Of a stretch of 64,000 bases of DNA, positions 1 through 64,000 are shown in pieces. The notes under the pieces were generated by a model, which saw only the letters and a program-made list of their open reading frames with translations, had not been told where the DNA came from and did not search any database. The DNA is from Thermoanaerobaculia bacterium. Its GTDB lineage: Bacteria > Acidobacteriota > Thermoanaerobaculia > UBA5066. Location: the NCBI GenBank assembly GCA_963816185.1, contig CAWFJJ010000024.1, positions 32,001-96,000 on the forward strand, given 5' to 3'. The position numbers and the translations under genes were made by a program. Numbering within the stretch: position 1 is the stretch's first letter; every line of letters begins with the position of its first letter.

Positions 1-933
1 AGAGCGTTGCCCTTGCGGACGGATTCGCCTTTGGCCTCTCCCGTGGCGATGATTTCGGAAGTCTCGGCGTCGATCAGCCGGTAATCGATGACGACTACAG
101 CCTTGTCCTCATTCTTGCTGGAGGCGATTCCGCCGATCACGCCGCCGATCAGGCCGCCGCCCTTGACGCTCTTCTTTTTGTCATCCCGGCCGAAGACTAC
201 AATGTCGCCGGAGAGCATGGCGTCCGCGCCAGAGATCTGGCCGACGCGCGCGCCGGTGCCTTGCTTCACCCGGTTGCTCGCGTTAAAGTCCTGCTCTTTG
301 GTGATCGTCGCAATCTTGGCGCGCTCCACGATCACCACCTTGTTGGCTTGAGCCAGCCGCGTGACCAGCATGGCGCGGATGCCTTTCCCGATGTCCTGTT
401 GCGTGTTGAACACGGACTGCACCGCGGTCTTCACCGTGGAATAGTCGAATTCGTCGACGATCACGCGTTTCTTCTCAGCTTGCGTGGTCGCGGCCGAGGG
501 AGCCGGGGCGGGGGCAGCCGCCGCTACCGGTTCAGGAGCGGGAGCCGGTGCGGGAGTTGCCGCCGCGACTGGCGCTGGAGCAGGCGCCGCCGGAGCCGCG
601 GCGGCGGCCGGGGCGCTGGCCGGATCGAGCATCACATTGATGATGTTCTCCGACACGCCGGCGTTCTTTAGTTTCACCAGGTCGGCAGTTGTGAGGTTGG
701 CCGGCTTGTTGTCCCTCTTCAGGGTTCGGATGATCAGGCTTTCGGATAATCCGGCCTTGACCGATTCAATGACCGAATCGACCGGCGATGCGGCCGCTTT
801 CGCGGGAGCGGCTTTCGTCGCCGCTTTGGGAGCCGCTTTAGGGGCGGCCGCGGGAGCCGGAGTCTGGCCCAGGCCATACCCACCACAAAGCTCACCAATA
901 CAACTAGACCAACCACGTGAACTTGAATTTCAT
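1..933 (-). CDS. CsgG/HfaB-family exported protein with an N-terminal helical module and Pro/Ala linkers; runs off the window start; indels near the 5' end
   Basis: Minus-strand reading: ATG at 933, signal-like LVVLVSFVVGMAWA, then KKRVIVDEFDYSTV...DIGKGIRAMLVTRL...VIVER...EQDF...GADAMLSGDIVVFGRD...VVVIDYRLIDAETSEIIATGEAKG, typical of the CsgG family. Confidence 0.75.
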
Positions 934-1177
934 GTAGATCCCTCCCTGCTCTACGAATGAGGAACTGCAACAAGCGATCGCCCATCCGATCGCTTATCTT
1001 CTTAAGATCACTTAAGGATACTTGGCCCTAGTATGTCGATCCTGGAAGATCCGTGTCAAGGGCGTCATCCATGTGTCGGCCGGAACTCACAGGGTATAGA
1101 TCGGCAATGAGCGCGCGCACCATTAATCGCGGTCGCGCCAACTAAATAAATGCTAAAATCGCGTCGGCGGCTATGCG

Positions 1178-2194
1178 ATGATGCGCCCCAACCTCGGGCT
1201 ATTGCTGGGCGTTTCCCTAATGGCCGTAGGACCGCTTTGGGCACAATTAGCCCCCTCGCGCGTGAAGCCTCCCAAGAAGGAAAAAGAACTCGATACGCAG
1301 ACGCTTCCGCTTCCGCCCGAGCCTCCGGTCGCGGTGATGGCGGAAACCGCCAAGCTGGCGTTTAGCATCTCGCCTCTTTCGGCGAAAGGCCTGCTGACGC
1401 AGCAGGTGCACGATGCGCTCAAGGCCTTGGATCGCGCCAATGGAGGCTCGACGTTCGTAAAGCTGCGGGCGTTTGTCGCGGGTACCGGAGATATGCGCCG
1501 CGTGGCGACCATCGTGGCCGAGGAGTTTTCGGCTAAGAAAATGCCACTGCCCGTGGTGACGACGGTCCAGGTAGGCGCGCTGCCGATGGCCGGCGCGCAG
1601 GTGGTGATCGAGAGTGTCAGTGCCGAGAAGAATGACAAGAAGACGCTCAATCCCGATGGCCTGGCATTCTTTTCGGCTCAGCATGTCCCGGAGTTGGAGG
1701 CGTCGGCTAAGTCGCAGGACGCGGTCATGGTGCAGGTCACCTGCTTCGTGGGGGACCTCGCTCAGGTGGATAGCGCGCGGGCGGCGGTAACAGCGGCGTT
1801 CCCAGGGGCAGCCGCGAACTTCGTTCAACTTACGCGGCTGGCAGTCGAGCCGGGGATTTCATGCGAAGGGGTCGGTCGCCTCCAGAAGCCGGGCAAAAGT
1901 CCGGCGAAGCTGGTGTTCACCGGCACACAAATGGCGTTCCAGGATACGGACCAGGACCTCCGTTTGGCCTATGGCCGTCTGGGGCGGGCGTTGGAAACGA
2001 TGAAAGCGGCGTACTCCGGCACCCTGATGTTGAGCGTTTATTCGCTGAACGCAGCCACGGCGAAGAAAGCCACGGCCTTGGCGCCCGAATTCCTGGGTCC
2101 TTCCGCGCGCCCGGTGGGATCCACGCTAATCGTGGAAGGATTGCCCTCCCTGGACGCCACCGTGGCGATCGAGCTGGTGGCGGCGGCCCCTTGA
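1178..2194 (+). CDS. Exported Rid (YjgF/RidA-like) multi-domain protein
   Basis: Signal peptide (..LMAVGPLWA). Rid-like segments [28 protein letters not shown] and [28 protein letters not shown]. Confidence 0.7.
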
Positions 2195-2219
2195 CTCTGT
2201 ACGGTGTAAGTGTTACGTT
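2191..2219 (+). promoter_or_regulatory. Putative sigma70 promoter for iorAB
   Basis: TTGACT-17 nt-TACGTT about 100 nt upstream of the ATG at 2316. Confidence 0.4.
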
Positions 2220-2315
2220 CTATTGAGATTTGCGGATCAGACCGATTATCTCAACGGATGTATTCCGCAGCCGGACTCGGCCCCTGAGAGCCCGGTAGAA
2301 TCTGGAGTCAACGAC

Positions 2316-2816
2316 ATGGCATATACGATCAAAGTGAACGGGCAGTCCAAGACTGTTGATGTGCCCGCGGATACGCCCCTATTATGGGTACTCCGAGACG
2401 TTCTTGACATGAAAGGCACCAAGTTCGGCTGCGGCGCCGGGCTGTGCGGGGCCTGCACGGTCCACGTGAACGGCAAAGCGGTCCGCTCTTGCCAGACACA
2501 GGTGGGCACCGTGAAAGATCCGGTGACGACCATCGAAGGGCTGTCCGTCGACGGAACGCATCCAGTGCAGAAAGCCTGGATGGAAGTGGACGTCCCGCAA
2601 TGCGGCTACTGTCAAGCCGGTCAAATGATGTCGGCTTCGGCGCTGCTCGCGACCAAGCCCCAGCCCACCGACAAAGACATTGACTCCGCCATGTACGGCA
2701 ACCTGTGCCGTTGCGGAACGTATCTCAGAATTCGCCAGGCGATTCATCGCGCGGCGCAGCTCGCCTCGGCCCGTCCGGGTGCGACCTCCGGCGGCGGCGC
2801 TGGAAGGGCAAGGTAA
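2316..2816 (+). CDS. iorA: (2Fe-2S)-binding small subunit, isoquinoline 1-oxidoreductase/aldehyde oxidoreductase alpha type
   Basis: [35 protein letters not shown]; GGAG upstream of the ATG. Confidence 0.9.
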
Positions 2817-2828
2817 GGGAGAACGATC

Positions 2829-5164
<2,336 letters not shown>

Positions 5165-5212
5165 GTCATTCGGCAGTCGCAAGATAGAATAAGCCGGATA
5201 GAATAAGATAGA

Positions 5213-5241
5213 AGAGGGGGTGCGAGAGCACTCCCTTTTTT
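5213..5241 (+). terminator. Rho-independent terminator after iorB
   Basis: GGGGTGC-GAGA-GCACTCC stem-loop followed by a T-tract. Confidence 0.65.
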
Positions 5242-5244
5242 ATT

Positions 5245-6456
5245 GTGAAACGCCGAAACATTCTTCCGAACAATCTTCCGATATTTGCGCTGCTGCTGGC
5301 GGCCTGTGTCACCGCGTTCGCCCAGACCGATCCATTGCACGTGGCCTCGCCCGACGGTCAGCTGGTGATGCGGCTGTTCATCATGACACCGCAGGATAGC
5401 CGCCTGGTGCGGCTGGCCTACCAGGTTTCCTATCGCGGAAAGCTTCTGATCGACACCTCTCTATTGGGAATCGCGATCCACGATCAGGAGCCGTTCCTGG
5501 GAGAGAACGTCGGTCTGGTCACGTCGAAGGCGGAATCCGTCGACGAGATCTACAGGCTCCCGCTGGGAAAGCGCCAGGGCATTCGCAACCACTACAACTC
5601 GCTGATCGCGCAATACATTCAGAACGGTTCGTTGGGGCGGCGTGTGACCATCGAGGCCCGCGCGTACGATGACGGCGTAGCCTTTCGCTATTACATTCCC
5701 CGGACCAGCACAGTGGAGGATCTGCAGATCGAGGAAGAGCTGACCGACTTCCGGTTTGCGCAGGACGGCCAGGGCTTCCCGCTAGTCCTTCAGAACTACC
5801 AGAGCGCTTCGGAAGGCGACTCCCGCCCAGCGAAGATCAGTACATTGAAACGCACGTCCTTGATCGGCCTGCCGTTCCTGGTGGAGCAGCCGGGCGTGGG
5901 CTGGGTGGCGATCACGGAAGCGCAACTCGACAATTACCCGGGGATGTACGTGTTTCATCCGGAGGGCACCACGATGCGCACCACGCTTGCGCCGCGCTTG
6001 GACGATGCGGCCATCGCCATGCACGGCATGACCCCGGCGGAGACGCCGTGGCGGGTCCTGATGGTGGCCTCCGAGCCTCGCAAGCTGCTCGATTCCGAGA
6101 TCCTGAAGAATCTGAACCCAGCGTCCCCGATGGCGGATACGACGTGGATCAAGCCGGCAAATCAGCAAACCAAGGAATTGTTCTCGATCGATTATTCCGC
6201 CCAGTTCGAGCAGCAGATGGAACAGCGATTCAGCGATTTCGAAAAGAGAGGCGAGGCGGGTGTGAAGATCGACTTGCTGAATCGTTCCGACCAGCAAATG
6301 ATCGACTTCTATCGCCGCGCTGCCAAATCCGCCGCCGCCCATCATTTAATGGTCGAGTTTGAAAATGCCCCGGCGCCGGACGGAATCGAGCGAACCTGGC
6401 CCAACGTGCTGCCACGTGAGGATCCAGCGTTCACGAAGTTGCTCGGCAGGTTCTGA
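5245..6456 (+). CDS. Glycoside hydrolase family 97-like protein: intact N-terminal domain, deleted and truncated catalytic domain
   Basis: Signal peptide, VASPDG, RNHYN, RAYDDGVAFRY, TPWRV, WIKP, GVKID..DQ, RTWPN. Confidence 0.75.
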   Translation: MKRRNILPNNLPIFALLLAACVTAFAQTDPLHVASPDGQLVMRLFIMTPQDSRLVRLAYQVSYRGKLLIDTSLLGIAIHDQEPFLGENVGLVTSKAESVDEIYRLPLGKRQGIRNHYNSLIAQYIQNGSLGRRVTIEARAYDDGVAFRYYIPRTSTVEDLQIEEELTDFRFAQDGQGFPLVLQNYQSASEGDSRPAKISTLKRTSLIGLPFLVEQPGVGWVAITEAQLDNYPGMYVFHPEGTTMRTTLAPRLDDAAIAMHGMTPAETPWRVLMVASEPRKLLDSEILKNLNPASPMADTTWIKPANQQTKELFSIDYSAQFEQQMEQRFSDFEKRGEAGVKIDLLNRSDQQMIDFYRRAAKSAAAHHLMVEFENAPAPDGIERTWPNVLPREDPAFTKLLGRF

Positions 6457-6478
6457 CGATTCGGTCTATTCCTCGCCG

Positions 6479-7741
6479 CTATTCTTCACCATGGATCAAG
6501 TCGTCGAAGGTCTCGCGCTTGCGGATCACGCGCCAGGAGCCGTCTTCGATCAACACCTCCGCGGGGCGGGGACGGGCATTATAGTTGGAGGCTTGCGCGA
6601 AGCCGTAGGCTCCGGCAGTGCACACGGCGAGAAGATCGCCGGGGAACACCTCGGGCATCTGCCGATCCTGGGCAAGAAAGTCGCCGGATTCGCAGACCGG
6701 TCCCACTACATCCGCGCGCAGTCCGCAGCTCGCGTTTGCCGTTGCGCGTAGCGGCAGGATTTCGTGATGCGCGTCGTACAGCGCCGGGCGGATCAGATCG
6801 TTCATGGCCGCGTCCACCACCACGAATTCCTTGTCGCCGCTCTTCTTGCGATAAAGAACGCGCGTGAGCAGCACTCCCGCGTCGCCGACGATCGACCGGC
6901 CCGGTTCCAGGAACAAATGCAGATCGTAGCCTGCGACTTTCTCACGCAGCGGCCGCTGCGAACTCGGCGATAGGCGGCGCCGGGTCGTCCGGTTTGTAGG
7001 CGATGCCCAGGCCGCCTCCGAGATCGACATGCCGGATGTCGAAACCTTTGGCCCGCAGGAGCGGCGATCAATTCGAGCACGCGGTCGGCGGCTTGCATCA
7101 CCGGTTCGAAATCGAACTGCTGCGAGCCGATGTGGCAGCTCACGCCTTCGAGCAGCAGGTTCTCGAGCTGGCGGGCGCGCTTCGTAGACTGCCTCGGCCT
7201 CGCCGATATCGATCCCGAACTTGTGGCCCAGACTCCCGGTCGCGATATGGGCGTGAGTGTTGGCGGCGACGTCGGGATTCACGCGAAGAGCGACCCGCGC
7301 CTGGATCCCGCGCCGGTGCGCCAGCGCGTCCACCAGCGCCAGCTCGGGCTCGGACTCGCAGTTGAACGCGAAGATTCCCGCGGCCAGGGCGGCGTCGATC
7401 TCCTCGGAGGTTTTGCCCACGCCCGAGAACACTACTTTGGCGGGATCGCCGCCGGCTTTCAGAACGCGATACAGCTCGCCTCCGGAGACGATGTCGAATC
7501 CGGCTCCCGCGCGGGCCAGCAGGCGCAGGATCGCCAGGTTGCCATTGGCTTTCATCGCATAGCATATGGTGTGCGGAGCGCCCTGCAGCGCGCCTTCATA
7601 GGCCCGATAGTTCGCCAGGATGGTGGCGGCGGAATAGACGTAACACGGCGTTCCGGCCTTCGCCGCGATATCGGCCAGGGCGACGCCATCGCACATCAGA
7701 GTGCGATCCCGGTATTCCATCGGCTTCATGGTGGTTTGCAT
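6479..7741 (-). CDS. lysA: Diaminopimelate decarboxylase (internal indels)
   Basis: GTPCYVYS, YAMKAN, FDIVSGGEL, HKFGI, SCHIGSQ (alternate frame), EPGRSIV, GPVCESGD, AGAYG..SNYN. Confidence 0.92.
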   Translation of the reverse strand: MQTTMKPMEYRDRTLMCDGVALADIAAKAGTPCYVYSAATILANYRAYEGALQGAPHTICYAMKANGNLAILRLLARAGAGFDIVSGGELYRVLKAGGDPAKVVFSGVGKTSEEIDAALAAGIFAFNCESEPELALVDALAHRRGIQARVALRVNPDVAANTHAHIATGSLGHKFGIDIGEAEAVYEARPPAREPAARRRELPHRLAAVRFRTGDASRRPRARIDRRSCGPKVSTSGMSISEAAWASPTNRTTRRRLSPSSQRPLREKVAGYDLHLFLEPGRSIVGDAGVLLTRVLYRKKSGDKEFVVVDAAMNDLIRPALYDAHHEILPLRATANASCGLRADVVGPVCESGDFLAQDRQMPEVFPGDLLAVCTAGAYGFAQASNYNARPRPAEVLIEDGSWRVIRKRETFDDLIHGEE

Positions 7742-7748
7742 GCGAGTC

Positions 7749-9514
7749 TCATGCGATCACCCGAAGCACGATGACGGTTTGATCGTCGAAGATAGGGACG
7801 GTTCCACGAAACTTGTCCACGGCCGCGATGATGGCGTCCGCGATGGCCTGGGGCGGCTCGGGCCCATGTTTCTTGACGATGCGAATGATGCGTTCCCGCC
7901 CGAACTCTTCATGCTTCTCGTTGGGCTGCTCGTCGACTCCATCGGAGTAGAAGACCAGGGCATCGCCCGGTTCGGCGGCGAGCTCTACTTCATCGTATTC
8001 GCGATCGTCGAGCAATCCGATGGGCACGCCTTCGATCTTGGTCTCGAGAATCTCGCCGTTACGAAGAATCAATGGCGGCGCGGCTCCGGCGTTGGAAAGG
8101 ACGAATCTTCGCACGGGCGGCTGCCACAGAGCGACCAGCAGCGTGGCGTACTGGGCCTCTACTTTGCGCTCGAGCAGGGTTTCGTTCAGCTTCTGAATCA
8201 GCTCCGCGGGATTACGCCGGCGGGCGAGGGTCCGCAGCAAGCCCGAAATCAGCGCTCCGTATAGGGCCGCCGCGGCGCCTTTTCCGCTCACGTCTCCGAA
8301 GGCAATGACGCAAGCGAGTCCTCGGCCTGATCGAAGAAACCGAACACGTCGCCGGAGATCTCGCGTGCCGGGCGGGACCGGATGCCGGTCGATAATCCCT
8401 GCATCTCAGGATCCTCGCGCGGCAGAAGGATGCGCTGGACCTGGCGCGCGGCCTTGAGATCCTGATCCATGCGCTGCTCGCGTTGGGCGACTTCCCCGTA
8501 CAGGCGGGCGTTTTCCACTGAACTCGCGATCTGCTGGGCCAGCAGGGAGAGCGTGCGCTGGTGATCTTCCGTAAAGAACGCGATGCGCTCGCTTTCGACA
8601 TCGAGGACGCCCACGACGCGGTCCTGGACGATCAGCGGCACCGCCAGTTCCGAGCGGATGCCCGGGTGCGATGCGATATAGCGCGGATCGGCCCCGGTAT
8701 CGAGCACACGTACCGGCTCGTGCGATTCGGCAGCCGCGCCGGTGATGCCCTTTCCGAAGGGAATGTTGTCGATCTTCACCCTTTGGTCGTAGCGAACGCT
8801 AAAACGGTTGCGAAGGATGCTCCCTTCGCTATCCACCAGAAAGACGCTAAAGGCATCGTACGGAATCAGAGCCCGGATCGCCGAGGCGATCTTGGTCAGC
8901 AGCTCGTCCAGGTCCAGGATCGCGCTGAATTCGCGCGAAAGGTGCGCCAGGGTTCGCAGCGTGCGATTCTGCCGGTCCACGCGCCGGTACAGCCTCGCGT
9001 TTTCGATGGAAGACGCTACGCGCGAGCCGATCAGGCTGAGCATGGACCGGTCCTGCTCCCCGTATGCCTTCACACGCGTCGATTGCACGTCGAGCACGCC
9101 CACCAGCTTTCCCCGGGCGGTCATCGGCACGGCCAGCTCGCTGCGAACGGCGTCCAGAGCGTTCAGATATCGAGGGTCCTGGTTGACGTCTTCGACCAGC
9201 ACCGGTTCGCGGCGCGCGGCGGCTGTTCCGACGATGCCCTCGCCGAGAGGAATCGACAGGCTGCGCACAACCTCTTCGCGGTGGCCGATGGCATGCCGGA
9301 TGGTGAGAGCGTGCGTACGCTCGCTGTAGAGCAGGATCGCGAACACATCGTAGGGAACCACTTCCTTCACGATGGAAGCGATGGTGGAGAGCTGCTCCGC
9401 CAGATCCAGCGTCTCCGAGCTGATGCGCGACACTTCGAGCAGGAAATCGAGCAGCTCGGCGCGCTCACGGAAGCGAAGAGCGGTCCGGCGCGGGGTTGTG
9501 GCGTGTGTCGTCAC
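7749..9514 (-). CDS. GAF-GAF-SpoIIE (PP2C) protein phosphatase; indel near 8300
   Basis: Two GAF repeats ([14 protein letters not shown]; [14 protein letters not shown]), then ARQVQ, ISGD, DVSGKG, NAG, YSDGVDE, DDQT. The GTG start overlaps the deoC stop. Confidence 0.85.
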
Positions 9515-10180
9515 GACTGCATCGCCTCCACGATTTGAACTCCGGAGCTGGTGCCGATGCGGTTCGCGCCGGCCGCCCGCATGGCTTCCAGGTCCTCCAG
9601 CGTGCGGATTCCGCCGGACGCTTTTACGCCGATGTCTGGACCGACCGCGCGCCTCATCAGCTCGACGTCGTGCACCGTAGCGCCGTGGGTCGAGAAGCCA
9701 GTGGACGTTTTGACGAAATCGGCGCCAGGCTGTTTGCAGATTAGTGCAGGCCGCAGTCTTTTGATCGTCGTTCAGCAGCGCGGTTTCGAGAATCACTTTG
9801 ACTAGCGCGCCGGCGGGCATGCGCCGCCAGTGACCACGGCCGCGATATCGGCTCGGACGGCATCGAAGTTGCCCGCGCACAGCTCGCCGATGTTCAGGAC
9901 CATGTCGATTTCCCGCGCTCCGCAAGCGATCGCTCCTTCCGTTTCCGCCACTTTGATGGCGGTGGTATTCGCGCCGAGAGGGAATCCGGCGACGGATGCC
10001 ACCTGTACGGGCAGATCCCGCCAATTCCTCTGCCGCCAGTGGAACCCAATAGGGATTCACGCACACCGTAGCAAATCCGTACCGGCGGGCTTCCTGGCAG
10101 AGCCTGCGAATGTCAGCCGCGGTCGCCTGTGGTTTGAGCAGGGTGTGGTCGATCAGCGCGGCGATCTCGCGGACGGGCAT
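9511..10180 (-). CDS. deoC: Deoxyribose-phosphate aldolase (several indels)
   Basis: [50 protein letters not shown] across frames. Confidence 0.9.
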
Positions 10181-10229
10181 TCTTAATAATATCGTGATCA
10201 TAGGGCGGGCTCGGTATGATAAAAAGATC

Positions 10230-11453
10230 ATGGAAACCGCCGTCGCCACGCCTGCCGCATCGGTAATCGATCTAGAAGCACGCTACTTATTCCAAAACTA
10301 TGCGCGGTACCCGCTGGTGCTGCATCGCGGCAAAGGGTGCTATGTCTACGATACGTCCGGCAAGCGGTACCTGGATCTGATTGCCGGTATCGGAGTGAAT
10401 GCGCTCGGACACGCCCATCCGCGCCTGATGAAGGTGATCCGGGAGCAGGCCGGGCGGATGCTCCACTCCTCGAATCTTTACTATCACGAGTATCAGGGTC
10501 CGCTGGCGGAGCGCATCGCCAAAGTCACCGGTCTCGATCGCGTATTCTTCTGCAATTCGGGAACGGAGGCCATGGAGGGCGCGCTCAAGATCATCCGCGC
10601 GCACGGCCGCAAGATCAGTCCATCAGAAGTATGAGACGGTGGCGCTGTTCGATTCCTTCCACGGCCGGACATTTGGTGCACTCTCCATCACCGGCCAGGA
10701 AAAGTATCGCAGCGATTTTGAGCCGATGCTGCCCGGAGCCCGTTTCGTGCAGCGCAACGATATCGGCGCGCTGGAGCAGGTGGTCGGGGCGAACACGGCG
10801 GGCATTGTGCTCGAGATTGTGCAGGGCGAGGGCGGCGTCAATCCGCTGACCGACGAATACATCCGCGCGGCCCGGGATCTGGCGTATCGTCACGACGCGC
10901 TGCTGGTGTTCGACGAGATCCAGTGCGGCGTGGGACGGCCCGGGGCTTATTTCTCCTATCAATTGCTGGATCCCATAGTGATGCCGGACATCACCACGGC
11001 TGCCAAGCCGTTAGCGTGCGGGATCCCGCTAGGCTTTGTCGCGGCGACCGAGCGCGCGGCGAGTGCGATCGGCAAGGGTCAGCACGGCACCACGTTTGGC
11101 GGTGGACCGCTGGCCTGCCGCGTCGCGCTGGAGTTCTTCGACATTTTGGACGAACTGCTGCCCAACATCATTCATGTCGGCGGCTACTTCCGGATGCAGT
11201 TAATGGAGCTGGCCAAGAAGTTCTCATTCATTCAAGAAGTGCGCGGATACGGTCTGATGATCGGAGTGGAGATCGACTTTCCAGGCAAGCAGATCGTGCT
11301 GGATGCGATGGAGCAGGGCCTGCTGATCAACTGCACGCACGATAAGGTGTTGCGCTTCCTGCCGCCTTATATCCTGTCCGAGCAGGACGTGGATCGTGCG
11401 GTGACGGTGCTGAAGAGGGTGTTCAAGAAGGCCAAGCCGCCAGAAGCACGTAA
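10230..11453 (+). CDS. argD: Acetylornithine aminotransferase (indel near 10625; true stop probably near 11453, although the ORF track reads on to 11580)
   Basis: [61 protein letters not shown]. Confidence 0.88.
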
Positions 11454-11460
11454 AGGGACG

Positions 11461-11529
11461 AAAAAGGGGACACCTCCTAACTTCCGCAAAGCCAGTAGCG
11501 GAGCGAAAACCAGGAGGTGTCCCCTTTTT
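11461..11529. repeat. 69-bp element with perfect 18-bp terminal inverted repeats (REP/MITE-like or bidirectional terminator)
   Basis: AAAAAGGGGACACCTCCT (11461-11478) ... AGGAGGTGTCCCCTTTTT (11512-11529), between convergent argD and manC. Confidence 0.7.
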
Positions 11530-11544
11530 TCTCTTTTTCTCGGG

Positions 11545-12619
11545 CTACAGCAAATGATGATGGCCGGCGGCTTCCAGTAGCTTGACCAGGTCGCCGACTT
11601 GCTGGGCGCGGCTGCGGTCGGCGATCAGCAAAGCATCGGGCGTGTCTACGACGATCAGATTGTTTACGCCTAAAAGCGCCACCAGCTTCTTCTCGGCATC
11701 GACGTAGTTGCCGGTGCTGTTCTCGATCATGGTATGCGTGCGCAGGGCATTGCCCGCCCGATCGCGCGCGTGCAGCTCATACACGGCGTTCCAGCTACCG
11801 ACGTCGTTCCAGGCGATGTCGCCGGCGGGCAATCCCACGACGTTGGCTGCGCGTTCCAGCACCGCGTAATCGATCGAGATGTTCTCGGTCTTAGGAAACG
11901 CCTCTCCGAGGCTCTTGGCAAACTTCCGCGAACCGAACGGAGGAAGACTGGCCAGCAGGCTCGCGGTCTTGGGCAGATGCTGGCGCAAGGCGTCGAGCAA
12001 GACGGACGTCTTCCAGAAGAACATCCCGGCGTTCCAGTAGAAGTTGCCTGCTTTGAGGAAACGCGCGGCAGTCTTTGCATCGGGCTTCTCGCGGAAGCGC
12101 TTGACGGGCAGCGCTCTCGGAACCGCCGGGCTGGACGCCCTTCGGAAACTCGATATAGCCGTAGCCGGTCTCAGGCCAGCGCGGCTGGATCCCCAGAACC
12201 ACGATCTTCCCGGCGCGCGCGGCCTTCAGCGCGGATTTGAGCAGCCGAATGTATTGGCGCGGCTTGCCGATCACGTGGTCGGCGGGAAACACGCCCATGA
12301 TCGATTCCGGATCGAGCCCATGCAGGATCTGGGCGGCCAGACCGATTGCAGGCGCCGTGTTGCGCTGTGCAGGCTCGGCCAGGATCTGGCGCTTGGGGAC
12401 TTCGGGGAGCTGGCGAACGATCTCGTCCCGCAGATGGCCGTTGGTGAGTATCCAGATTCGCTCGGGAGGCAGGACCGGACGCAGCCGGTCGACGGTCTGC
12501 TGGATCAAGGAGCGGTCGCCGAATAGCCGGAGAACCTGCTTGGCCGTGGCCCGGCGGCTTTTGGGCCAGAAGCGGGTGCCCCGGCCGCCGGCCAGAATCA
12601 GACCGTAAACATGTTCCAT
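11545..12619 (-). CDS. manC: Mannose-1-phosphate guanylyltransferase (indels near 12080-12130)
   Basis: LILAGGRGTRFWP, EP..RNTAPAI, PADH, ETGYGYI, ISIDYAVLE, WNDVGSW. Confidence 0.9.
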
Positions 12620-12634
12620 GAGTTTACTGAACTC

Positions 12635-13373
12635 TTATTGAACTGGGTATCCGCGCACCAACTTCAGCTCCCGATCCCAGCGAGTCTTGAAGAAGAAGTT
12701 CTTGGCGAGATCGATGAAGTGATCGGCGCTATAGCCAACCAGGTCCGCGGTGGGCGCGTCGTAGGACCAGAAGATCAGCAAGGGCTTGCCGATGATGTTC
12801 TCGCGCGGCACGAAGCCCCAGTAGCGGCTGTCGAGCGAATTATCGCGATTGTCGCCCATGGCGAAGTAGCTATCCGGCGGGACCACCACCTCGCCGTTCT
12901 GCACGTGCTCGGCGAGCATCTGCTTGGCGCGATCGTAGACCGGTCCGTCCGGCTCGGTCGGGAAGTTGTCGCGATACGGATCCGGGTTGGGGAAAATATG
13001 CTGGGCGTATGGTTCGTTGAGTAGCGGTTTGCCGTTCAGGTAAACCACTTTGTTCACCAAATGGATGTGATCGCCCGGGAACGCCCATCACGCGCTTCAC
13101 GTAGTTCTGAGAGATGTCCATCGGATAGCGGAACACGATGACGTCGCCGCGCTTCGGCTCCGTGTAAGGCAGCAGGTAGCGCGAGAACGATCCCGGCGGC
13201 GCATAGGACAGCTTGTCCACCAAAAGATGATCGCCGACCATCACGGTGGTATCCATGGACGGTGTCGGCACGATGAAAGCCTGCACCAGGGTGGTGGTGC
13301 CGAATAGCAGGATCAGGATGTTCAGGCTCCACTCATGGATGAAGTTCCGCGTGGATTCGGCAAATTGGCTCAT
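12635..13373 (-). CDS. lepB: Signal peptidase I, copy 2 (indel near 13070)
   Basis: VPTPSM, GDHLLVDK, YVKRV, YFAMGDNRDNSLDSRYWGFVP. Confidence 0.9.
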
Positions 13374-13397
13374 GTGGGGCTTTATTTGATATGGATC

Positions 13398-14279
13398 CTA
13401 CTTAATCGGATAGCCGTGGATCAGCATGAAGCTTCTGCGCCAGCGGGTCTTGCTAAAAAAATTCGTGGCAAGATCCCGAATGTGGTCGAGGCTGATGGAA
13501 GAGGTGTTGAGATCTTCGGTGGGGGCGTCGAAGGACCAGTAAATCACCAGCGGCTTGCCGATGATGTTCTCGCGCGGAACGAATCCCCAGTAGCGGCTAT
13601 CGAGCGAGGAATCGCGGTTATCGCCCATCGCGAAGTAGGAATTGGGCGGAACCACGACTTCGCCGTTGACCACGTGGTTCAGAAGCATGTCCGAGGCGCG
13701 GCGGTCGACGGAAACGTTGGGCTCGCCGGGGAAATTGTCGCGGTAAGAATCGATGTAATCGGACTTGTGATAGGTGTACGGCTCATCCAGGCGCACGCCA
13801 TTCAGGTACACCTGCTTGTTGATCACGCGGATGCGGTCGCCGGGCACGCCGATGCAGCGCTTGACGAAGGTCTGATTGATCTCGACCGGGTAGCGGAAGA
13901 CGATGATATCGCCGCGCTTCACATCGGTGTAGGGCAGCAGATACTTGCTCACCGGGCCGTAGGGAGCGAAGGCCAGCTTATCCACCAGCAGGTGGTCGCC
14001 GATCAGGAGCGTGTCTTCCATGGAACCGGTCGGAATCACGTAGGCCTGTACCAGGGTCGTGGTCAGGAACAGGAGCAGAAGGATGGTGATGGTCCATTCG
14101 GCGATAGTGCTGCGGGGGCGCTCATGATGGTGGTCTTCGGGTTCGACGATCGGTGTACCTTCCGTCGACGGCAGGCCGTTCAGCGGTGGCTCCGTCACTG
14201 GGACGGTGTAAGACGGGACCTCGGAAACTGTACCCGAACTCGAGGGCAGGGAAGGGTCCGTGGGATCTTGGGGGCTCAC
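13398..14279 (-). CDS. lepB: Signal peptidase I, copy 1
   Basis: IPTGSM, GDHLLVDK, FVKRC, MGDNRDSSLDSRYWGFVP; probable GTG start at 14279. Confidence 0.9.
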   Translation of the reverse strand: MSPQDPTDPSLPSSSGTVSEVPSYTVPVTEPPLNGLPSTEGTPIVEPEDHHHERPRSTIAEWTITILLLLFLTTTLVQAYVIPTGSMEDTLLIGDHLLVDKLAFAPYGPVSKYLLPYTDVKRGDIIVFRYPVEINQTFVKRCIGVPGDRIRVINKQVYLNGVRLDEPYTYHKSDYIDSYRDNFPGEPNVSVDRRASDMLLNHVVNGEVVVPPNSYFAMGDNRDSSLDSRYWGFVPRENIIGKPLVIYWSFDAPTEDLNTSSISLDHIRDLATNFFSKTRWRRSFMLIHGYPIK

Positions 14280-14662
14280 TACCTCTATCTTAGCGTGGCT
14301 TGCCCCAATGTGATAAACGCAGCGACAAAACGAACCCAAGAACCCCTTGAAACCAAAGGGTCGAGCATTTGGGAGGTGGATGTTTGGGCGAACGCTTTCA
14401 TAATCGGGGCCGTGGAGCGGGCTCCAGCGGGCACCATTGTGTCTCACCGCGCGTTCATCTCGCGCCCGTTGGGCGCAGCCAATTTAAGCTTCTCGGTACT
14501 AATCAAACGCCCGCTCGCACTTCCGCAACTGACCGTGCCCGACTTGGTAACGCTATTAGAATCTGAAGAGCGGGAATTACCAAAGGCGGCCGTGGTGGCG
14601 ATATAATCAACGGTGCTCGGGAACCCTAAATGGAAATTCCGCTGAGTACTGCTTGAGGCCAC

Positions 14663-15801
14663 ATGAACAGTCACATCTTGCGAGTTCTGCTGTTGTCGCC
14701 CGTCTTCTCCCTCCTGACGATGGCCCAGTCCCTCGAAGGAGTCTGGCAAGGGAACGTCACGATGCCGAATGCACCCGAAAGCCGCGCCGCGATCAGAGTC
14801 ACGCGCACCGACGGCTCTCTCGCGGGCGTCATGTTTCTGTTGGATACCAAGGTACAAATGCCTGTCGCCAACATCTCTCTGCGAGGCACCACCGCGAAGA
14901 TGTCTATCGCGGGCATGACCTATGAAGGCACGCTGAGCGCTGACGGCAACTCCATTGCCGGCAAGCTGACCATGGGAGCCAACTCCATGCCTATGCCATT
15001 AAAGCGCGCCACCTGGAGACAGCCTGGGAACTGCCGAAGCCGCCCGCGCTCCTCGCGAAAGATGTGCCGCTGGAATTCGTAGTCTCCACCATCAAACCCG
15101 CTCCCGACACCAACATCCCTTCCGGAACTTATGGCATCGGGGCTAGCAGCTACCAGGCCCACGGAGCCTCGCTGATCTACCTGCTGACCTTCGGCTTCAA
15201 CATGCACCCCAGACAATTCGTCGGTCTTCCTGGATGGGCGACCTCCGATCGCTACGAAGTCAACGCAAAGCTTCCTGAAGGAGGCAGGCCTACCGATGCC
15301 CAATTGCGCATCATGGTCCAGAACCTGGTGAAGGACCGCTTCGGGATCACCTTCCACATCGAAAAACGCGAACTCCCGGCCTACACGATTAATGTTGGCA
15401 AGGGCGGTTTGGCGGGCATCAAGATGACGAGGAGCGAATCTCAGGGGAGCAATGGCGGCGGCACCTTCCAGGGCTCCGTTCCCGGCACCGGCGTCATGAC
15501 CATGGGCAACGCCACCATGACCGATATGGCGAGTCTAATGCAACGCGTCATGCTCGACCGTCCCGTGGTCGACCAAAGCGGACTCACTGGCCGCTACAAC
15601 ATCGCTCTCAAATGGGCTCCGGACGACACGCAGTTCATCCAAATGAACCTCAGACTCGCCCCGCCTCCGGGAGCCGATCCCGATCCTCTACCCAACCTCG
15701 TGACCGCCTTCCAGGAGCAACTCGGCATGAAACTGGAGTCAACAAAAGCGCCTGTCGATGTCATCGTCATCGACAAAGTTTCGCGCCCGTCGGAGAACTG
15801 A
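14663..15801 (+). CDS. TIGR03435-like (Solibacter-type) exported protein with an extra N-terminal beta domain; indel near 15020
   Basis: FVVSTIKP, LPGWA.SDRY, MVQNL.KDRF, DRPVVDQSGL.GRY, AFQEQLGMKLE..KAPVDVIVIDKV.RPSEN. Confidence 0.82.
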
Positions 15802-15864
15802 CTAACAGACCGTCTTGGGTGAAGCCGTCTGCTCTTGTGATAGACGGTAAAGATATGTTATCGA

Positions 15865-16735
15865 CTACCAAGCCGCCGGACTTGGTCGAGACCGCTTAGG
15901 ACGCCCAATCTCATCTGGCGGTGAGGCTTCGCAGATAGGTACCGATAAACGCTTCTGTGAAGCGCCTGCGCCCGTGACCGATAGTTGTAGGAGGGGACGA
16001 GCTACCTTGCGATCAGGGCTCCATCCGCCAGACTGGGTTGCGATCCAGACAGGGTAGCGCGTTGGCTGTCTGAGCACCGCCGTTTCTTCCGCTACGAAAC
16101 TGGCCGGTGGAAATGGCGATCCGTACTGCACTTCCGGCAGGTTCATGAGCTTTCCGATCATCGATTGATAGAGACCCAGCCCCACCTGTTGTTCCGGAGG
16201 CAGGTACCAGCGGTGCAGTGAGTCCGCCATTTTCTTAAATTCGGCGATCAGTTGGTCACGCGGTATGTTGCGTCGGCCGGCCTCAGATAGCGTTTCGAGT
16301 GTTGTATCCACTGCCAGCAGCATGTTGCTCCGGCGCAGCACCAAGCCGGCGAGCAAGGCCGGATCGCCAGTTGTGGTGTCATCGGCGAAAACTCCCGCAG
16401 TGAGGACGGGTTCCGCGAAAAAACGAGTGCCGGGATTGCTCAAGCCGGGATTCATGCCCATGGACATGACCAGCCGTTCCTCACCCGGCAGCAGCGGTTT
16501 CGCGGCCGGCTCAATCAACGGATCGGAATACCTCACCAACGGCGCACTACTAGCGTTGGCGACTTTGAGGTACCCGCTTCGCAGCGACCACATAGGCCAC
16601 CAAACTGATCGCGGAATTGTTGCGAATTTTGACGTCGTCCAAGCCACTCGATCTATGGATCAGTGTGGTGGAGATCTGCGCATCCAATGAGAAGGCGCAT
16701 GCGAGCAGAGGTGCTAGCGAGATGACGGTTTTCAT
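15865..16735 (-). CDS. Hypothetical exported protein (indel near 16555)
   Basis: Signal-like MKTVISLAPLLACAFSLDAQ (16550-16735) joins the 15865-16647 ORF. Confidence 0.5.
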
Positions 16736-16985
16736 TCCGACTCTTCCTTGAGCGGCAGAATACCGTCATGATACCTCTCATAACGGAAAGAGGTCGGAAG
16801 AAAGTTCCTGGAGGTTGGGGATTTTTGCGCGGGGGCCAGGCGATCCTCAGCATAAGTGACCGCCCATGGGCACTAGCCAGATGTGCCTAGGGCTATTGGA
16901 CATAGCGTCGGATAATGGCCGTTTGTTGACAACGTTAGGACTTTGGAAGTCCCCGTGCCTTAGGAACTCCGAGGAGAACTGACAT

Positions 16986-17682
16986 ATGCGGAACACGCTC
17001 TCAGTCATTTTTGCAATTGCCGGTACTCTGAGCACCGCCGCCTTCGCGGCGGACAGGGAGATTAAGGTTACTGACCGGCTGGACGCTTCGGCCGACACAC
17101 TGTCCGATATGATGAAGGCCAGCGATAAGGGTATTCCCCAAGATTTGCTCGACAAGGCTAAATGCGTCGTGGTTATCCCCGGAATGAAAAAGGCCGGATT
17201 CATCTTCGGCGCGAAGTATGGCCAGGGATTTGCGGCCTGCCGCCGCAGCGGTGGCACCGGCTGGAGCGCTCCCGCCGCGATGCGCGTGGAAGGTGGAAGT
17301 GTGGGGTTTCAGATCGGCCTGTCGGAGACAGACGTTGTATTACTCGTTATGAATGATGGCGGTATGAAGCACCTTCTTTCCGACAAGTTTACGATCGGCG
17401 GAGACGCCACTGCAGCGGCAGGTCCGATTGGCCGCGCTGCCAGCGCCCAGACGGACGCGATGCTGAACGCGGAAATGCTGTCGTATTCCCGTGCGCGCGG
17501 ACTCTTTGCCGGCATCTCGCTGGAAGGCGCGACGCTTCGTCCGGATGAAGACACCAACCGGGAACTATACGGTCGCCAGGCAACGAATCGCGAAATTCTG
17601 ACTGGCGACTTCAAAACCCCCGCAAGCGCGGCAGACGTTTGAACGCCGGTTGAATCGGGAATCGCCCGTACGCGACAAGTAA
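16986..17682 (+). CDS. Lipid-binding SYLF (Ysc84-like) domain protein; end uncertain (17642 as read)
   Basis: IP..LL.KAKCVVVIP, KAGFIFG..YGQG, WSAP, GGSVGFQIG, AAAGPIGR, SYSRARGLFAGISLEGA; RBS GAGGAG. Confidence 0.88.
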
Positions 17683-17822
17683 CTCGGGAAAGGTCCCTTG
17701 GCACATTGACTGCGGGCCGTCAGGATGTGACGGTCCGGCAGTCTAGTGGCGAACTACGGTCGTGCCTCCGGCAAGCCTAACCGGCTTGTCAGCAGGCGCG
17801 ATTCGGAGTTTGTGGTGTGCGG

Positions 17823-18824
17823 CTAGCTCTGCCATATCTCCTCGAGAGAGAGCGCCGACGCCTCGGCGTCGACGACGCCTTCGAGCGCGGCGAAGCGGGC
17901 GAACGACTCGTCGCCGTAGTTCGAGACCACGGCCTCGATGCCCCAGCCGCGCACCTTCACCTTGACCGAGTCGAATGCGGACAGCTCCTGCCCATACGCC
18001 GCGGCGTCCTCCGTCGCCTCGTTCCCGTAGCGCAGGCGCCGGAAGCGCGCCTTGAGCGTCTCGAGGTCCTCGTCGACGACGAGCCTGCCGCCCTTGAGGA
18101 TCCCGACGCGGTCGGCCATCTTCTCGACTCCCGCGAGGTCGTGCGACGTGAGGAGGACGGTCGTCCCCCGGTCGGCGAGCTCGCCCACGAGCTCGTCGAA
18201 GAACGCCGCGCGCGCCACGGCGTCGAGGCCGAGCGTCGGGTCGTCGAGGACGAGGAGGTCGGGCCAGGATGCGAGGGCGAGGGCCAGGGAAACGAGCGCC
18301 TTCTGGCCCTTCGAGAGGTTGCCATACGGAGCGGCGGCAGGCACGCCGAAGCGGGACAGGCGCGCCTCGACGGACTCCGCATCCCACGCGGGATAGACCT
18401 TCGCGCAGAACGCCGAGAGCTGGCGGGCGGTCATGGACGGCGGCGCGTCCGGGTCCTCGGGTACGATGCCGACCTTCGCCATCAGGCGCGCGCGGTTCTT
18501 CCAGACGTCCTCGCCGAAGAGCGCGCACGAGCCGGCTGTCGGCTTCTGCTGGCCGAGGAGGCAGCGCACGAGGGAGGATTTCCCGGCGCCGTTCCGACCG
18601 AGTAGGGCATAGACGGAGCCACGGGGAATGGAGAAAGAGATTTCTTCGAGAGTGGGCTTCGGGTTGCCGCCGTACCTCACGAGAAGACGACGAACCTCGA
18701 CGGCGGGCGCGGAAGATTTCTTCGAATGCGATTCCGCCGGGAAAGGCGCCGGCGCGCCCGAGCGACCCGCCGCGGCGGCCAGGTCCGCTGCCCGCGACGG
18801 TTCTGATCCGCGCATCGCGCTCAT
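17823..18824 (-). CDS. ABC transporter ATP-binding protein (YtrB-like); 3' end probably cut at the block junction
   Basis: GRNGAGKS, LSKGQK, LVLDDPT, TSHDL; ends abruptly at SLEEI-WQS. Confidence 0.85.
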   Translation of the reverse strand: MSAMRGSEPSRAADLAAAAGRSGAPAPFPAESHSKKSSAPAVEVRRLLVRYGGNPKPTLEEISFSIPRGSVYALLGRNGAGKSSLVRCLLGQQKPTAGSCALFGEDVWKNRARLMAKVGIVPEDPDAPPSMTARQLSAFCAKVYPAWDAESVEARLSRFGVPAAAPYGNLSKGQKALVSLALALASWPDLLVLDDPTLGLDAVARAAFFDELVGELADRGTTVLLTSHDLAGVEKMADRVGILKGGRLVVDEDLETLKARFRRLRYGNEATEDAAAYGQELSAFDSVKVKVRGWGIEAVVSNYGDESFARFAALEGVVDAEASALSLEEIWQS

Positions 18825-18848
18825 GCGGCAACTCCCCTGCTTTTCCTT

Positions 18849-19253
18849 CTAAGAATCTTCATTTCTCTTCTTTCTAAGAAATCCCAAACTGCGTTTCACG
18901 CGCTCCACCGCCTCATCACTGGGCGCGCCGATCGTGACGGCGAGCGACGCGTACCGCATCGCACCTCCTTCGAGCTCCTTTTCGCGCTCGCCGCGCGGGA
19001 GAGCCGGCGGCCTGTCGGCGACGAACGTCCCCTCCCCGCGCTTGACGGCGAGGACTCCCGAGTCCACGAGGCGCTGGTAGCCCTTCGCGACCGTCGCCGG
19101 GTTGATCGACAGGTCGCGCGCGAGGTCGCGCACGGACGGCATGGCCGAGCCAGGCTTCATCGCGCCGGACGCCACGAGCCGCCGGACGTTCTCCTCGATC
19201 TGCTTCCAGAGGGGAACGGCGTCGGAAGGATCGATGGAGAGGCTGCGGCTCAT
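18849..19253 (-). CDS. GntR-family regulator (YtrA type)
   Basis: PLWKQI, PSVRDLA..L.INPATVAKGY, RGEGTFV. Confidence 0.9.
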   Translation of the reverse strand: MSRSLSIDPSDAVPLWKQIEENVRRLVASGAMKPGSAMPSVRDLARDLSINPATVAKGYQRLVDSGVLAVKRGEGTFVADRPPALPRGEREKELEGGAMRYASLAVTIGAPSDEAVERVKRSLGFLRKKRNEDS

Positions 19254-19963
19254 ACGCGGACCTCCGCGTACGTGATCTCCCGCCGCTCGAGCACCCACGC
19301 GGCAAGAACAAGCGCAGCCGCGGTGACGAAGACGGTCACGAATAGCTCAGAGATGCCTACCGCCGGAGGAGAGCCCGAGGCCATGCCCCAGCCGGGGGCG
19401 AGGACGAACTGGAGACCGTCGCCCAACCGGATCCAAAAATCGTCGCGGTTGAAGAATCCGACCATGCGGGAGGTCTGAGCTGCAACCGAAGCGAGGCCCC
19501 ACACGGCGAGATCCGAGAGCCCGCTTCCGAGCGCGGAAAGGAACAGGAGCACCGCCGAAGTTCCCGCCGCCGCGAGGATCCGTTCAAGGAGCCGCGGACC
19601 GAGCGCATCCGCCTCGAACGAGCCGTGGCAGACCCGGAGGATCAGAACGACGGCCAGGAGCTGCGCGGCGGAGAGGACGCCTGCTGTCGCCGTGACGGAC
19701 GCCCACTTGCTTAGCGCATAGACCCAACGTTTGATTGGTCGCGTGAACACTAGAGCGAGAACGCCGCTCGAGATGTCGAGACCCAAGATGCCGTTCGCGA
19801 GTGTCACGGCGAGGAGCGGATGGAAGAAGGAGACGCTAGAGTTCGGCCGCGGGTCCACCAGGGCGATGGGGATCGGGAACAGGGCGAGGCCGAGCAGAGT
19901 TGCAACGCGGATGGGATTCGAGAGCCGCTCGCGCAGCGTGGCCGCGCAGATGTCGAGGTTCAT
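19250..19963 (-). CDS. ABC-2 type permease-like membrane protein
   Basis: Several hydrophobic segments, G.L.LVFTRPI.R....LSK; coupled to the flanking genes by 4-nt overlaps. Confidence 0.72.
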   Translation of the reverse strand: MNLDICAATLRERLSNPIRVATLLGLALFPIPIALVDPRPNSSVSFFHPLLAVTLANGILGLDISSGVLALVFTRPIKRWVYALSKWASVTATAGVLSAAQLLAVVLILRVCHGSFEADALGPRLLERILAAAGTSAVLLFLSALGSGLSDLAVWGLASVAAQTSRMVGFFNRDDFWIRLGDGLQFVLAPGWGMASGSPPAVGISELFVTVFVTAAALVLAAWVLERREITYAEVRV

Positions 19964-20709
19964 GCGACCGTTTCTCCGGCGCCCGCATCCTCGGGCTGGA
20001 AGAGGGACTCGAGCCGAACTCCCTCGGGAACGTCCGCGAGTCGCCCCGCGCGGAGGAAGAGGACGCGGTCCGAAACCCGCTCGACCTGTTCGAGCTGGTG
20101 CGAATTGAAGAGAATCGTCACGCCGTCGGCTTTAAGGCTCGCGAGGAGGCGGCGGACGAGGAGCACGCCGTGCGGGTCGACCCCTGACGTCGGCTCGTCG
20201 AGGAAGAGGAGACGCGGCCTTCCGACGAGCGCTTGCGCGAGCGCGAGGCGCTGGAGCATGCCCCGGGAATACGTTGAGATGCGTCGCCGCCGTGCCGACG
20301 GCTCGAGCTCCACGCGGTCGAACGTTTCGGCGACATCCGACTCCTGCGTCGCGCGAGGACGTCCCGCGAGGGCATGGTGGTAGGCCACGAAAGCCCGGCC
20401 GCTCATCCAGCGGTCGAAGGACAGGCGCTCGGGGACGTATCCGACGAGGCGGTTAACCTCCGGTGTGCCGGGCCCTCCTCCGAGGATCCGGATTCGCCCC
20501 TCGTCCGGGAAGAGAAGTCCGAGCAGGCATCCGAGAAGCGTCGTCTTCCCGGCGCCGTTCGGGCCAACGAGGCCGAGGACGATGCCGGGCTTCACTTCGA
20601 ACGACACGCCGGACAACGCGGGAACCGGCTTACCCGCATAGCGCTTCGTGAGGCCGGAGACGGCAATCGCGGGATCTGGAGCCGGTGCCGAATCAGTGTA
20701 TCGCAACAC
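19960..20709 (-). CDS. ABC transporter ATP-binding protein
   Basis: GPNGAGKTT, YSRGM, FLDEPTSG, NSHQL. Confidence 0.9.
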   Translation of the reverse strand: MLRYTDSAPAPDPAIAVSGLTKRYAGKPVPALSGVSFEVKPGIVLGLVGPNGAGKTTLLGCLLGLLFPDEGRIRILGGGPGTPEVNRLVGYVPERLSFDRWMSGRAFVAYHHALAGRPRATQESDVAETFDRVELEPSARRRRISTYSRGMLQRLALAQALVGRPRLLFLDEPTSGVDPHGVLLVRRLLASLKADGVTILFNSHQLEQVERVSDRVLFLRAGRLADVPEGVRLESLFQPEDAGAGETVA

Positions 20710-20767
20710 TGATACACTACGGACGCCGAGAGCCGTTTGTCAAGGATGCCGGAGAAAAGATCGATTC

Positions 20768-22009
20768 CTAGCCCGGGGCCCGCCCGGCCGCGAGCCGAGA
20801 TGCGAGGTCGTCCAGGTGCGACGCGCGCAGCCGCGCCTCGGCCTCGGAGATCGTCCCCGCCTGCACGAGTGCGGCGAGCGAGTCCTCCATCGTCATCATC
20901 CCGAAACGCTTTCCGAGCGTCAGCTCCGTGTGAATCTGGTGGAACGAGCCCCGGCGGATGTGGGCGCGGATGGGGTCGGTCGCGACGAGGATCTCCACGG
21001 CGGCCGCGCGGCCGGATCCGTCCTTCTTCGGGACGAGCTGCTGGCAGACGATGGCCGACAGTGCGAGCGAGAGCTGGTGCTTCACCTGCCCCTGCTGCTC
21101 GGCCGGGAAGATGTCCAGGATCCGGTTGATCGTCTGCGGGACGTCGTTCGTATGGAGCGTCGTGAGCACGAGGTGGCCGGTCTCGGCGGCCGTCACGGCG
21201 GCGCGCGTGGTCTCGAGATCCCGCATCTCGCCCACGAGAATCACGTCGGGGTCCTGGCGGAGCGCGGCGACGAGCGCCGAGGCGAAGTCCGGCACGTCGA
21301 CTCCCACCTCGACCTGCTCGACGAGCGATTTCGCATGGGTGTGCTCGTATTCGACGGGGTCTTCGATGGTCACGATGTGCCGCCTCTCCGTCCGGTTCAT
21401 GCGGTCCACGAGGGCCGCGAGGGTCGTCGTCTTGCCGGAGCCGGTCGCGCCCGTCACGAGGATGAGGCCGCGCGCGGCTTTCGTCAGGTCGTAGAGCATC
21501 TCCGGCAGACCGAGCTCGGAGAGAGAAGGGACGCGCTTGGGCAAAACTCGCAAGGCCGCCGCGACCCCCCGCCGCGTGCGGTGGAGGTTCACGCGGAAGC
21601 GGCCGAGGCCCGCGAGGTGGAGCGAGAGGTCCACGACGCCCGTCTCGTGATAACGGCGGCGCCGGTCGCCGGAAAGCGACGGCGAAAGGAGATCGAACAC
21701 CTCCTGCGCCGAGATCGACTCTCCTCCGCCCGCCCTTTCGAGAGAGCCGTGCATCCGCACGACCGGCGAAGCGCCGGGCACGAGGAGGAGATCCGTTGCG
21801 CCGCGGCGGACGGTCTCCGAGAGAAGAGCCACGAGGACGGGAGGGATCTCGTCCGCGCCCGCCGGTGAGATCTTCGCGGGCAGATCGAGCTCGGGCGCCG
21901 GCTCCTCGGGACGCACGAGCTCCAGCTCGGGCTCGGCGGCGCCGCGCCGGTCGGAACCGGCGCCCTGATTCAGCGACCGGATCAGCTTGTTCAGCTCGTC
22001 CGTATCCAC
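20768..22009 (-). CDS. pilT: PilT/PilU-family type IV pilus retraction ATPase
   Basis: TDLLL, RFRVN, GATGSGKTTTLA, TIEDPVE, ALRQDPDVILVGEMRD, AAETGHLV.TTLH. Confidence 0.88.
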   Translation of the reverse strand: MDTDELNKLIRSLNQGAGSDRRGAAEPELELVRPEEPAPELDLPAKISPAGADEIPPVLVALLSETVRRGATDLLLVPGASPVVRMHGSLERAGGGESISAQEVFDLLSPSLSGDRRRRYHETGVVDLSLHLAGLGRFRVNLHRTRRGVAAALRVLPKRVPSLSELGLPEMLYDLTKAARGLILVTGATGSGKTTTLAALVDRMNRTERRHIVTIEDPVEYEHTHAKSLVEQVEVGVDVPDFASALVAALRQDPDVILVGEMRDLETTRAAVTAAETGHLVLTTLHTNDVPQTINRILDIFPAEQQGQVKHQLSLALSAIVCQQLVPKKDGSGRAAAVEILVATDPIRAHIRRGSFHQIHTELTLGKRFGMMTMEDSLAALVQAGTISEAEARLRASHLDDLASRLAAGRAPG

Positions 22010-22046
22010 GGGTGAATTCTACGGACGTCCCGCGGCTCCCGCCTCG

Positions 22047-22886
22047 TCAGGAGCCGGTCTTTCGCCTGAGCTCGTCGAAGGCGAGGAGGTCGGACAGGAA
22101 TTTCGGGAGGGTCGCGAGCGGGAGCTGCGTGGCGCGGTCGGACTTCGCGTGTGCAGGATCGTCGTGGACCTCGAAGAAGTAGCCGTCCACGCCGACCGCC
22201 GCCGCCGCGCGGGCGAGGGCGGGCGCGTACTCGCGGGAGCCGCCCGTCTCGGTCCCGAGCCCGCCGGGGAGCTGGAGGGAGTGCGTCGCGTCGTAGACGA
22301 CGGGCACGCCGAGAGCGCGCATCATGGGAAGGCCGCGGAAATCCACGACCAGGTTGTGGTAGCCGAAAGTCGTCCCGCGCTCGGTGAGCGTCACGTTCGA
22401 GTTGCCCTTCGCCCGGCATTTCTCGACGATCTGCCTGCAGTCGTCCGGCGCGAGGAACTGACCCTTCTTCACGTTCAAGGCCCTCTTCGTCGCGGCGGCG
22501 GCTTCGATGAGATCCGTCTGCCGGCAGAGGAACGCCGGGATCTGGAGGACGTCGGCGACCTCCGCGGCGATCGCGCATTGCTCGGGCTCGTGGACGTCCG
22601 TCAGGATCGGCAGGTCGGTCTTTTCCTTCACCTCGGACAGGATCGAGAGGCCCCGCTCGATGCCGGGGCCGCGAAAAGAGGCGCCCGCGCTGCGGTTCGC
22701 CTTGTCGAACGAAGACTTGTAAACGAGCCGGTCGGCCGCGCCGCAGCCCTCGAAGACCTGCTTGATCGCCTTCGCCATCTTCAAAGCGTGCGCACGTGAC
22801 TCAATCACGCACGGGCCCGCGAAGAAGACGGGCCGGCAGCGATCCCCGACGGAGAGGTGAGGCGTGATCGAGACGAAGACCTTCAC
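22047..22886 (-). CDS. kdsA: KDO 8-phosphate synthase
   Basis: AGPCVIES, KSSFDKANRS, LQIPAFLCRQT, KKGQF, ERG..FGY, DATHS, EVH. Confidence 0.95.
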   Translation of the reverse strand: MKVFVSITPHLSVGDRCRPVFFAGPCVIESRAHALKMAKAIKQVFEGCGAADRLVYKSSFDKANRSAGASFRGPGIERGLSILSEVKEKTDLPILTDVHEPEQCAIAAEVADVLQIPAFLCRQTDLIEAAAATKRALNVKKGQFLAPDDCRQIVEKCRAKGNSNVTLTERGTTFGYHNLVVDFRGLPMMRALGVPVVYDATHSLQLPGGLGTETGGSREYAPALARAAAAVGVDGYFFEVHDDPAHAKSDRATQLPLATLPKFLSDLLAFDELRRKTGS

Positions 22887-22924
22887 CGCGTCGATGTTAC
22901 AGAATGTGGGGACCGGGAGGTCCG

Positions 22925-23413
22925 ATGGCGATCCGCATTCTCGTGACGGGCGGGACATTCGACAAGGAGTACGACGAGCTGACGGGCCGTCTCTTCTTCA
23001 AGGACACCCACATCCAGGAAATGCTCCGGCTCGGCCGCTGCCGGGTGCCGGTGGCCGTCGAGACCCTGATGATGATCGACAGCCTCGAAATGACGTCGGC
23101 CGACCGCGAGACGATCGTGCGCCGCTGCCGCGAGGCCTCCGAGAGCTGGATCGTCATCACGCACGGCACCGACACGATGGTCGAGACCGCCGCGCCTCTC
23201 GCCGCCGCCGAGACGGGGAAGACGATCATTTTGACCGGCGCGATGGTGCCGTGGGCGTTCGGAAGCTCCGACGGGCTCTTCAACCTCGGAAGCGCGCTTT
23301 CCTTCGTCCAGTCGCTCCCGGCCGGCGTCTACGTCGCGATGAACGGCCGCTGTTTTGCGTGGAACAACGTCCGGAAAGACCGCGTCTCGGGGGTCTTCGA
23401 GGCCATCCGCTGA
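22925..23413 (+). CDS. Stand-alone asparaginase N-terminal domain protein
   Basis: TGGTFDK, DSLEM, HGTDTM, LTGAM.P, FNLG. Confidence 0.85.
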   Translation: MAIRILVTGGTFDKEYDELTGRLFFKDTHIQEMLRLGRCRVPVAVETLMMIDSLEMTSADRETIVRRCREASESWIVITHGTDTMVETAAPLAAAETGKTIILTGAMVPWAFGSSDGLFNLGSALSFVQSLPAGVYVAMNGRCFAWNNVRKDRVSGVFEAIR

Positions 23414-23490
23414 GCGTGAGCGGCGCCACGTTTCCGCGACGACGCGGCGCGAGTTTTGCGTCGAAAACCCCGAGAGGTGAAAAAGTTACA

Positions 23491-24081
23491 ATGAGGAAGA
23501 GGCAGATGCAACGTCGTTCGTCGATTCTGGTGCTCGTGGTCGCGTCCGCTCTGCTCTCCTCGGCGAACTTCGTCCGGGCCGCCGAGCCGAAGCCGATCGA
23601 GACCTACACCGCGTTCGCGGCGAGTCTCGGAACCGGAAAGACCGCGGTGATCGACATCGCCGTCAGCCGCTGGTCGACGGACCAGGAGCGGGAGATGCTT
23701 CTGGCCACGCTCCAGGAGTTCGGCCGAGACAAGCTCGTGGACACGCTCCAGAAGCTCAAGCCGGTCGGCACGATCCGCGCGTCCAACTCCCTCGGCTATG
23801 ATCTCTATTACGCCCGCGAGCACAAGGCGGCGGACGGCAGCCGGCGCGTGGTCCTCGCGACGAACCGGCGCGTGTCGTTCCGCGAGCTCGCGAACAACCT
23901 GCGCTCGAAGGACTTCCAGCTCACGCTCATCGAGATTCACTTGGGCCCGGACGGGAAGGGCGAGGGCAAGCTCGTGCCCGCGGCGAAGGTCACTTGGGAC
24001 AAGGAATCGAAGAGAATCGAGATCGAGAACTACAGCGCGCTCCCGGTCGACCTGTTACAGGTCATCGCGAAGAAGCCCTGA
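23491..24081 (+). CDS. Hypothetical exported protein
   Basis: Signal peptide ending ..FVRA, GC-typical codon use, GAGGTG upstream. Confidence 0.7.
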   Translation: MRKRQMQRRSSILVLVVASALLSSANFVRAAEPKPIETYTAFAASLGTGKTAVIDIAVSRWSTDQEREMLLATLQEFGRDKLVDTLQKLKPVGTIRASNSLGYDLYYAREHKAADGSRRVVLATNRRVSFRELANNLRSKDFQLTLIEIHLGPDGKGEGKLVPAAKVTWDKESKRIEIENYSALPVDLLQVIAKKP

Positions 24082-24116
24082 CAGCCGGGTGCCGCATCCG
24101 GCCTCAGAATGGGGCC

Positions 24117-25787
24117 GTGCACAAGGCCCCGGCGTCCCCGTTCACGACCCTCGGCCTCGACGCGCGCCTCGTGAGCGCGCTCGTGGCGCTGGGCTACGAG
24201 GAGCCCACGCCGATCCAGAGCGCGGCGATCCCACGGCTCCTCGAAGGGCGCGACGTTTTCGCGCAGGCAGCCACCGGAACGGGGAAGACTGCCGCATTCG
24301 CGCTCCCGATCCTCCATCGCATCGGAGCGGAGGCCGAGCGGGGGGTCGCGCCTTCGGCCCTCGTCCTCGTGCCGACCCGCGAGCTCGCGATGCAGCTCGC
24401 CGAGGCCGTGCACCGGTACGGCCGGGGGATCGGGATCCGTGTCCTCCCCGTCTACGGGGGCGCGTCGATGGAGACGCAGCTCCGGGCCCTGAAGCGCGGG
24501 GTGGACGTCGTCGTCGCAACGCCCGGGCGCGCGCTCGACCACGTGAACCGCCGCTCGCTGGTTCTCGGAAGCGTCCGCACGCTCGTTCTCGACGAGGCCG
24601 ACGAGATGCTGGACATGGGGTTTGCCGAGGACCTCGACGCGATCCTCGCGGCGACTCCGAAGGCGCGGCAGACGGCTCTGTTTTCCGCCACGCTTCCGCC
24701 GCGCATCGCGACTCTCGCCGCCCGCCATCTCCGCGAGCCGGTCCGGATCGAGATCGAGAAGGAGAAGACCGCGCCGGGGAAGATGCCGAAGGTCCGGCAG
24801 ACGGCGTACGTCGTCGCCCGAGGCCACAAGCGCGCGGCGCTCGCACGCATCCTCGACCTCGAGAGCCCCGCAGGGGCGCTCGTCTTCTGCCGCACGCGTC
24901 TCGAGGTCGACGACCTGACCGAGAGCCTCAAGGGACGCGGGATGCGCGTGGAGGCGATGCACGGCGGGATGTCTCAGGAGCAGCGCGACCGCGTGATGAC
25001 GAAATTCCGCGCGGGGACGCTCGAGCTTCTCGTCGCCACCGACGTCGCGGCGCGCGGCCTCGACATCGGGCACCTCTCGCACGTCGTCAACTTCGACGTG
25101 CCGTCCTCGCCCGAGGTCTACGTCCACCGGATCGGCCGGACGGGCCGCGCCGGGAGGGAAGGCGTCGCCATCACGCTCGCCGAACCGCGCGAGCACTGGC
25201 AGCTTCGCAACATCGAGCGCCTGACAAAGCAGAAGATCGAGGTCGCGAACGTCCCCACGGTCGCCGACCTTCGCGCGAAGCGCCTCGAGCTGACGCGGGC
25301 GTCTCTCCGCGAGTCGATCCTCTCGGGCGGGCTCGAGGACTATCGCGTCGTCGTCGAGTCCCTCGCGGAGGAGTTCGACCCCATGGACGTGGCCGCGGCC
25401 GCCGTGAAGCTGGCGGACCCTTCCGCGGCTGGCTCGGGCTCGGTTGCGGACGAGCACGAGATTCCCGCGATTGCCGCGCCTCCTCCTCCGCGCGCGGCGA
25501 AGGCCGGGACGAAGTACAAGTCCGGGGGCAGGGAGCCGGGCGGCTCGGCGAGCATTTTCATCGGAGCGGGCCGGGCCGCGGGCGTCCGGCCCGGAGATCT
25601 CGTGGGCGCGATCGTCAACGAAGCCAAGGTGAGTCCCCGCGACGTGGGCTCGATCCAGATCGCCGAGCGGTTCTCGCTCGTGGAGGTGCCGGAAAGAATC
25701 GCCGAGTCCGTCATGCGCGCTCTCCGCGGCACGATGATTCGCGGTCAGAAGGTGGTCGTGAGGCGCGACAAGGATGCGGGGCGCTGA
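24117..25787 (+). CDS. deaD: DEAD-box RNA helicase with C-terminal DbpA-type RNA-binding domain (DeaD/CsdA-like)
   Basis: PTPIQ, TGTGKT, PTRELA, DEAD, SAT, ARGLD, HRIGRTGRAG, RPGDLVGAI. Confidence 0.92.
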   Translation: MHKAPASPFTTLGLDARLVSALVALGYEEPTPIQSAAIPRLLEGRDVFAQAATGTGKTAAFALPILHRIGAEAERGVAPSALVLVPTRELAMQLAEAVHRYGRGIGIRVLPVYGGASMETQLRALKRGVDVVVATPGRALDHVNRRSLVLGSVRTLVLDEADEMLDMGFAEDLDAILAATPKARQTALFSATLPPRIATLAARHLREPVRIEIEKEKTAPGKMPKVRQTAYVVARGHKRAALARILDLESPAGALVFCRTRLEVDDLTESLKGRGMRVEAMHGGMSQEQRDRVMTKFRAGTLELLVATDVAARGLDIGHLSHVVNFDVPSSPEVYVHRIGRTGRAGREGVAITLAEPREHWQLRNIERLTKQKIEVANVPTVADLRAKRLELTRASLRESILSGGLEDYRVVVESLAEEFDPMDVAAAAVKLADPSAAGSGSVADEHEIPAIAAPPPPRAAKAGTKYKSGGREPGGSASIFIGAGRAAGVRPGDLVGAIVNEAKVSPRDVGSIQIAERFSLVEVPERIAESVMRALRGTMIRGQKVVVRRDKDAGR

Positions 25788-25789
25788 GC

Positions 25790-26629
25790 ATGGCCGTTTC
25801 TTCCGTCGCCGCCGCCGGTCTCGCCTTCGCGATCGCTCTTGCGGACGGCGGGAAGTCCGTGCCGATCGACCGATTCACGCTGAAGGTGCCCGGCGTGAAG
25901 GGCGCTCTCGTCCTTTCGTTAGAAGGCGTCGACCTCATCGGCGGCGCCGTCGTCGCGCCCGTGCGCCTCGCGAACGAGACGGACTTCGACGTCCTTTCGC
26001 CGAGGATCGACCTCGTTTCCGTCACCGAGACGCGGCGCGAAGGCGGACGCGACGTGGCGCGCGCGCTCGATGCCGCGGCGCCTTTGCCGCCCGCCTGGGA
26101 CCTGCTTCGCAAGAGGACGGACGCCGCGGGGCAGCTCTTTCGGGCCTCTCCGGTCGGGTTCTCTCCGGACACCTCGCTCGTCGTGATCCTCGGGGCCGTG
26201 AGCGGCGCCCTCGCAGTGGGATCGTTCGAGGTCGAGGGTGCGAGAAACCCCGCCCGGCTCGACATCGATTCCGGCTCGCTCTTCGTCACGGACGCGTCGG
26301 GACGCATCGTCAGGTGCGCGCTCGACGGGCGCGGCGCCGCGGAAGTGAAGCAGCGGCCCCCGCAGAGGAGTGACCCGGCGGGAGGACCGTGCGCGCGAGC
26401 GCGCGTCCAGGCCCTCGTGTGCCGCACGGCGCCCGACGGCGGCGCCTGGGCGATCGAGGGGCGCGAAGTGACGCAGCTCGATGCCGAGGGAGGGAGAGTG
26501 CGTTCATTCCCCCCCGGGGGCGAAGGCCCGCCGGTCGCGCTGGCGCTCGGCCCGGACGGAAGGCTTTACGTGGCGACGGCGGGCGAAGGTGGAAGCAGCG
26601 GGTCCGTGCGGATCTTCAGGCCCTTCTGA
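25790..26629 (+). CDS. Hypothetical exported protein with NHL/propeller-like C-terminal blades
   Basis: ATG 2 nt after the helicase stop; hydrophobic N-terminus; P..LDID.GSLFVTD and PVALALGPDGRLYVA. Confidence 0.55.
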   Translation: MAVSSVAAAGLAFAIALADGGKSVPIDRFTLKVPGVKGALVLSLEGVDLIGGAVVAPVRLANETDFDVLSPRIDLVSVTETRREGGRDVARALDAAAPLPPAWDLLRKRTDAAGQLFRASPVGFSPDTSLVVILGAVSGALAVGSFEVEGARNPARLDIDSGSLFVTDASGRIVRCALDGRGAAEVKQRPPQRSDPAGGPCARARVQALVCRTAPDGGAWAIEGREVTQLDAEGGRVRSFPPGGEGPPVALALGPDGRLYVATAGEGGSSGSVRIFRPF

Positions 26630-26632
26630 CGG

Positions 26633-27040
26633 CTACTTTTTCAGGAGCAGATTGAAGTCCGCACGATAGAACGTGCGGCCCTGTCCGTCGCGCCGCGTCG
26701 GAATGACGAAGAGCGGGAAGCGGCCCATCTTCTCCTGCTCGACGGTATACGTGCCCTCGGCGAGGCGCTCGCCTCCGGGCGCGACGAACGTGAGCGAGAA
26801 CTGGTGCGTTCCGTTCGAAGAAGGTTTCTCGTCGTACGCCTCGAGGACGACGTCGATCGAGCCCCGTGAATCGGCCGTCTGGACGTGAAACGTCCGGCCG
26901 ACGTATTGCGCGAAGTTGCGGACCGGCGTGATCGAGCCCATCGCGCCCACGGCCTTCGTGGCCGCCGACAGCGGACGGACCGCCGCGCCGACGACACCGG
27001 TCACGACCGTGAAGAGGAATTTCTTGCGGGTGATTTTCAT
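26633..27040 (-). CDS. DUF6916-like protein with a Tat-like leader
   Basis: MKITRKKFL + hydrophobic stretch; F..YVG..F, FSLTF, L..GTY...G...LFVIP, Y.ADFN; GGAGG upstream. Confidence 0.7.
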   Translation of the reverse strand: MKITRKKFLFTVVTGVVGAAVRPLSAATKAVGAMGSITPVRNFAQYVGRTFHVQTADSRGSIDVVLEAYDEKPSSNGTHQFSLTFVAPGGERLAEGTYTVEQEKMGRFPLFVIPTRRDGQGRTFYRADFNLLLKK

Positions 27041-27079
27041 CGAAGACCTCCGGGGACGGTTTGTGCCACGATACGGCGC

Positions 27080-27376
27080 ATGCTCGAGAGCTTGACGTTC
27101 GGAGATTTCTCTGGAAGGGTCGGAGAGGGGTTTCGCCTCGAGGGACCCGCCGTCATCGTCGAGCTGACGCTTGTCGAGGTCACGGACCTCGCGCGGCGCG
27201 AAAAACCGGGTCCGCGGCGGTCGCCGTTTTCGCTCGTCTTCCACGGCCCGTTCAGCCCCGTAATGCCCCAGCGCACATACGCGCTCGAGCATGCCTCGCT
27301 CGGGCGCCTCGACATCTTCCTCGTACCGATCGGGCCCGACGCCGACGGCATGCGGTACGAGGCGGTCTTCAACTGA
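27080..27376 (+). CDS. DUF6916-like protein without a leader
   Basis: LT..DF...VG..F, L.LVEV, PFSLVFHGP, PQRTYALEH..LG.LDIFLVPIG, YEAVFN. Confidence 0.8.
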   Translation: MLESLTFGDFSGRVGEGFRLEGPAVIVELTLVEVTDLARREKPGPRRSPFSLVFHGPFSPVMPQRTYALEHASLGRLDIFLVPIGPDADGMRYEAVFN

Positions 27377-27872
27377 CTCTCGCCGCGGACACCGCGGGAC
27401 GCCGCTCCATCAGCAGATAGACGCCGTGCTCCTCGGCGGGCGCGAACCCGAGACGCTCGTAGAGACTTCGCGCGGGGTTCGACATCTCCACGTGGATCGT
27501 CAGGGTCACTTCGCGCCCCTTCGCTTCCGCGATGAGCTCGGCCAGGAGCCGCGTTCCGATTCCCGTCCCCCGGAACCGAGGCAGGAGAGCGATGTCCATG
27601 AGCCGGATCTCTCTCGGCCTGCGGTGGACATAGAGCCGCCCCACGGGCACCCCATCCACCTCGATCACGTCGTACGTCGCGCCTTCGTAGTGGGCGCGGT
27701 AATGCGCGTCCTGGGCGTCGAACTGCATCTTCACGAACGCGGCCTTCTGCTCGTCCGTCCAGGGCACCGGCGCCAGCTCCTCCGCGCGCGTCGACGCGTA
27801 CACGGAGAGGAGGAACTCCCGGTCGTCGGGGCGGACGGGGCGGAGGGTCACCATTCGTCGGGTGCTCCTCAC
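27369..27872 (-). CDS. GNAT N-acetyltransferase (tail-collar cassette type)
   Basis: YASTR.EE, MQF.AQ..HY, GRLYV, DIALLP.FRG.GIG, NPA.SLYERLGF. Confidence 0.88.
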   Translation of the reverse strand: MRSTRRMVTLRPVRPDDREFLLSVYASTRAEELAPVPWTDEQKAAFVKMQFDAQDAHYRAHYEGATYDVIEVDGVPVGRLYVHRRPREIRLMDIALLPRFRGTGIGTRLLAELIAEAKGREVTLTIHVEMSNPARSLYERLGFAPAEEHGVYLLMERRPAVSAARVS

Positions 27873-28384
27873 GTCCGCGGCGGGTAGACGCCCTGCAGGG
27901 CGATGCAGAAGTTGAGCGTGAGGTACGGCTGCATGTTGTTGTGCGGCTGGTCGGCGCCGGCCGGTGCGATCGCCTGCGAGCTGAGCTGCGTCACGGCGCC
28001 CGGCACGGCGTAGGCCCCGATTCCGATGCCCTTGGCCAGCAACTCGTTCCCGGCATTCGTGTCCACCCCATCTGCCTTGGAAGCCTGGAGCCCGTGCGAA
28101 TGCGAAGGGATCTCCGACTCGAGCAGGGTAACGGTCTCGCTCCCGCCGGTCTCGCCGAGATCGTGGAGCGAGAGGCCGGGACCCTGTCCCGGGTGCATCG
28201 GCGCGTTGCCTTGCATGTTCGGGAGCGCGAAGTTGCTCCTCCCGTCCCCGCCGTACGTCGTCCCAAGCAGGGAGAACAGCGCCGTGTTCTGCGAGAGAGG
28301 CAGGATCTGGCCGTCGCAGAACGCCCAGCCCGCTGGGGCGAAGTTGAACGGGAAGATGCGGATTTCGGCGACGAATGGGTCCAT
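27869..28384 (-). CDS. Phage tail-collar domain (microcystin-dependent protein-like), copy 3
   Basis: PFVAEIR.F..NFAP.GW..CDGQ.LP.SQN.ALFSLLGTTYGGDG..NFALP, HSH, HNNMQPYL..NFCIALQG.YP. Confidence 0.9.
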   Translation of the reverse strand: MDPFVAEIRIFPFNFAPAGWAFCDGQILPLSQNTALFSLLGTTYGGDGRSNFALPNMQGNAPMHPGQGPGLSLHDLGETGGSETVTLLESEIPSHSHGLQASKADGVDTNAGNELLAKGIGIGAYAVPGAVTQLSSQAIAPAGADQPHNNMQPYLTLNFCIALQGVYPPRT

Positions 28385-28393
28385 GGCGTCTCC

Positions 28394-28903
28394 TCAGGTC
28401 TGTGACGGGAAGATGCCGAAGAGAGAAATGATGAAGTCGACGCAGAGGTACGGCTGGAAGTTCGTGTGAGGCTGGCTTCCTCCCGTGCTGCCGACGGCGG
28501 ACGGGCTCAGCGGGGTCAGAGGCGCATCGGTGCCGTACGGGGTGATCGCGGCGTTCGGAGACTTCGCGGGGAGCTGGCCCTGGGGGGCGGTGCCCGTCGC
28601 GGGATTGTTCGACGCGAGAAACGCGTGTGAGTGCGCCGGAATCTGGCTGACCGTCAGGGTGATCTCCTCCACGCCGCCCGTCTCCGCGAGCGTAAAGCCG
28701 TTCCCGAAGTGGAGCGGGACACGACCGCGCAGGTCGGGCAGCGCGAACGTGGACTGCCCGTCGCCGCCGTACGTCGTGCCGATCAGGTTGAAGAGCGTTT
28801 CGTACTCCGAGATCGGCAGGAGCTGGCCTTCGCAGAACATCCAGCCCGCGGGCGCGAAGTTGCCCGCGAACATCCGGATCTCACCGACGTAAGGCTGGGC
28901 CAT
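28394..28903 (-). CDS. Phage tail-collar domain protein, copy 2
   Basis: PYVGEIRMFAGNFAP.GW..CEGQ, LIGTTYGGDG..TFALPDLRGR, HSH, QPYL..FIISLFGIFP. Confidence 0.9.
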   Translation of the reverse strand: MAQPYVGEIRMFAGNFAPAGWMFCEGQLLPISEYETLFNLIGTTYGGDGQSTFALPDLRGRVPLHFGNGFTLAETGGVEEITLTVSQIPAHSHAFLASNNPATGTAPQGQLPAKSPNAAITPYGTDAPLTPLSPSAVGSTGGSQPHTNFQPYLCVDFIISLFGIFPSQT

Positions 28904-28913
28904 CGCGTGCCTC

Positions 28914-29417
28914 CTAGGTCTGGCTCGGGAAGATGCCCTGGAGGGCGATCGAGAAGTTCAGGACGAGGAACGGCTGCATGTTGAGGTGCGCCTGCGAGCC
29001 GCCCACGTTGGCGAGGGCGTTGGGGGCCATGGCCACGGGGTTGCCGGAGCCGTAGAGCTGGGCCCCGGCGGACTGCGCGAGCATGACGTTCGACGCCGGG
29101 ACGTTCGTCGACGCGACCGCGCTGACCGCATTGGCGACGTGCGCATGCGTGGGGATCTCCGAAATCGAGAGCGTGTGGGCCTGCTCGCCGCCTTGCTCTC
29201 CGAGGGTGTGGCCGTTCCCCATGTGGATCGGGGCGCGCCCCTGCAGATTGGGAAGCCCGAAGTTCACGCGCCCGTCTCCTCCGTAGGTCGTGCCCAGCAG
29301 CGAGAACAGCGCCTGGTTCTGATTGATCGGCAGGAGCTGGCCGTCGCAGGTCGCCCAGCCCTTCGGTGGGAAGCCGAAGCTCATGATCCGGATCTCGGCG
29401 AGGAAGGGTTCCGCCAT
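28914..29417 (-). CDS. Phage tail-collar domain protein, copy 1
   Basis: PFLAEIR, P.GW..CDGQLLPINQNQALFSLLGTTYGGDG, HAH, NMQPFL.LNFSIALQGIFP; RBS GAGGAG. Confidence 0.9.
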   Translation of the reverse strand: MAEPFLAEIRIMSFGFPPKGWATCDGQLLPINQNQALFSLLGTTYGGDGRVNFGLPNLQGRAPIHMGNGHTLGEQGGEQAHTLSISEIPTHAHVANAVSAVASTNVPASNVMLAQSAGAQLYGSGNPVAMAPNALANVGGSQAHLNMQPFLVLNFSIALQGIFPSQT

Positions 29418-29434
29418 CGCTGTTTCTCCTCGTG

Positions 29435-32400
29435 TTAGAAGCCGCCGGGTTCGACGCAGGTCGAGAACCCGCTCGTGGCGGAGATGAGGGTCGTGCCGCC
29501 GACGCCGAAGTTGCCGGGCGCGCTCCCCGGGTTCTGGCTGTTCACGTAGTTCTCGACGTCCGGCGTCGACGTCGACCCGCCGGGCAGGCCGACGATTCCG
29601 AACGCGTTGATCGCGGAATTCGTCCCCTGCTTGCGGAGGCCGATGCCGGAGGCGATGAAGCCGCCTCCGCTGTCACCCGCCGTCGTGTTGCCCGTGATCT
29701 CGAGGCATACGGTCTCGTTGGCGCTGGAAGCGCTGCCGGAAGAGACGCGAATGCCGAACGTCGTCCCGCTTCCCGAGGTCGGGGCCGCGACGGTGTTCGT
29801 CCGGATCCTCACGTGCGCCTGGCCGGTCGCGCCGATCGTGTTGACGAGGATACCGTTCCCGTCCGTCTGGCTGATGTTGTTCGCGCCGCCGGCCGTGCCG
29901 TCGCCGATGCTCAGGTTCAGGACGGGCGTGTCGCTCGACGAGAACGTGCTCGTCGTGCCGCCGCCGATCCCGGCGCTGCTGAAGATGTTGTGCGCGACGA
30001 TCGTGTTTCCGGCGATCGTGCCGGTGTACGTCGTGAGGCCGTTCGATCCGAAGCCGATCCCGAGTCCCTTCACGTTCGTGATCGAGTTGTTCGTGATGAC
30101 GAAGAACCCGGTGCCGCGGCCGTTGAGCGCCGTGTTGATCCCCTGCGTCCCCATCTGGTTGGCCGCGCTCTGTCCCGAGATCACGTTGTTCGTGATCGCG
30201 ATCGCGTTCGTCGAGAGGTCGGACCCGTACGTCCCCGCGGGCGCGAGGGTGCTCGTCGCGTTTCCGCCGAGGAACAGGATCCCCGCGTCGCTCGGGAAGT
30301 TCGTGATCGTGTTCCCGTTGATCGTAGCCTTCGAGTAGCTCGCGACGGTGGACGCCGAGCCGAAGCCCACGAGCCGGATCGCCGATCCCTTCGACGCCGT
30401 CGTGAGCGTGCTGCTCGTGAGCGTGTTGTTCGAGATGTTCGTGTTGCTGATCGTGCCGTCGAACTGGAAGACGTCCACGCCGTGGTAGTAGGCGTTCGTC
30501 AGCGTGCTGCCCGTGATCGTCAGCGTTCCCGTGAGGTTCTTCTCGTTGCCGATCGTGGGCGAGTAGGCGCCGGCGTTGAAGGCGATGTTCGAGTCTCCGG
30601 TTCCGCTGGCGGTACCGGAGTTGTTGATCGTGCCGTTGACGAAGCTGAACGTCTGGACGTTATTGGATCCCTTCACGCCGCTGTGCCCCGTGTTCTGGAT
30701 GCTCATCGAGGTGAGCGAGACGCTCTGGGCGTTCGACAGGAGGACACCGTCTCCGGTCACGCTCTGGATCGTGCCGCCCGTCCCCGCGCCCCCCGTCCCC
30801 GTGACGGTGAAGCTGCCCGTCGAGTTCTGCAGGACGATGCCGTTGGCGCCCCCGTTCGCGGACACGGCCTGGAAGGTGAACGCGCCTCCGGCGGCGTTCA
30901 GCGACACCGCCGTGCCGGTCGTCGTCGTCACCGTGACGCCGTTCTGCACGGTCGCGCCCGTGATCGCGCCCGAGTTCGTCACGCCCGTGCTCGAGCCCGC
31001 GCTGACGTCGAGGGAGCTGACCGTGAGCGTGTTCGCCGCGAGCGTGAGAGTCGAATTGAGCGTGGGCTTGCCGCCCGCGCCGATCGTGAGGGGCCCGAGC
31101 GTGAACGTCGTGCCCTGGCCCCAGAGCGTCAGGCCGGCCTTGTTCAGCGAGGCGCCCGCGTAGTTGGACGAGCCCGTGTGCAGGAAGATCGTCTGGTTCG
31201 CAGAGGCGTTCGTCACCGCCTGCGCGACCGTCGCGAGAGGCTCGTGCGACCGCCCGCGCGAGGCCGAGTCGGAGCCGCCCGAGTTGTTCACGTACCAGAC
31301 CATGCCGGTCAAGGTGACGTTCAAGGGCGCGGTCGCGCTCGCGGGCGTCCCGGTCCCGCCGCTGTCGCTTGAGACCGTATAGGTGCACGTCGAGGACGTC
31401 GCGCCCGCGTTCGGCGTGTAGACGAAGCGGCCGAGTCCGTCGAAGGTCGAGATGGCCGCGCCGGCGGTGCAACCCGCGGCGGTCACGGTGACGCTGCCGG
31501 CCGGCTGGGCCGACGTGAGGAGCCCCGACACCGTCGCGACGGCGGGAGTCGTCGGCGCGCCTGTGACGCCGGTGACGTAGAGCTGCGTGTTCCCGACGCC
31601 CGAGTAGGTCTGCGTCACGATCGCGGGTGCGACCGAGAGCGTGTAGGTGCCGCTCGTTCCGAAGCAGCCGTTTGCGTCGGTCGCCTTCACCGTGATCGTG
31701 AACGTGCCGGTCTGGGTCGGCGTGCCGGTGAGGACACCGGCGGTCGAAAGCGAGACACCCGTCGGGAGGGAGCCCGTCGTGAGGGTGAACGTCGCGGGCG
31801 TGTGCGTCCCGACGCCCGACTGCGTAAACGTGAAATTGCCGGCTGGGGCGAGCGCCGTGTTGTACGTCGCGATCGTCGAGGTCGGGTTCGAGACCGTGAT
31901 CGTCTGGCAGGAGATCACGAGCGTGTAGGTCGCGCCCGTGCCCGTGCAGCCGTTCGCGTCCGTCACCGTGACGACGATCGGGAACGTGCCGGACGAAGAG
32001 GGCGTGCCGGAGAGGACGCCCGCGGCCGACAGGGTCAGCCCGGCCGGGAGCGTCGAGGATGTCGTGAACGTCGCCGGCGTGTGCGTGCCGACGCCGGCCT
32101 GGGTGAACGTCTGGCTGAACGGCGCGTCGACGGTGCCCGTCGTCGTTCCGGGGTTCGAGACCGTGATCGTCTGGCAGGAGATCACGAGCGTGTAGGTCGC
32201 GCCCGTGCCCGTGCAGCCGTTCGCGTCCGTCACCTTGACGACGATCGGGAACGTGCCGTTCTGTCCCGGCGTGCCCGAGAGCGTTCCGTCCGCCGCGAGC
32301 GTCAGGCCGCCCGGGAGCGTCGAGGACGTCGTGAACGTCGCCGTGCCGGCCGCGCCGGTCTGCGTGAACGTCTGGTTGAAGGGGGCGTCGACCGTGCCCG

Positions 32401-34756
32401 TCGTCACGCCCGGGTTCGTGATCGTGATCGTCGGGCAGACGGTCACGAGGCTGTACGAGGTCGCGCCCGAGCAGCCGGCGGCGTCGGTCGCGGTGACGAC
32501 GATCGGGAAGGTGCCGCCCTGCGTCGGCGTGCCCGAGAGAACGCCGGCCGAGAAGGTCATCCCGGCGGGCAAGGCGCCCGTCTCCGTGAGCGTGTAGGGC
32601 GACGTCCCGCCGCTCGCCGTGAACGTCACGGGGCCGTACGGCGAGCCGACGGGGCCCGAGGCGAGCGTCGGGGGCGCGACGGTGATCGTGACGCCGTTAC
32701 ACGTCACGGTGACCACGTAGTCCTGGCTCCCGACGCAGCCGCCGACCGAATCGGTCGCCGAGATCGTGATCGGGAACGTCCCGGTCTGGGTGGGCGTCCC
32801 GTCGAGAGTGGCGCCGGTGAAATTCATGCCCGTCGGCAAGGAGCCGGCCTCGGCGAACGTGTAGGGCCCCGTTCCGCCGCTCGCCGTGAACGTCGTACTC
32901 GGGAAGGGTGAGCCGGCCAGGACGGTCGGCAGCGAGCTCGGCGAAAGCGTTATGGACGTCCCCGAGCAGGCCACGACCACGAGGTAGTCGCGGCTCGCCG
33001 TGCAGCCGTTCGAATCCGTGACGGTGACCGTGATCGGGAAGCTCCCGGTCTCGGTCGGCGTGCCCGCGAGCGTGTCGATCGAGAAGCTCATCCCGTTCGG
33101 GAGGGCGCCCGTCTCGGAGAACGTGACGGAGCCGATGCCGCCTGTCTGCGTGAACGTCGTCGCGGGGTACGGGGTGCCGGTCGTTCCCTGCGGGAGCGTC
33201 GCGGGAGACAGGGTGATCGACTGGCAGCTCACGACGAGCGTGTACGTCGCGCTCGTCCCCGTGCAGCCGTTCGCGTCCGTGACGGTGACGCCGATCGGGA
33301 ACGAGCCGGTCTGACCGGGCGTGCCCGACAGCGTCCCGTTCGCCGCGAGGGACATTCCCGACGGGAGCGTCGACGCCGTCGTGAACGTCGCGCCGCCGAT
33401 CGCGCCCGTCTGCGTGAAGGTCTGGCTGAACGCGGTGCCGATGGTCGCGGTCGCCGTCGCGGGGTTCGTGACGACGATCGTCTGGCAGCCGATCGAGAGG
33501 TTGTAAGTCGAGCTCGTGCCCGTGCAGAGGTTCGCGTCCGTGACCGTCACGACGATCGGGAAGAGGCCGGTCTGGGTCGGCGTTCCCGCGAGGACGCCGT
33601 TCACGGCGAGATTCAGCCCGGCCGGAAGCGTCGACGCGGTCGTGAATGTCGCCGATCCGATCGCGCCGGCCTGCGTGAACGTCTGGCTGAACGCCGTACC
33701 GGCCGTTCCGGCGGCCACGGCCGGGTTCGTCACCGTGATCGTCTGGCAGGCGATGACGAGGTGGTACGTCGCGCCGCTGCCCGTGCAGCCGTTCGCGTCG
33801 GTCGCCGTCACGAGGATGTCGAAGCCGCCCGCCTGCGTCGGCGTGCCCGAGAGGACGCCGTTCGCCGCGAGCGTCATGCCGATCGGAAGGGCGCTCGCCG
33901 TCGTGAACGTCGTCGCCCCGACGCCACCCGCCTGCGTGAACGTCTGGCTGAAGAAGACGTTTGCCGTGCCCGTCGCCGTCACGGGGTTCGTCACGGTGAT
34001 GGTCTGGCAGGAGATCACGAGCGTGTACGTCGCGCCCGTCCCCGTGCAACCGCTCGCGTCGGTCGCGGTCACGGTGATCGGGAAGGTGCCCGGCTGGGTC
34101 GGCGTGCCCGAGAGCGTCCCGTTCGGAGCGAGCGTCAGGCCGGCGGGCAGCGGCGACGCCGTCGTGTACGTCTTCGTCCCCGTGCCGCCGGAGGACGTGA
34201 AGGTCTGGCTGAACGGCACGTTGACCGTGCCCGACGCCGTCAAGGGGTTCGTCACCGTGATCGTGCTCGTGCACGCCGGGACCCAGTAGCCCGAGATGTC
34301 GATGATGAAGTCGGCCGCCCCCGCCGAGACGTTCGCGAGCGCGACGGTACCCGTGTTGTCGCTCGCAAGGGCCACGATCGTGTTGCTCGCGCGGGTCTTG
34401 CCCGCCGAGAAAGCCAGGACCAGCGTCGGGGGTGCCGCCGCATCGCCCGCATAGAGCTGCGCGTAGCCCATTTCCGCCGGCGAGACGACGGTGAGGTTGA
34501 CGGCCAGGCCTAGGGCGGTCGGCGGCACGCCGCAGGCTCCCGTGAGCGTGAAGAGACGTGTCTCGTTCGGATTCAGGGCGGGGCCTCCCAGAGGGTCTGC
34601 CGGGTTCCGCGTGTCGACCGCTCGGCAGGGAGAGATCGTCATGAGGGCTTGGCCCCCGGCCGCGGAGAGAGGGAGCGGCAGGGAAAGCAGCGCCAGCGCG
34701 ACGACGAGAAATCCCGGACGGGGAAGTGAACGGTCCTCGCGGTCGAGCAGTCTCAT
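29435..34756 (-). CDS. Giant exported protein: N-terminal PCRxxDTR-type domain, ten putative-Ig (He_PIG-like) repeats, C-terminal beta-helix-like region
   Basis: 1773-aa ORF with a signal peptide, repeats LP.G..L...G.LSGTPT..GTF.I.V..TD.NGC, then VWYVNN...PLATV and an Asn/Gly/Thr-rich solenoid pattern. Confidence 0.88.
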   Translation of the reverse strand: MRLLDREDRSLPRPGFLVVALALLSLPLPLSAAGGQALMTISPCRAVDTRNPADPLGGPALNPNETRLFTLTGACGVPPTALGLAVNLTVVSPAEMGYAQLYAGDAAAPPTLVLAFSAGKTRASNTIVALASDNTGTVALANVSAGAADFIIDISGYWVPACTSTITVTNPLTASGTVNVPFSQTFTSSGGTGTKTYTTASPLPAGLTLAPNGTLSGTPTQPGTFPITVTATDASGCTGTGATYTLVISCQTITVTNPVTATGTANVFFSQTFTQAGGVGATTFTTASALPIGMTLAANGVLSGTPTQAGGFDILVTATDANGCTGSGATYHLVIACQTITVTNPAVAAGTAGTAFSQTFTQAGAIGSATFTTASTLPAGLNLAVNGVLAGTPTQTGLFPIVVTVTDANLCTGTSSTYNLSIGCQTIVVTNPATATATIGTAFSQTFTQTGAIGGATFTTASTLPSGMSLAANGTLSGTPGQTGSFPIGVTVTDANGCTGTSATYTLVVSCQSITLSPATLPQGTTGTPYPATTFTQTGGIGSVTFSETGALPNGMSFSIDTLAGTPTETGSFPITVTVTDSNGCTASRDYLVVVACSGTSITLSPSSLPTVLAGSPFPSTTFTASGGTGPYTFAEAGSLPTGMNFTGATLDGTPTQTGTFPITISATDSVGGCVGSQDYVVTVTCNGVTITVAPPTLASGPVGSPYGPVTFTASGGTSPYTLTETGALPAGMTFSAGVLSGTPTQGGTFPIVVTATDAAGCSGATSYSLVTVCPTITITNPGVTTGTVDAPFNQTFTQTGAAGTATFTTSSTLPGGLTLAADGTLSGTPGQNGTFPIVVKVTDANGCTGTGATYTLVISCQTITVSNPGTTTGTVDAPFSQTFTQAGVGTHTPATFTTSSTLPAGLTLSAAGVLSGTPSSSGTFPIVVTVTDANGCTGTGATYTLVISCQTITVSNPTSTIATYNTALAPAGNFTFTQSGVGTHTPATFTLTTGSLPTGVSLSTAGVLTGTPTQTGTFTITVKATDANGCFGTSGTYTLSVAPAIVTQTYSGVGNTQLYVTGVTGAPTTPAVATVSGLLTSAQPAGSVTVTAAGCTAGAAISTFDGLGRFVYTPNAGATSSTCTYTVSSDSGGTGTPASATAPLNVTLTGMVWYVNNSGGSDSASRGRSHEPLATVAQAVTNASANQTIFLHTGSSNYAGASLNKAGLTLWGQGTTFTLGPLTIGAGGKPTLNSTLTLAANTLTVSSLDVSAGSSTGVTNSGAITGATVQNGVTVTTTTGTAVSLNAAGGAFTFQAVSANGGANGIVLQNSTGSFTVTGTGGAGTGGTIQSVTGDGVLLSNAQSVSLTSMSIQNTGHSGVKGSNNVQTFSFVNGTINNSGTASGTGDSNIAFNAGAYSPTIGNEKNLTGTLTITGSTLTNAYYHGVDVFQFDGTISNTNISNNTLTSSTLTTASKGSAIRLVGFGSASTVASYSKATINGNTITNFPSDAGILFLGGNATSTLAPAGTYGSDLSTNAIAITNNVISGQSAANQMGTQGINTALNGRGTGFFVITNNSITNVKGLGIGFGSNGLTTYTGTIAGNTIVAHNIFSSAGIGGGTTSTFSSSDTPVLNLSIGDGTAGGANNISQTDGNGILVNTIGATGQAHVRIRTNTVAAPTSGSGTTFGIRVSSGSASSANETVCLEITGNTTAGDSGGGFIASGIGLRKQGTNSAINAFGIVGLPGGSTSTPDVENYVNSQNPGSAPGNFGVGGTTLISATSGFSTCVEPGGF
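31884..32258. repeat. Near-identical ~108-bp direct repeat within the Ig array (copies at 31884 and 32151)
   Basis: GGGTTCGAGACCGTGATCGTCTGGCAGGAGATCACGAGCGTGTAGG...GGAACGTGCCG occurs twice, 267 bp apart, with one mismatch. Confidence 0.8.
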
Positions 34757-35002
34757 CAGGTGGAGCCCTTTCCTCGTCGAGCCTCGACGTCGTACGGGAT
34801 CTGTGTGCCGAATCGGAACCGTGAGCCGAGCTCCACGTCGCGATCGACTTCTTCTCCCTCTCGCTTCGGATTACCGGCGAGATCCTATCTCAAGTCGGGA
34901 TTCTCGACGAGCCCTTTGAACTCCCTCTCCAGCGGGACCTGATTCATTTGCGGCATACCGCCGGAACCGGCCGGCCGGTACCTTGACACTGGAGGTTCCC
35001 GC

Positions 35003-36394
35003 ATGCCGACCGCACTCAGGGAACGCCCCAAACCCTTCCTCTTACCCGAGTTCTGCAAAGGCTGCGGCCGATGCATCGACTCCTGCGCGAAGGACTGCAT
35101 CGAGGCAGGCCACGAGATCGACCCGCGCACGGGCCTCGTGCCCGTCACGCTGAATCTCGAGGCGTGCAACGGCTGCGGCCTGTGCTTCGACGCGTGCCCC
35201 GAGCCGTACGGCCTCAGGCCGCGGCCGGAGGGCGATTTCGAGCTTCAGGACCCGGAGAAACTGTTCGGAACACGGACGGCCCCGCCCCGGCCGGCGCCTA
35301 TTCCGCCTCGTGCGATTCCCCTGCCGCCCGTCGCGCCGCTCATCGTGAAAGGCAACTATGCCGCCGCGATCGGAGCGCTTCTCGCGGGCTGCCGGCACGT
35401 CTTCGGCTATCCGATCACACCCTCCACCGAAGGCGCCGAGCTGATGGCGAAGATCCTGCCGAAGCTGGACGGCATCTTCCTGCAGGCCGTGAGCGAGGTC
35501 GCGACCGTCAACATCATGTACGGCTGCGGCGGCGCGGGTCTTCCCTGCATGACCTTCACCTCCTCGCCCGGCTTCAGTCTCATGCTCGAAGGCATCTCGT
35601 ACATGATCGGCGCCGAGGTGCCGGGCGTGTTCGTGAACGTCATGCGCGGCGGGCCGGGCCTCGGAAACATCGCCCCGGAGCAGGCCGACGTGAAGCTCGC
35701 GTGCCGCGGCCTCGGCCACGGCAACACGCACGCGATCGTCCTCGCGCCCTCGACGCCGCAGGAGATGCTCGACCTCACGAGGCTCGCGTTCGAATTGTCG
35801 TTCCGCTACCGGAATCCGGTCGTCATCGTCGCGGACGGGTACCTCGGACAGATGACGGGCAAGGTCGTGCTCCCGGACACGATGATCGAGCCCGGCCTTC
35901 CGGACTGGGCGGTCTTCGGAGACGGAGCGCACCGCGGCAACCTCATCAACTCGATCTTCCTCGACGAGAAAGACCTCGAGAGCCACAACACACGCTTGAA
36001 CGAGAAATACCGGCGCATGGAGACCGAACAGCTCTCCGACGCCTTCGCCTGCTCGGATGCGACGACGATCGTCGTCGCCTTCGGCACGCCGGCGCGGATG
36101 GCCAAGGGCGCGGTCGAGACGCTGCGCCGAGAGGGCCTCCGCGTCGGTCTCTTCCGGCCGCTCACGCTGTGGCCGTTCCCCGTCGCCGCATTGAAATCGT
36201 TCCTGCCGAAGGCGAAGAGGATCCTCGTCGTCGAGGCCAGCAACGGGCAGCTCGAGGACGAGCTTCGCCTCGCGCTTTCGAAGTCCGGCGTGGCGCCGCC
36301 GCCGATCGAGAGCGTCCGGCACGGGGGCGGCATCCTGCCGCAGGCGGCCGAGATCGCGGCTGCGATCCGGGCTTCTCAGGAGGTTCTGGCATGA
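35003..36394 (+). CDS. 2-oxoacid:ferredoxin oxidoreductase, fused ferredoxin (delta) + alpha subunit
   Basis: Two CxxCxxCxxxC motifs, then GYPITPS, SEVA, TSSPGFSLM.EG, MRGGPGLGNI. Confidence 0.9.
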   Translation: MPTALRERPKPFLLPEFCKGCGRCIDSCAKDCIEAGHEIDPRTGLVPVTLNLEACNGCGLCFDACPEPYGLRPRPEGDFELQDPEKLFGTRTAPPRPAPIPPRAIPLPPVAPLIVKGNYAAAIGALLAGCRHVFGYPITPSTEGAELMAKILPKLDGIFLQAVSEVATVNIMYGCGGAGLPCMTFTSSPGFSLMLEGISYMIGAEVPGVFVNVMRGGPGLGNIAPEQADVKLACRGLGHGNTHAIVLAPSTPQEMLDLTRLAFELSFRYRNPVVIVADGYLGQMTGKVVLPDTMIEPGLPDWAVFGDGAHRGNLINSIFLDEKDLESHNTRLNEKYRRMETEQLSDAFACSDATTIVVAFGTPARMAKGAVETLRREGLRVGLFRPLTLWPFPVAALKSFLPKAKRILVVEASNGQLEDELRLALSKSGVAPPPIESVRHGGGILPQAAEIAAAIRASQEVLA

Positions 36395-37812
36395 GCGTCT
36401 TCTACGAGAAGTTCGAGCGCCACGCGGGCGGCGAAGGGCTGAAGGGCCACGCGACTCACTATTGCCCGGGCTGCGGCCACGGCCTCGTGCACAAGTACCT
36501 CGCAGAGGCGATCGAGGAGCTCGGCATCCGGGACCGCACGGTCGCGATCTCGCCGGTCGGCTGCTCGGTCTTTCTCTATTACTACTTCGACGTCGGGAAC
36601 TCTCAGGCCGCGCACGGTCGCGCGCCTGCGGTGGCGCTCGGCCACAAGTACGCGAATCCGGATTCCATCGTGATCAGCTATCAGGGCGACGGCGATCTCG
36701 CCTCCATCGGACTCGCGGAGATCGTCTGGGCGGCGCAGCTCGGCACGCCGATCACGGTGATCTTCGTGAACAACGCGATCTACGGCATGACGGGAGGCCA
36801 GATGGCGCCCACGACGCTCATCGGCCAGAAGAGCGCCACGAGCCCCACCGGCCGCACGGAGATGATGGGTCTGCCGATGAAGATGGCCGAGCTCGTCTCA
36901 GGGCTCGACGGGCCGGTCTACGTCGAGCGTGTCGCTCTCTACGACGCGAAGCAGCGCATGAAGGCGAAGAAGGCCGTCCTGAAGGCGGTGAAGATGCAGG
37001 TCGAGAACCGGGGTTTCGCGTTCGTCGAGGTGCTCGCCGAATGCCCGACGCATCTCGGGATGACGCCCGAGGAGACGGAAGCCTGGGTGAAGGAGAAGAT
37101 GCTCCCGGTCTTCCCGCTCGGCGTGAAGAAAGACTCCGCGCGCGAACCCTGGTTCCACCGCGAGAAGCCCCGGTTCGACGCCGAGAGCCTCGTCGCGGCG
37201 ATCGGGGCGTCCGCCGAGCGCCCTCCGCGCTTCGCGGCCGGCTTCCCCGCGCACCTCGGCGGCACGGACATCGCGCTGAAGCTCGCGGGCGCGGGAGGCG
37301 ACGGCGCGCAGACGGCGGCCATGCTCCTCACGCGCGCCGCCATCCACGAAGGCTACGACGCGACGCACATCCCCAGCTACGGACCCGAGTCGCGCGGCGG
37401 GACGTCGTACGCCGACGTCCACGTGAGCGCCGACGAGGTTCTCTCGCCGGCCTCGCCGCATCCGGCGATCCTGGTCGCGTTCAACGCCCCGAGCCTCGTG
37501 AAATTTGCGCCGGATGTGCCGGTGGGCGGCACCATCCTGTACGACAGCTCCGTCATCAAAGATCCGCCGCCGTTCCAGGCCGGCGTGCACGTGTTCGGCG
37601 TGCCCTTCACGGAGATCGCCGTGGATCTCGGCAAGGCGATGGTGAAGAACATCGTCGCGCTCGGAGCTCTGCAGGCCGCGACGAAGCTCTTCCCCGAGGA
37701 GTCGTTGCGCACCGCCATCCGCCTCGCCCTGAAGGACAAATGCGCGCTCATTCCCCTGAACGAGGAGGCTTTCTCGTGGGGGATGCGCGCCGTCACGCCG
37801 GCTCCGAACTGA
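36391..37812 (+). CDS. 2-oxoacid:ferredoxin oxidoreductase, fused beta + gamma subunit
   Basis: HYCPGCGH, PVGCS, HGRA, QGDGD, NNAIYGMTGGQ, ECPT; then AGAGGDG, PSYGPESRGG, NIVALG. Confidence 0.9.
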   Translation: MSVFYEKFERHAGGEGLKGHATHYCPGCGHGLVHKYLAEAIEELGIRDRTVAISPVGCSVFLYYYFDVGNSQAAHGRAPAVALGHKYANPDSIVISYQGDGDLASIGLAEIVWAAQLGTPITVIFVNNAIYGMTGGQMAPTTLIGQKSATSPTGRTEMMGLPMKMAELVSGLDGPVYVERVALYDAKQRMKAKKAVLKAVKMQVENRGFAFVEVLAECPTHLGMTPEETEAWVKEKMLPVFPLGVKKDSAREPWFHREKPRFDAESLVAAIGASAERPPRFAAGFPAHLGGTDIALKLAGAGGDGAQTAAMLLTRAAIHEGYDATHIPSYGPESRGGTSYADVHVSADEVLSPASPHPAILVAFNAPSLVKFAPDVPVGGTILYDSSVIKDPPPFQAGVHVFGVPFTEIAVDLGKAMVKNIVALGALQAATKLFPEESLRTAIRLALKDKCALIPLNEEAFSWGMRAVTPAPN

Positions 37813-37826
37813 TCGCGGAGGACACC

Positions 37827-38102
37827 ATGAATCAGGACCTGATCCCCGTCTCCCTGACCCCTGCCGAGTACCGCCTGCTCATGGGCCTGCGCGACGTGCC
37901 GGAGTCCTCGCTGAAGACGCGCGTGAAGGCGCTCATCGAAGCCCTCTTCCGGATGGCCCGCGAGCCGCGCTGCCCCGAGCACCAGCCGGACGGCGTGCCG
38001 TGCGCGAGCGTGCACGCGAACTGCGACCAGTGCGTCGAGGTCACGCGCATGCTCGACGGCCTCGAGGCCATGGAGCTTCAGATCCGCGGCTTCCCGGGAT
38101 GA
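37827..38102 (+). CDS. Small Cys/His-rich hypothetical protein (91 aa)
   Basis: GGAGG RBS; CPEHQPDGVPCASVHANCDQC; stop overlaps the next ATG. Confidence 0.7.
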   Translation: MNQDLIPVSLTPAEYRLLMGLRDVPESSLKTRVKALIEALFRMAREPRCPEHQPDGVPCASVHANCDQCVEVTRMLDGLEAMELQIRGFPG

Positions 38103-40375
38103 AGGGAGCCGTCGCGGCGACGATCACGGGACCCGCCGAGATCGTTCCGTGCGGCGCGCGCGAGCGGCCGCACGACGCTTCTCGAGCACGAGGTCTACGC
38201 GCTGCTCGGCGCGGCGGGCTTCGACGTGCCGCGACACGTCTTCTGGAACGGCGCGCCGGAGCTGGTGCCGACGGAGGTTGAAGATTTCTTGGAAGGGTTG
38301 AGAGGGGACGACGTCGTCCTCAAGATCGTCTCGCCGGATCTCGCCCATAAGTCCGACGTCGGCGGATTCTCATTTTCAAAGAAATCTCCTGCGTCGGTCA
38401 TCGCTGCGGCGAGGACGACGTGGGAAGACGTCTCCCGCCGAGCGCCCGCAGCCCAGCGCCTCGGGATCCTCGTCGTCGAGAAGCTCGTTCCCGCCTCCGG
38501 GAGGTCCCGGCAGCCGAGGCGCTCGTCTCGTTCAAGCAGGACGCGGCCTTCGGCCCCGTCCTCCTCTTCGGCCTCGGCGGCGTCCTGACCGAGTGGTACG
38601 GCGCGAATGGCGCCTGGTGCGACGACGGCGATCCTGCAGCCCGGGAGAGGTGAAGCAGGGCCTCGAGGCCGCGAGTCGAAAAGAGGCCGGCGCTGAAGAT
38701 CTTCTTTGAAAGGAACAGGGCGCAAGCGCAGGCGCCGCTCGTGCTCGACGAGGTGGCGGCCAAGCTCGAATCACTTTCTAAGAATCTCTCTCCCTATTCT
38801 CCCGAGAATTCTCTTGGGTTACCGACTCTCGAAGAGCTCGAGGTCAACCCGGTCCTTCTGACGGCGGACGGGCGCTGGGTCGTGGCCGACGGGAAGGCTT
38901 CGTTCTCGGACCGCAGGGCCGTTCCCGTTCGGAGGCCTCTCGAGAAGATCGAGAAGCTTCTCGCGCCGCGAAGCGCCGTGGTCTTCGGCGCGTCCGCCCG
39001 CGAATCGAATCCAGGCCGGATCATCCTCAACAATCTGAAAGCCTCCGAGACCGTCGTATACGGCCATTTGCATGCGGTTCACCCGCGGGCGGACACGATC
39101 GATGGCGTGCCCTGCGTGCGCTCCGCCTCCGACCTGCCGTCGCCCGTGGACCTCGCGGTCGTGGCGATCCCCGCCGCCGGCGCGCGGGACGCCATCCGGG
39201 ATCTCTGCGCGGGCGATCTCGCGCGCGCGATCATCCTCATTCCGGGAGGGTTCTCGGAGACGGGAAACCGCGGGCTCGAGGACGACATCCGTGCGGCCCT
39301 CGCGTCCTCGCGAGCTCTTCCCTCGGGAGGCCCCGTTCTCGTGGGCGGCAACTGCCTGGGCGTCGTCTCCAAGCACGCCTACAACACGTTCTTCCTTCCG
39401 CAGTACAAGCTGCCGTTCCACGACGCGCCGGGCGACCGCCTCGTCGCGGTGAGTCAAAGCGGCGCGTACCTCGTGTCGCTCACGAGCAACCTGGACGGCA
39501 TCATCTTTCCGCGCGCGTCGATCTCTTACGGCAATCAGATCGACCTGACCGCGGCGGATTTTCTCGAGTACTTCGAGAGGGATCCGTCCGTGCGCGTCCT
39601 CGCGTTCTACGTCGAGGGCTTCGCGCCCCTGGATGGCGCGCGTTTCGCAGCGATCGCGCGGCGCGTCGTGGCGTCGGGCCGGCACGTCCTCGTCTACAAG
39701 GCCGGCCGAACGGCGCTCGGCGCGATGGCCGCGCGGAGCCATACGGCGGCTCTCGCCGGCGACTGGGAGACAGCGCGGGCGCTCCTCGAAGGCGCGGGCG
39801 CGATCGTCGCGGTCACCCTCGACATGTTCGAGGACTACGTGAAGATCTTCACGATGCTCGCGGATCGCCTGCCGTCGGGGCGGCGGCTCGCGGTCCTCTC
39901 GAACGCGGGCTTCGAGTGCGGGGCGGTCCTGGACCGGCTCTACGCCCTGACGCCAGCCGTGCTCGCCCCTGCGACGAGAGCAGGTCTTCGGGCCTGCCTC
40001 CCGGCGATCGCCCACGCCGACAATCCCGTCGATGCCACGCCGATGGCGGGTACCGCCGACTTCGTCGCCGCGGCGAAAGCGCTCCTCGCGGATCCTGGAG
40101 TGGACGCGCTCCTCGTCTCGCCGATCCCGGTCACTCCGGCGCTCGACGACCTCGCGCCCGACCTTTCGGGCGCGCACGCGGAGAACATCTTCTCGCCGGG
40201 CTCGCTCGCGCAGGAGCTCCTGCGTCTTTTTCGCGAGACCGCAAAGCCGCTCGTCGTGAACGTCGACTCCGGGCGCCTGTACGACGATTTCGTCGGCGTT
40301 CTTCAGCGCGGCGGAATCCCCGTCTACCGGAAGATCGACCGGGCTTCCCGGGCCCTCTCCGCGCTCTGCGCCTGA
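38099..40375 (+). CDS. ADP-forming acyl-CoA synthetase (acetate-CoA ligase family), ATP-grasp first then CoA-binding domains; indels at about 38150-38620
   Basis: LLEHEVY.LL, VLKIVSPD..HKSDVGG, D..FGPV..FG.GG, ELEVNP, FGAS, GGFSE, GGNCLG, SQSGA, SHTAALAG, NAG, NPVD. Confidence 0.88.
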
Positions 40376-40384
40376 AGGCGCTCT

Positions 40385-40612
40385 TCAGGAGTTATTCGGG
40401 TTGTCGGTCGTGCGCAGGTAGTAGTAAAGGCGTTTCGCCGGATCCTGCGGGAAGGCGTTCACCCTGAGGACGCGATAGGTCGCCTCGCGCTCGCCCTCGA
40501 AGACGAATCGCGTGTCGACATGGGCGGCCCCTTCGGGGAGGAGGAGGTTGCCCCAGCGCTCCGCCGTCTTCCCGCAGCGGCTCTTCGGGTCGAACGAAGC
40601 GACCTCCGTCAA
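40385..40612 (-). CDS. Small hypothetical protein (75 aa) coupled to pyrG
   Basis: TTG start overlaps the pyrG TGA (TTGA); GC3-rich codons; LTEVASFDP...[14 protein letters not shown]. Confidence 0.5.
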
Positions 40613-42300
40613 GCCGACTGGCCGTTCGGAGTAGGAAGGTTCGCGGGCGCGACGACGGCGGGCACGAGCTCGGCGCTCTTCTTGTCGACGCCCTCCTGCC
40701 GCGCGTGCTTGTGGGCGCGGGCGGCACGGATGAAGTCCTTGAAGAGCGGGTGCGGCGCGGTGGGCTTGCTCTTGAACTCCGGGTGGAATTGGCAGCCGAG
40801 GAACCACGGGTGGTCGGACAGCTCGATCATCTCCACGAACTTCCGGTCGGGCGACATGCCGCAGAACGTCATCCCGGCGTCGCGCAGGACCGGCAGATAC
40901 TCCTGGTTCACCTCGTAGCGGTGGCGGTGGCGCTCCCAGATCTGCGCCTCGCCGTAGGCGCGCCGCGCGAGGGTGCCCTCCGCGAGGTCGCACGGGTACT
41001 TGCCGAGCCGCATCGTCCCGCCGAGGGCCTCGACGCCGAGGAGGTCGCGCAGCATGAAGATGACCTTGTGCGGCGGGTTCGGCTCGAACTCCGTCGAGTT
41101 CGCGTCTTTGAGCCCGCAGACGTTCCGCGCGAACTCGATGACGGCGCACTGCAGGCCGAGGCAGATTCCGAAGAACGGGACCCTCGTCTCGCGCGCGAGG
41201 CGGATCGCCTTCAGCTTGCCTTCGATGCCGCGGCGTCCGAAACCGGGTCCCACGAGGATCGCGTCCGCGCGGGCGAGCGTCTCGGGGAAGCCGGCCGTCT
41301 CCAGCTCCTCGGAGTCCACGAACGAGATCCTGACCTTCACGTTGTTCGCGATGCCTCCGTGATGGAGCGCCTCGTTCAGGGATTTGTAGCTGTCGCCGAG
41401 CTGCACGTACTTGCCGACGAAGGCGATCGTGACCTCTTCCTGGGGATTCTTGACGCGGTTGACGATCGAGTCCCACTTCGCGAGATCGCGGTCGTAGTGA
41501 GGAAGGGAGAGGTAGTCGAGGAGGATCTCGTCGAGGCCCTCGCGTGCGAACGCGAGCGGCACTTCGTAGATCGTCGGGACGTCACGTGCCGTGATGACCG
41601 CCCGCTCCTCCACGTTGCAGAAGAGCGCCATCTTCTTCTTCATCTCCTCGGGAATCGAGCGGTCGGCACGGCAGAGGAGGATGTCCGGCTGGATTCCGAT
41701 CGAGAGAAGCTCCTTGACGGAGTGCTGCGTGGGCTTCGTCTTCAGCTCGTCGGACGCCGCGATGTGAGGCACGAGGGTCAGGTGCACGTTGATCGCGTTG
41801 CCGCGGCCCACGTCCTGCCGGAACTGGCGGATCGCTTCGAGAAACGGGAGCGACTCGATGTCGCCGACGGTGCCGCCGATCTCCACGAGGACGACGTCGT
41901 TGTCGCCGGCCACGCGGCGCATGCAGTCCTTGATCTCGTCCGTGATGTGCGGGATGACCTGAACGGTCTTCCCGAGGAAGTCTCCGCGGCGCTCCTTTTC
42001 GATGACAGACAGATAGATTTTTCCGGTCGTTATGCTGTTCGCCTTGCCCGTGATGGCGGAGGTGAAGCGCTCGTAATGCCCGAGGTCGAGATCGGTCTCG
42101 GCCCCGTCGTCGGTCACGAAGACCTCGCCGTGCTGAAACGGCGACATCGTGCCGGGGTCCACGTTCAGGTACGGGTCGAACTTCATGAGGGTGACGCGGA
42201 ACCCCCGCGCTTCCAACAGCGCGCCCATGGACGCCGCGGCGATGCCTTTGCCGAGGCCGGAGACCACGCCGCCGGTGATGAAAATGTATTTGGTTCCCAC
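40609..42300 (-). CDS. pyrG: CTP synthase
   Basis: [48 protein letters not shown]; GGAGG upstream of the GTG. Confidence 0.97.
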
Positions 42301-42301
42301 G

Positions 42302-43291
42302 CTACACCTCCCGTACGGCCAAGAAGTTGCTGGTTCGGTTCGTGTCAGGCTGTTTGAGTTTCTTCTCATATGCGGCGGCCCCTGTTGCGGCCGCCGATAG
42401 AAGGAATTTCTTTCCCGGCTGTCCGACGTCAAGGGCGCTCTTTGCGCGCCGCGCAGCGGTCTTTGACCCTTGACTTCGGGCAGCCGGGGAATATCCGATT
42501 CTCTTCTTGCCTTCCTCTTTCTCTCTCTTTCTAAGAATCTCTTCCACTCTTCGAGCGTCCTCGATCGTGTCGACGCCGATGGAGTCGCTCGCGGCATCCA
42601 GCACGGCCATCGCCATCCCCGCCGCGAGCGCGCGGAGCTGCTCGAGGCTCTCGGCGCGCTCGAGCGGATGGGGCGGCAGGCTCGTCCAGCGCCGAAGCGC
42701 GTCCTTGCGGTAGCCGTAGAGGCCGAGGTGCTTGAGCGTCGGGAGGGAAGGCTCGGGTCTCCGGCGGTAGGGAAGCGCCGCACGCGAAAAGTAGAGGGCT
42801 CGCCCGTCGTCGCCGCGCACGACCTTGACGTTGTTCGGATTCGCGATCTCGGCCGGATCGTCGATGGCGAGAGCGACCGTCGCGAGCGGAAACTCGGGAT
42901 GCTCGAGCAGGAATCCCGCCACGCGGTCGAGGTTCTCGGGATCCATGAGCGGCTCGTCGCCTTGCACGTTCAGGACGACGTCCACGTCGAGGTCCCTCAC
43001 GGCCGCGAAGACCCGATCCGTTCCGGACGGAAGCGCCGGGTCCGTCAGGACCGCCCGTCCCCCCGCCGTTTCGACCGTGCGGGCGATCCGCGCGTCGTCG
43101 GTCGCCACGAGCACGAGCGAGACGCGCTTCGCCTGAAGGGCCCGCTCGAGAACCCGTACGACCATGGGGGTTCCGGCGATCGGATGGAGAGGTTTCCCCG
43201 GGAAGCGCTCCGCCCGATAGCGGGAGGGGATGACGGCGACGACGTGAAGCGGGGAGGGGGTCGCCAGCCGGGGCACGTTCGATCTTAACAT
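42302..43291 (-). CDS. kdsB: CMP-KDO synthetase; reads about 65 codons past the usual end
   Basis: [58 protein letters not shown]. Confidence 0.92.
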
Positions 43292-43386
43292 CGCCTCGCG
43301 TGGGCGCGTCAACGTCGTCACCGGCCCGCGCTCGCGGGTCGATGACGACTTAAACAGGATGGAAGAAAGGGATTCGGGGGAGCCCG

Positions 43387-43821
43387 CTATCCGGCTACGT
43401 TGTGGGCGCGGCCGCTGGTGTCTTCGCTGGATTCGTCCTCGTCCATGAGCTCGTGGAGGGGGAGAACGGCCGTGTCGATCGCTCCCTCCAGCTCGCGGAT
43501 GCCTTCGCGGGCCGCGACGGCATAGGAGTTCGACTCGTCGTATCCGGACGCGGCGACGACTTTCTCGTACGTGAGAAGGGCCTTCGTCGGCTCGTTCAGG
43601 GCGTAGTGGTACGTGTGGGCGACCGTCATGCGGGCCTGCAGATCGTACGGGTTGAGCCGCAGGATCTTCGCCAGGAACACGAGCGAGTCGTTGTAGCGTT
43701 CCTCTTCGAGCGCGACCTCCGCGCGGTGGCGGTAGAGCGCGACCTCTTCCTCGAGCGTGAAATCTTCGCGGGATGCTGCGCTAAAGGGCGATCGGAAGGA
43801 CCGGAACAGCTTTTCGATCAT
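43387..43821 (-). CDS. Small TPR-like protein with an acidic tail
   Basis: AE.ALEEERY.D....LAKILRLNP.D..A and A...YEKVV patterns; GGAG RBS. Confidence 0.6.
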   Translation of the reverse strand: MIEKLFRSFRSPFSAASREDFTLEEEVALYRHRAEVALEEERYNDSLVFLAKILRLNPYDLQARMTVAHTYHYALNEPTKALLTYEKVVAASGYDESNSYAVAAREGIRELEGAIDTAVLPLHELMDEDESSEDTSGRAHNVAG

Positions 43822-44062
43822 TCGCTCTCCTGACCGTTCCTGGGTTGTGGGAGCTGATCTGTGACCCACGATATGTTGGGGAGAGCTTAGAACCTGAAAT
43901 CTCGGAAATCAAGTGAGAATCCAGAAAAAAGAAGGATTCCTAGAAGGAGTGCCTTATTAAATTAGGGCGAGACCTGAACACTGCACAGCAACCTAGCAGG
44001 CATTAGACGGCGCTGGCCGAAAGCCTATTTTCATTCGAAGACATTAAATTATTTGTTCTTAA

Positions 44063-45121
44063 TTACTTACGCCGATTTGCGGCGTATTCGGCGGCGAGAA
44101 GGAAGCCTTCCCGGGAAGCTGTCTCGGGGAAGAGCGACGCGATCTCGCGCGCCCTCTCCGCGTGGATCTCGACCATTTCGTGGGCGCGGTCCAGGGCGCC
44201 GAGGCGTTGGACGATCCCGAGGATCTGTTCGGGCGTGACGGATGCGAACCCTTGCTCGGCCACGACCGTCTCGACGAGCTTGCGCTCGGCACGCGTCGCG
44301 TGCGGCAGACAGAGGATCAGGGGCAGCGTGAGCTTGCCCTCCCTCAGGTCGGAGAGAACCGGCTTGCCGAGGTCCGCTTCCTTGGCGGTGTAATCCAGCA
44401 GGTCGTCCTGGAGCTGGAACGCGATCCCGAGCGACATTCCATAATCCCAGAGGCGCTCGCCCCAGGCTTCACGGCTTTCACCGAACGCCTCCGTCACCAG
44501 GAACGACGGAATCTTGCAGGCTCCCGCGAAGAGCAGAGCCGTCTTGCGGCGCACGATGTCGAGATAGCCGTCGAGGGTGAGGTCGAGGAGCCCGCGCCGC
44601 TCGGCGCCGATGATCTCGCCTTCCGTCATCCGGAGCGTCACGTCCGAGAGGAGGCGCAAGACCCTGAGATCCCCCTCCTCCAGGGCGATCTCCATGGACT
44701 TCATGTAGAGGAAGTCGCCGAACAGGACAGTCAGCTCGTTGCCCCACCGCCGGTTCACGCTCGGCCGGCCGCGGCGAAGCTCGGCGTCGTCGATGATGTC
44801 GTCGTGCACCAGCGTCGCCGTGTGAATGAACTCGATCATCGCGGCGTAGCTCACGTCCCGGTCGCCCTCGCACCCGAGAAGATGCGAAGAGAGAAGGAGG
44901 AGCGCCGGCCGGATGCGCTTGCCGCCGCCCTCGACCAGGTAGTCGCCGATGAGGGAGATCGTCGGGATGCCCGAACGCGTCCGCTCCTGGAGGCGGGCCT
45001 CGACGAGCTTCAGCTTGCTTTCGATCGGCGAGAGAGCCGAGAGGAGGCGTCGCCCGTTCTCCCGCTCATCCGCGGGGAGCGTGGCGACGAGCAGCCGGTC
45101 TTTCAGCGAGGTCTGGCTCAT
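44063..45121 (-). CDS. ispB: Polyprenyl diphosphate synthase
   Basis: GGKRIRP, LVHDDIID...RRG, GDFL, KTA, AFQLQDDLLD, DLREGK. Confidence 0.88.
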   Translation of the reverse strand: MSQTSLKDRLLVATLPADERENGRRLLSALSPIESKLKLVEARLQERTRSGIPTISLIGDYLVEGGGKRIRPALLLLSSHLLGCEGDRDVSYAAMIEFIHTATLVHDDIIDDAELRRGRPSVNRRWGNELTVLFGDFLYMKSMEIALEEGDLRVLRLLSDVTLRMTEGEIIGAERRGLLDLTLDGYLDIVRRKTALLFAGACKIPSFLVTEAFGESREAWGERLWDYGMSLGIAFQLQDDLLDYTAKEADLGKPVLSDLREGKLTLPLILCLPHATRAERKLVETVVAEQGFASVTPEQILGIVQRLGALDRAHEMVEIHAERAREIASLFPETASREGFLLAAEYAANRRK

Positions 45122-45144
45122 CTCGGCGGTGCATCTTACCGCCC

Positions 45145-45636
45145 TCAGCCGCGGAAATTCGTGAACTGAAGAGGGATCCCGAAGTCCGCGCTTCGCAGGA
45201 GGGCGATGGCGGCCTGCAGGTCGTCCTTCTTCTTGCCCGAGACGCGCAGCTGCTCGCCCTGAATCGCGACCTGCACCTTCAGCTTGCTGTCCTTGACGGC
45301 CTTTACGATCTCCCGCGCCTTCTCGGAGGGGATGCCCTGACGGATCGTCACGACCTGTCGCACGGTCCCCTTGGACGCGGGCTCGATCGTGCCGTAGTCG
45401 AAAGCCTTCAGAGACACGCCCCGCTTCGCGAGCTTCGTCTGGAGCAGGTCCGTCACGGCCTTCAGGCCGAACTCGTCGTTCGCCGTGAGCGTGAGCTCTC
45501 GGTCCTTCTGCTCGATTCCGGCCGCGGTGCCCTTCAGGTCGAAGCGCTGTGCGACTTCCTTCCGGGCCTGAGAGACCGCGTTCGCGACCTCGGGGAGGTT
45601 GACTTCGGAGACGACGTCGAATGTGGGTTCGGCCAT
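45145..45636 (-). CDS. yajQ: YajQ-family nucleotide/c-di-GMP-binding protein
   Basis: FDVVSEV, RFDLKG, KLKVQVAIQGEQLRVSGKKKDDLQ, QFTNFR. Confidence 0.95.
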   Translation of the reverse strand: MAEPTFDVVSEVNLPEVANAVSQARKEVAQRFDLKGTAAGIEQKDRELTLTANDEFGLKAVTDLLQTKLAKRGVSLKAFDYGTIEPASKGTVRQVVTIRQGIPSEKAREIVKAVKDSKLKVQVAIQGEQLRVSGKKKDDLQAAIALLRSADFGIPLQFTNFRG

Positions 45637-45640
45637 GGAA

Positions 45641-46390
45641 TCACTCCGAGAGGATCTTCGTGCCTTCCGGCGGGACGAGCGCGAAGTCCGAGTCAGGGCG
45701 CTTCGGCCCGGACATCTTCTGCGTGAACGTAAACGTCGTGCGGTTGCCCCCGGCATCCACGAGAATCAGCCTCTTCACCTCGCCCGAGGCTGCCGCGACG
45801 AGCGTGACGGACTTCGGATCCCCGCCGGCGCGAGGGGTCAGCGTGAGCTCGGTCAGGCCGGCGTCCCGTGCGGCGGCGCGCGCCGCATAGCGCGAGAGGA
45901 GCGAGTCGGTCGACTCCAGAAACACGATCGGCAGGCGCGCGATCTCCGCGGGGCTCAGCGTGCGGACGACGAGCTGCCGGTCCGCCGCGACGAACTGGCG
46001 GCCGGCCCTGCCGTCGAACGTGAACACTTTCCCTTCGGGTCCGTCGTAGTCGAAACGCACGCGGTCCGGTGACTGGAGGATCAGTCGCCCGGTCTCCGGC
46101 GCGGTTTCCGCGAAACCTGCCGGCGCGTACGTCTGCACGAACGTGCAGCTCACGGAGGGGGAGGACGAATAAGCTGTTCGGATGCTCGTGAGAAGCGCTC
46201 GCGCGTCGAGCGACGCGACAGCCGGCGGCGCTGGCGTCGCGGCCGGCTTCGCCGGCCGTGCCTCGAAGGGAAAGAAGAATAGGAGGAAAAAAACGAAGAC
46301 TGCGGCGCGCTGCGCGCGCCGTGCTTCGAAAGGAAGAAGGACCGGCGATTCGGCTTGGCGCCGGCAGCGCCTGAGGGCGGGTGCGTTCAC
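45641..46390 (-). CDS. lolA: Outer-membrane lipoprotein carrier LolA-like protein
   Basis: F.QTY, ETG.L..Q.P..VRFDY..P..K....DG, D..GNRT.F.F, F...PPEG. Confidence 0.75.
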   Translation of the reverse strand: MNAPALRRCRRQAESPVLLPFEARRAQRAAVFVFFLLFFFPFEARPAKPAATPAPPAVASLDARALLTSIRTAYSSSPSVSCTFVQTYAPAGFAETAPETGRLILQSPDRVRFDYDGPEGKVFTFDGRAGRQFVAADRQLVVRTLSPAEIARLPIVFLESTDSLLSRYAARAAARDAGLTELTLTPRAGGDPKSVTLVAAASGEVKRLILVDAGGNRTTFTFTQKMSGPKRPDSDFALVPPEGTKILSE

Positions 46391-46427
46391 TTTCTAAGAA
46401 TCTTCTCTTTCTTTCTCTCGTCTCTTC

Positions 46428-47972
46428 TCAATGTCTAAAGTGCCTCTTGCCCGTGAACACCATTGCGATTCCCGCGGCATCGGCCGCGGCGATGACGGCG
46501 GGGTCCCTCACGGAGCCGCCGGGCTGGATGACGGCCGTGACGCCCGCGACCGCGAGCACCTCGAGACCGTCCGGGAACGGAAAGAAGGCGTCCGACGCCG
46601 CGACCGCGCCTTTTGCGCGCGTTCCCGCCTTGCCGGCGGCGTCGCGGCACGCGTCCACGCGGCTCGTGCGCCCGCCGCCGATGCCGTACGTCGCGCTCTC
46701 GCCCGCCACGACGATGGCGTTGGAGACGACGCCGCGCAGGACTCGGTTTGCGAAGCCGAGCGCGCGCCGCTCGGCTTCGCCCGGCGCCCGCTTCGTCACG
46801 ACTTTCCATTCCGATGCGTCGTCGGGAGCGAGGTCGCCTTCTTGAACGAGCAGGCCCCCGTCGATGCCCCGGACCTCGAGGCGCGGGCGGGAATCCCGCT
46901 CCGGCGCGACGGTCAGGACGCGCAGGTTTGGCTTCTTCGCGAGAATCGGCTTTGCGTCGTTCGTCACGTCGTGCACGACGATCACCTCGAGAAAGCGCGA
47001 CGTGAGCACCCCTGCCGCTGCGGCGTCCAGCAAACCCGTGTACGCGACGACGCCGCCGTAGCTCGAGACGGGGTCGGAAGCCCACGCCGCCTCGAACGCC
47101 TCCGCCATCGCATGCTCCGTGGCCACGCCCGAGGGAACGCGGTGCTTCACGATCGTGAGGGCGTTCCGGCCCACGACGCGCGACGTGTAGAGAGCCGAGT
47201 CCGCATCGAGGAGGTTGGTGTACGAGAGCTCTTTTCCCTGCACGAAGCGGTAACGCGAGAGCGCGGGAGGCGCGGCGGCGGCGTCCACATAGAGAGAGGC
47301 CTTCTGGTGCGGGTTCTCGCCGTAGCGCAGCGGTGCGGCGAGCGAGAAGGAGAGCGACAGGCGCTCCGGAAACGTCTCGCCTGCCTCTCCCGAGAACCAC
47401 CGCGCGATCGCAGAGTCGTAGGCCGCCGTGCGCCGGAACGCCTTCGCGGCCAGACGCCGGCGCGTCGCGTCGCTGAGTGTGCCGCCGCTCTTCGTGAGCT
47501 CGGAGGCGACGGCCGGGTAGTCCGCCGGATCGCACACGGCCGCGACGTGTGCGTGGTTCTTCGCCGCCGCGCGCAGGAGCGACGGGCCGCCGACGTCGAT
47601 CTTCTCGATGGCGTCGCCAAAGGCGACGTTCTCCCTCGCGACGGCCTCCTCGAACGGATAGAGATTCACGACGACGAGATCGATCGGCGAGGCGCCGCTC
47701 GCCGCCGCCTCGGCCCGATCGCGCTCCTCGGACCTGTCGAAGAGGATTCCGCCGAAAACCTTCGGGTGGAGCGTCTTCACGCGTCCGCCGAAGACCTCGG
47801 GACAGCCGGTGAGGTCCGAGACGCTCGTGACGGCGAGGCCGGCCGCCGCGAGATGTCCGGCGGTGCCGCCCGTCGAAACGAGTTCGAAGCCCAGCCCGGC
47901 CAGGGTGCGCGCGAATTCGACGAGGCCGGCGCGGTCGGAAACGGAGAGAAGAGCGAGGCGCGTGTCACTCAC
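46428..47972 (-). CDS. purH: Bifunctional AICAR transformylase/IMP cyclohydrolase
   Basis: ALLSVSD, STGGT, GRVKTLHP, IDVGGP, LRYGENPHQ, KELSY, ASDAFFPF, QPGGS, RHFRH. Confidence 0.95.
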   Translation of the reverse strand: MSDTRLALLSVSDRAGLVEFARTLAGLGFELVSTGGTAGHLAAAGLAVTSVSDLTGCPEVFGGRVKTLHPKVFGGILFDRSEERDRAEAAASGASPIDLVVVNLYPFEEAVARENVAFGDAIEKIDVGGPSLLRAAAKNHAHVAAVCDPADYPAVASELTKSGGTLSDATRRRLAAKAFRRTAAYDSAIARWFSGEAGETFPERLSLSFSLAAPLRYGENPHQKASLYVDAAAAPPALSRYRFVQGKELSYTNLLDADSALYTSRVVGRNALTIVKHRVPSGVATEHAMAEAFEAAWASDPVSSYGGVVAYTGLLDAAAAGVLTSRFLEVIVVHDVTNDAKPILAKKPNLRVLTVAPERDSRPRLEVRGIDGGLLVQEGDLAPDDASEWKVVTKRAPGEAERRALGFANRVLRGVVSNAIVVAGESATYGIGGGRTSRVDACRDAAGKAGTRAKGAVAASDAFFPFPDGLEVLAVAGVTAVIQPGGSVRDPAVIAAADAAGIAMVFTGKRHFRH

Positions 47973-48579
47973 GGACGGGGTAGGGTCCTTTCGAGACGGG
48001 GTACTGCGCGACCAAGAAAACGTCTCCTCCGGCGGTTTTCCAGATCCAGGCGAGGAGCCGCGTCGTGAGCGTGATGGAGGCGTCGTAACACTCCCGGCGC
48101 GTGCCGGACGGCAGCGCCGCCGCCGCGAGCTTCTCGGGCGCGGCGAACGGCTCCGGCGAAAAGCCCAGGAAACGGGCGCCCGCCGACGTGTCCGCGGCGG
48201 GTCCGGCGGCCGGCGGGAACGCCATCGCGAACTCGTGGACGATCCCGCCTGCCTGGTAGGAGATCCCGTCGAAAGGCGTGTGGCGGCGGATCGACTCCGC
48301 CAGAGCGCGCGCGCCGCGGGCCGCGGCGGCGCGATGCGCGGCCGCGTCGCGAGTGCCGGCCTCGGCGGCGGCCGCGTCGCGCACGCCCTGCATGAGGCGC
48401 CGCGAGTGTTTCGCGAGCTGACGCTTGAAATCCGGCGGCGCAAAGGAGGCCGCGTCGGCCGCCATCCTCGCTTCCTCGGCGACGCCCCAGCGCACCGGCT
48501 CGGCGGTGCGGGCGGGAGCGGTAGAGAGCACGAGCGCAAACACGGCGGCGAGTGAACCGGGAGGCAAGCGGCAGCGCAT
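47965..48579 (-). CDS. Hypothetical exported helical protein
   Basis: Signal-like N-terminus; stop overlaps the purH start; weak resemblance to the Zn-dependent PLC/S1-P1 fold. Confidence 0.55.
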   Translation of the reverse strand: MRCRLPPGSLAAVFALVLSTAPARTAEPVRWGVAEEARMAADAASFAPPDFKRQLAKHSRRLMQGVRDAAAAEAGTRDAAAHRAAAARGARALAESIRRHTPFDGISYQAGGIVHEFAMAFPPAAGPAADTSAGARFLGFSPEPFAAPEKLAAAALPSGTRRECYDASITLTTRLLAWIWKTAGGDVFLVAQYPVSKGPYPVRE

Positions 48580-48637
48580 CGCGCCGCGATTGTACGGGTC
48601 GCGGCGTAGACTCCGCTTACGTACGGAGTTGGACGGG

Positions 48638-50119
48638 ATGAAGAAACACCGCGTCGCGGTTGTCGGGACTCTTGCAGTCCTCGCGGTCGCCGCGCTCGCC
48701 GTCTTCCTCGCGTCGAGGCCCGTCGCGCCGTCGTCGCGCTTCAAGCCGGTCGAGGTCGCCGGGCAGGACCTCGTCCTTCTGCCGGAGGCGGCAAGGCCGT
48801 TCACGCGAGTCGTGATCGGCCTCCGCCCCCACGGGGCGACCGGTAAGAACCCGCTGCGCGGCGCAACTGACCCGCGGGTCGTAGATCTCAGGCGCCGGCT
48901 CTATGCCCTGGACTTCGAGCTCCTCCAGGGCAAGAGCATGACGGCCGTGCCGTCGTATGCGACTTTCTACGTGGCCGTGCCCGACCCGGCGACGGTCCCC
49001 GAGGCCTCGGGCGAGGAAGAGGCCGACTTCCGCGCGTATCTCGCGACGCGACTCGGCTGGTCGGAGGAGACGATCCGGACGCGAATCCGCGTCTTCCGCG
49101 TCTCGCGGCCCATCCTTTACCCGCAGGACATGGCGGAGATCCTCGGCCACGACCGCGCGGGGCGGCTCGTCCTCGGCGTAGGCCGCGACACGGACCCGGT
49201 CTATGCGGAGCCGGTCGAACGGATCGCGAGGGCTTTTCCCGACGACTTCACTGTGCGGCGGCTCCAGGGCGTCCACGTCGGCGACATCAACACGGAAGGC
49301 GGAGACCTCGCGCTGAGCTGGCTCCCCGACGGCAAGATCGGGCTCCTCGTGGGCCGCCATCGCGCGATCCGCTATCTCGAACGGCGGACCGGCGAATCCC
49401 TTTTGGGACACCCTCTCACCTCGGAACAGATCGAGGAGGTCCGGCGCGCGTTCTCGTCGGCCTTCTTCGGCGTCGAGGTGCTGATCGTCGGGGAGGAGGC
49501 GCTCCGCGACCCGTCGCGCGGCAGCGAGGAGCTGTTCCACGCGGACATGGCCGTCGCGGCAGTCCGGAACGCCACGGAAGCCCTCGCGTTCGTCCCGACG
49601 TACGAGAATCCTCCCGTCGACGCGAACTCCCGGGCCCTCCTTCCGGTGACGTTCGTCCGCGACGTTCAGAAGGAGTACGACCTCGTCGCGGGGCAGATGG
49701 AGGCGCGGGGTTACCGCGTCGTACGTCTTCCTTTCGAGGACCACCCGGTCCGCTCGCCGGTGAACGTGAGCAAGTTCGTCGACGCGACCTCGGGCAAGCC
49801 CGTCGTCCTCCTCGCACGCTACCCGGAGCACCGGTCTCCGTCCCCGGGAGTCGAAAGCGCGATGGGGCAGCTGCAGGACGCGGTGCTCGCGCTGCAGGCA
49901 AGTCTCGACGCATGGGAGGCGGCGCCGACGGAGGCGGCGTTCGTTCGGCTCGACGCGAGCCTCGCAAACGCGTGGCGCGAGCTCGACGAGGCGGTCGCGA
50001 GCCCGAACCCGCTCTTCGACCGGCAGCGCGCGCTCTACGAGGCGAACGGGCTGTCGGTCATACCCCTCCCGCTCTTCCCGAGCGGCGAGGGCGGCGTTCA
50101 CTGCCTGCTCCTGCGCTAG
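48638..50119 (+). CDS. Exported or membrane-anchored amidinotransferase/deiminase-fold protein (agmatine/peptidylarginine deiminase-like)
   Basis: N-terminal TM/signal; PQD, TEGGD, FHADM, PVN, C-terminal GGVHC. Confidence 0.7.
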   Translation: MKKHRVAVVGTLAVLAVAALAVFLASRPVAPSSRFKPVEVAGQDLVLLPEAARPFTRVVIGLRPHGATGKNPLRGATDPRVVDLRRRLYALDFELLQGKSMTAVPSYATFYVAVPDPATVPEASGEEEADFRAYLATRLGWSEETIRTRIRVFRVSRPILYPQDMAEILGHDRAGRLVLGVGRDTDPVYAEPVERIARAFPDDFTVRRLQGVHVGDINTEGGDLALSWLPDGKIGLLVGRHRAIRYLERRTGESLLGHPLTSEQIEEVRRAFSSAFFGVEVLIVGEEALRDPSRGSEELFHADMAVAAVRNATEALAFVPTYENPPVDANSRALLPVTFVRDVQKEYDLVAGQMEARGYRVVRLPFEDHPVRSPVNVSKFVDATSGKPVVLLARYPEHRSPSPGVESAMGQLQDAVLALQASLDAWEAAPTEAAFVRLDASLANAWRELDEAVASPNPLFDRQRALYEANGLSVIPLPLFPSGEGGVHCLLLR

Positions 50120-53100
50120 AAGATTTTCAGGAACGTGAGGCTCAGGACGACGCCCGTCTGGCCGCGGTTCCGGCCCGCGACGGGCGTGCCCGCGTCGAAA
50201 CGTACGAGCGTGGACCACGGGCCCGGCAGCTCGCCGGAGAGGCCCGCGCCGCTGAAGTAGGCCCAATCGAGCGAGGATCCGGGGTCCTTGACACGCGCGT
50301 CCTCGTAGATGACCTCGAGGCGGAAGGCATCTCCGAAGACGTAGCCGTAGGCGAACTTCGAAGCGATGGCCTCCTCGGCCCGGAGGGCACCGGAGCGAAA
50401 GCCGCGCAGGGAGGTTCCGCCGAAGAACCCGAAGGTGTACTTCGAGAAGCGGTCCGTGTTGTCCGAGCCGAAATAGGCGAGCGACGACCGGATGCGCTGG
50501 AAGTGCGGGAAGTGAAAGTCCTTCTGGAGCTCGAGCGAATAGGTCCGGTACTCGTCCTTGCCTCTGTCGTAGTCCGGATTGCCGGCGAAGCCCCACGGAT
50601 CCCACCGCGAGCGCTTGTGCCATCCGTACCGACCCGAGAGCGCCCACCCGCGGAAGTCCCAGGTGGCCTGCCCCTCGAGGCTCGTGACCCAGTGGTCGGA
50701 CGGAACGACGAACGCGGACGACGTCTCCGTACTGTCGGCCGCGAAATCGCGATGAGTCTCGCCCAGGGTCGTCGAGAGCTTCACGTGCCGGCCGAGGGGA
50801 ATGCCGGCCTTGAAATTCCCCGCGAACGAGCGCGACTTCACGCGCTGGGACCTGTCCTCGGTCCCGTTCACGTAGAGCGAATCGTTTCCGCGGATCGCGA
50901 TGCCGAAGACGTCGACGCCCGCGTCGATGGCCGTCCCGAAGAGGCGCGGCTGGTTGTACGAGGCCGCGAGAAGGACCCCGCCGAAGAAGACCTGAAGCTG
51001 CTCGTGCCGCTTTTGGACGTCGAGGTCGACGTAGTACACGCCGAGCAGGGGGAGCGGATAGTCGAACGAGCTGTCGTAGAAGACGCCGCCGAGACCGAAC
51101 AGATGCCCGTGCTTCGTGTCGGCGGTGACGACGCGTCCGCCGTCCTTCGTCTTCTCGAGATAGCGCACGCCTTTTTCCGTGTCTCTCACCATGACGTCCG
51201 GCGAGGCGAAAGCAGCCTGTCGCTCGGCGACGAAATCCGGCGGGTCGAGCCTCACGTCCGAGAGCGTGCTCTCGCGTTCGATCACCGTCGTCCGCGAGAA
51301 CGTCTTGAGGATCCACTGTCCGGTCGTGTGCGTGGGAAGGCGGAGGGGAGGGCCGCCGTCGGGCGCGGGAACCTCGCCGAAATCCGAGACTTCGTCCACG
51401 GCCTGAATCTCCGCCGTGAGGTTGAGCTGGCGCGTACGCGTCCTGATCGCCGCGAAATCGCCCTTCGCGACCCAGACCCTGCCGGCATAGAGAGGCTTGT
51501 CGGAAGCCGCGGCGCGAGGTGTGAAGTCGAGCGCCCAGCAGGGGACCCCGTTCACGGTGTCGTCGCCCGCGAGCGTGTAGACATAAGCGTCGTCGAAGGT
51601 CAGGGCGAGCGGCATGTCCGAGACCTTCTCGGGCTGCAGGAGCGGCAGCTCCGGAATCTTCTTTCCCTTCCACCGCACGCCGTTGAAGTACGCCTCGCTC
51701 CAGGCCCAGTCGTAGCCGCCGCCCTTCTCGTAGAAGAACGGGCCCGCAAGCGCGAGGTCGAGCGTGTTGTTCAGCTCGGCGAAACGAAAGCGCATCGAGA
51801 TCGTGTTCCGCGCCGTCAGGGTCTTCCACCGCGCGTCGCGCGCCGCGCGCCACGCCTGGTGCTTCGCGAGAATCTCGTCGGCCGTGAGGCCACGTGTCAC
51901 GGCGACGCCGACGGCGGCCTTCGCGGCCTCCGAAGGGAGCGGTTCCCGCGCGACGAGCCGTATGCCGAGCGGCCCGTCCGCAAGCGAGAGCGAGAGACGC
52001 GCGGGAACGGCCCGGGCGGGGATTTCGAACTTCTTCGAGGCGCCCGTCCCGAGCTCGGTGACCTCGGCCGAGAGGTATGCCGTGCCGTCGAGGGTCAGAG
52101 AGAAGGCTCCGGCCGAAGCGCGGCCCGAGATCGCCGTCCCCGGGATCAGGACGACGCCGCCGAGATCCGTTCGCGCGACGAATCGGAACGCCTCGAGCGG
52201 TTCGCCCTTCGCGGTCGAGGCCGTCGCAGCGCGGGAATCGGGCCCGAAATCTCCGTCGAGAAGGCGTGCGAAGCGCTCGAGGGCGCCGTCCTCGGCCGGA
52301 GGCCATCCGGGCGTCGCGGCGACGAAGGGGGCGTTCTCCGAAGCGAGGCGCGCGGCGGCGGAGAGGAGCTCGGCGGGAGAGCGGACGCCGGAGAAATCGA
52401 GATCGACGAGCGCGGGCTTCCCGAACGACAGGTCATCGACCGCGACGCGGACCTGGCCGGGAGCCGATCGGGCCGAAGGGGTCACGCCGACGAAGTCGAC
52501 ATACGCGGCATTCTCTTCCGAGAAGAGCTGCTTGACCTCCCGCGGCGCGAGCTCTCCTTGCGCGACGGGTCCGGCCGCGAAGGCGATTCGGGCTTGCGGC
52601 GCAGCGGCGCGCGCGCCCGCAGCCGCCTTTCTAAGCAAATATGATCTTGCCTTCGAATCGAACGTGCCTTCCTGGGGACGCCCGAAATCATGAATTCCCG
52701 GTACGCGCGTGACAGGGAACCCGATCCTCACGAGATCCGCCTCTTTCGAGTCCCTGAGGATGTCTCCGAGCCCGGGCCACAGGTCCTCTACCGTCGCCGC
52801 TTCGGCGGCACGTACGTCCACCGGAATCTTGGCGTCCGGCAGCTCGAGATCGAGGCCCCAACGCCAGCCCGCGCGATGCGCGTCCTTCGCAAGCGCGCGA
52901 ACCGCCTCCCGCGCGGGGGCGTCTCCCGCCTTCCAAGCCGGCGGGTTGAGCTTCAGGAGCAGCCCCGGAGCGTTCGGCGAAAGCGATTCAACCGCTCTTG
53001 ACGCGAGGCGCCCGATGCGGGCGTCTCCCGGAGCGATCTTCAGCCAGGGAGAGAGCGTGGGAGCCGGAGAAGCGGCTCGGGCGGGGCTCGAGAGGGCCGT

Positions 53101-53163
53101 TCCCGCTGCGATCGGCAGGAGCCGGAGAAGGAGAGAGAACGCCCGGCCCCGCCGCATCAGCAT
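50116..53163 (-). CDS. Large outer-membrane protein (periplasmic domains + C-terminal beta-barrel)
   Basis: 1015 aa; signal peptide; alternating aromatic strands; ends VVLSLTFLKIF. Confidence 0.7.
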   Translation of the reverse strand: MLMRRGRAFSLLLRLLPIAAGTALSSPARAASPAPTLSPWLKIAPGDARIGRLASRAVESLSPNAPGLLLKLNPPAWKAGDAPAREAVRALAKDAHRAGWRWGLDLELPDAKIPVDVRAAEAATVEDLWPGLGDILRDSKEADLVRIGFPVTRVPGIHDFGRPQEGTFDSKARSYLLRKAAAGARAAAPQARIAFAAGPVAQGELAPREVKQLFSEENAAYVDFVGVTPSARSAPGQVRVAVDDLSFGKPALVDLDFSGVRSPAELLSAAARLASENAPFVAATPGWPPAEDGALERFARLLDGDFGPDSRAATASTAKGEPLEAFRFVARTDLGGVVLIPGTAISGRASAGAFSLTLDGTAYLSAEVTELGTGASKKFEIPARAVPARLSLSLADGPLGIRLVAREPLPSEAAKAAVGVAVTRGLTADEILAKHQAWRAARDARWKTLTARNTISMRFRFAELNNTLDLALAGPFFYEKGGGYDWAWSEAYFNGVRWKGKKIPELPLLQPEKVSDMPLALTFDDAYVYTLAGDDTVNGVPCWALDFTPRAAASDKPLYAGRVWVAKGDFAAIRTRTRQLNLTAEIQAVDEVSDFGEVPAPDGGPPLRLPTHTTGQWILKTFSRTTVIERESTLSDVRLDPPDFVAERQAAFASPDVMVRDTEKGVRYLEKTKDGGRVVTADTKHGHLFGLGGVFYDSSFDYPLPLLGVYYVDLDVQKRHEQLQVFFGGVLLAASYNQPRLFGTAIDAGVDVFGIAIRGNDSLYVNGTEDRSQRVKSRSFAGNFKAGIPLGRHVKLSTTLGETHRDFAADSTETSSAFVVPSDHWVTSLEGQATWDFRGWALSGRYGWHKRSRWDPWGFAGNPDYDRGKDEYRTYSLELQKDFHFPHFQRIRSSLAYFGSDNTDRFSKYTFGFFGGTSLRGFRSGALRAEEAIASKFAYGYVFGDAFRLEVIYEDARVKDPGSSLDWAYFSGAGLSGELPGPWSTLVRFDAGTPVAGRNRGQTGVVLSLTFLKIF

Positions 53164-53242
53164 GGATTCTACGGGCGCCGCGCTCGCAATGTCGGATCAG
53201 GGAAGCGTCTCGGGGCTCGGAGTCGAGGCGGCCGGAAAGGGT

Positions 53243-54337
53243 TCACCTCTTTCTTTCGCCTGCGACGGCGGGCTTCGCGGGTTTCGGCTCGGGCGCGGCC
53301 GGCCCGGCAGCCGGTGCCGGGGCACCGAGGACGTCGCCCGTGGGGAGCCCGAGATTCGCCCGGATCTTTCGCTCGACTTCGGCCGCCACATCCGGGTTCT
53401 CGCGGAAAAACTGCTTCGTGTTCTCCCGGCCCTGGCCGATCCGCAGGTCGCCGTAGCTGAACCACGCGCCGGACTTCTCGAGGATCTTCATCTCGACGCC
53501 GATGTCGACCAGCTCGCCGGTCTTCGAGATCCCTTCGCCGTACCCGATGTCGAACTCGGCGATGCGGAACGGGGGCGCAACCTTGTTCTTGACGACCTTG
53601 ACTTTCGTGCGGCTGCCGACGACGACCTCGCCGTCCTTGATCGCGTTGATGCGCCGGATGTCGATGCGCACGGACGAATAGAACTTCAGGGCGCGGCCGC
53701 CGGTCGTCGTCTCGGGATTCCCGAACATGACGCCGATCTTCTCGCGGATCTGGTTGATGAAGATGAGCGTGGTCTTCGACTTCGAGACGACGGCCGTGAG
53801 TTTGCGGAGCGCCTGCGACATGAGGCGGGCCTGCAGGCCCATCGACGCGTCGCCCATCTCGCCCTCGAGCTCGGCTTTCGGAACGAGCGCGGCGACGGAA
53901 TCGATGACGACGACGTCGATCGCGGCCGAGCGGACGAGCGCCTCGGCGATCTCGAGGGCCTGCTCGCCGGAGTCGGGTTGCGACACCATGAGGTTGTCGA
54001 CGTCGACGCCGAGCTTCCGGGCGTAATCGGGGTCGAGCGCGTGCTCGGCGTCGATGAACGCCGCGAGGCCGCCGTGCTTCTGCGCTTCCGCGATGATGTG
54101 GAGGGTCAGGGTGGTCTTGCCCGAGGACTCGGGCCCGAAGACTTCGATGACGCGGCCCCGGGGGATGCCCCCGATCCCGAGCGCGGCGTCCACGCCAATC
54201 GAGCCGCTGGAGATGGATTGGATGACCTCGTGCGGCTTGTCGCCGAGGCGGACGAGCGCGCCCTTCCCGAACTGCTTGTCGATCTGCTGGACGGCCTGCT
54301 CGAGCGCCTTGAGCTTTTCCTTGTTCACTTCGACCAT
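53243..54337 (-). CDS. recA: Recombinase RecA
   Basis: [58 protein letters not shown]; GAAGGAG RBS. Confidence 0.98.
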
Positions 54338-54491
54338 TTGGTCTCCTTCAAGCGTTGCGATTATAGGTATCGGGGGAGGAAGAGATTTCTGCGAATACGG
54401 CGCACGTCGCACCGGCGCTGTTCACCCTTCTAAGAAAATCCGGAGATTCGGCGAATCGGCCTACGATGGCGTCGCCGCGCGGAAGGAACGA

Positions 54492-55046
54492 ATGGAAGGT
54501 AGTCCCCGGGCTTCCGAAAATCAAGCGACTCCCGGCTCTCTTCGCCCCTGGCCCGAGGTTTTCGCGGCGTCGCGCGTGACGACGCTCGTCGCGACCTGGT
54601 TCGGAACGGGTTTCCTTCCGATAGCGCCGGGGACGTGGGGCAGCCTCGTCGCGATTCTCATCGCGCATCTCGTGGTGCTCTTCTCGGGCGCTTGGGGCCT
54701 CGGGGGCTTCGCGCTCGGGGTCGCCGTGATCGGCGTTCACGCCTCGGGCGAGACGGCACGCCTGCGCGGCGTCGGAGATCCGCCGGAGATCGTCGTCGAC
54801 GAAGTCGCGGGCCAGTCCATCGCGCTCCTACCGGTGTATGCGCTCGTGCCGGCCGGAGCGACGCTCCTCCGGATCGGCGCTGCGCTCTCGGCGTTCTTTC
54901 TCTTTCGTGTCCTGGACGTCTGGAAGCCGGGCCCCATCGGCGCGCTCGAGCGCCTGCCGCGCGGCTGGGGAATCATGGCGGACGACGTCCTCGCCGGAGC
55001 GGTCGCCGGGGTGTTCGTTCTCGCGGCCCTTCTCGTGACCCGATGA
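54492..55046 (+). CDS. pgpA: Phosphatidylglycerophosphatase A
   Basis: APGTWGS, DP.EIVVDEVAG, F.LFR.LD.WKP.PI, GIMADDV.AG. Confidence 0.92.
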   Translation: MEGSPRASENQATPGSLRPWPEVFAASRVTTLVATWFGTGFLPIAPGTWGSLVAILIAHLVVLFSGAWGLGGFALGVAVIGVHASGETARLRGVGDPPEIVVDEVAGQSIALLPVYALVPAGATLLRIGAALSAFFLFRVLDVWKPGPIGALERLPRGWGIMADDVLAGAVAGVFVLAALLVTR

Positions 55047-55927
55047 TCGAGAAAGCGCTGCGCGGATTTCGCGCGGTCGTGCGCGAGAACGTTCCGCTCT
55101 CCGGGCGGACGACGCTGAAGATCGGCGGGCCTGCGCGGTTTCTCGTGGAAGTCCATGATGAGAACGCGCTTGCCGCGCTCCTCGGCGCGAGCCGGAAGGA
55201 AGGACTTCCCGTCCTCGCGCTCGGGAAGGGGTCGAACATGCTCGTGCCGGATTCAGGCTTCCCCGGGGTCGTCTTCACGCTCGCCGGCGACTTTCTGGCA
55301 ACACGGATCGAGCCGCCGGACGTCGTCGCGGGCGGCGGCGTATCGCTCATGTCGCTTGCCGTCGCGACGCAGAAGGCCGGCTTGTCCGGACTCGAGAATC
55401 TTTCGGGCATCCCGTCGTCGCTCGGCGGAGCCGTGCGGATCAACGCGGGGTCGTACGGTTCCGAGATCTTCGAGGTTCTCGTCGCGGTCGACCTCGTCTC
55501 GGCTCAGGGCGTGCGCCGGACGCTGCCCGCCGCCGAAATCCCGCATGGCTACCGCTGGACCGCCCTCTCGGAAACGGACGACGTCGTCTCAGGCTCCGCG
55601 CTGCGCCTCGTGTCGAAACCGGCGGAGCAAATTGCAGCGCGTATCGCCGAGGTGACCGCGAAGAGAAGGGGGGCCCTTCCGAAAAAGCCGAACGCGGGGT
55701 CCATCTTCAAGAATCCGCCCGGACTCTTTGCGGGCAAGCTCCTCGAGGAGTGCGGTCTCAAGGGGCGGCGCGTCGGAGGCGCGGAGATCTCTCCCGTTCA
55801 TGCGAACGTAATCGTCAACCTGGGCGGCGCAACAGCGAAAGACGTTGAGGCGCTGATGAACGAGATGAAGACGGCCGTACACGAGAAGTTCGGCATCCAC
55901 CTGGTTCCTGAGATTAAAGTGCTCTGA
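55043..55927 (+). CDS. murB: UDP-N-acetylmuramate dehydrogenase
   Basis: TTLKIGGPA, G.GSN.L, GIP.SLGGA..NAG, NAGSIFKNP, HAN.IVN, L.PE. Confidence 0.93.
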   Translation: MIEKALRGFRAVVRENVPLSGRTTLKIGGPARFLVEVHDENALAALLGASRKEGLPVLALGKGSNMLVPDSGFPGVVFTLAGDFLATRIEPPDVVAGGGVSLMSLAVATQKAGLSGLENLSGIPSSLGGAVRINAGSYGSEIFEVLVAVDLVSAQGVRRTLPAAEIPHGYRWTALSETDDVVSGSALRLVSKPAEQIAARIAEVTAKRRGALPKKPNAGSIFKNPPGLFAGKLLEECGLKGRRVGGAEISPVHANVIVNLGGATAKDVEALMNEMKTAVHEKFGIHLVPEIKVL

Positions 55928-55938
55928 AGGACACATCC

Positions 55939-57084
55939 ATGAAAAGACATCTCACCTTCACCTTCCTCCTCCTCATCGGCGCGGCGACGTTCTGGGCCTG
56001 CGGAAAGAAAGAGCTTCCTGACGTGACCGTCGGCGTGATCGCCGAGCTGAGCGGCGACATTCCGGCCGTCGGCGCCTCGTGCAAGAACGCGGCTGAAATG
56101 GCCGTGGCCGACATCAACGAAGACGGCGTGAAGGTCGCCGGCAAGGTCCATCGACTGCGGCTCATGATCGAGGACAGCATGGGCACCGCGAGCGAAGCCG
56201 TCGAGGCCGCGAAGCGCCTCGTGAAGGAAGACCAGGTCCTGGCCATCGTGGGTCCGAACGCCAGTCTCGGCGCCGTCCCCGCCTCGCAGGTGGCCGAGGA
56301 TGCGAAGGTTCCCATGATCTCGCCTTGGTCCACGAACCCACGAACGACCGCGGGAAAGAGATGGGTCTTTCGGGCCTGCTTCACCGACGCCTTCGAGGGA
56401 CACGTTCTCGCGAAGTTCGCCACAGGCTACGTGCGCGCCACGAAGGCGGCCGTTCTCTACGACCCCGGCTCTGAAGCGCCGAAGAGCCAGGCCGAGCTCT
56501 TCAAGAAGCAGTTCGAGGAGGAGGGCGGCAAGGTCGTTGCTTTCGAGACGTACAAGACCGGAGACAAGGACTTCACGGCGCAGCTTGGCCGGATCAAAGC
56601 CGCTTCTCCAGACCTCATCTTCCTGCCCAGCTATTACAACGAGGTCCCGCTGCAGCTCCAGCAGGCGCACAAGCTCGGGATCAAGGTCGCTTTCCTGGGC
56701 AGTGACAACTGGAGCAGCCCGGAGCTCGTCAAGCTGAGCGGACCCGACGCAGAGGGCGCGACGTACTGCAACCACTATGCGCCGGAAGCGCGCGTGGACG
56801 CCGTGGCGAAGTTCGTAACGCGGTACAGGAACAAGTACGGGCAGACGCCGGACGACGTGGCAGCCTTGACGTACGACTCCTTCATGCTCCTCGCGAAGGC
56901 TCTCTCGGGCGCGACGAAGGTGGATCGCGAGGCGATCCGCGACTCTCTCGCGAGGGTCCGCGAGTTCCAAGGCGTCACCGGCAAGATGACGTTCAAGGAA
57001 GGCTCGGGGGACCCGGTGAAGAGCGCCGTGATGATGAAGGTCGAAGGCGGCAAGCCGACCTTCATCACCAACATCGATCCATGA
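55939..57084 (+). CDS. Branched-chain amino acid ABC substrate-binding lipoprotein (LivK-like), orphan
   Basis: Lipobox-like WAC; AV.DIN..G, STNP..T, VFRACFTD, DFTAQL, AALTYD, GVTG...F. Confidence 0.88.
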   Translation: MKRHLTFTFLLLIGAATFWACGKKELPDVTVGVIAELSGDIPAVGASCKNAAEMAVADINEDGVKVAGKVHRLRLMIEDSMGTASEAVEAAKRLVKEDQVLAIVGPNASLGAVPASQVAEDAKVPMISPWSTNPRTTAGKRWVFRACFTDAFEGHVLAKFATGYVRATKAAVLYDPGSEAPKSQAELFKKQFEEEGGKVVAFETYKTGDKDFTAQLGRIKAASPDLIFLPSYYNEVPLQLQQAHKLGIKVAFLGSDNWSSPELVKLSGPDAEGATYCNHYAPEARVDAVAKFVTRYRNKYGQTPDDVAALTYDSFMLLAKALSGATKVDREAIRDSLARVREFQGVTGKMTFKEGSGDPVKSAVMMKVEGGKPTFITNIDP

Positions 57085-57094
57085 GGAGGGGGGT

Positions 57095-57125
57095 CCGGGG
57101 GGAACCATAGGATGGTTCCCCCCGG
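57095..57125. terminator. Perfect 14-bp hairpin between convergent genes
   Basis: CCGGGGGGAACCAT-AGG-ATGGTTCCCCCCGG, with a T-run a few nt downstream on the + strand. Confidence 0.6.
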
Positions 57126-57146
57126 CTATGTTTTTCTCTGCTGCCG

Positions 57147-58646
57147 CTAGGGCTGTACCGCCGCAGTGAAAACCTCCTCCATCGTGAGTTTGGTCCGGCA
57201 GCCCATTGCCGGAGCCTGGTTGTTCACGGCTGTCCGTCCAGATCGGGTGCGCGGTGCCGCCGAACGAGACGAGCCCCTCGTAGTCGCCCTGCTGGTTCCC
57301 GTAGTCGATCGCCGCGCAGGGAAAGACGCCCGCGCAGTCGTGCTCGTTGGACCTGGCCGTCGTCACCCGCGTGTTGGGGCCGAACGAAACGCCGCCGTCC
57401 GTGCGACCGCGCGAGGTAGACGTCCGTTTCGTAGCGGAAACCCGTCGTGTCGTTGCGCGTGTCGTAGAAGGAGACGTCGACGCCGCCCGTCATCGGATCC
57501 ACGGACAGCCAGTGGTTGAACCGGTCGATCGAACCGTGCACATCCGTCACGCTCGCCGGAGCCGACCAGCTCTTCCCCCCGTCGTCGGAGAAGGTCAGGA
57601 AGATGTCCGTGTTGCCCGCAGGCGTCAGATCCATGTAGGAGCAGTACAGGCGGCCTCGATTCGGGCCTGTCGAGCGGTCCGCGTCGCAGGCCGGATAGAC
57701 GAGAGCGCCGCGGAAAGACTCGGCCGGAATCGCGATGTCGAACGGAATCCTCTTTTTCGCGACCACGCCCTGCCGGCCCCACGTCACGCCGCCGTCGGTG
57801 GAACGGTTGAACGCGATCGTGTTCGCGGCGAAGTCGTTCCAGGCGACGAAGAGGTCGCCGTTCGGGCCCACGAAGGGCACGGCTCCGATTGCGCGCCCGG
57901 GGCCTTTCGGGTCGTCGGCGCGGTTCACCGTGAACGTCGCGCCCTGGTCGGTCGAGCGGCCGACGCGGATCCCACCGCTCACCGACCCGCCGCTCGCGGC
58001 GTCCCAGGCGACGTAGACGTTGTCCTTGAAGGGGCTGGCGGCGTTCGTGTCCGCCGTGATCATGGGTTTGTCGTTGAAATGGTTCTGGCCGCCGTCGAAG
58101 GAGAAGAGGGACGCGGACGGGTACGTTGCCCCGCCGTCCGTAGACCGCGCGACCATCATCGCGGTGCCGTTGATGCCATTGCCCCTGCTGAAGTACACGA
58201 CGATGTAGCTGTAGAAGACGTTCCCCTGTGTGTCGAAGGCGAGGCTCGGGTCAGAACCGAAGTCGATGCCGTTCGTCCCGATGGCCGGCGGGAGCGGCAG
58301 ATCCACACCGCCCCACGTCAGGCCCCCGTCCTTCGAGGAATAGCCGCGCATCGGCAGGCGGAACGATCTCGTTCGAGCCGCCCGCGAGCATGCTCGAGTC
58401 GGTCGGGTTGAGGGTGACGTACGTCTCGCTCTGTGGCCCACACTCGTTCGAGACGTCCACGTTTCCGCCGACCGTCAGGGACGTCGGACCACCTCCCGCG
58501 CTCGGTCCGTTGTGGAGGATGTACTGATACTTGTCCCACCACAGCGGGTTCTTGGGGTCTTTCTGGGCGGCTGCCGGGAAAGAGGCGGCCAGCGAAAGGG
58601 CGGCGACGGACGCGAGGACAACGATCTTCCGGATGTACGTTCTCAT
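57147..58646 (-). CDS. Exported BNR/Asp-box repeat (sialidase-like) protein, several indels
   Basis: Signal peptide; S.DGG.TW repeats (SKDGGLTW, STDGGATY, STDGGVTW, SDDGGKSW), SDP, DKP, FYDTR, GDYEG, WTDSR. Confidence 0.8.
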
Positions 58647-58773
58647 GTCGTGCCTCCGGCCGGGCAGGCCGCGGAGAGCCGTCCCGGGCCGGGCGGGATT
58701 TTATTCCGACAGTTTCGCAATGTTGAAGTGAGTCTCGGTCGCGAGGGCCCCCGGCCCCGTACAATCTCTCTCG

Positions 58774-59931
58774 ATGTCGAATGCCGGCCTCCGCGCGCTC
58801 ATCCTCGCCGGAGGCAGCGGCACGCGGCTTTGGCCGCGTTCCACGAACGAACGGCCGAAGCCCTTTCTCGCCCTGACGGGCGGCGAGTCGCTCCTTCGAG
58901 AGACGTTCCGGCGCGCGACCGCGCTCGCCGGGGCCGGGAACGTCTTCGTCTCGGGACGCGCGGCGCACGCGCCGCTGCTTGCCGCCGAGCTGCCCGAGGT
59001 GCACCGGTCGCGCTTCGTTCTCGAGCCGGTGCGGCGCAACACCGCGCCCGCGATCGCCCTCTCGGCGCTTGCCGCTTCGGAGGACGCTCCGGACACCGTC
59101 CTCGCCGTCCTGCCGTCCGATCAGGCCGTGCGCGACGAAGCGGCGTTTCTCGCCGCCCTCCGCTCGGCGGCGGAGGCGGCCCGGACGCAAGACGCGTTCG
59201 TCACGCTCGGGATCCCGCCCACGCGGCCCGAGACCGGATTCGGGTACATGGAAGTCGAAGAACAAGAAGAGATTTCTGCTGAAGACGAAGAAGAGAAAGA
59301 GGAGATTTCTCCGAATGGGAAGAGGGGAAACGAGAAGGGGACCGGGGAATCGAAGATTTCTGAGAATGGAAACAGGGAAGGGAGAGCCGCGGCCTTGCGC
59401 GTGGTGCGCTTCGTGGAAAAGCCGACGCTTGCGCGAGCCCAGGAGTTTCTAGCCTCCGGCCGCTTCTTCTGGAACGCCGGCATCTTCGTGTTCCGGACCT
59501 CATACCTTTTCGAAGAAATGGAGAGAGCCTGTCCCGACATCCTGAACATCGCACGCCGCGCGTATGCGGCTCGAAAAGAGGGGGAATTCACAGAAATCTT
59601 CTCTTCGTCCCCTTCCGTGTCCTTCGACGTCGCGGTCATGGAGAAGGCGAGGCGGGTAATCACCGTCCCGTGCGCGTGCGGGTGGAGCGACCTGGGCTCG
59701 TGGGAAGCCGTTTTCGAATTCCGGGGCGGCGCTCCCGGCACAAACGTGCTCGAGGGACCCGCGGCTGCGGTCGAGGGATCCGGCAACCTCGTTCTGGCCG
59801 AAGGACGGCCGGTGCGCGTCGTCGGCCTTTCCGACGTCGCGGTCGTGGACTCCAAGGACGGCGTTCTCGTCATGCGCCGCGGCGCGTCCGACGCGCTCCG
59901 GAGGAGCGTGGAGGAGGGCCTGTCGCGATGA
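58774..59931 (+). CDS. manC: Mannose-1-phosphate guanylyltransferase with a charged in-frame insertion
   Basis: ILAGGSGTRLWP, EP..RNTAPAI, ETGFGYM, FVEKP, WNAGIF, SFD.AVME, WSDLGSW. Confidence 0.9.
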   Translation: MSNAGLRALILAGGSGTRLWPRSTNERPKPFLALTGGESLLRETFRRATALAGAGNVFVSGRAAHAPLLAAELPEVHRSRFVLEPVRRNTAPAIALSALAASEDAPDTVLAVLPSDQAVRDEAAFLAALRSAAEAARTQDAFVTLGIPPTRPETGFGYMEVEEQEEISAEDEEEKEEISPNGKRGNEKGTGESKISENGNREGRAAALRVVRFVEKPTLARAQEFLASGRFFWNAGIFVFRTSYLFEEMERACPDILNIARRAYAARKEGEFTEIFSSSPSVSFDVAVMEKARRVITVPCACGWSDLGSWEAVFEFRGGAPGTNVLEGPAAAVEGSGNLVLAEGRPVRVVGLSDVAVVDSKDGVLVMRRGASDALRRSVEEGLSR

Positions 59932-60914
59932 CGGACGCACGGGCGCCGTCCGCGGCGAACGCGCCCACGGCGACGATCCTCGCGTCCCTCGCGCGGCTCG
60001 TCGCGACCGTGCGCACGGCCTACCGCGGGCCTGCGACGGCAGTGGAGGACGCGGTCGTGTGCCTCCTCGCGCGGGGCCACCTCCTGATCGAGGACGTCCC
60101 CGGCGTGGGCAAGACGACGCTCGCCTCGGCTCTCGGCAAGGCGCTCGGCGTCGGCGTCCACCGCATGCAGTTCACGCCGGACACGTTGCCCTCCGACATC
60201 CTCGGCCTCACGGTCTTCAACGTGCGGACGCAGGAGTTCGAGTTCCATCCGGGCCCCGTGTTCACGCCGGTGCTTCTGGCCGACGAGATCAACCGCGCGA
60301 CGCCGAAGACGCAGGCGGCGCTCCTGCAGGCGATGAGCGAGCGGGCCGTTTCGTCCGACGGCGTCACCCGGCCGCTGCCCGAGCCGTTCCTCGTCCTCGC
60401 GACGCAGAATCCCGTGGAGTATCTCGGCACCTACCCGCTCCCCGAGTCGCAGCTCGATCGCTTTCTCATGCGCATTTCGCTGGGCTATCCCGTCCCGGAG
60501 GACGAGAGGCGCCTTCTGCTCTCGGGCGGCGCCGACCGCGTCCTGGCAGCGCTCACCCCCGCGCTCACTCTCGAGGAGCTGGCTTCGGCACAAGCGGCGA
60601 CCGAGCGCGTCACCGTGGCGGACAAGCTCTTGGATTACGTGCTCGCGATCGTTACGCGCACGCGGAGCGGCAAGGACCTGCTCCTCGGCGTCTCGCCTCG
60701 CGGCTCGCAGGGCTTTTTCCGCGCGGTGCAGGCGCGCGCGCTCGTCTCGGGCCGACCCTACGCCACGCCCGACGACGTCAAGCGGGTCGCGGTCGCCACG
60801 CTCGCGCACCGGGTTCTCGCCTCGCAGCCGGGGGCGTGGGACGGCGGGGGGAGCGGACGCCGCGAGCGCGACGCGATCCAGCGCATCCTCGACGAAACGC
60901 CCGTTCCGCTGTGA
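59928..60914 (+). CDS. moxR: MoxR-family AAA+ ATPase
   Basis: HLLIEDVPGVGKT, QFTPD.LPSD, LADEINR, ATQNP, LPESQLDRF, SPR. Confidence 0.92.
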   Translation: MTDARAPSAANAPTATILASLARLVATVRTAYRGPATAVEDAVVCLLARGHLLIEDVPGVGKTTLASALGKALGVGVHRMQFTPDTLPSDILGLTVFNVRTQEFEFHPGPVFTPVLLADEINRATPKTQAALLQAMSERAVSSDGVTRPLPEPFLVLATQNPVEYLGTYPLPESQLDRFLMRISLGYPVPEDERRLLLSGGADRVLAALTPALTLEELASAQAATERVTVADKLLDYVLAIVTRTRSGKDLLLGVSPRGSQGFFRAVQARALVSGRPYATPDDVKRVAVATLAHRVLASQPGAWDGGGSGRRERDAIQRILDETPVPL

Positions 60915-60918
60915 GCCC

Positions 60919-61941
60919 GTGGTCCTCACCGCGCGCCTGAAGAAGCTCCTCCACCCGGGCATCCTCGTCCGGGTCACGAACCTGGGGTTGGGTTTCATCC
61001 TCCTGACGCTCGTCGTCGCCGTGGCCGCGACGAACACGGGCAACAACGGCCTCTACATCCTCGTGTCGCTCTTCCTCGCGGCGTTGGTCGTCTCGGGCAT
61101 CGTCTCGCGCCGGAACGTGGAGAACGTCGTCGTGGAGCTCGAGGGTCCGGCGGAGATTTTCGCCGGCGTGCCGGTGCGTTTCACGCTCCGGCTCACGAAT
61201 CTCGGGCGCCTGCCGCGGCGCGGCCTCCTCGTGAAGATCTCCAGCGCTTCGGCGCCGATCCTGTTCGGCCGCCTCGAGCCGGGGAGAGGCGTGGAGCGTG
61301 GAGTAGACCTCGTCTTCCCGAAGCGTGGCCGGCGGTCCATCGAGTCGCTTCTCCTTTACAGCGGTTACCCGATCGGCCTGTTCCGGAAAGGCCGCGTGCA
61401 TCCGCTCGAAGACGAACGCGTCGTCTACCCGGCGCCTGCAGACGTGCCGTACCTCCCTCCCGATCCGCGGGAAGCCGAGGGCGGCGATCCCCGCGATCGG
61501 CGGAGGGGACGCGGGGCGGAGATCCGCAATCTGCGCGAGGCGGGTTTCGGCGACGATCCGCGCGACGTTCACTGGCCCCAGACGGCGCGACAGGGGAAGT
61601 TCATCGTGAAGGAGCGCGCCTCCGAGGAGGGCCGCGACGCGCTCGTCGCGCTCGACACGACTCGCCCGCAAGGCGCGGACGCCGCCTGGAACGAGGTCTT
61701 CGAACACTCGGTCTCCGAGGCTGCGGGCCTCGCACTACGCCTCCTCGCGCGCGGAAGCCGCGTCGGCCTCCTGCTCGGAGGCTCCGTCGTTCCGCCCGGC
61801 TCCGGCCCGGCGCACCGCCGGGGCCTGCTGCGCGCTCTCGCCCTCGTCGAGCCCGTCCGCGACCCGGCGCGGCCTCCCTCGGCCATTCCCGCCTCGGTGG
61901 CCGTGTACCGCGCCGGACGCGGTCCGGAGAGAGCCGCGTGA
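60919..61941 (+). CDS. DUF58-family protein
   Basis: AATNTGNN.LY, RG, YP.GLF, LRE...GDD.R.VHW..TAR, LD, FE..VS.AA. Confidence 0.85.
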   Translation: MVLTARLKKLLHPGILVRVTNLGLGFILLTLVVAVAATNTGNNGLYILVSLFLAALVVSGIVSRRNVENVVVELEGPAEIFAGVPVRFTLRLTNLGRLPRRGLLVKISSASAPILFGRLEPGRGVERGVDLVFPKRGRRSIESLLLYSGYPIGLFRKGRVHPLEDERVVYPAPADVPYLPPDPREAEGGDPRDRRRGRGAEIRNLREAGFGDDPRDVHWPQTARQGKFIVKERASEEGRDALVALDTTRPQGADAAWNEVFEHSVSEAAGLALRLLARGSRVGLLLGGSVVPPGSGPAHRRGLLRALALVEPVRDPARPPSAIPASVAVYRAGRGPERAA

Positions 61942-64000
61942 GCGCACGTGGGTCCCTTCCCGCGCCGACAGGGGAGCCGGTCCCGTTTCTCAGGGAGCGC
62001 CTTCTTGCGCTCGGGTCGCTGGCGTTCCTGGCTCCCGTCCCTCTTTTCTTCAGCAACGCCCTCGAGCTCGCCGTGCTCCTCGTCTATCTCGGCGTCGTCG
62101 CGGTATTTCTCCTGCGCGTGAGAGGGGGCCGCGTTCCGCGCCTTGGAAACCGCGCCCTGAATCTCGCCGGACTCCTCTATCTTCCCGTGATCGTCGTCGA
62201 CGTGCGCTTCGGCAGCCAGACGCTCCTGAAGACGATGCTCCACCTTCTCCTGTTCACGACGCTCTTCAAGCTCGCGGCGATTCGGAAGGAGCGCGACCTC
62301 TCGCTCGCCCTCGCCCTGTCGGGCGTGCTGTTCGTGGCCTCCGTCTCGACTTCTTTCCACTACACGATTCTGCTTTACGTTCTTCTCGTCGCCTTCGTCG
62401 GCTGGGCGGTCCTCGTGAAGTGGGCGCTGTGGCGCGATCTTGCGGCGGCCCCGGAAGAGTGGAGCCGTGACCGCGCCGCGCGCGAGCTGCCGGGCGGCGG
62501 ACCGCTTTTCACGTCGGTGCTGTCCACGGTGCTGATCGCCGTGCCGCTCTTTCTCTTCCTTCCGCGTCTCAAGACCCCATATGTCAAGGGTGCCGAGGCC
62601 GGGCGCGAGATCACGACGGGCTTCTCGGAGAACGTGGACCCAAACCTTTTCGGCGAGCTGAAGCAGAACGACCGGGTCTTTCTGAGGATCACGAGCGAGG
62701 AGCCGCTCGGCGAAGGCTCGGCGGCCATCCTCAGACTGCGGACGCTCGCTCTCTCGCGCTGGGAGGACGGCGTCTGGAAGAAGCCGCTCGAGCGCAGTGT
62801 CACCCTCTCGCCTGCGAGGAGCGGCATGCTCATCCCTCTCGCCGCGCGAGGCCGTGCGGTGCCGGGGGGCTCGGCGATGACGATCGACCTCACGCCGATC
62901 GAGACTCGGACCCTTCCGTATCCGCTCCAGGGCACCGCGCTGCGCCTCTCGGAAGGTTCGTTCCGCAGTCCCAATCTCGCATACGTCGAAAGGGACGCGG
63001 TGCGCAACGTGCGCCTGCCGTTCGAGCCCGAGCGCACGATCCAGTACACGGTGTTTTACGGGATCCGTTCGCTCCCCGACCTCGAGCCAGGCGACGCGGT
63101 CGAGGCCGGAAAGGGCGCCGGCTCGAAAACGCTGCGCGCGTTCGCGCTCGACACGCTGGCGGGCATCGATCCGGCGACCGATCCCGAGGCCGCGGCCGAA
63201 AGAATCGAAGCGGCTCTCAGGAGGTGGACGTACGAGCTGGACCTCAAGCCGCACGGGCCGAACGCCGTCGAGGACTTCGTGGCCAATCGGCGCAGAGGCC
63301 ATTGCCAGACGTTCGCGACCGCGATGGCGCTTCTCCTTCGCGAAGTGGGCGTTCCGACCCGGTTCGTGACGGGCTTTCTGGGCGGCGAGATCGGAGCGTT
63401 CGGACGATACGTTCTCGTGCGAGGTCAGAACGTCCACGCCTGGGTCGAGGTCTGGTGTGGACCGTCGAAAGGCTGGCTCACGTTCGATCCAACGCCCCTT
63501 GCAGGTCAGCCGGGCCTCGAGCGCGTGCCCGTGTCGCGGCGTCTGAGGCAGGTGACGGATGGGCTGGAGTTCTTCTACGACCGCTTCATCCTCTCGTTCG
63601 GCCAGGGCGACCAGGTCGAGCTTCTGCGGAAGATCCGCGAAGCGGCCCGGAGCGCGCTTGGAGTCCTTCGGCGTCCTCGCGCGGGGAAGGGCTTGCCGCT
63701 GAGCCCCGTGGCCAGCGTCGGAGCCGCGGCGCTCCTCCTCGCCGCGCTCGTCCTCCTCGGACGACGCCTGCGCGTTGCGCGCTGGAGAACGAGCGGTCTC
63801 GCGCCGGCCTCGGCCGCGTATCGCCGACTCCAGAAGGCGCTCCATCGGGCCGGTGCGCCGCTCACTCCCGCGTCCGTCCCGGGCGAGACTCTTGCCGCGG
63901 CTGCTGCGCTCGGCCCTCGTGCCGCGCTCCCCGCGCAGGCGATCGTCCGCGCCTACATCCGGGAGTCTTTTGGAGGGCTCGCGGCTCCGGACGGAGAGGA
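61938..64000 (+). CDS. Membrane transglutaminase-like protein (TgpA/DUF3488 type); runs off the window end
   Basis: N-terminal TM helices, F.FLPR, TGFSE.V, RGHCQTFATAM..LLR..G.P.R.V.GF.GGE, HAWVEV, W.TFDPTP. Confidence 0.88.
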   Translation, partial: MSARGSLPAPTGEPVPFLRERLLALGSLAFLAPVPLFFSNALELAVLLVYLGVVAVFLLRVRGGRVPRLGNRALNLAGLLYLPVIVVDVRFGSQTLLKTMLHLLLFTTLFKLAAIRKERDLSLALALSGVLFVASVSTSFHYTILLYVLLVAFVGWAVLVKWALWRDLAAAPEEWSRDRAARELPGGGPLFTSVLSTVLIAVPLFLFLPRLKTPYVKGAEAGREITTGFSENVDPNLFGELKQNDRVFLRITSEEPLGEGSAAILRLRTLALSRWEDGVWKKPLERSVTLSPARSGMLIPLAARGRAVPGGSAMTIDLTPIETRTLPYPLQGTALRLSEGSFRSPNLAYVERDAVRNVRLPFEPERTIQYTVFYGIRSLPDLEPGDAVEAGKGAGSKTLRAFALDTLAGIDPATDPEAAAERIEAALRRWTYELDLKPHGPNAVEDFVANRRRGHCQTFATAMALLLREVGVPTRFVTGFLGGEIGAFGRYVLVRGQNVHAWVEVWCGPSKGWLTFDPTPLAGQPGLERVPVSRRLRQVTDGLEFFYDRFILSFGQGDQVELLRKIREAARSALGVLRRPRAGKGLPLSPVASVGAAALLLAALVLLGRRLRVARWRTSGLAPASAAYRRLQKALHRAGAPLTPASVPGETLAAAAALGPRAALPAQAIVRAYIRESFGGLAAPDGE

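Follow-up and report, generated by a model that had tools for sequence, protein, structure and literature searches.

A short AT-rich word recurs some 660 times, at 405 loci, in the 5.09-Mb genome of a GC-rich soil bacterium, and its copies, which we term arms, mostly face one another in convergent pairs. Because the word is genus-wide, paired and written into genes with rare codons, some factor probably reads it. The explanation that we favor, held tentatively as plausible but short of probable, is that the arms are paired half-sites, which a putative genus-specific factor would recognize by their sequence in duplex DNA.

Anatomy and copy number of the word

An initial annotation of the window (the whole 64-kb stretch of DNA analyzed) had described a recurrent motif, and this observation as a whole proved real: all seven exact matches to AGATTTCTNNGAA and all four to AGATTCTTAGAA are present on the strands and at the coordinates it gave, whereas 100 dinucleotide-preserving shuffles of the window contained none (mean 0.00, at most 0, versus 11 observed). 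Its interpretation stood with regard to a DNA-level constraint and lineage specificity, but not with regard to the definition of the motif, the single site taken as the unit or the named analogues. Conservation is highest not at the TTC-N3-GAA proposed as the shared core but over TTCTWAGAA and the GG that follows it. A purine tract lies outside this core, and AGATTTCT, which ranks 448th among 8-mers, is only the outer shoulder of the core. An entire arm spans approximately 25 bp and comprises the outer purine tract, AGAT-TTCTTAGAA-GG and a purine-rich inner flank. The AT-rich, purine-rich character reported for the patches was borne out, with a purine fraction of 0.70–0.92 at positions −20 to −3 on the AGAT strand.

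Arms were scored with a 28-column matrix derived from the 337 exact TTCTWAGAA cores in the genome. The matrix score exceeded 20 at 660 sites in the genome versus 102 in the reversed genome, and the density is approximately one arm per 7.7 kb. Under an order-3 Markov model, 19.9 copies of TCTAAGAA were expected and 369 were observed. The loci are clustered, without regular spacing (CV 1.44), and some 50-kb bins of the genome lack the word. The ten near variants listed in the annotation fared unevenly with the matrix: four are strong (18872, 28.5; 54428, 26.4; 38697, 25.3; 18638, 15.9), three are recognizable but degenerate (43934, 12.2; 27103, 10.5; 59270, 10.0) and three are unconvincing (27032, 4.8; 50121, 3.8; 54444, 1.3). 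Positions 1–17,835 are indeed nearly motif-free, with one matrix match above 10 versus 20 in the rest of the window; the GC content of this first block is 57–64% versus 63–72% in the remainder.

The word is confined to one genus of Thermoanaerobaculia, in agreement with the proposed lineage specificity, and other genera are at background. Its 13-mer was found in each of the 18 other species searched within the genus (18/18) and in none of 12 genomes from two other families of the order; its 11-mer occurs in 75–201 copies per genome in five of five genus genomes and at most twice per genome in 66 other genomes of the class. No outstanding AT-rich word was found in three outgroups (1.6, 0.4 and 0.4 Mb), and the same word search on 0.4 Mb of the study genome gave a z of about 30. 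A word restricted in this manner implies a lineage-specific reader. As had been supposed, the word matches no named system: Rfam at gathering score returned 0 matches in the 64-kb window, the RAYT search described below was likewise without a match, and a literature search found nothing relevant to the word.

Arms in the window

The arms of the window are listed in Table 1. The gene labels given by the annotation hold in Pfam, with ABC_tran (in the ORF at 17823–18824, − strand), GntR (18849–19298, − strand), CoA-ligase/ATP-grasp_5, CTP_transf_3 (kdsB-like) and NTP_transferase/ManC domains. The arm at 18714..18737 faces both arms at 18836–18884. The left arm of pair 1 lies in the ATP-grasp part (ATP-grasp_5) of an ADP-forming acyl-CoA synthetase-like gene, and a conserved VVLKIVSPDLAHKSDVGG segment lies between the two arms (38282..38387). 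No partner scoring above 6 was found for the arm at 42518..42541, and that at 46381..46404 has a decayed partner at about 46272–46340 with a weak score of 6.6. RecA and MurB domains (Pfam) identify the genes flanking the short pair at 54383..54440, the left arm of which carries the exact pattern of the initial annotation but scores at most 6, whereas the right arm scores 26.4; among seven loci aligned in the query orientation, the right arm is conserved in 7 and the left in 3. The tandem arms of manC sit within a low-complexity insertion of roughly 40 amino acids, where the sister genus is gapped. The patches are not assembly artefacts, being unchanged in contigs from other public runs (X2 over 59212–59464 and X3 over 54193–54471, 0 differences each); the recurrence of the word in all 18 other species of the genus speaks against an artefact as well.

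Table 1 Arms and arm pairs in the window, with matrix scores.
Feature	Position	Strand	Score	Context
Weak arm, F orientation	18638..18661	+	15.9	Within ABC-ATPase ORF, antisense
Arm, F orientation	18714..18737	+	16.5	Exact AGATTTCTTCGAA; 5′ end of ABC-ATPase ORF
Strong arm	18836..18859	−	27.8	Core TAG is the stop codon of GntR ORF 18849–19298(−)
Strong arm	18861..18884	−	28.5	C-terminal tail of GntR ORF, peptide GFLRKKRNEDS
Pair 1, left arm	38282..38305	+	26.3	Peptide EDFLEGL
Pair 1, right arm	38364..38387	−	22.0	Partner at 97 bp
Pair 2, left arm	38698..38721	+	25.3	Spacing 82
Pair 2, right arm	38765..38788	−	27.8	Peptide LSKNLS
Strong arm	42518..42541	−	29.6	Tail of kdsB-like gene (CTP_transf_3), coding
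Degenerate convergent pair	43933–43956, 44023–44046	+, −	12.2, 17.3	Spacer; spacing 105
Strong arm	46381..46404	−	27.5	Start of LolA-like gene (LolA domain)
Short convergent pair	54383..54440			Left 54383–54395, right 54417–54440; fills divergent recA/murB-like spacer
Three tandem F-type arms in manC	59266..59377	+	10.0 (59270, weak), 21.5 (59303), 24.2 (59354)	
Two degenerate facing arms in manC	59498..59599	−	11.0	59498–59521, peptide LFEEM; 59587–59599, exact AGATTTCTGTGAA on − strand

Convergent pairing of the arms

The annotation had treated the unit as a single site and missed that the arms are organized in convergent pairs, which form the actual unit. A facing partner lies 50–300 bp from 76% of strong arms (429/568), most commonly at 82–84 bp. 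Adjacent +/− neighbors were 51–300 bp apart in 176 of 208 cases, compared with 3 of 203 for −/+ neighbors. The minimum pair spacing is approximately 50 bp, and the 82–84 bp class is sharp in spacers. In three other species, a by-eye count among the matches listed gave 16 convergent close pairs and 0 divergent ones. The interiors of pairs can be any sequence, conserved coding segments included.

Arms in genes and spacers

Arms occupy both spacers and genes, and genes carry all four stop-free frame/strand combinations. Of the 337 exact cores, 150 lie inside predicted genes; among 176 pairs, 77 are inside predicted genes and 84 are intergenic, according to a crude home-made gene finder, which overlooked, for instance, the interrupted ATP-grasp region of the window. 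The spacers holding the 84 intergenic pairs comprise 60 co-directional, 15 divergent and 9 convergent ones (baseline 72%, 14% and 14%), so the orientation of the flanking genes equals the genomic baseline, and many of these pairs occupy the entire spacer between co-directional genes.

The codon-aware comparison that the annotation had set as its refuting test gave a 20–50-fold enrichment over within-gene synonymous-codon shuffles. In predicted coding sequence, AGATTTCTNNGAA occurred 71 times versus 2.05 ± 1.5 in 20 such shuffles, TTCTWAGAA 150 times versus 2.95, and sites with a matrix score above 20 numbered 323 versus 16.9. Together with the four frame/strand combinations and the recoding of homologous codons described below, this excess upholds a constraint on the DNA rather than on the protein.

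Origin and conservation of the arms

The proposed alignment of host genes to relatives was carried out for 86 in-gene arms against a sister genus and revealed both origins, recoding in place and insertion. At 49 of the 86, which arose by substitution, there was a short gap or none, and the other 37 coincide with a low-complexity insertion of at least 5 amino acids relative to the sister genus. At 52 cores that align ungapped, codon for codon, GC content is 0.39 versus 0.67 at the same codons of the sister genus, and the 416 codons involved differ by 108 synonymous and 240 non-synonymous changes. These alignments show that in-gene arms were written in place. Rare codons and low-complexity insertions of this kind are found in some 200 genes.

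In the acyl-CoA synthetase-like gene, compared among 16 species, pair 1 has both of its arms in 14 and neither of them in 2; for pair 2 in the same gene, scored with at most two mismatches in the left core and at most three in the right, the numbers are 15 and 1. This pattern shows that partner arms are gained or lost together. In the 16-species alignment of this gene, AT content is 62–67% at the arms versus 29% elsewhere. One manC arm is found at the same position in seven other species, eight in total.

A putative reader of paired half-sites

Under the explanation that we favor, the sequence of each individual arm would be recognized in duplex DNA, and a putative genus-specific factor, a dimer or tetramer with two-fold symmetry, would engage two arms head-to-head. 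The arms were not transposed; they arose on the spot through point substitutions, many of them to very rare codons, and through short insertions of low complexity. They would then be maintained either through per-site selection or through a drive, of the conversion or uptake type, that favors the word. The analysis shows how the arms are built, paired, formed and conserved, and that partners do not covary as base-paired strands would; a protein reader, its action on duplex DNA and any consequence of its binding are what we infer. Against this explanation, pair spacing shows no 10.5-bp periodicity, which could have been expected of rigid looping or bridging, and the hairpin folding and outer-tract pairing described next also weigh against it.

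The arms might instead pair in RNA or single-stranded DNA, with a variable loop closed by a long AU-rich stem. The functional object would then be this stem, for example as an mRNA/operon processing or stability element or as the hairpin substrate of a structure-specific enzyme. We regard this as unlikely, although several features favor it. Owing to the convergent order, transcripts of either strand would begin with the purine tract and end with the pyrimidine tract, with an arm, the interior and the second arm in between; partner arms are complementary by construction, and 40 pairs at spacings of 78–90 bp fold into long hairpins whose outer stem is formed by the arms (mean z −3.4); partner arms are jointly gained and lost; and many intergenic pairs span the full co-directional spacer. 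However, no compensatory changes between partners were found: of 114 variants at the position that varies most, 27 were matched in the partner versus 28.2 expected. The inner flanks lack pair-specific complementarity, with a duplex energy of −10.1 for true versus −9.8 for swapped partners (p = 0.19). For the outer tracts, true partners have a marginal advantage over swapped ones (−13.7 versus −12.9, p = 0.02), but these tracts pair worse than random genomic 25-mers (−15.2). The lack of compensatory change and these energies argue for sequence reading rather than pairing. Nor are wobble-tolerated transitions in excess on the transcribed strand: deviation spectra are alike irrespective of which arm is on the mRNA strand (27:170 versus 24:165, p = 0.88), in a matrix-defined sample, used for the covariation test as well, with genes called by the crude finder. 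This strand symmetry, together with the baseline orientation of flanking genes, points to duplex DNA rather than a transcript. Moreover, divergent spacers hold pairs at the baseline rate, and one fixed word across at least 18 species would be needless for a plain stem.

The closest analogues of the word are DNA uptake signals, words preferred by the natural-transformation machinery that spread by point mutation together with biased uptake and recombination. Such a signal here would be a special case of the half-site explanation, with a competence receptor as the reader, and we consider it distinctly unlikely. Like the USS of Pasteurellaceae and the DUS of Neisseriaceae, the word is lineage-specific, here limited to one genus, and over-represented on both strands; it lies in genes in several frames through recoding, independent of frame where the peptide allows, and is kept at orthologous sites. 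It is also missing from the window's low-GC block and from a number of 50-kb bins, as uptake signals are from apparently foreign DNA, and it lacks strand and replichore bias. The genome of this uncultured lineage encodes ComEC and DprA, and a ComEA-like helix-hairpin-helix protein can be read in the sequence, but the competence genes found also occur in 10 or 11 of 14 control genomes and hence do not discriminate. Known uptake signals occur roughly once per kb, mostly as single sites, although inverted pairs also occur among USS/DUS; to our knowledge, none has been described in Acidobacteriota. Against this, one arm per 7.7 kb is a roughly ten-fold lower density, and the word does not form dense single sites: the convergent pairing of 76% of arms at 50–300 bp is near-obligate, extends into genes and has no role in an uptake model. 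Long purine/pyrimidine tracts also flank the arms, unlike USS/DUS.

The analogues named in the annotation fit poorly as memberships, given the absence of strand or replichore bias and of an evident extra ParB, and a density and pairing unlike those of uptake sequences. Noc NBS, SlmA SBS, MatP matS, ParB parS, Chi and KOPS resemble the arms in having a short, partly palindromic core that is frame-independent and tolerated in genes; the arms differ from chromosome-organizing sites in occupying hundreds of loci rather than tens and in being asymmetric sites in facing pairs. The suggested mapping against strand and replichore revealed no bias: unpaired arms numbered 49 (+) and 48 (−) in skew+ DNA and 17 (+) and 25 (−) in skew− DNA, and oriented words such as Chi and KOPS were rejected because orientation does not track replication direction. 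ParB_N genes number 2–4 per genus genome, 2–3 in 16 of 17 family genomes from other genera and 0 in the remaining one (G104); a genus-specific extra copy is not evident, and these counts are silent on specificity. Intrinsic or bidirectional terminators were rejected, as divergent spacers are not avoided (15/84 versus a 14% baseline) and 77 pairs are genic.

It is very unlikely that the word is a by-product, read by nothing, of a genus-specific bias in repair or mutation that is directed by sequence, as in very-short-patch repair, and converts near-matches into the word. The substitution origin at near-matches, in genes and spacers alike, the placement without logic relative to genes and the clustering of loci would suit such a bias, but single-site conversion does not account for 176 convergent versus 3 divergent close neighbors. 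It explains neither why partners are present or absent together nor the insertions and the purine tracts that flank the arms.

Highly improbable, finally, is a decayed MITE- or REPIN-like element whose pairs are terminal inverted repeats with diverged interiors: the inverted arms, the minimum spacing, the sharp spacing class and the insertions at 37 of 86 in-gene arms recall one, but 49 of 86 show no insertion, conserved coding segments bracketed by pairs cannot be inserts, and arm conservation is far above that predicted for a decaying selfish element. As for a MITE, interiors are not homologous (visibly unrelated in 35 pairs of the 80–87 bp class; among the matches listed, 40 of 247, similarity reflected paralogous or duplicated loci, except for two exact stretches of 16–17 bp), and empty homologous sites are contradicted by the 52 codon-for-codon cores, although 37 of 86 arms coincide with insertions. 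None of 19 wide pairs bounded a longer element with a shared gene. Invertons were rejected for want of excess partner identity at variable positions, and no strand-switch joint was found at pairs in the public-run contigs, where rare forms drop out.

REP/REPIN elements, like the arms, occur in hundreds of copies per genome, have two short inverted conserved sequences on either side of a less conserved spacer some tens of bases long, and can form hairpins. The arms differ in that about half are genic rather than confined to extragenic DNA (150/337 cores, 77/176 pairs), their spacers are unrelated and not merely less conserved, they originated by in-place substitution, and there is no cognate RAYT gene (Y1 transposase, PF01797: 0 in the 94.9%-complete genome; control positive in 6 of 14 genomes). 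Rickettsia palindromic elements and in-frame MITEs likewise place low-complexity, repeat-derived segments in conserved proteins, as seen here in manC and a ComEA-like linker. Those elements, however, are whole-element insertions with conserved interiors, whereas the arms described here are mostly recoded host codons, and native protein sequence lies between the two arms of a pair.

The word, its matrix and its codon cost

The initial annotation had reported two exact patterns in the window, and all of these matches (7/7 for AGATTTCTNNGAA and 4/4 for AGATTCTTAGAA) were recovered in place, with none arising in 100 dinucleotide-preserving shuffles. Throughout the parent assembly (G000, GCA_963816185.1; 5,088,052 bases, 30 contigs, GC ~67%), in which the window spans C24:32001-96000, the two patterns occurred 135 and 22 times, respectively. 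An unbiased 8-mer survey under an order-3 Markov model established that the motif is real but forms only the shoulder of another, more strongly enriched word: TCTAAGAA and TTCTTAGA were observed 369 times versus 19.9 expected and CTAAGAAA 271 times versus 9.8, while AGATTTCT, at 221 versus 95.7, ranked 448th. An excess of A8/T8 in the same k-mer table was rejected as part of the signal, because it derives from a single 1028-nt poly-T run on contig C10 alone.

Alignment of the 337 exact TTCTWAGAA cores yielded an oriented consensus, proceeding from ~30 nt of purine-rich sequence through AGAT and TTCTTAGAA to GG and a purine-rich inner flank, with G in 92% of the cores at position +10. We refer to each ~25 bp copy as an arm. 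The 28-column scoring matrix derived from these cores returned 660 matches scoring >20 in the genome compared to 102 in the reversed genome, and 479 compared to 36 at >24. By this matrix, four of the ten near variants originally listed were strong, whereas three were degenerate and three unconvincing.

We then assigned the arms to genes predicted with a crude home-made gene finder (3932 genes, 84% of bases). The proposal that the motif is written into genes in excess of codon-aware expectation was borne out: relative to 20 within-gene synonymous-codon shuffles, predicted CDS contained 71 copies of AGATTTCTNNGAA versus 2.05, 150 cores versus 2.95 and 323 matrix matches versus 16.9. The genic cores used all four stop-free frame/strand combinations (48, 43, 38 and 21), and the remaining 187 were intergenic or at gene edges, spacers being only 16% of the genome. 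Moreover, the codons used by the arms are rare in G000 (per 1000: TTA 0.3, AGA 2.6, ATT 3.3 and TCT 3.6). The word forces very rare codons and low-complexity insertions into ~200 genes and has been held across at least 19 species.

Arms are arranged as facing pairs

Adjacent matches in the order + then − numbered 208, of which 176 lay within 300 bp (all at 51-300 bp, with a peak at 82-84), versus 3 of the 203 in the order − then +. A facing partner 40-350 bp away accompanied 429 of the 568 strong arms, against a chance expectation of ~3% by our own arithmetic from match density. Among the rows listed for three other species, a count by eye gave 16 close pairs that converge and none that diverge. 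Genes and spacers accommodated the 176 pairs equally well, with 77 inside one predicted gene, 15 partially so and 84 intergenic. Co-directional spacers held 60 of the intergenic pairs, divergent ones 15 and convergent ones 9, in agreement with the genomic baseline of 72%, 14% and 14%. The upstream ORF stops at the TAG of the core in 4 of 19 tight co-directional spacers, and the GntR ORF in the window terminates likewise; these 19 spacers part different genes and not halves of one, which dismisses split genes or bypass elements. Pair spacing showed no helical peak at ~10.5 bp, the best amplitude (0.142, at 25 bp) falling below the 95% null of 0.151.

The DNA between the arms was GC-rich and visibly unrelated in the 80-87 bp class (35 pairs). 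In an all-versus-all comparison of 268 interiors, the first 40 of 247 rows joined paralogues or duplicates, the exceptions being two exact 16-17 bp matches; the paralogous interiors include a class of 16 pairs in Ser/Thr kinase genes. Within genes, native conserved protein sequence sits between the arms, as in pair 1 of the window, whose arms flank the VVLKIVSPDLAHKSDVGG stretch of an ATP-grasp domain. An autonomous parent element was rejected, as the 19 arm pairs 300-6000 bp apart share no gene by their coordinates.

Arms originated in place and are retained across the genus

To trace the arms, we compared G000 with 1.6 Mb of G074, a genome of a sister genus that lacks the word; 63 orthologues of the 202 arm-bearing genes were aligned at ≥50% identity and ≥60% coverage. 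Of 86 arms, 49 aligned gap-free or with a short gap, while 37 coincided with an insertion of at least 5 aa in G000, Glu/Lys-rich ahead of the arm and Ser-rich behind the facing arm. At 52 cores aligned codon for codon, GC content was 0.39 in G000 versus 0.67 in the sister, and of 416 codons, 108 differed synonymously and 240 non-synonymously. A DFLE peptide common to both genera is encoded by AT-rich arm codons in G000 and by GC-rich codons in the sister (g1129, g3631). Hence the arms were written in situ, without transposition.

The manC arm occupied the same position in eight species of the genus, within an insertion of variable length. In the alignment of the acyl-CoA synthetase-like gene, the arms were 62-67% AT, compared to 29% for the rest. 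In the recA-murB spacer, with loci aligned in query orientation, the murB-side arm was retained in 7/7 and the recA-side arm in 3/7. The suspicion that the patches are assembly artefacts was not sustained: contigs from other sequencing runs hold them unchanged, one with a 3-base change in purine-tract length. Purine tracts differ in length among strains in a microsatellite-like manner.

The word is confined to one genus

Copies of the 13-mer ATTTCTTAGAAGG numbered 21-110 in each of 18/18 further congeneric species (reversed control, 0), and none of 12 genomes from two other families of the order contained it. Similarly, an 11-mer occurred 75-201 times per genome in 5/5 genus genomes (controls, 6-11) and at most twice per genome in 66 genomes elsewhere in the class, among them members of two further genera from the family of the genus itself. 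Among the genomes sampled, we therefore find the word confined to one genus. A survey for dialects detected no outstanding AT-rich word in samples of 1.6, 0.4 and 0.4 Mb from three outgroup genomes, while 0.4 Mb of G000 as a positive comparison gave 51 versus 1.7. Viral carriers were rejected: a 14-mer matched at least 115 loci on unrelated contigs, with one match each and no pairs, which we took as chance in AT-rich phage DNA.

Along the G000 chromosome, the 405 loci were clustered (CV 1.44) with no regular spacing, arms were absent from some 50-kb bins, and unpaired arms showed no orientation bias relative to GC skew. The first 17,835 nt of the window probably represents DNA acquired after the spread of the word.

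Half-sites on duplex DNA are favoured over a folded stem

When folded, the arms of 40 pairs spaced 78-90 bp form an outer stem (mean z −3.4); however, complementarity is automatic where both arms fit one consensus. Compensatory change did not exceed expectation where variation was greatest, the partner mirroring 27 of 114 variants versus 28.2 expected, and showed no clear excess at the other positions, the largest gap being 28 versus 18.2 at +19. Gapped duplex energies for true versus swapped partners were −10.1 versus −9.8 for inner flanks (p = 0.19) and −13.7 versus −12.9 for outer tracts (p = 0.02), and random genomic 25-mers, at −15.2, paired better than either. Furthermore, transitions tolerated by G·U wobble showed no transcribed-strand excess in genic arms (27:170 versus 24:165, p = 0.88). 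Together with the spacing, these results favour two duplex-DNA half-sites, each read independently, over a selected stem, which is the less likely reading.

Collectively, the word is a real, strong and genus-wide paired DNA signal, inscribed in genes against codon and GC bias. The most likely reading, which we hold at somewhat less than even confidence, is that the facing half-sites are read on duplex DNA by a putative genus-specific factor. A fuller version, a 'bracket code' of the genus, is rather unlikely: a putative genus-specific factor of two-fold symmetry would read head-to-head half-sites driven in by directed substitution against GC and codon bias. Such half-sites would flank 50-300 bp of arbitrary DNA at ~400 loci, some of them within recA-adjacent, trp, manC and kinase genes. 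If true, this code would add a new class of paired signal that acts across the genome. It could be the first two-facing-site uptake or self-recognition system outside Proteobacteria, or else a novel type of landmark for the nucleoid or for repair.

Over-represented words tolerated in genes have each led to machinery, namely uptake receptors, RecBCD, FtsK, Noc, SlmA and MatP; to our knowledge, none of the described word systems operates as facing pairs. Acidobacteriota are a dominant and barely cultured soil phylum, and finding the reader of the word would expose either a new uptake or self-recognition system in it or a new marking of chromosomal segments. The word also provides a clean marker with which to bin sequences and recognise foreign DNA in the genus, and the recoded patches account for odd low-complexity inserts in its proteins.

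Relation to known systems

Uptake signal sequences are the closest analogue in mode of spread, and REPINs are closest in layout. The word belongs to neither family, since defining features of each were looked for and not found. No Y1/RAYT transposase was found in G000, and Rfam gave 0 matches in the 64-kb window. ComEC and DprA are present but near-universal. ParB-family profiling, by gene count, revealed no genus-specific copy, and ParB_N was no more numerous in the genus. Literature searches found nothing relevant on the 9-mer, the listed matches being eukaryotic, viral or primer contexts, and nothing on inverted repeats in Thermoanaerobaculia.

The inner flank of the arm, GAAGGTGA, is Shine-Dalgarno-like. 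Small ORFs begun there were discounted by eye, as starts follow only some copies and frames run on. A promoter role was likewise rejected: the arms lie at no fixed distance from starts, and recA has its own TATAAT and AAGGAG outside the arm; ordinary promoter and Shine-Dalgarno signals are therefore in use, and the arms do not stand in for such signals. A resemblance at the 16S 3′ end, noticed post hoc, is listed with the other located features.

Location and description of individual features
Location	Feature	Observation
Window 1-17835	Low-GC segment	GC 57-64% vs 63-72% in remainder; 1 weak matrix match vs 20
Window 38282-38387	Pair 1, acyl-CoA synthetase-like gene	16 species: both arms in 14, neither in 2
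Window 38698-38788	Pair 2, same gene	16 species: both arms in 15, neither in 1
Window 38226-38740	ATP-grasp part of same gene	Reading frame shifts around 38480-38640 and conserved peptide resumes in another frame; either frameshift error or pseudogene
Window 54352-54372	recA signals	Canonical TATAAT box and AAGGAG ribosome-binding site, conserved across species
Window 59269	manC insertion	Additional AGA in purine tract in contig of another public run (X1)
C24:274118-274318 (outside window)	trpD-trpC junction	One arm immediately precedes trpC start codon; facing arm encodes Ser/Leu-rich insertion just ahead of conserved AEIK...SPS motif; pair therefore brackets N-terminal ~60 residues of TrpC
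C23:2635, C23:5304, C6:41511, C24:608263-620204 and others	~16 Ser/Thr kinase paralogues	Facing pair at same two places, 101 bp spacing, bracketing RFEREAKLLA..NHPNIA segment; translated PEEFFEGEE ... SFEEI
C10:1147-2240	Homopolymer run	1028-nt poly-T directly before poly-A run of at least 65 nt; almost certainly assembly artefact
L015:3040-3075 (C1)	16S 3′ end and first spacer bases (GATCACCTCCTTTCTAAGGGATCTC)	Resembles facing arm TCACC-TTCTAAG-AAATCTC at 17/19 positions with one 4-nt gap; matrix score only 12.2

Follow-up and report, generated by a model that had tools for sequence, protein, structure and literature searches.

Why would a bacterial genome keep three phage tail-collar genes side by side with the gene for a giant exported protein? 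The question is raised by a cassette within a 64,000-nt stretch of DNA (hereafter, the window), whose parts are listed in Table 1. The best overall explanation, to which we assign a probability of roughly 0.5, is that the cassette is a mobile, phage-independent surface module made of fiber tips, with a heterotrimeric knob.

Table 1. Features of the accessory island, given as positions in the 64,000-nt window.
Feature	Position	Strand	Evidence
Accessory island	25789..34937	n/a	9.15-kb indel; site empty in two congeners
279-aa ORF inside the island	25790..26629	+	Sub-threshold SSL_N match
Long DUF6916, 135 aa	26633..27040	-	PF21880, 1.4e-18; signal peptide
Short DUF6916, 98 aa	about 27080..27376	+	PF21880, 6.2e-32
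GNAT acetyltransferase, 167 aa	27369..27872	-	Acetyltransf_1, 1.2e-15
colC, 171 aa	27869..28384	-	Collar, 2.8e-27; HSH
colB, 169 aa	28394..28903	-	Collar, 2.8e-30; HSH
colA, 167 aa	28914..29417	-	Collar (PF07484), 1.9e-26; HAH
Giant exported protein, 1773 aa	29435..34756	-	He_PIG, E 2.9e-88 (Pfam)
Upstream non-coding end of island	34757..34937	-	Position only

The cassette occupies an accessory island situated between the deaD stop codon and the region upstream of a 2-oxoacid:ferredoxin oxidoreductase gene. In two congeners (G246:C157 and G095:C242), the site is empty: the flanks, 88–92% identical in nucleotides to those of the window, are joined with ~33 bp between them, and the intervening segment is therefore an indel. 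No direct repeats were seen where the junction was aligned with the congeners. Distribution in the genus is patchy, with the cassette present in two of the four genomes searched, the window's own included. The original prediction had the giant gene, the three collars and the GNAT in a single co-oriented run, with the two DUF6916 genes after it. The run from giant to GNAT stands, with spacings of 17, 10 and 9 nt between the giant gene and the successive collars and a 4-nt overlap of the colC stop with the GNAT start. The long DUF6916 gene is co-oriented with it, but the short one, with the stronger match, is convergent with the GNAT gene and overlaps it by 8 nt. The promoter of the run presumably lies in the non-coding end of the island, where a sigma-70 scan found nothing. 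The 279-aa ORF, for which comparison with the ORFs of the other loci gave a single homolog (L104), is probably a passenger outside the conserved cassette. Across the window's own genome, three Collar and two DUF6916 matches were found in total, every one inside the cassette, and their clustering is therefore not a matter of chance. As predicted, phage genes were not encountered nearby: the 44 window ORFs (24 flanking and 20 further) contain no phage, sheath, capsid, terminase, portal, tube, baseplate or integrase family.

The set also recurs far beyond this genome, in several phyla, bearing out an expectation that had accompanied the locus from the start. Profile searches of 301 genomes of the phylum located DUF6916 in 27 and Collar in 41, and in 25 of the 27 genomes with DUF6916, Collar matches are no more than 5 kb away along that contig, judged by coordinates. 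When the colB alignment was used for a scan, at least 603 stretches were confirmed, of 609 matches listed. Wide loci were drawn from the best 80 of these, which are the most like colB and hence biased to this subtype; they are labelled Acidobacteriota, Verrucomicrobiota, Chloroflexota, Pseudomonadota, Bacteroidota, Actinomycetota and Eremiobacterota, or at least seven phyla. Three or more collars are present in 76 of these best 80 loci. Within 5 kb, a GNAT is found in 67 and a DUF6916 in 66, and 62 have an ORF of 1000 aa or longer no more than 1.5 kb away; the 18 with no large ORF at that distance, partly explained by contig ends, count against the best explanation. Plasmids carry the cassette as well, in 84 records; each of the 15 listed has three places, annotated "tail fiber protein". 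For example, pAA01 of Aminobacter aminovorans and the megaplasmid of Ruegeria sp. TM1040 hold the giant, three collars, the GNAT and a convergent DUF6916. Several loci count against the best explanation, namely triplets lacking DUF6916 or GNAT (e.g., G022, G199, L029–L032 and L054), a DUF6916 without collars (G041), and second DUF6916 copies elsewhere in two genomes (G034 and G064). A phage-free set of giant, collars, GNAT and DUF6916 thus recurs in bacteria of many phyla, and a literature search found no published description of the cassette.

The collars themselves proved to be what had been claimed, three paralogues of ~170 aa, each with a single HxH motif and no signal-like N-terminus. Their Pfam Collar scores (92.2, 104.5 and 94.9 bits for colA, colB and colC) exceed the gathering cut-off of 24, and colA is a complete fiber-tip module, consisting of the Collar domain, the HAH motif, variable loops and conserved C-terminal strands. 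In the PDB, colB matches phage fibers only (8kec, 1ocy, 9nxk and 5iv5), with E values of 3.4e-05 to 2.6e-04 for T4 gp12 chains; colC adds a weak match to T4 Gp10_C (4.5e-05, below cut-off). An HxH follows the collar domain in all 85 collars examined from 30 loci. In tips of the T4 gp12/gp37 type, HxH motifs from three chains bind a metal ion. Conservation is uneven along the chain: the majority-residue fraction is 0.75–0.97 over residues 1–90, falls to 0.30–0.57 over residues ~95–140, a variable loop region of ~45 residues in each collar, and returns mostly to 0.77–0.91 from residue ~141, with a short final block of 0.53 in colC. There is no shaft, as the proteins start three residues before the Collar domain. 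When only collars with a Met three residues before the conserved Pro are counted, position 2 holds Ala or Ser in 96/98 colA, 93/105 colB and 78/78 colC proteins. The absence of a signal peptide from all three sequences counts against the best explanation.

On sequence grounds, the three collars are old paralogues, 49–56% identical to one another, while the orthologue medians are 66–72% (109 loci). The array is compact (median inter-collar gap 13 nt, n=219) and its order is A-B-C in 68 of the best 80 loci, with four more reading ABCABC; the B-A-C order of six of the 30 phylum loci counts against the best explanation. A tree of 85 collars groups them by array position: labels change 18 times, a number that 0 of 200 shuffles reached (shuffled mean 40.7). 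Its B-type clade is poorly resolved (38 rows of mixed positions, SH-aLRT 84), and divergent triplets group by genome, again a count against that explanation.

The giant protein is also much as first described, an exported Ig/beta-helix protein. Behind an N-terminus that, judged by eye, resembles a Sec signal come an N-terminal domain of ~130 aa, ten He_PIG Ig-like repeats, a Big_9-like "mid" domain (~residues 1050–1300), and a predicted right-handed beta-helix with a C-terminal domain (~1300–1773). A model of residues 1260–1773 (pLDDT 80.4) consists of stacked all-beta coils, and its best Foldseek rows are GH110, GH87, the RbmB lyase, the PfbA adhesin and phage tailspikes, at E values of only 1e-3 to 0.1. 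Pfam Beta_helix is found in four of 21 related giants and is absent from the window's own. Among large ORFs of other loci, 56 share the mid domain and 47 the beta-helix, and 34 of the 73 with complete C-termini share the final 250 aa. The proposed link between giant and collars gains support from the beta-helix core, which has 16 matches in 14 of the 301 genomes, one of them the single match in the window's own genome; 14 of the 16 lie on a collar contig, adjoining collar triplets.

The GNAT scores 58.3 bits against PF00583 (cut-off 20.7). It was rejected as a RimI equivalog (TIGR01575, 47.8 bits vs 86.4; NF007025, 31.2 vs 173), and among solved chains it comes closest to the N-terminal acetyltransferases 6wqb/6wqc and to RimI; these matches are weak (E 6e-7 and worse), cover the cofactor core only and count against the best explanation. 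Both DUF6916 proteins pass the PF21880 cut-off of 27, with 110 bits for the short form and 67.2 for the long one. The short form lacks a signal peptide and is modelled as a small split beta-barrel (pLDDT 90.8). Foldseek returned nothing for this model at E <= 0.001; its resemblance to YcgR-N/PilZN domains (5ejl, 5y6f, 5y6h, 3kyf and 5vx6; rmsd 2.1–2.7 Å over 82–87 of 98 residues) is borderline, since a Z of 8.0–8.7 is a level commonly reached by unclear models, and this too counts against the best explanation. Such domains are protein-protein adaptors beside a second domain; DUF6916 is just 8–13% identical to them in sequence and has no PilZ partner domain. The predicted joint action of GNAT and DUF6916 is borne out by gene fusions: eight of 26 longer DUF6916 proteins are fused to a GNAT, and the enzyme makes up the N-terminal part and DUF6916 the C-terminal part of all four fusions checked. 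A further eight of the 26 are fused to a SAM-methyltransferase, which also counts against the best explanation. The long form is preceded by a Shine-Dalgarno sequence (GGAGG) and has T-R-K-K-F-L in its signal n-region, that is, R-K-K instead of R-R. The Tat consensus in this region is S/T-R-R-x-F-L-K. Orthologous long forms in other loci carry signals of the [ST]-R-R-x-F-L type, and an RR lies upstream of the domain in 35 of 128 DUF6916 ORFs. By a crude regular expression, 61 of 423 ORFs near collars are Tat-like, compared with 14 of 361 farther away; a Tat-like neighbor in only 58 of 109 loci and the R-K-K of the window's own long DUF6916 count against the best explanation. Together, the split barrel, the GNAT fusions and the twin-arginine long forms suggest a modifying and escorting role for DUF6916.

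How these parts would cooperate can be outlined conditionally. The giant protein would be exported by Sec, displaying its Ig-like repeats and tailspike-like beta-helix outside the cell. The collars, as shaft-less copies of phage fiber tips, would fold in the cytoplasm and join 1:1:1 into a heterotrimeric knob centered on the HxH motifs, which may hold a metal, and the variable loops could bind surface glycans, LPS or exopolysaccharide for instance. A two-part enzyme that modifies proteins would be made up of the GNAT and the short DUF6916; the latter would be the barrel that docks the substrate, most likely the collars at their invariant Ala/Ser-2 N-termini. The signal-bearing DUF6916, of Tat type in many relatives, would work outside the cytoplasm and possibly escort the folded knob across the membrane. 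Knob and giant, presumably in contact, would together make an adhesin or recognition device, and the cassette would be horizontally mobile and independent of phages. A more specific version, which we regard as rather unlikely, has DUF6916 as a collar-recognition barrel used twice. The short form would dock the GNAT, in the cytoplasm, onto three clustered N-termini at the proximal pole of an A-B-C knob for acetylation, and the signal-bearing form would then carry the folded, metal-loaded heterotrimer through Tat as a hitchhiker to sit, outside the cell, on the giant's conserved beta-helix core, so that the collars need no signal peptide of their own. If so, the cassette would be a horizontally swappable, phage-independent receptor-binding head for giant bacterial adhesins in many phyla.

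It is conceivable that the collars instead form three separate homotrimers, each with its own specificity, and serve the cell as alternative knobs. In favor of this, every paralogue retains an HxH of its own, some loci have just one or two collars (L031 and L032), one virophage-like triplet (L122) consists of three near-identical copies, and the solved relatives are so described, T4 gp12 in 1ocy and 5iv5 and gp37 in the relevant portion of a 2025 report (PMC12724248). However, if the specificities were independent, changes in copy number and gene conversion would be expected, whereas one of each type is kept in fixed order in most of the best 80 loci and the paralogues are less alike than their cross-phylum orthologues. 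Moreover, one paralogue of each kind in fixed order is the very signature that the same portion of that report gives for a virophage triplet with demonstrated heterotrimer formation (PMC12724248). The paralogue pattern and this precedent therefore favor a heterotrimeric, glycan-binding knob, and homotrimers are a possible but doubtful alternative.

Three further explanations were considered. The collars could be an intracellular sensor or decoy, for example against phages, or a GNAT-modified glycan- or metal-binding factor, with the giant a mere neighbor; collars, GNAT and short DUF6916 all lack signal peptides, and about half of the loci lack a Tat-like neighbor. This is unlikely, as the giant's beta-helix core is almost confined to collar neighborhoods, signal-bearing DUF6916 paralogues are common, the variable loops are placed where phage tips bind external receptors, and the anti-phage defense models of PADLOC matched none of the seven cassette proteins. 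A mobile, patchy island with variable target-binding loops would also suit an antagonistic, bacteriocin-like lectin system, in which the knob hits competitors and the GNAT provides self-protection, but none of the cassette proteins has a toxin, nuclease, pore or peptidase domain according to Pfam and the GNAT is coupled by fusion to DUF6916 rather than to a toxin, which makes this quite improbable. Finally, the cassette might be the remnant of a prophage, tailocin or contractile injection system, in line with the match of the collars to phage tail-fiber families over nearly their full length (colB with phrog_9116, E 4.9e-29) and with four IMG/VR contigs bearing A/B/C-type collars (L116, L117, L119 and L120). 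Against this stand the lack of phage-structural or integrase families in the window, an island of just 9.15 kb with a single passenger ORF beyond the cassette, the intactness of every cassette gene, and the same phage-free set in 60 or more of the best 80 loci across phyla. The decayed prophage that the original prediction had named as its undoing is not what the congeners' empty site and the missing phage families point to, and a phage remnant is a largely refuted and very remote prospect.

The preferred reading, a surface module with a heterotrimeric knob, can finally be set beside known systems. The published heterotrimeric Collar triplets go beyond the original prediction, as do the DUF6916 gene on the opposite strand and the signal peptide on the other DUF6916; its interpretation as a whole is partly supported. 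The closest counterpart is the virophage DSLV2, whose tripartite tail proteins, according to the report on them (J Virol 2025; PMC12724248), co-purify as a 1:1:1 heterotrimer and bind LPS. As in the cassette, they are three consecutive, co-oriented PF07484 proteins of ~170–250 aa that are closer to the same array position elsewhere than to their own neighbors, but the DSLV2 genes adjoin capsid genes in a virophage (PMC12724248). Virophage-like IMG/VR triplets, which no GNAT, DUF6916 or giant accompanies, have an N-terminal extension of ~24 aa (L118, L121 and L124) or of at most one residue (L122), and in a quick tree those of L118, L121 and L122 group in a clade apart (SH-aLRT 94). Common descent with the cassette was accordingly rejected, and the virophage-like genes therefore reflect a separate triplication. 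The T4 gp12/gp37 tips (1ocy and 5iv5; 2XGF according to PMC12724248) likewise pass from a Collar domain to an HxH and head region, but they are homotrimers on long shafts in a virion, whereas the cassette encodes three shaft-less, phage-free paralogues. Free-standing bacterial Collar proteins without an assigned function are a further parallel, including the COG4675 "microcystin-dependent protein" (MdpB) and RhiB of the Rhizobium rhiABC genes. COG4675 proteins have been detected in soil metaproteomes, as one excerpted study reports (PMC5579227), and RhiB carries a phage tail collar domain, while RhiA and RhiC lack Pfam domains, in the section of the source concerned (PMC13133039). Unlike the cassette, rhiABC is controlled by quorum sensing, and that section describes no triplet with GNAT, DUF6916 and giant (PMC13133039). 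Finally, the excerpted account of a shufflon (NAR 2023; PMC9881135) proposes that a PilV-tail-collar fusion is a surface-binding tip recognizing recipient LPS. There, a single fused pilin tip is diversified by inversions, with no modifying enzymes in that account, but in both systems a phage Collar domain would have been repurposed by bacteria (PMC9881135).

The gene set described in the original prediction, a giant exported repeat protein of 1773 aa together with three tail-collar paralogues, a GNAT and two DUF6916 genes (here termed the cassette), was found in the window by ORF calls and Pfam searches, so that the earlier observation is confirmed and, as detailed below, extended. Transcription on the minus strand proceeds from the giant protein through the three Collar genes, named colA, colB and colC in that order, to the GNAT. 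As initially read, each collar possesses a single His-x-His (HxH) motif behind its Collar domain (HAH, HSH and HSH), and inspection of the three sequences by eye revealed no signal peptide in any of them. The DUF6916 pair said to follow the run is also present, but only the long copy is co-oriented with it; the better-scoring short copy sits on the plus strand, where it converges on the GNAT with an 8-nt overlap. The long copy is preceded by a GGAGG ribosome-binding site, and the n-region of its signal peptide reads T-R-K-K-F-L. NCBIfam gave no name to any cassette protein, its sole matches being weak, sub-threshold ones on the GNAT, and PADLOC had no match to the cassette proteins. A promoter and terminator scan was uninformative, with no promoter-like sites and one terminator-like site, on the plus strand within the giant gene, versus 3.8 expected. 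Four DNA sequencing runs from one study contain 0.31–0.41 of the sampled words, and no RNA runs are listed.

Genes of the cassette and the further ORF within its island (window positions)
Feature	Position	Strand	Best Pfam match
Giant protein, 1773 aa	29435-34756	-	He_PIG, 10 repeats, E 2.9e-88
colA, 167 aa	28914-29417	-	Collar PF07484, E 1.9e-26
colB, 169 aa	28394-28903	-	Collar PF07484, E 2.8e-30
colC, 171 aa	27869-28384	-	Collar PF07484, E 2.8e-27
GNAT, 167 aa	27369-27872	-	GNAT, E 1.2e-15
Short DUF6916, 98 aa	about 27080-27376	+	DUF6916, E 6.2e-32
Long DUF6916, 135 aa	26633-27040	-	DUF6916, E 1.4e-18
279-aa ORF	25790-26629		

The source genome (5.09 Mb in 30 contigs) has three Collar and two DUF6916 matches in total, all inside the cassette. 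Two congeneric genomes lack it; in both, the end of deaD lies ~33 bp from the oxidoreductase upstream region, and the flanks share 88–92% nucleotide identity with the window. Because these two genomes of the same genus show an empty site, window 25789-34937 (9.15 kb) is taken as one indel unit, at whose junction no direct repeats were seen. The 279-aa ORF within this island was considered as a cassette member and rejected; it has one homologue across all other loci compared and is therefore treated as a passenger. The annotation “tail fiber protein” borne by such collars could hint at a phage where none exists, and a prophage remnant is excluded here by the neighbouring genes: the window’s 44 other ORFs, which are housekeeping (including DeaD, KdsA-like, PilT-like ATPase, oxoacid:ferredoxin oxidoreductase, CTP synthase, KdsB and RecA) or lack assignment, include no match to phage or injection-system families, in keeping with the claim that no phage structural or integrase gene is nearby. 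Elsewhere in the window, positions 1-17800 have a GC content of 0.585–0.638, below that of the remainder (0.636–0.715), and several ORFs there cover only part of a Pfam profile (for example an aminotransferase, 125–402 of 403; SpoIIE, 13–191 of 192; and two fragments of signal-peptidase S26), which could represent broken genes, frameshifts or chimeric assembly. Two ORFs adjoining recA, 48425-50119(+) of 564 aa and 50116-53163(-) of 1015 aa, have no Pfam match.

Across 301 genomes of the phylum, DUF6916 was detected in 27 and Collar in 41, and comparison of printed coordinates placed a Collar gene at most 5 kb away on the same contig in 25 of the 27 DUF6916 genomes; of the other two, G124 has a Collar 17 kb away and G041 has none. 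Second DUF6916 copies off the collar contig were seen at G034:C17:32849-33121 and G064:C23:1455443-1455715. Thirty phylum loci, selected on Collar or DUF6916 matches, five of them as exceptions, were mapped with our own ORF caller plus BLAST and HMMER; at least three collars were present in 25, a GNAT within 5 kb in 24, a DUF6916 within 5 kb in 23, and an ORF of 1000 aa or longer within 1.5 kb in 22. A wider scan, in which the colB alignment was run against one genome per species, confirmed at least 603 of at least 609 stretches. The best 80 of these at least 603 loci, which share 60–83% identity with colB, are biased toward its subtype and several end at contig ends; at least three collars occur in 76 of the 80, a GNAT in 67, DUF6916 in 66 and a large ORF alongside in 62. 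By record title they span at least seven phyla, namely Acidobacteriota, Verrucomicrobiota, Chloroflexota, Pseudomonadota (Mesorhizobium, Sphingomonas, Chiayiivirga, Contendobacter and others), Bacteroidota (Flavobacterium phragmitis, Saprospiraceae), Actinomycetota (Nocardioides) and Eremiobacterota, and the survey thus substantiates the suggestion that the neighbourhood recurs in many bacteria. A plasmid collection contained 84 matching records, and each of the 15 listed matches at three places, every one bearing the annotation “tail fiber protein”. For example, pAA01 of Aminobacter aminovorans KCTC 2477 (AA2016_RS29755-RS29785) and the megaplasmid of Ruegeria sp. TM1040 (TM1040_RS01845-RS01875) both carry a giant gene, three collars, a GNAT and a DUF6916 in the same convergent orientation as in the window; the cassette is also present in Deinococcus ficus, and all three carriers are culturable and non-pathogenic. 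Five kinds of gene make up this conserved, mobile and phage-free module. No account of the bacterial cassette, and no paper on DUF6916, turned up in searches of the open-access literature.

Several variations on the arrangement were observed. In Alphaproteobacteria, including the two plasmids just named, a hypothetical protein of 400–490 aa lies between colC and the GNAT (L230:11071-12555, L231:11126-12343, L100:9064-10377 and L101:9063-10379), one with a weak FG-GAP match. Two Contendobacter MAGs have an inserted gene for a GT4 glycosyltransferase, also matching the “GT4-conflict” family, that separates the DUF6916/GNAT pair from the collars (L060:9681-10880 and L071:9681-10880). Four loci (L062, L080, L110 and L113) possess two complete A-B-C triplets apiece, and DDE and IS200-like transposases occur within or beside the cassette (L067:9211-10290 and L089:9135-10028).

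The three collars of the window are 49–56% identical to one another, and their best counterparts over 109 loci have median identities of 66–72%, values that point to old paralogues of which one of each has been retained. A quick maximum-likelihood tree of 85 collars grouped them by position in the array: label changes numbered 18, shuffling gave a mean of 40.7, and none of 200 shuffles came as low. The A clade comprises 21 rows, 19 from position 1 (SH-aLRT 94), and the C clade 16 rows, all from position 3 (SH-aLRT 91), plus a second group of five; the B assemblage (38 rows, SH-aLRT 84) is less clean, and within it the triplets of some divergent lineages group by genome. When the collars were typed by their best BLAST match, 68 of the 80 wide loci read A-B-C and four more ABCABC; of the 30 phylum loci, 16 read A-B-C and six B-A-C. 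Consecutive collar genes are separated by a median of 13 nt (interquartile range 11–19, n = 219). The HxH occupies the identical place in all 85 collars. Majority-residue fractions are mostly 0.75–0.97 over residues 1–90 and from about 141 to the C-terminus, a short final block of colC falling to 0.53, and are low (0.30–0.57) at residues of about 95–140, right behind the HxH. By sequence, the solved relatives are phage fibres only (8kec, 1ocy, 9nxk and 5iv5), and PHROG tail families align across nearly the entire collar length, for which reasons each collar is regarded as a whole fibre tip without its shaft. Alignments to phage fibres suggest that the variable segment would correspond to the receptor-binding head of phage tips.

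The giant protein, too, is by its conservation part of the set. All 21 large neighbour proteins compared bear Ig-like repeats from varied families (He_PIG, Big_9, Cadherin_4/5, DUF7933, DUF11, Big_3_5, PKD and SpaA), and four have a Pfam Beta_helix match. Large ORFs matching residues 1050–1300 of the window’s giant, where a Big_9-like domain runs into the beta-helix cap, number 56, and 47 match residues 1300–1520. In giants encoded upstream of colA this shared core lies near the C-terminus, and in those encoded downstream of colC near the N-terminus (about 150–1100); the last 250 residues are common to 34 of 73 large ORFs with complete C-termini (single linkage, E < 1e-8). A profile of the core had 16 matches in 14 of the 301 phylum genomes at E <= 1e-10, including one in the source genome, and 14 of the 16 lie on a collar contig within about 9 kb. 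Residues 1260–1773 were modelled as a right-handed beta-helix (pLDDT 80.4, pTM 0.87) whose best fold matches, at weak E-values of 1e-3 to 0.1, are all beta-helices: GH110, GH87, the RbmB lyase, chondroitinase B, the PfbA adhesin and the CBA120, Sf6 and P22 tailspikes. A signal-like N-terminal segment was detected in 40 of 65 giants with complete N-termini, using a crude pattern that overlooks obvious cases.

DUF6916 is a large family (9,503 clusters at 50% identity, E <= 1e-3) with length classes near 100 aa and near 140–150 aa. Its model is a six-stranded barrel (pLDDT 90.8) for which Foldseek found nothing at E <= 0.001 in PDB or BFVD, weaker rows being tail-tube, Hcp and VgrG-like proteins; an ESM Atlas search returned DUF6916 clusters only, and an exhaustive aligner ranked the N-terminal domains of YcgR-N/PilZN first, at a borderline level (Z 8.0–8.7, rmsd 2.1–2.7 Å, 82–87 residues). 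Of the 26 DUF6916 proteins exceeding 183 aa, eight are fused to a GNAT and eight to a SAM methyltransferase (weak PrmA-like matches), with the enzyme N-terminal and DUF6916 C-terminal in all four checked, and many loci carry adjacent GNAT-DUF6916 or GNAT-DUF6916-GNAT genes. This Rosetta-stone evidence of fusion and adjacency argues for joint action of the short DUF6916 and the GNAT. A metagenome scan with one methyltransferase-DUF6916 fusion, P0015, yielded 32 loci that matched in the methyltransferase part only; DUF6916 and collars were both absent from them, and their C-terminal regions seem unrelated. GNAT-bearing ORFs of 340–390 aa in some loci proved to have over-extended starts rather than to be longer proteins. 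The nearest solved relatives of the GNAT are N-terminal acetyltransferases and RimI, through weak matches to the cofactor-binding core only. The collars start exactly three residues ahead of a conserved Pro (M-A-E-P, M-A-Q-P, and M-A-D-P or M-D-P), and where Met stands at that distance it is followed by Ala or Ser in 96 of 98 colA, 93 of 105 colB and 78 of 78 colC sequences. Given RimI-type substrate rules and those of methionine removal, the collar N-termini, with their fixed Ala/Ser-2, may be the most attractive candidate substrate for the GNAT.

A conceivable export route is provided by the twin-arginine (Tat) system, which transports proteins in folded form and is able to take along partners that have no signal; on these grounds it is put forward, speculatively, for the collars. 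In many loci the long DUF6916 begins with an S/T-R-R-x-F-L signal followed by a hydrophobic stretch, an RR motif preceding the domain in 35 of 128 DUF6916 ORFs; the window’s copy has R-K-K in place of R-R. Moreover, other loci have, between colC and the GNAT, ORFs of 210–280 aa that bear twin-arginine-type signals and match no Pfam family. A crude pattern picked out one or more Tat-like ORFs within 3 kb in 58 of 109 collar loci, and such ORFs make up 61 of 423 near collars versus 14 of 361 farther off. Examples of 240–280 aa (L036:4297-5139, L040:6357-7139, L044:9036-9806, L007:10140-10865, L076:9108-9860 and L074:9040-9768) fall into several unrelated sequence groups.

Soil, water and plant-associated bacteria very commonly carry Collar “tail fiber proteins” and DUF6916. 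If a conserved five-part cellular module were shown, their annotation would be corrected, a large DUF would gain a function, and heterotrimeric fibre tips would have a second example, independent of the first. A testable question would follow as well: by what means a knob of phage type, already folded and lacking a signal peptide, undergoes modification, leaves the cell and becomes attached to giant surface proteins. Recognition, cell–cell or cell–surface, is a role suggested by the variable loops and by the island’s mobility.

The best reading is that the three collars would form a putative heterotrimeric knob, a fibre tip that binds glycan, which would work together with the exported Ig/beta-helix giant and may be matured by the GNAT-DUF6916 pair. 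Its main rival is that the collars form three separate homotrimers. A precedent for the heterotrimer comes from the virophage DSLV2, for which a 2025 paper (PMC12724248) describes consecutive PF07484 proteins with the same position-specific conservation, for which AF3 favours a heterotrimer, and which co-purify when one is tagged; they bind Synechococcus cells, and an anti-LPS antibody blocks the binding. Four “viral” IMG/VR contigs (L116, L117, L119 and L120) carry A-, B- and C-type collars, with a GNAT in three and a large ORF in two, L116 having neither. Virophage-like triplets were found in four others (L118, L121, L122 and L124). One of them, L122 (2137 bases), encodes three tandem 183-aa collars that are nearly identical (branch lengths 0.09–0.15), in contrast to the diverged A/B/C sets of the cassette. 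In a quick joint tree with weak deep support, L118, L121 and L122 form a clade of their own (SH-aLRT 94), and because of this separation the bacterial triplication looks independent of the virophage one. The bacterial collars keep position-specific conservation as the DSLV2 triplet does, and with independent triplications this solution would have evolved on at least two occasions.
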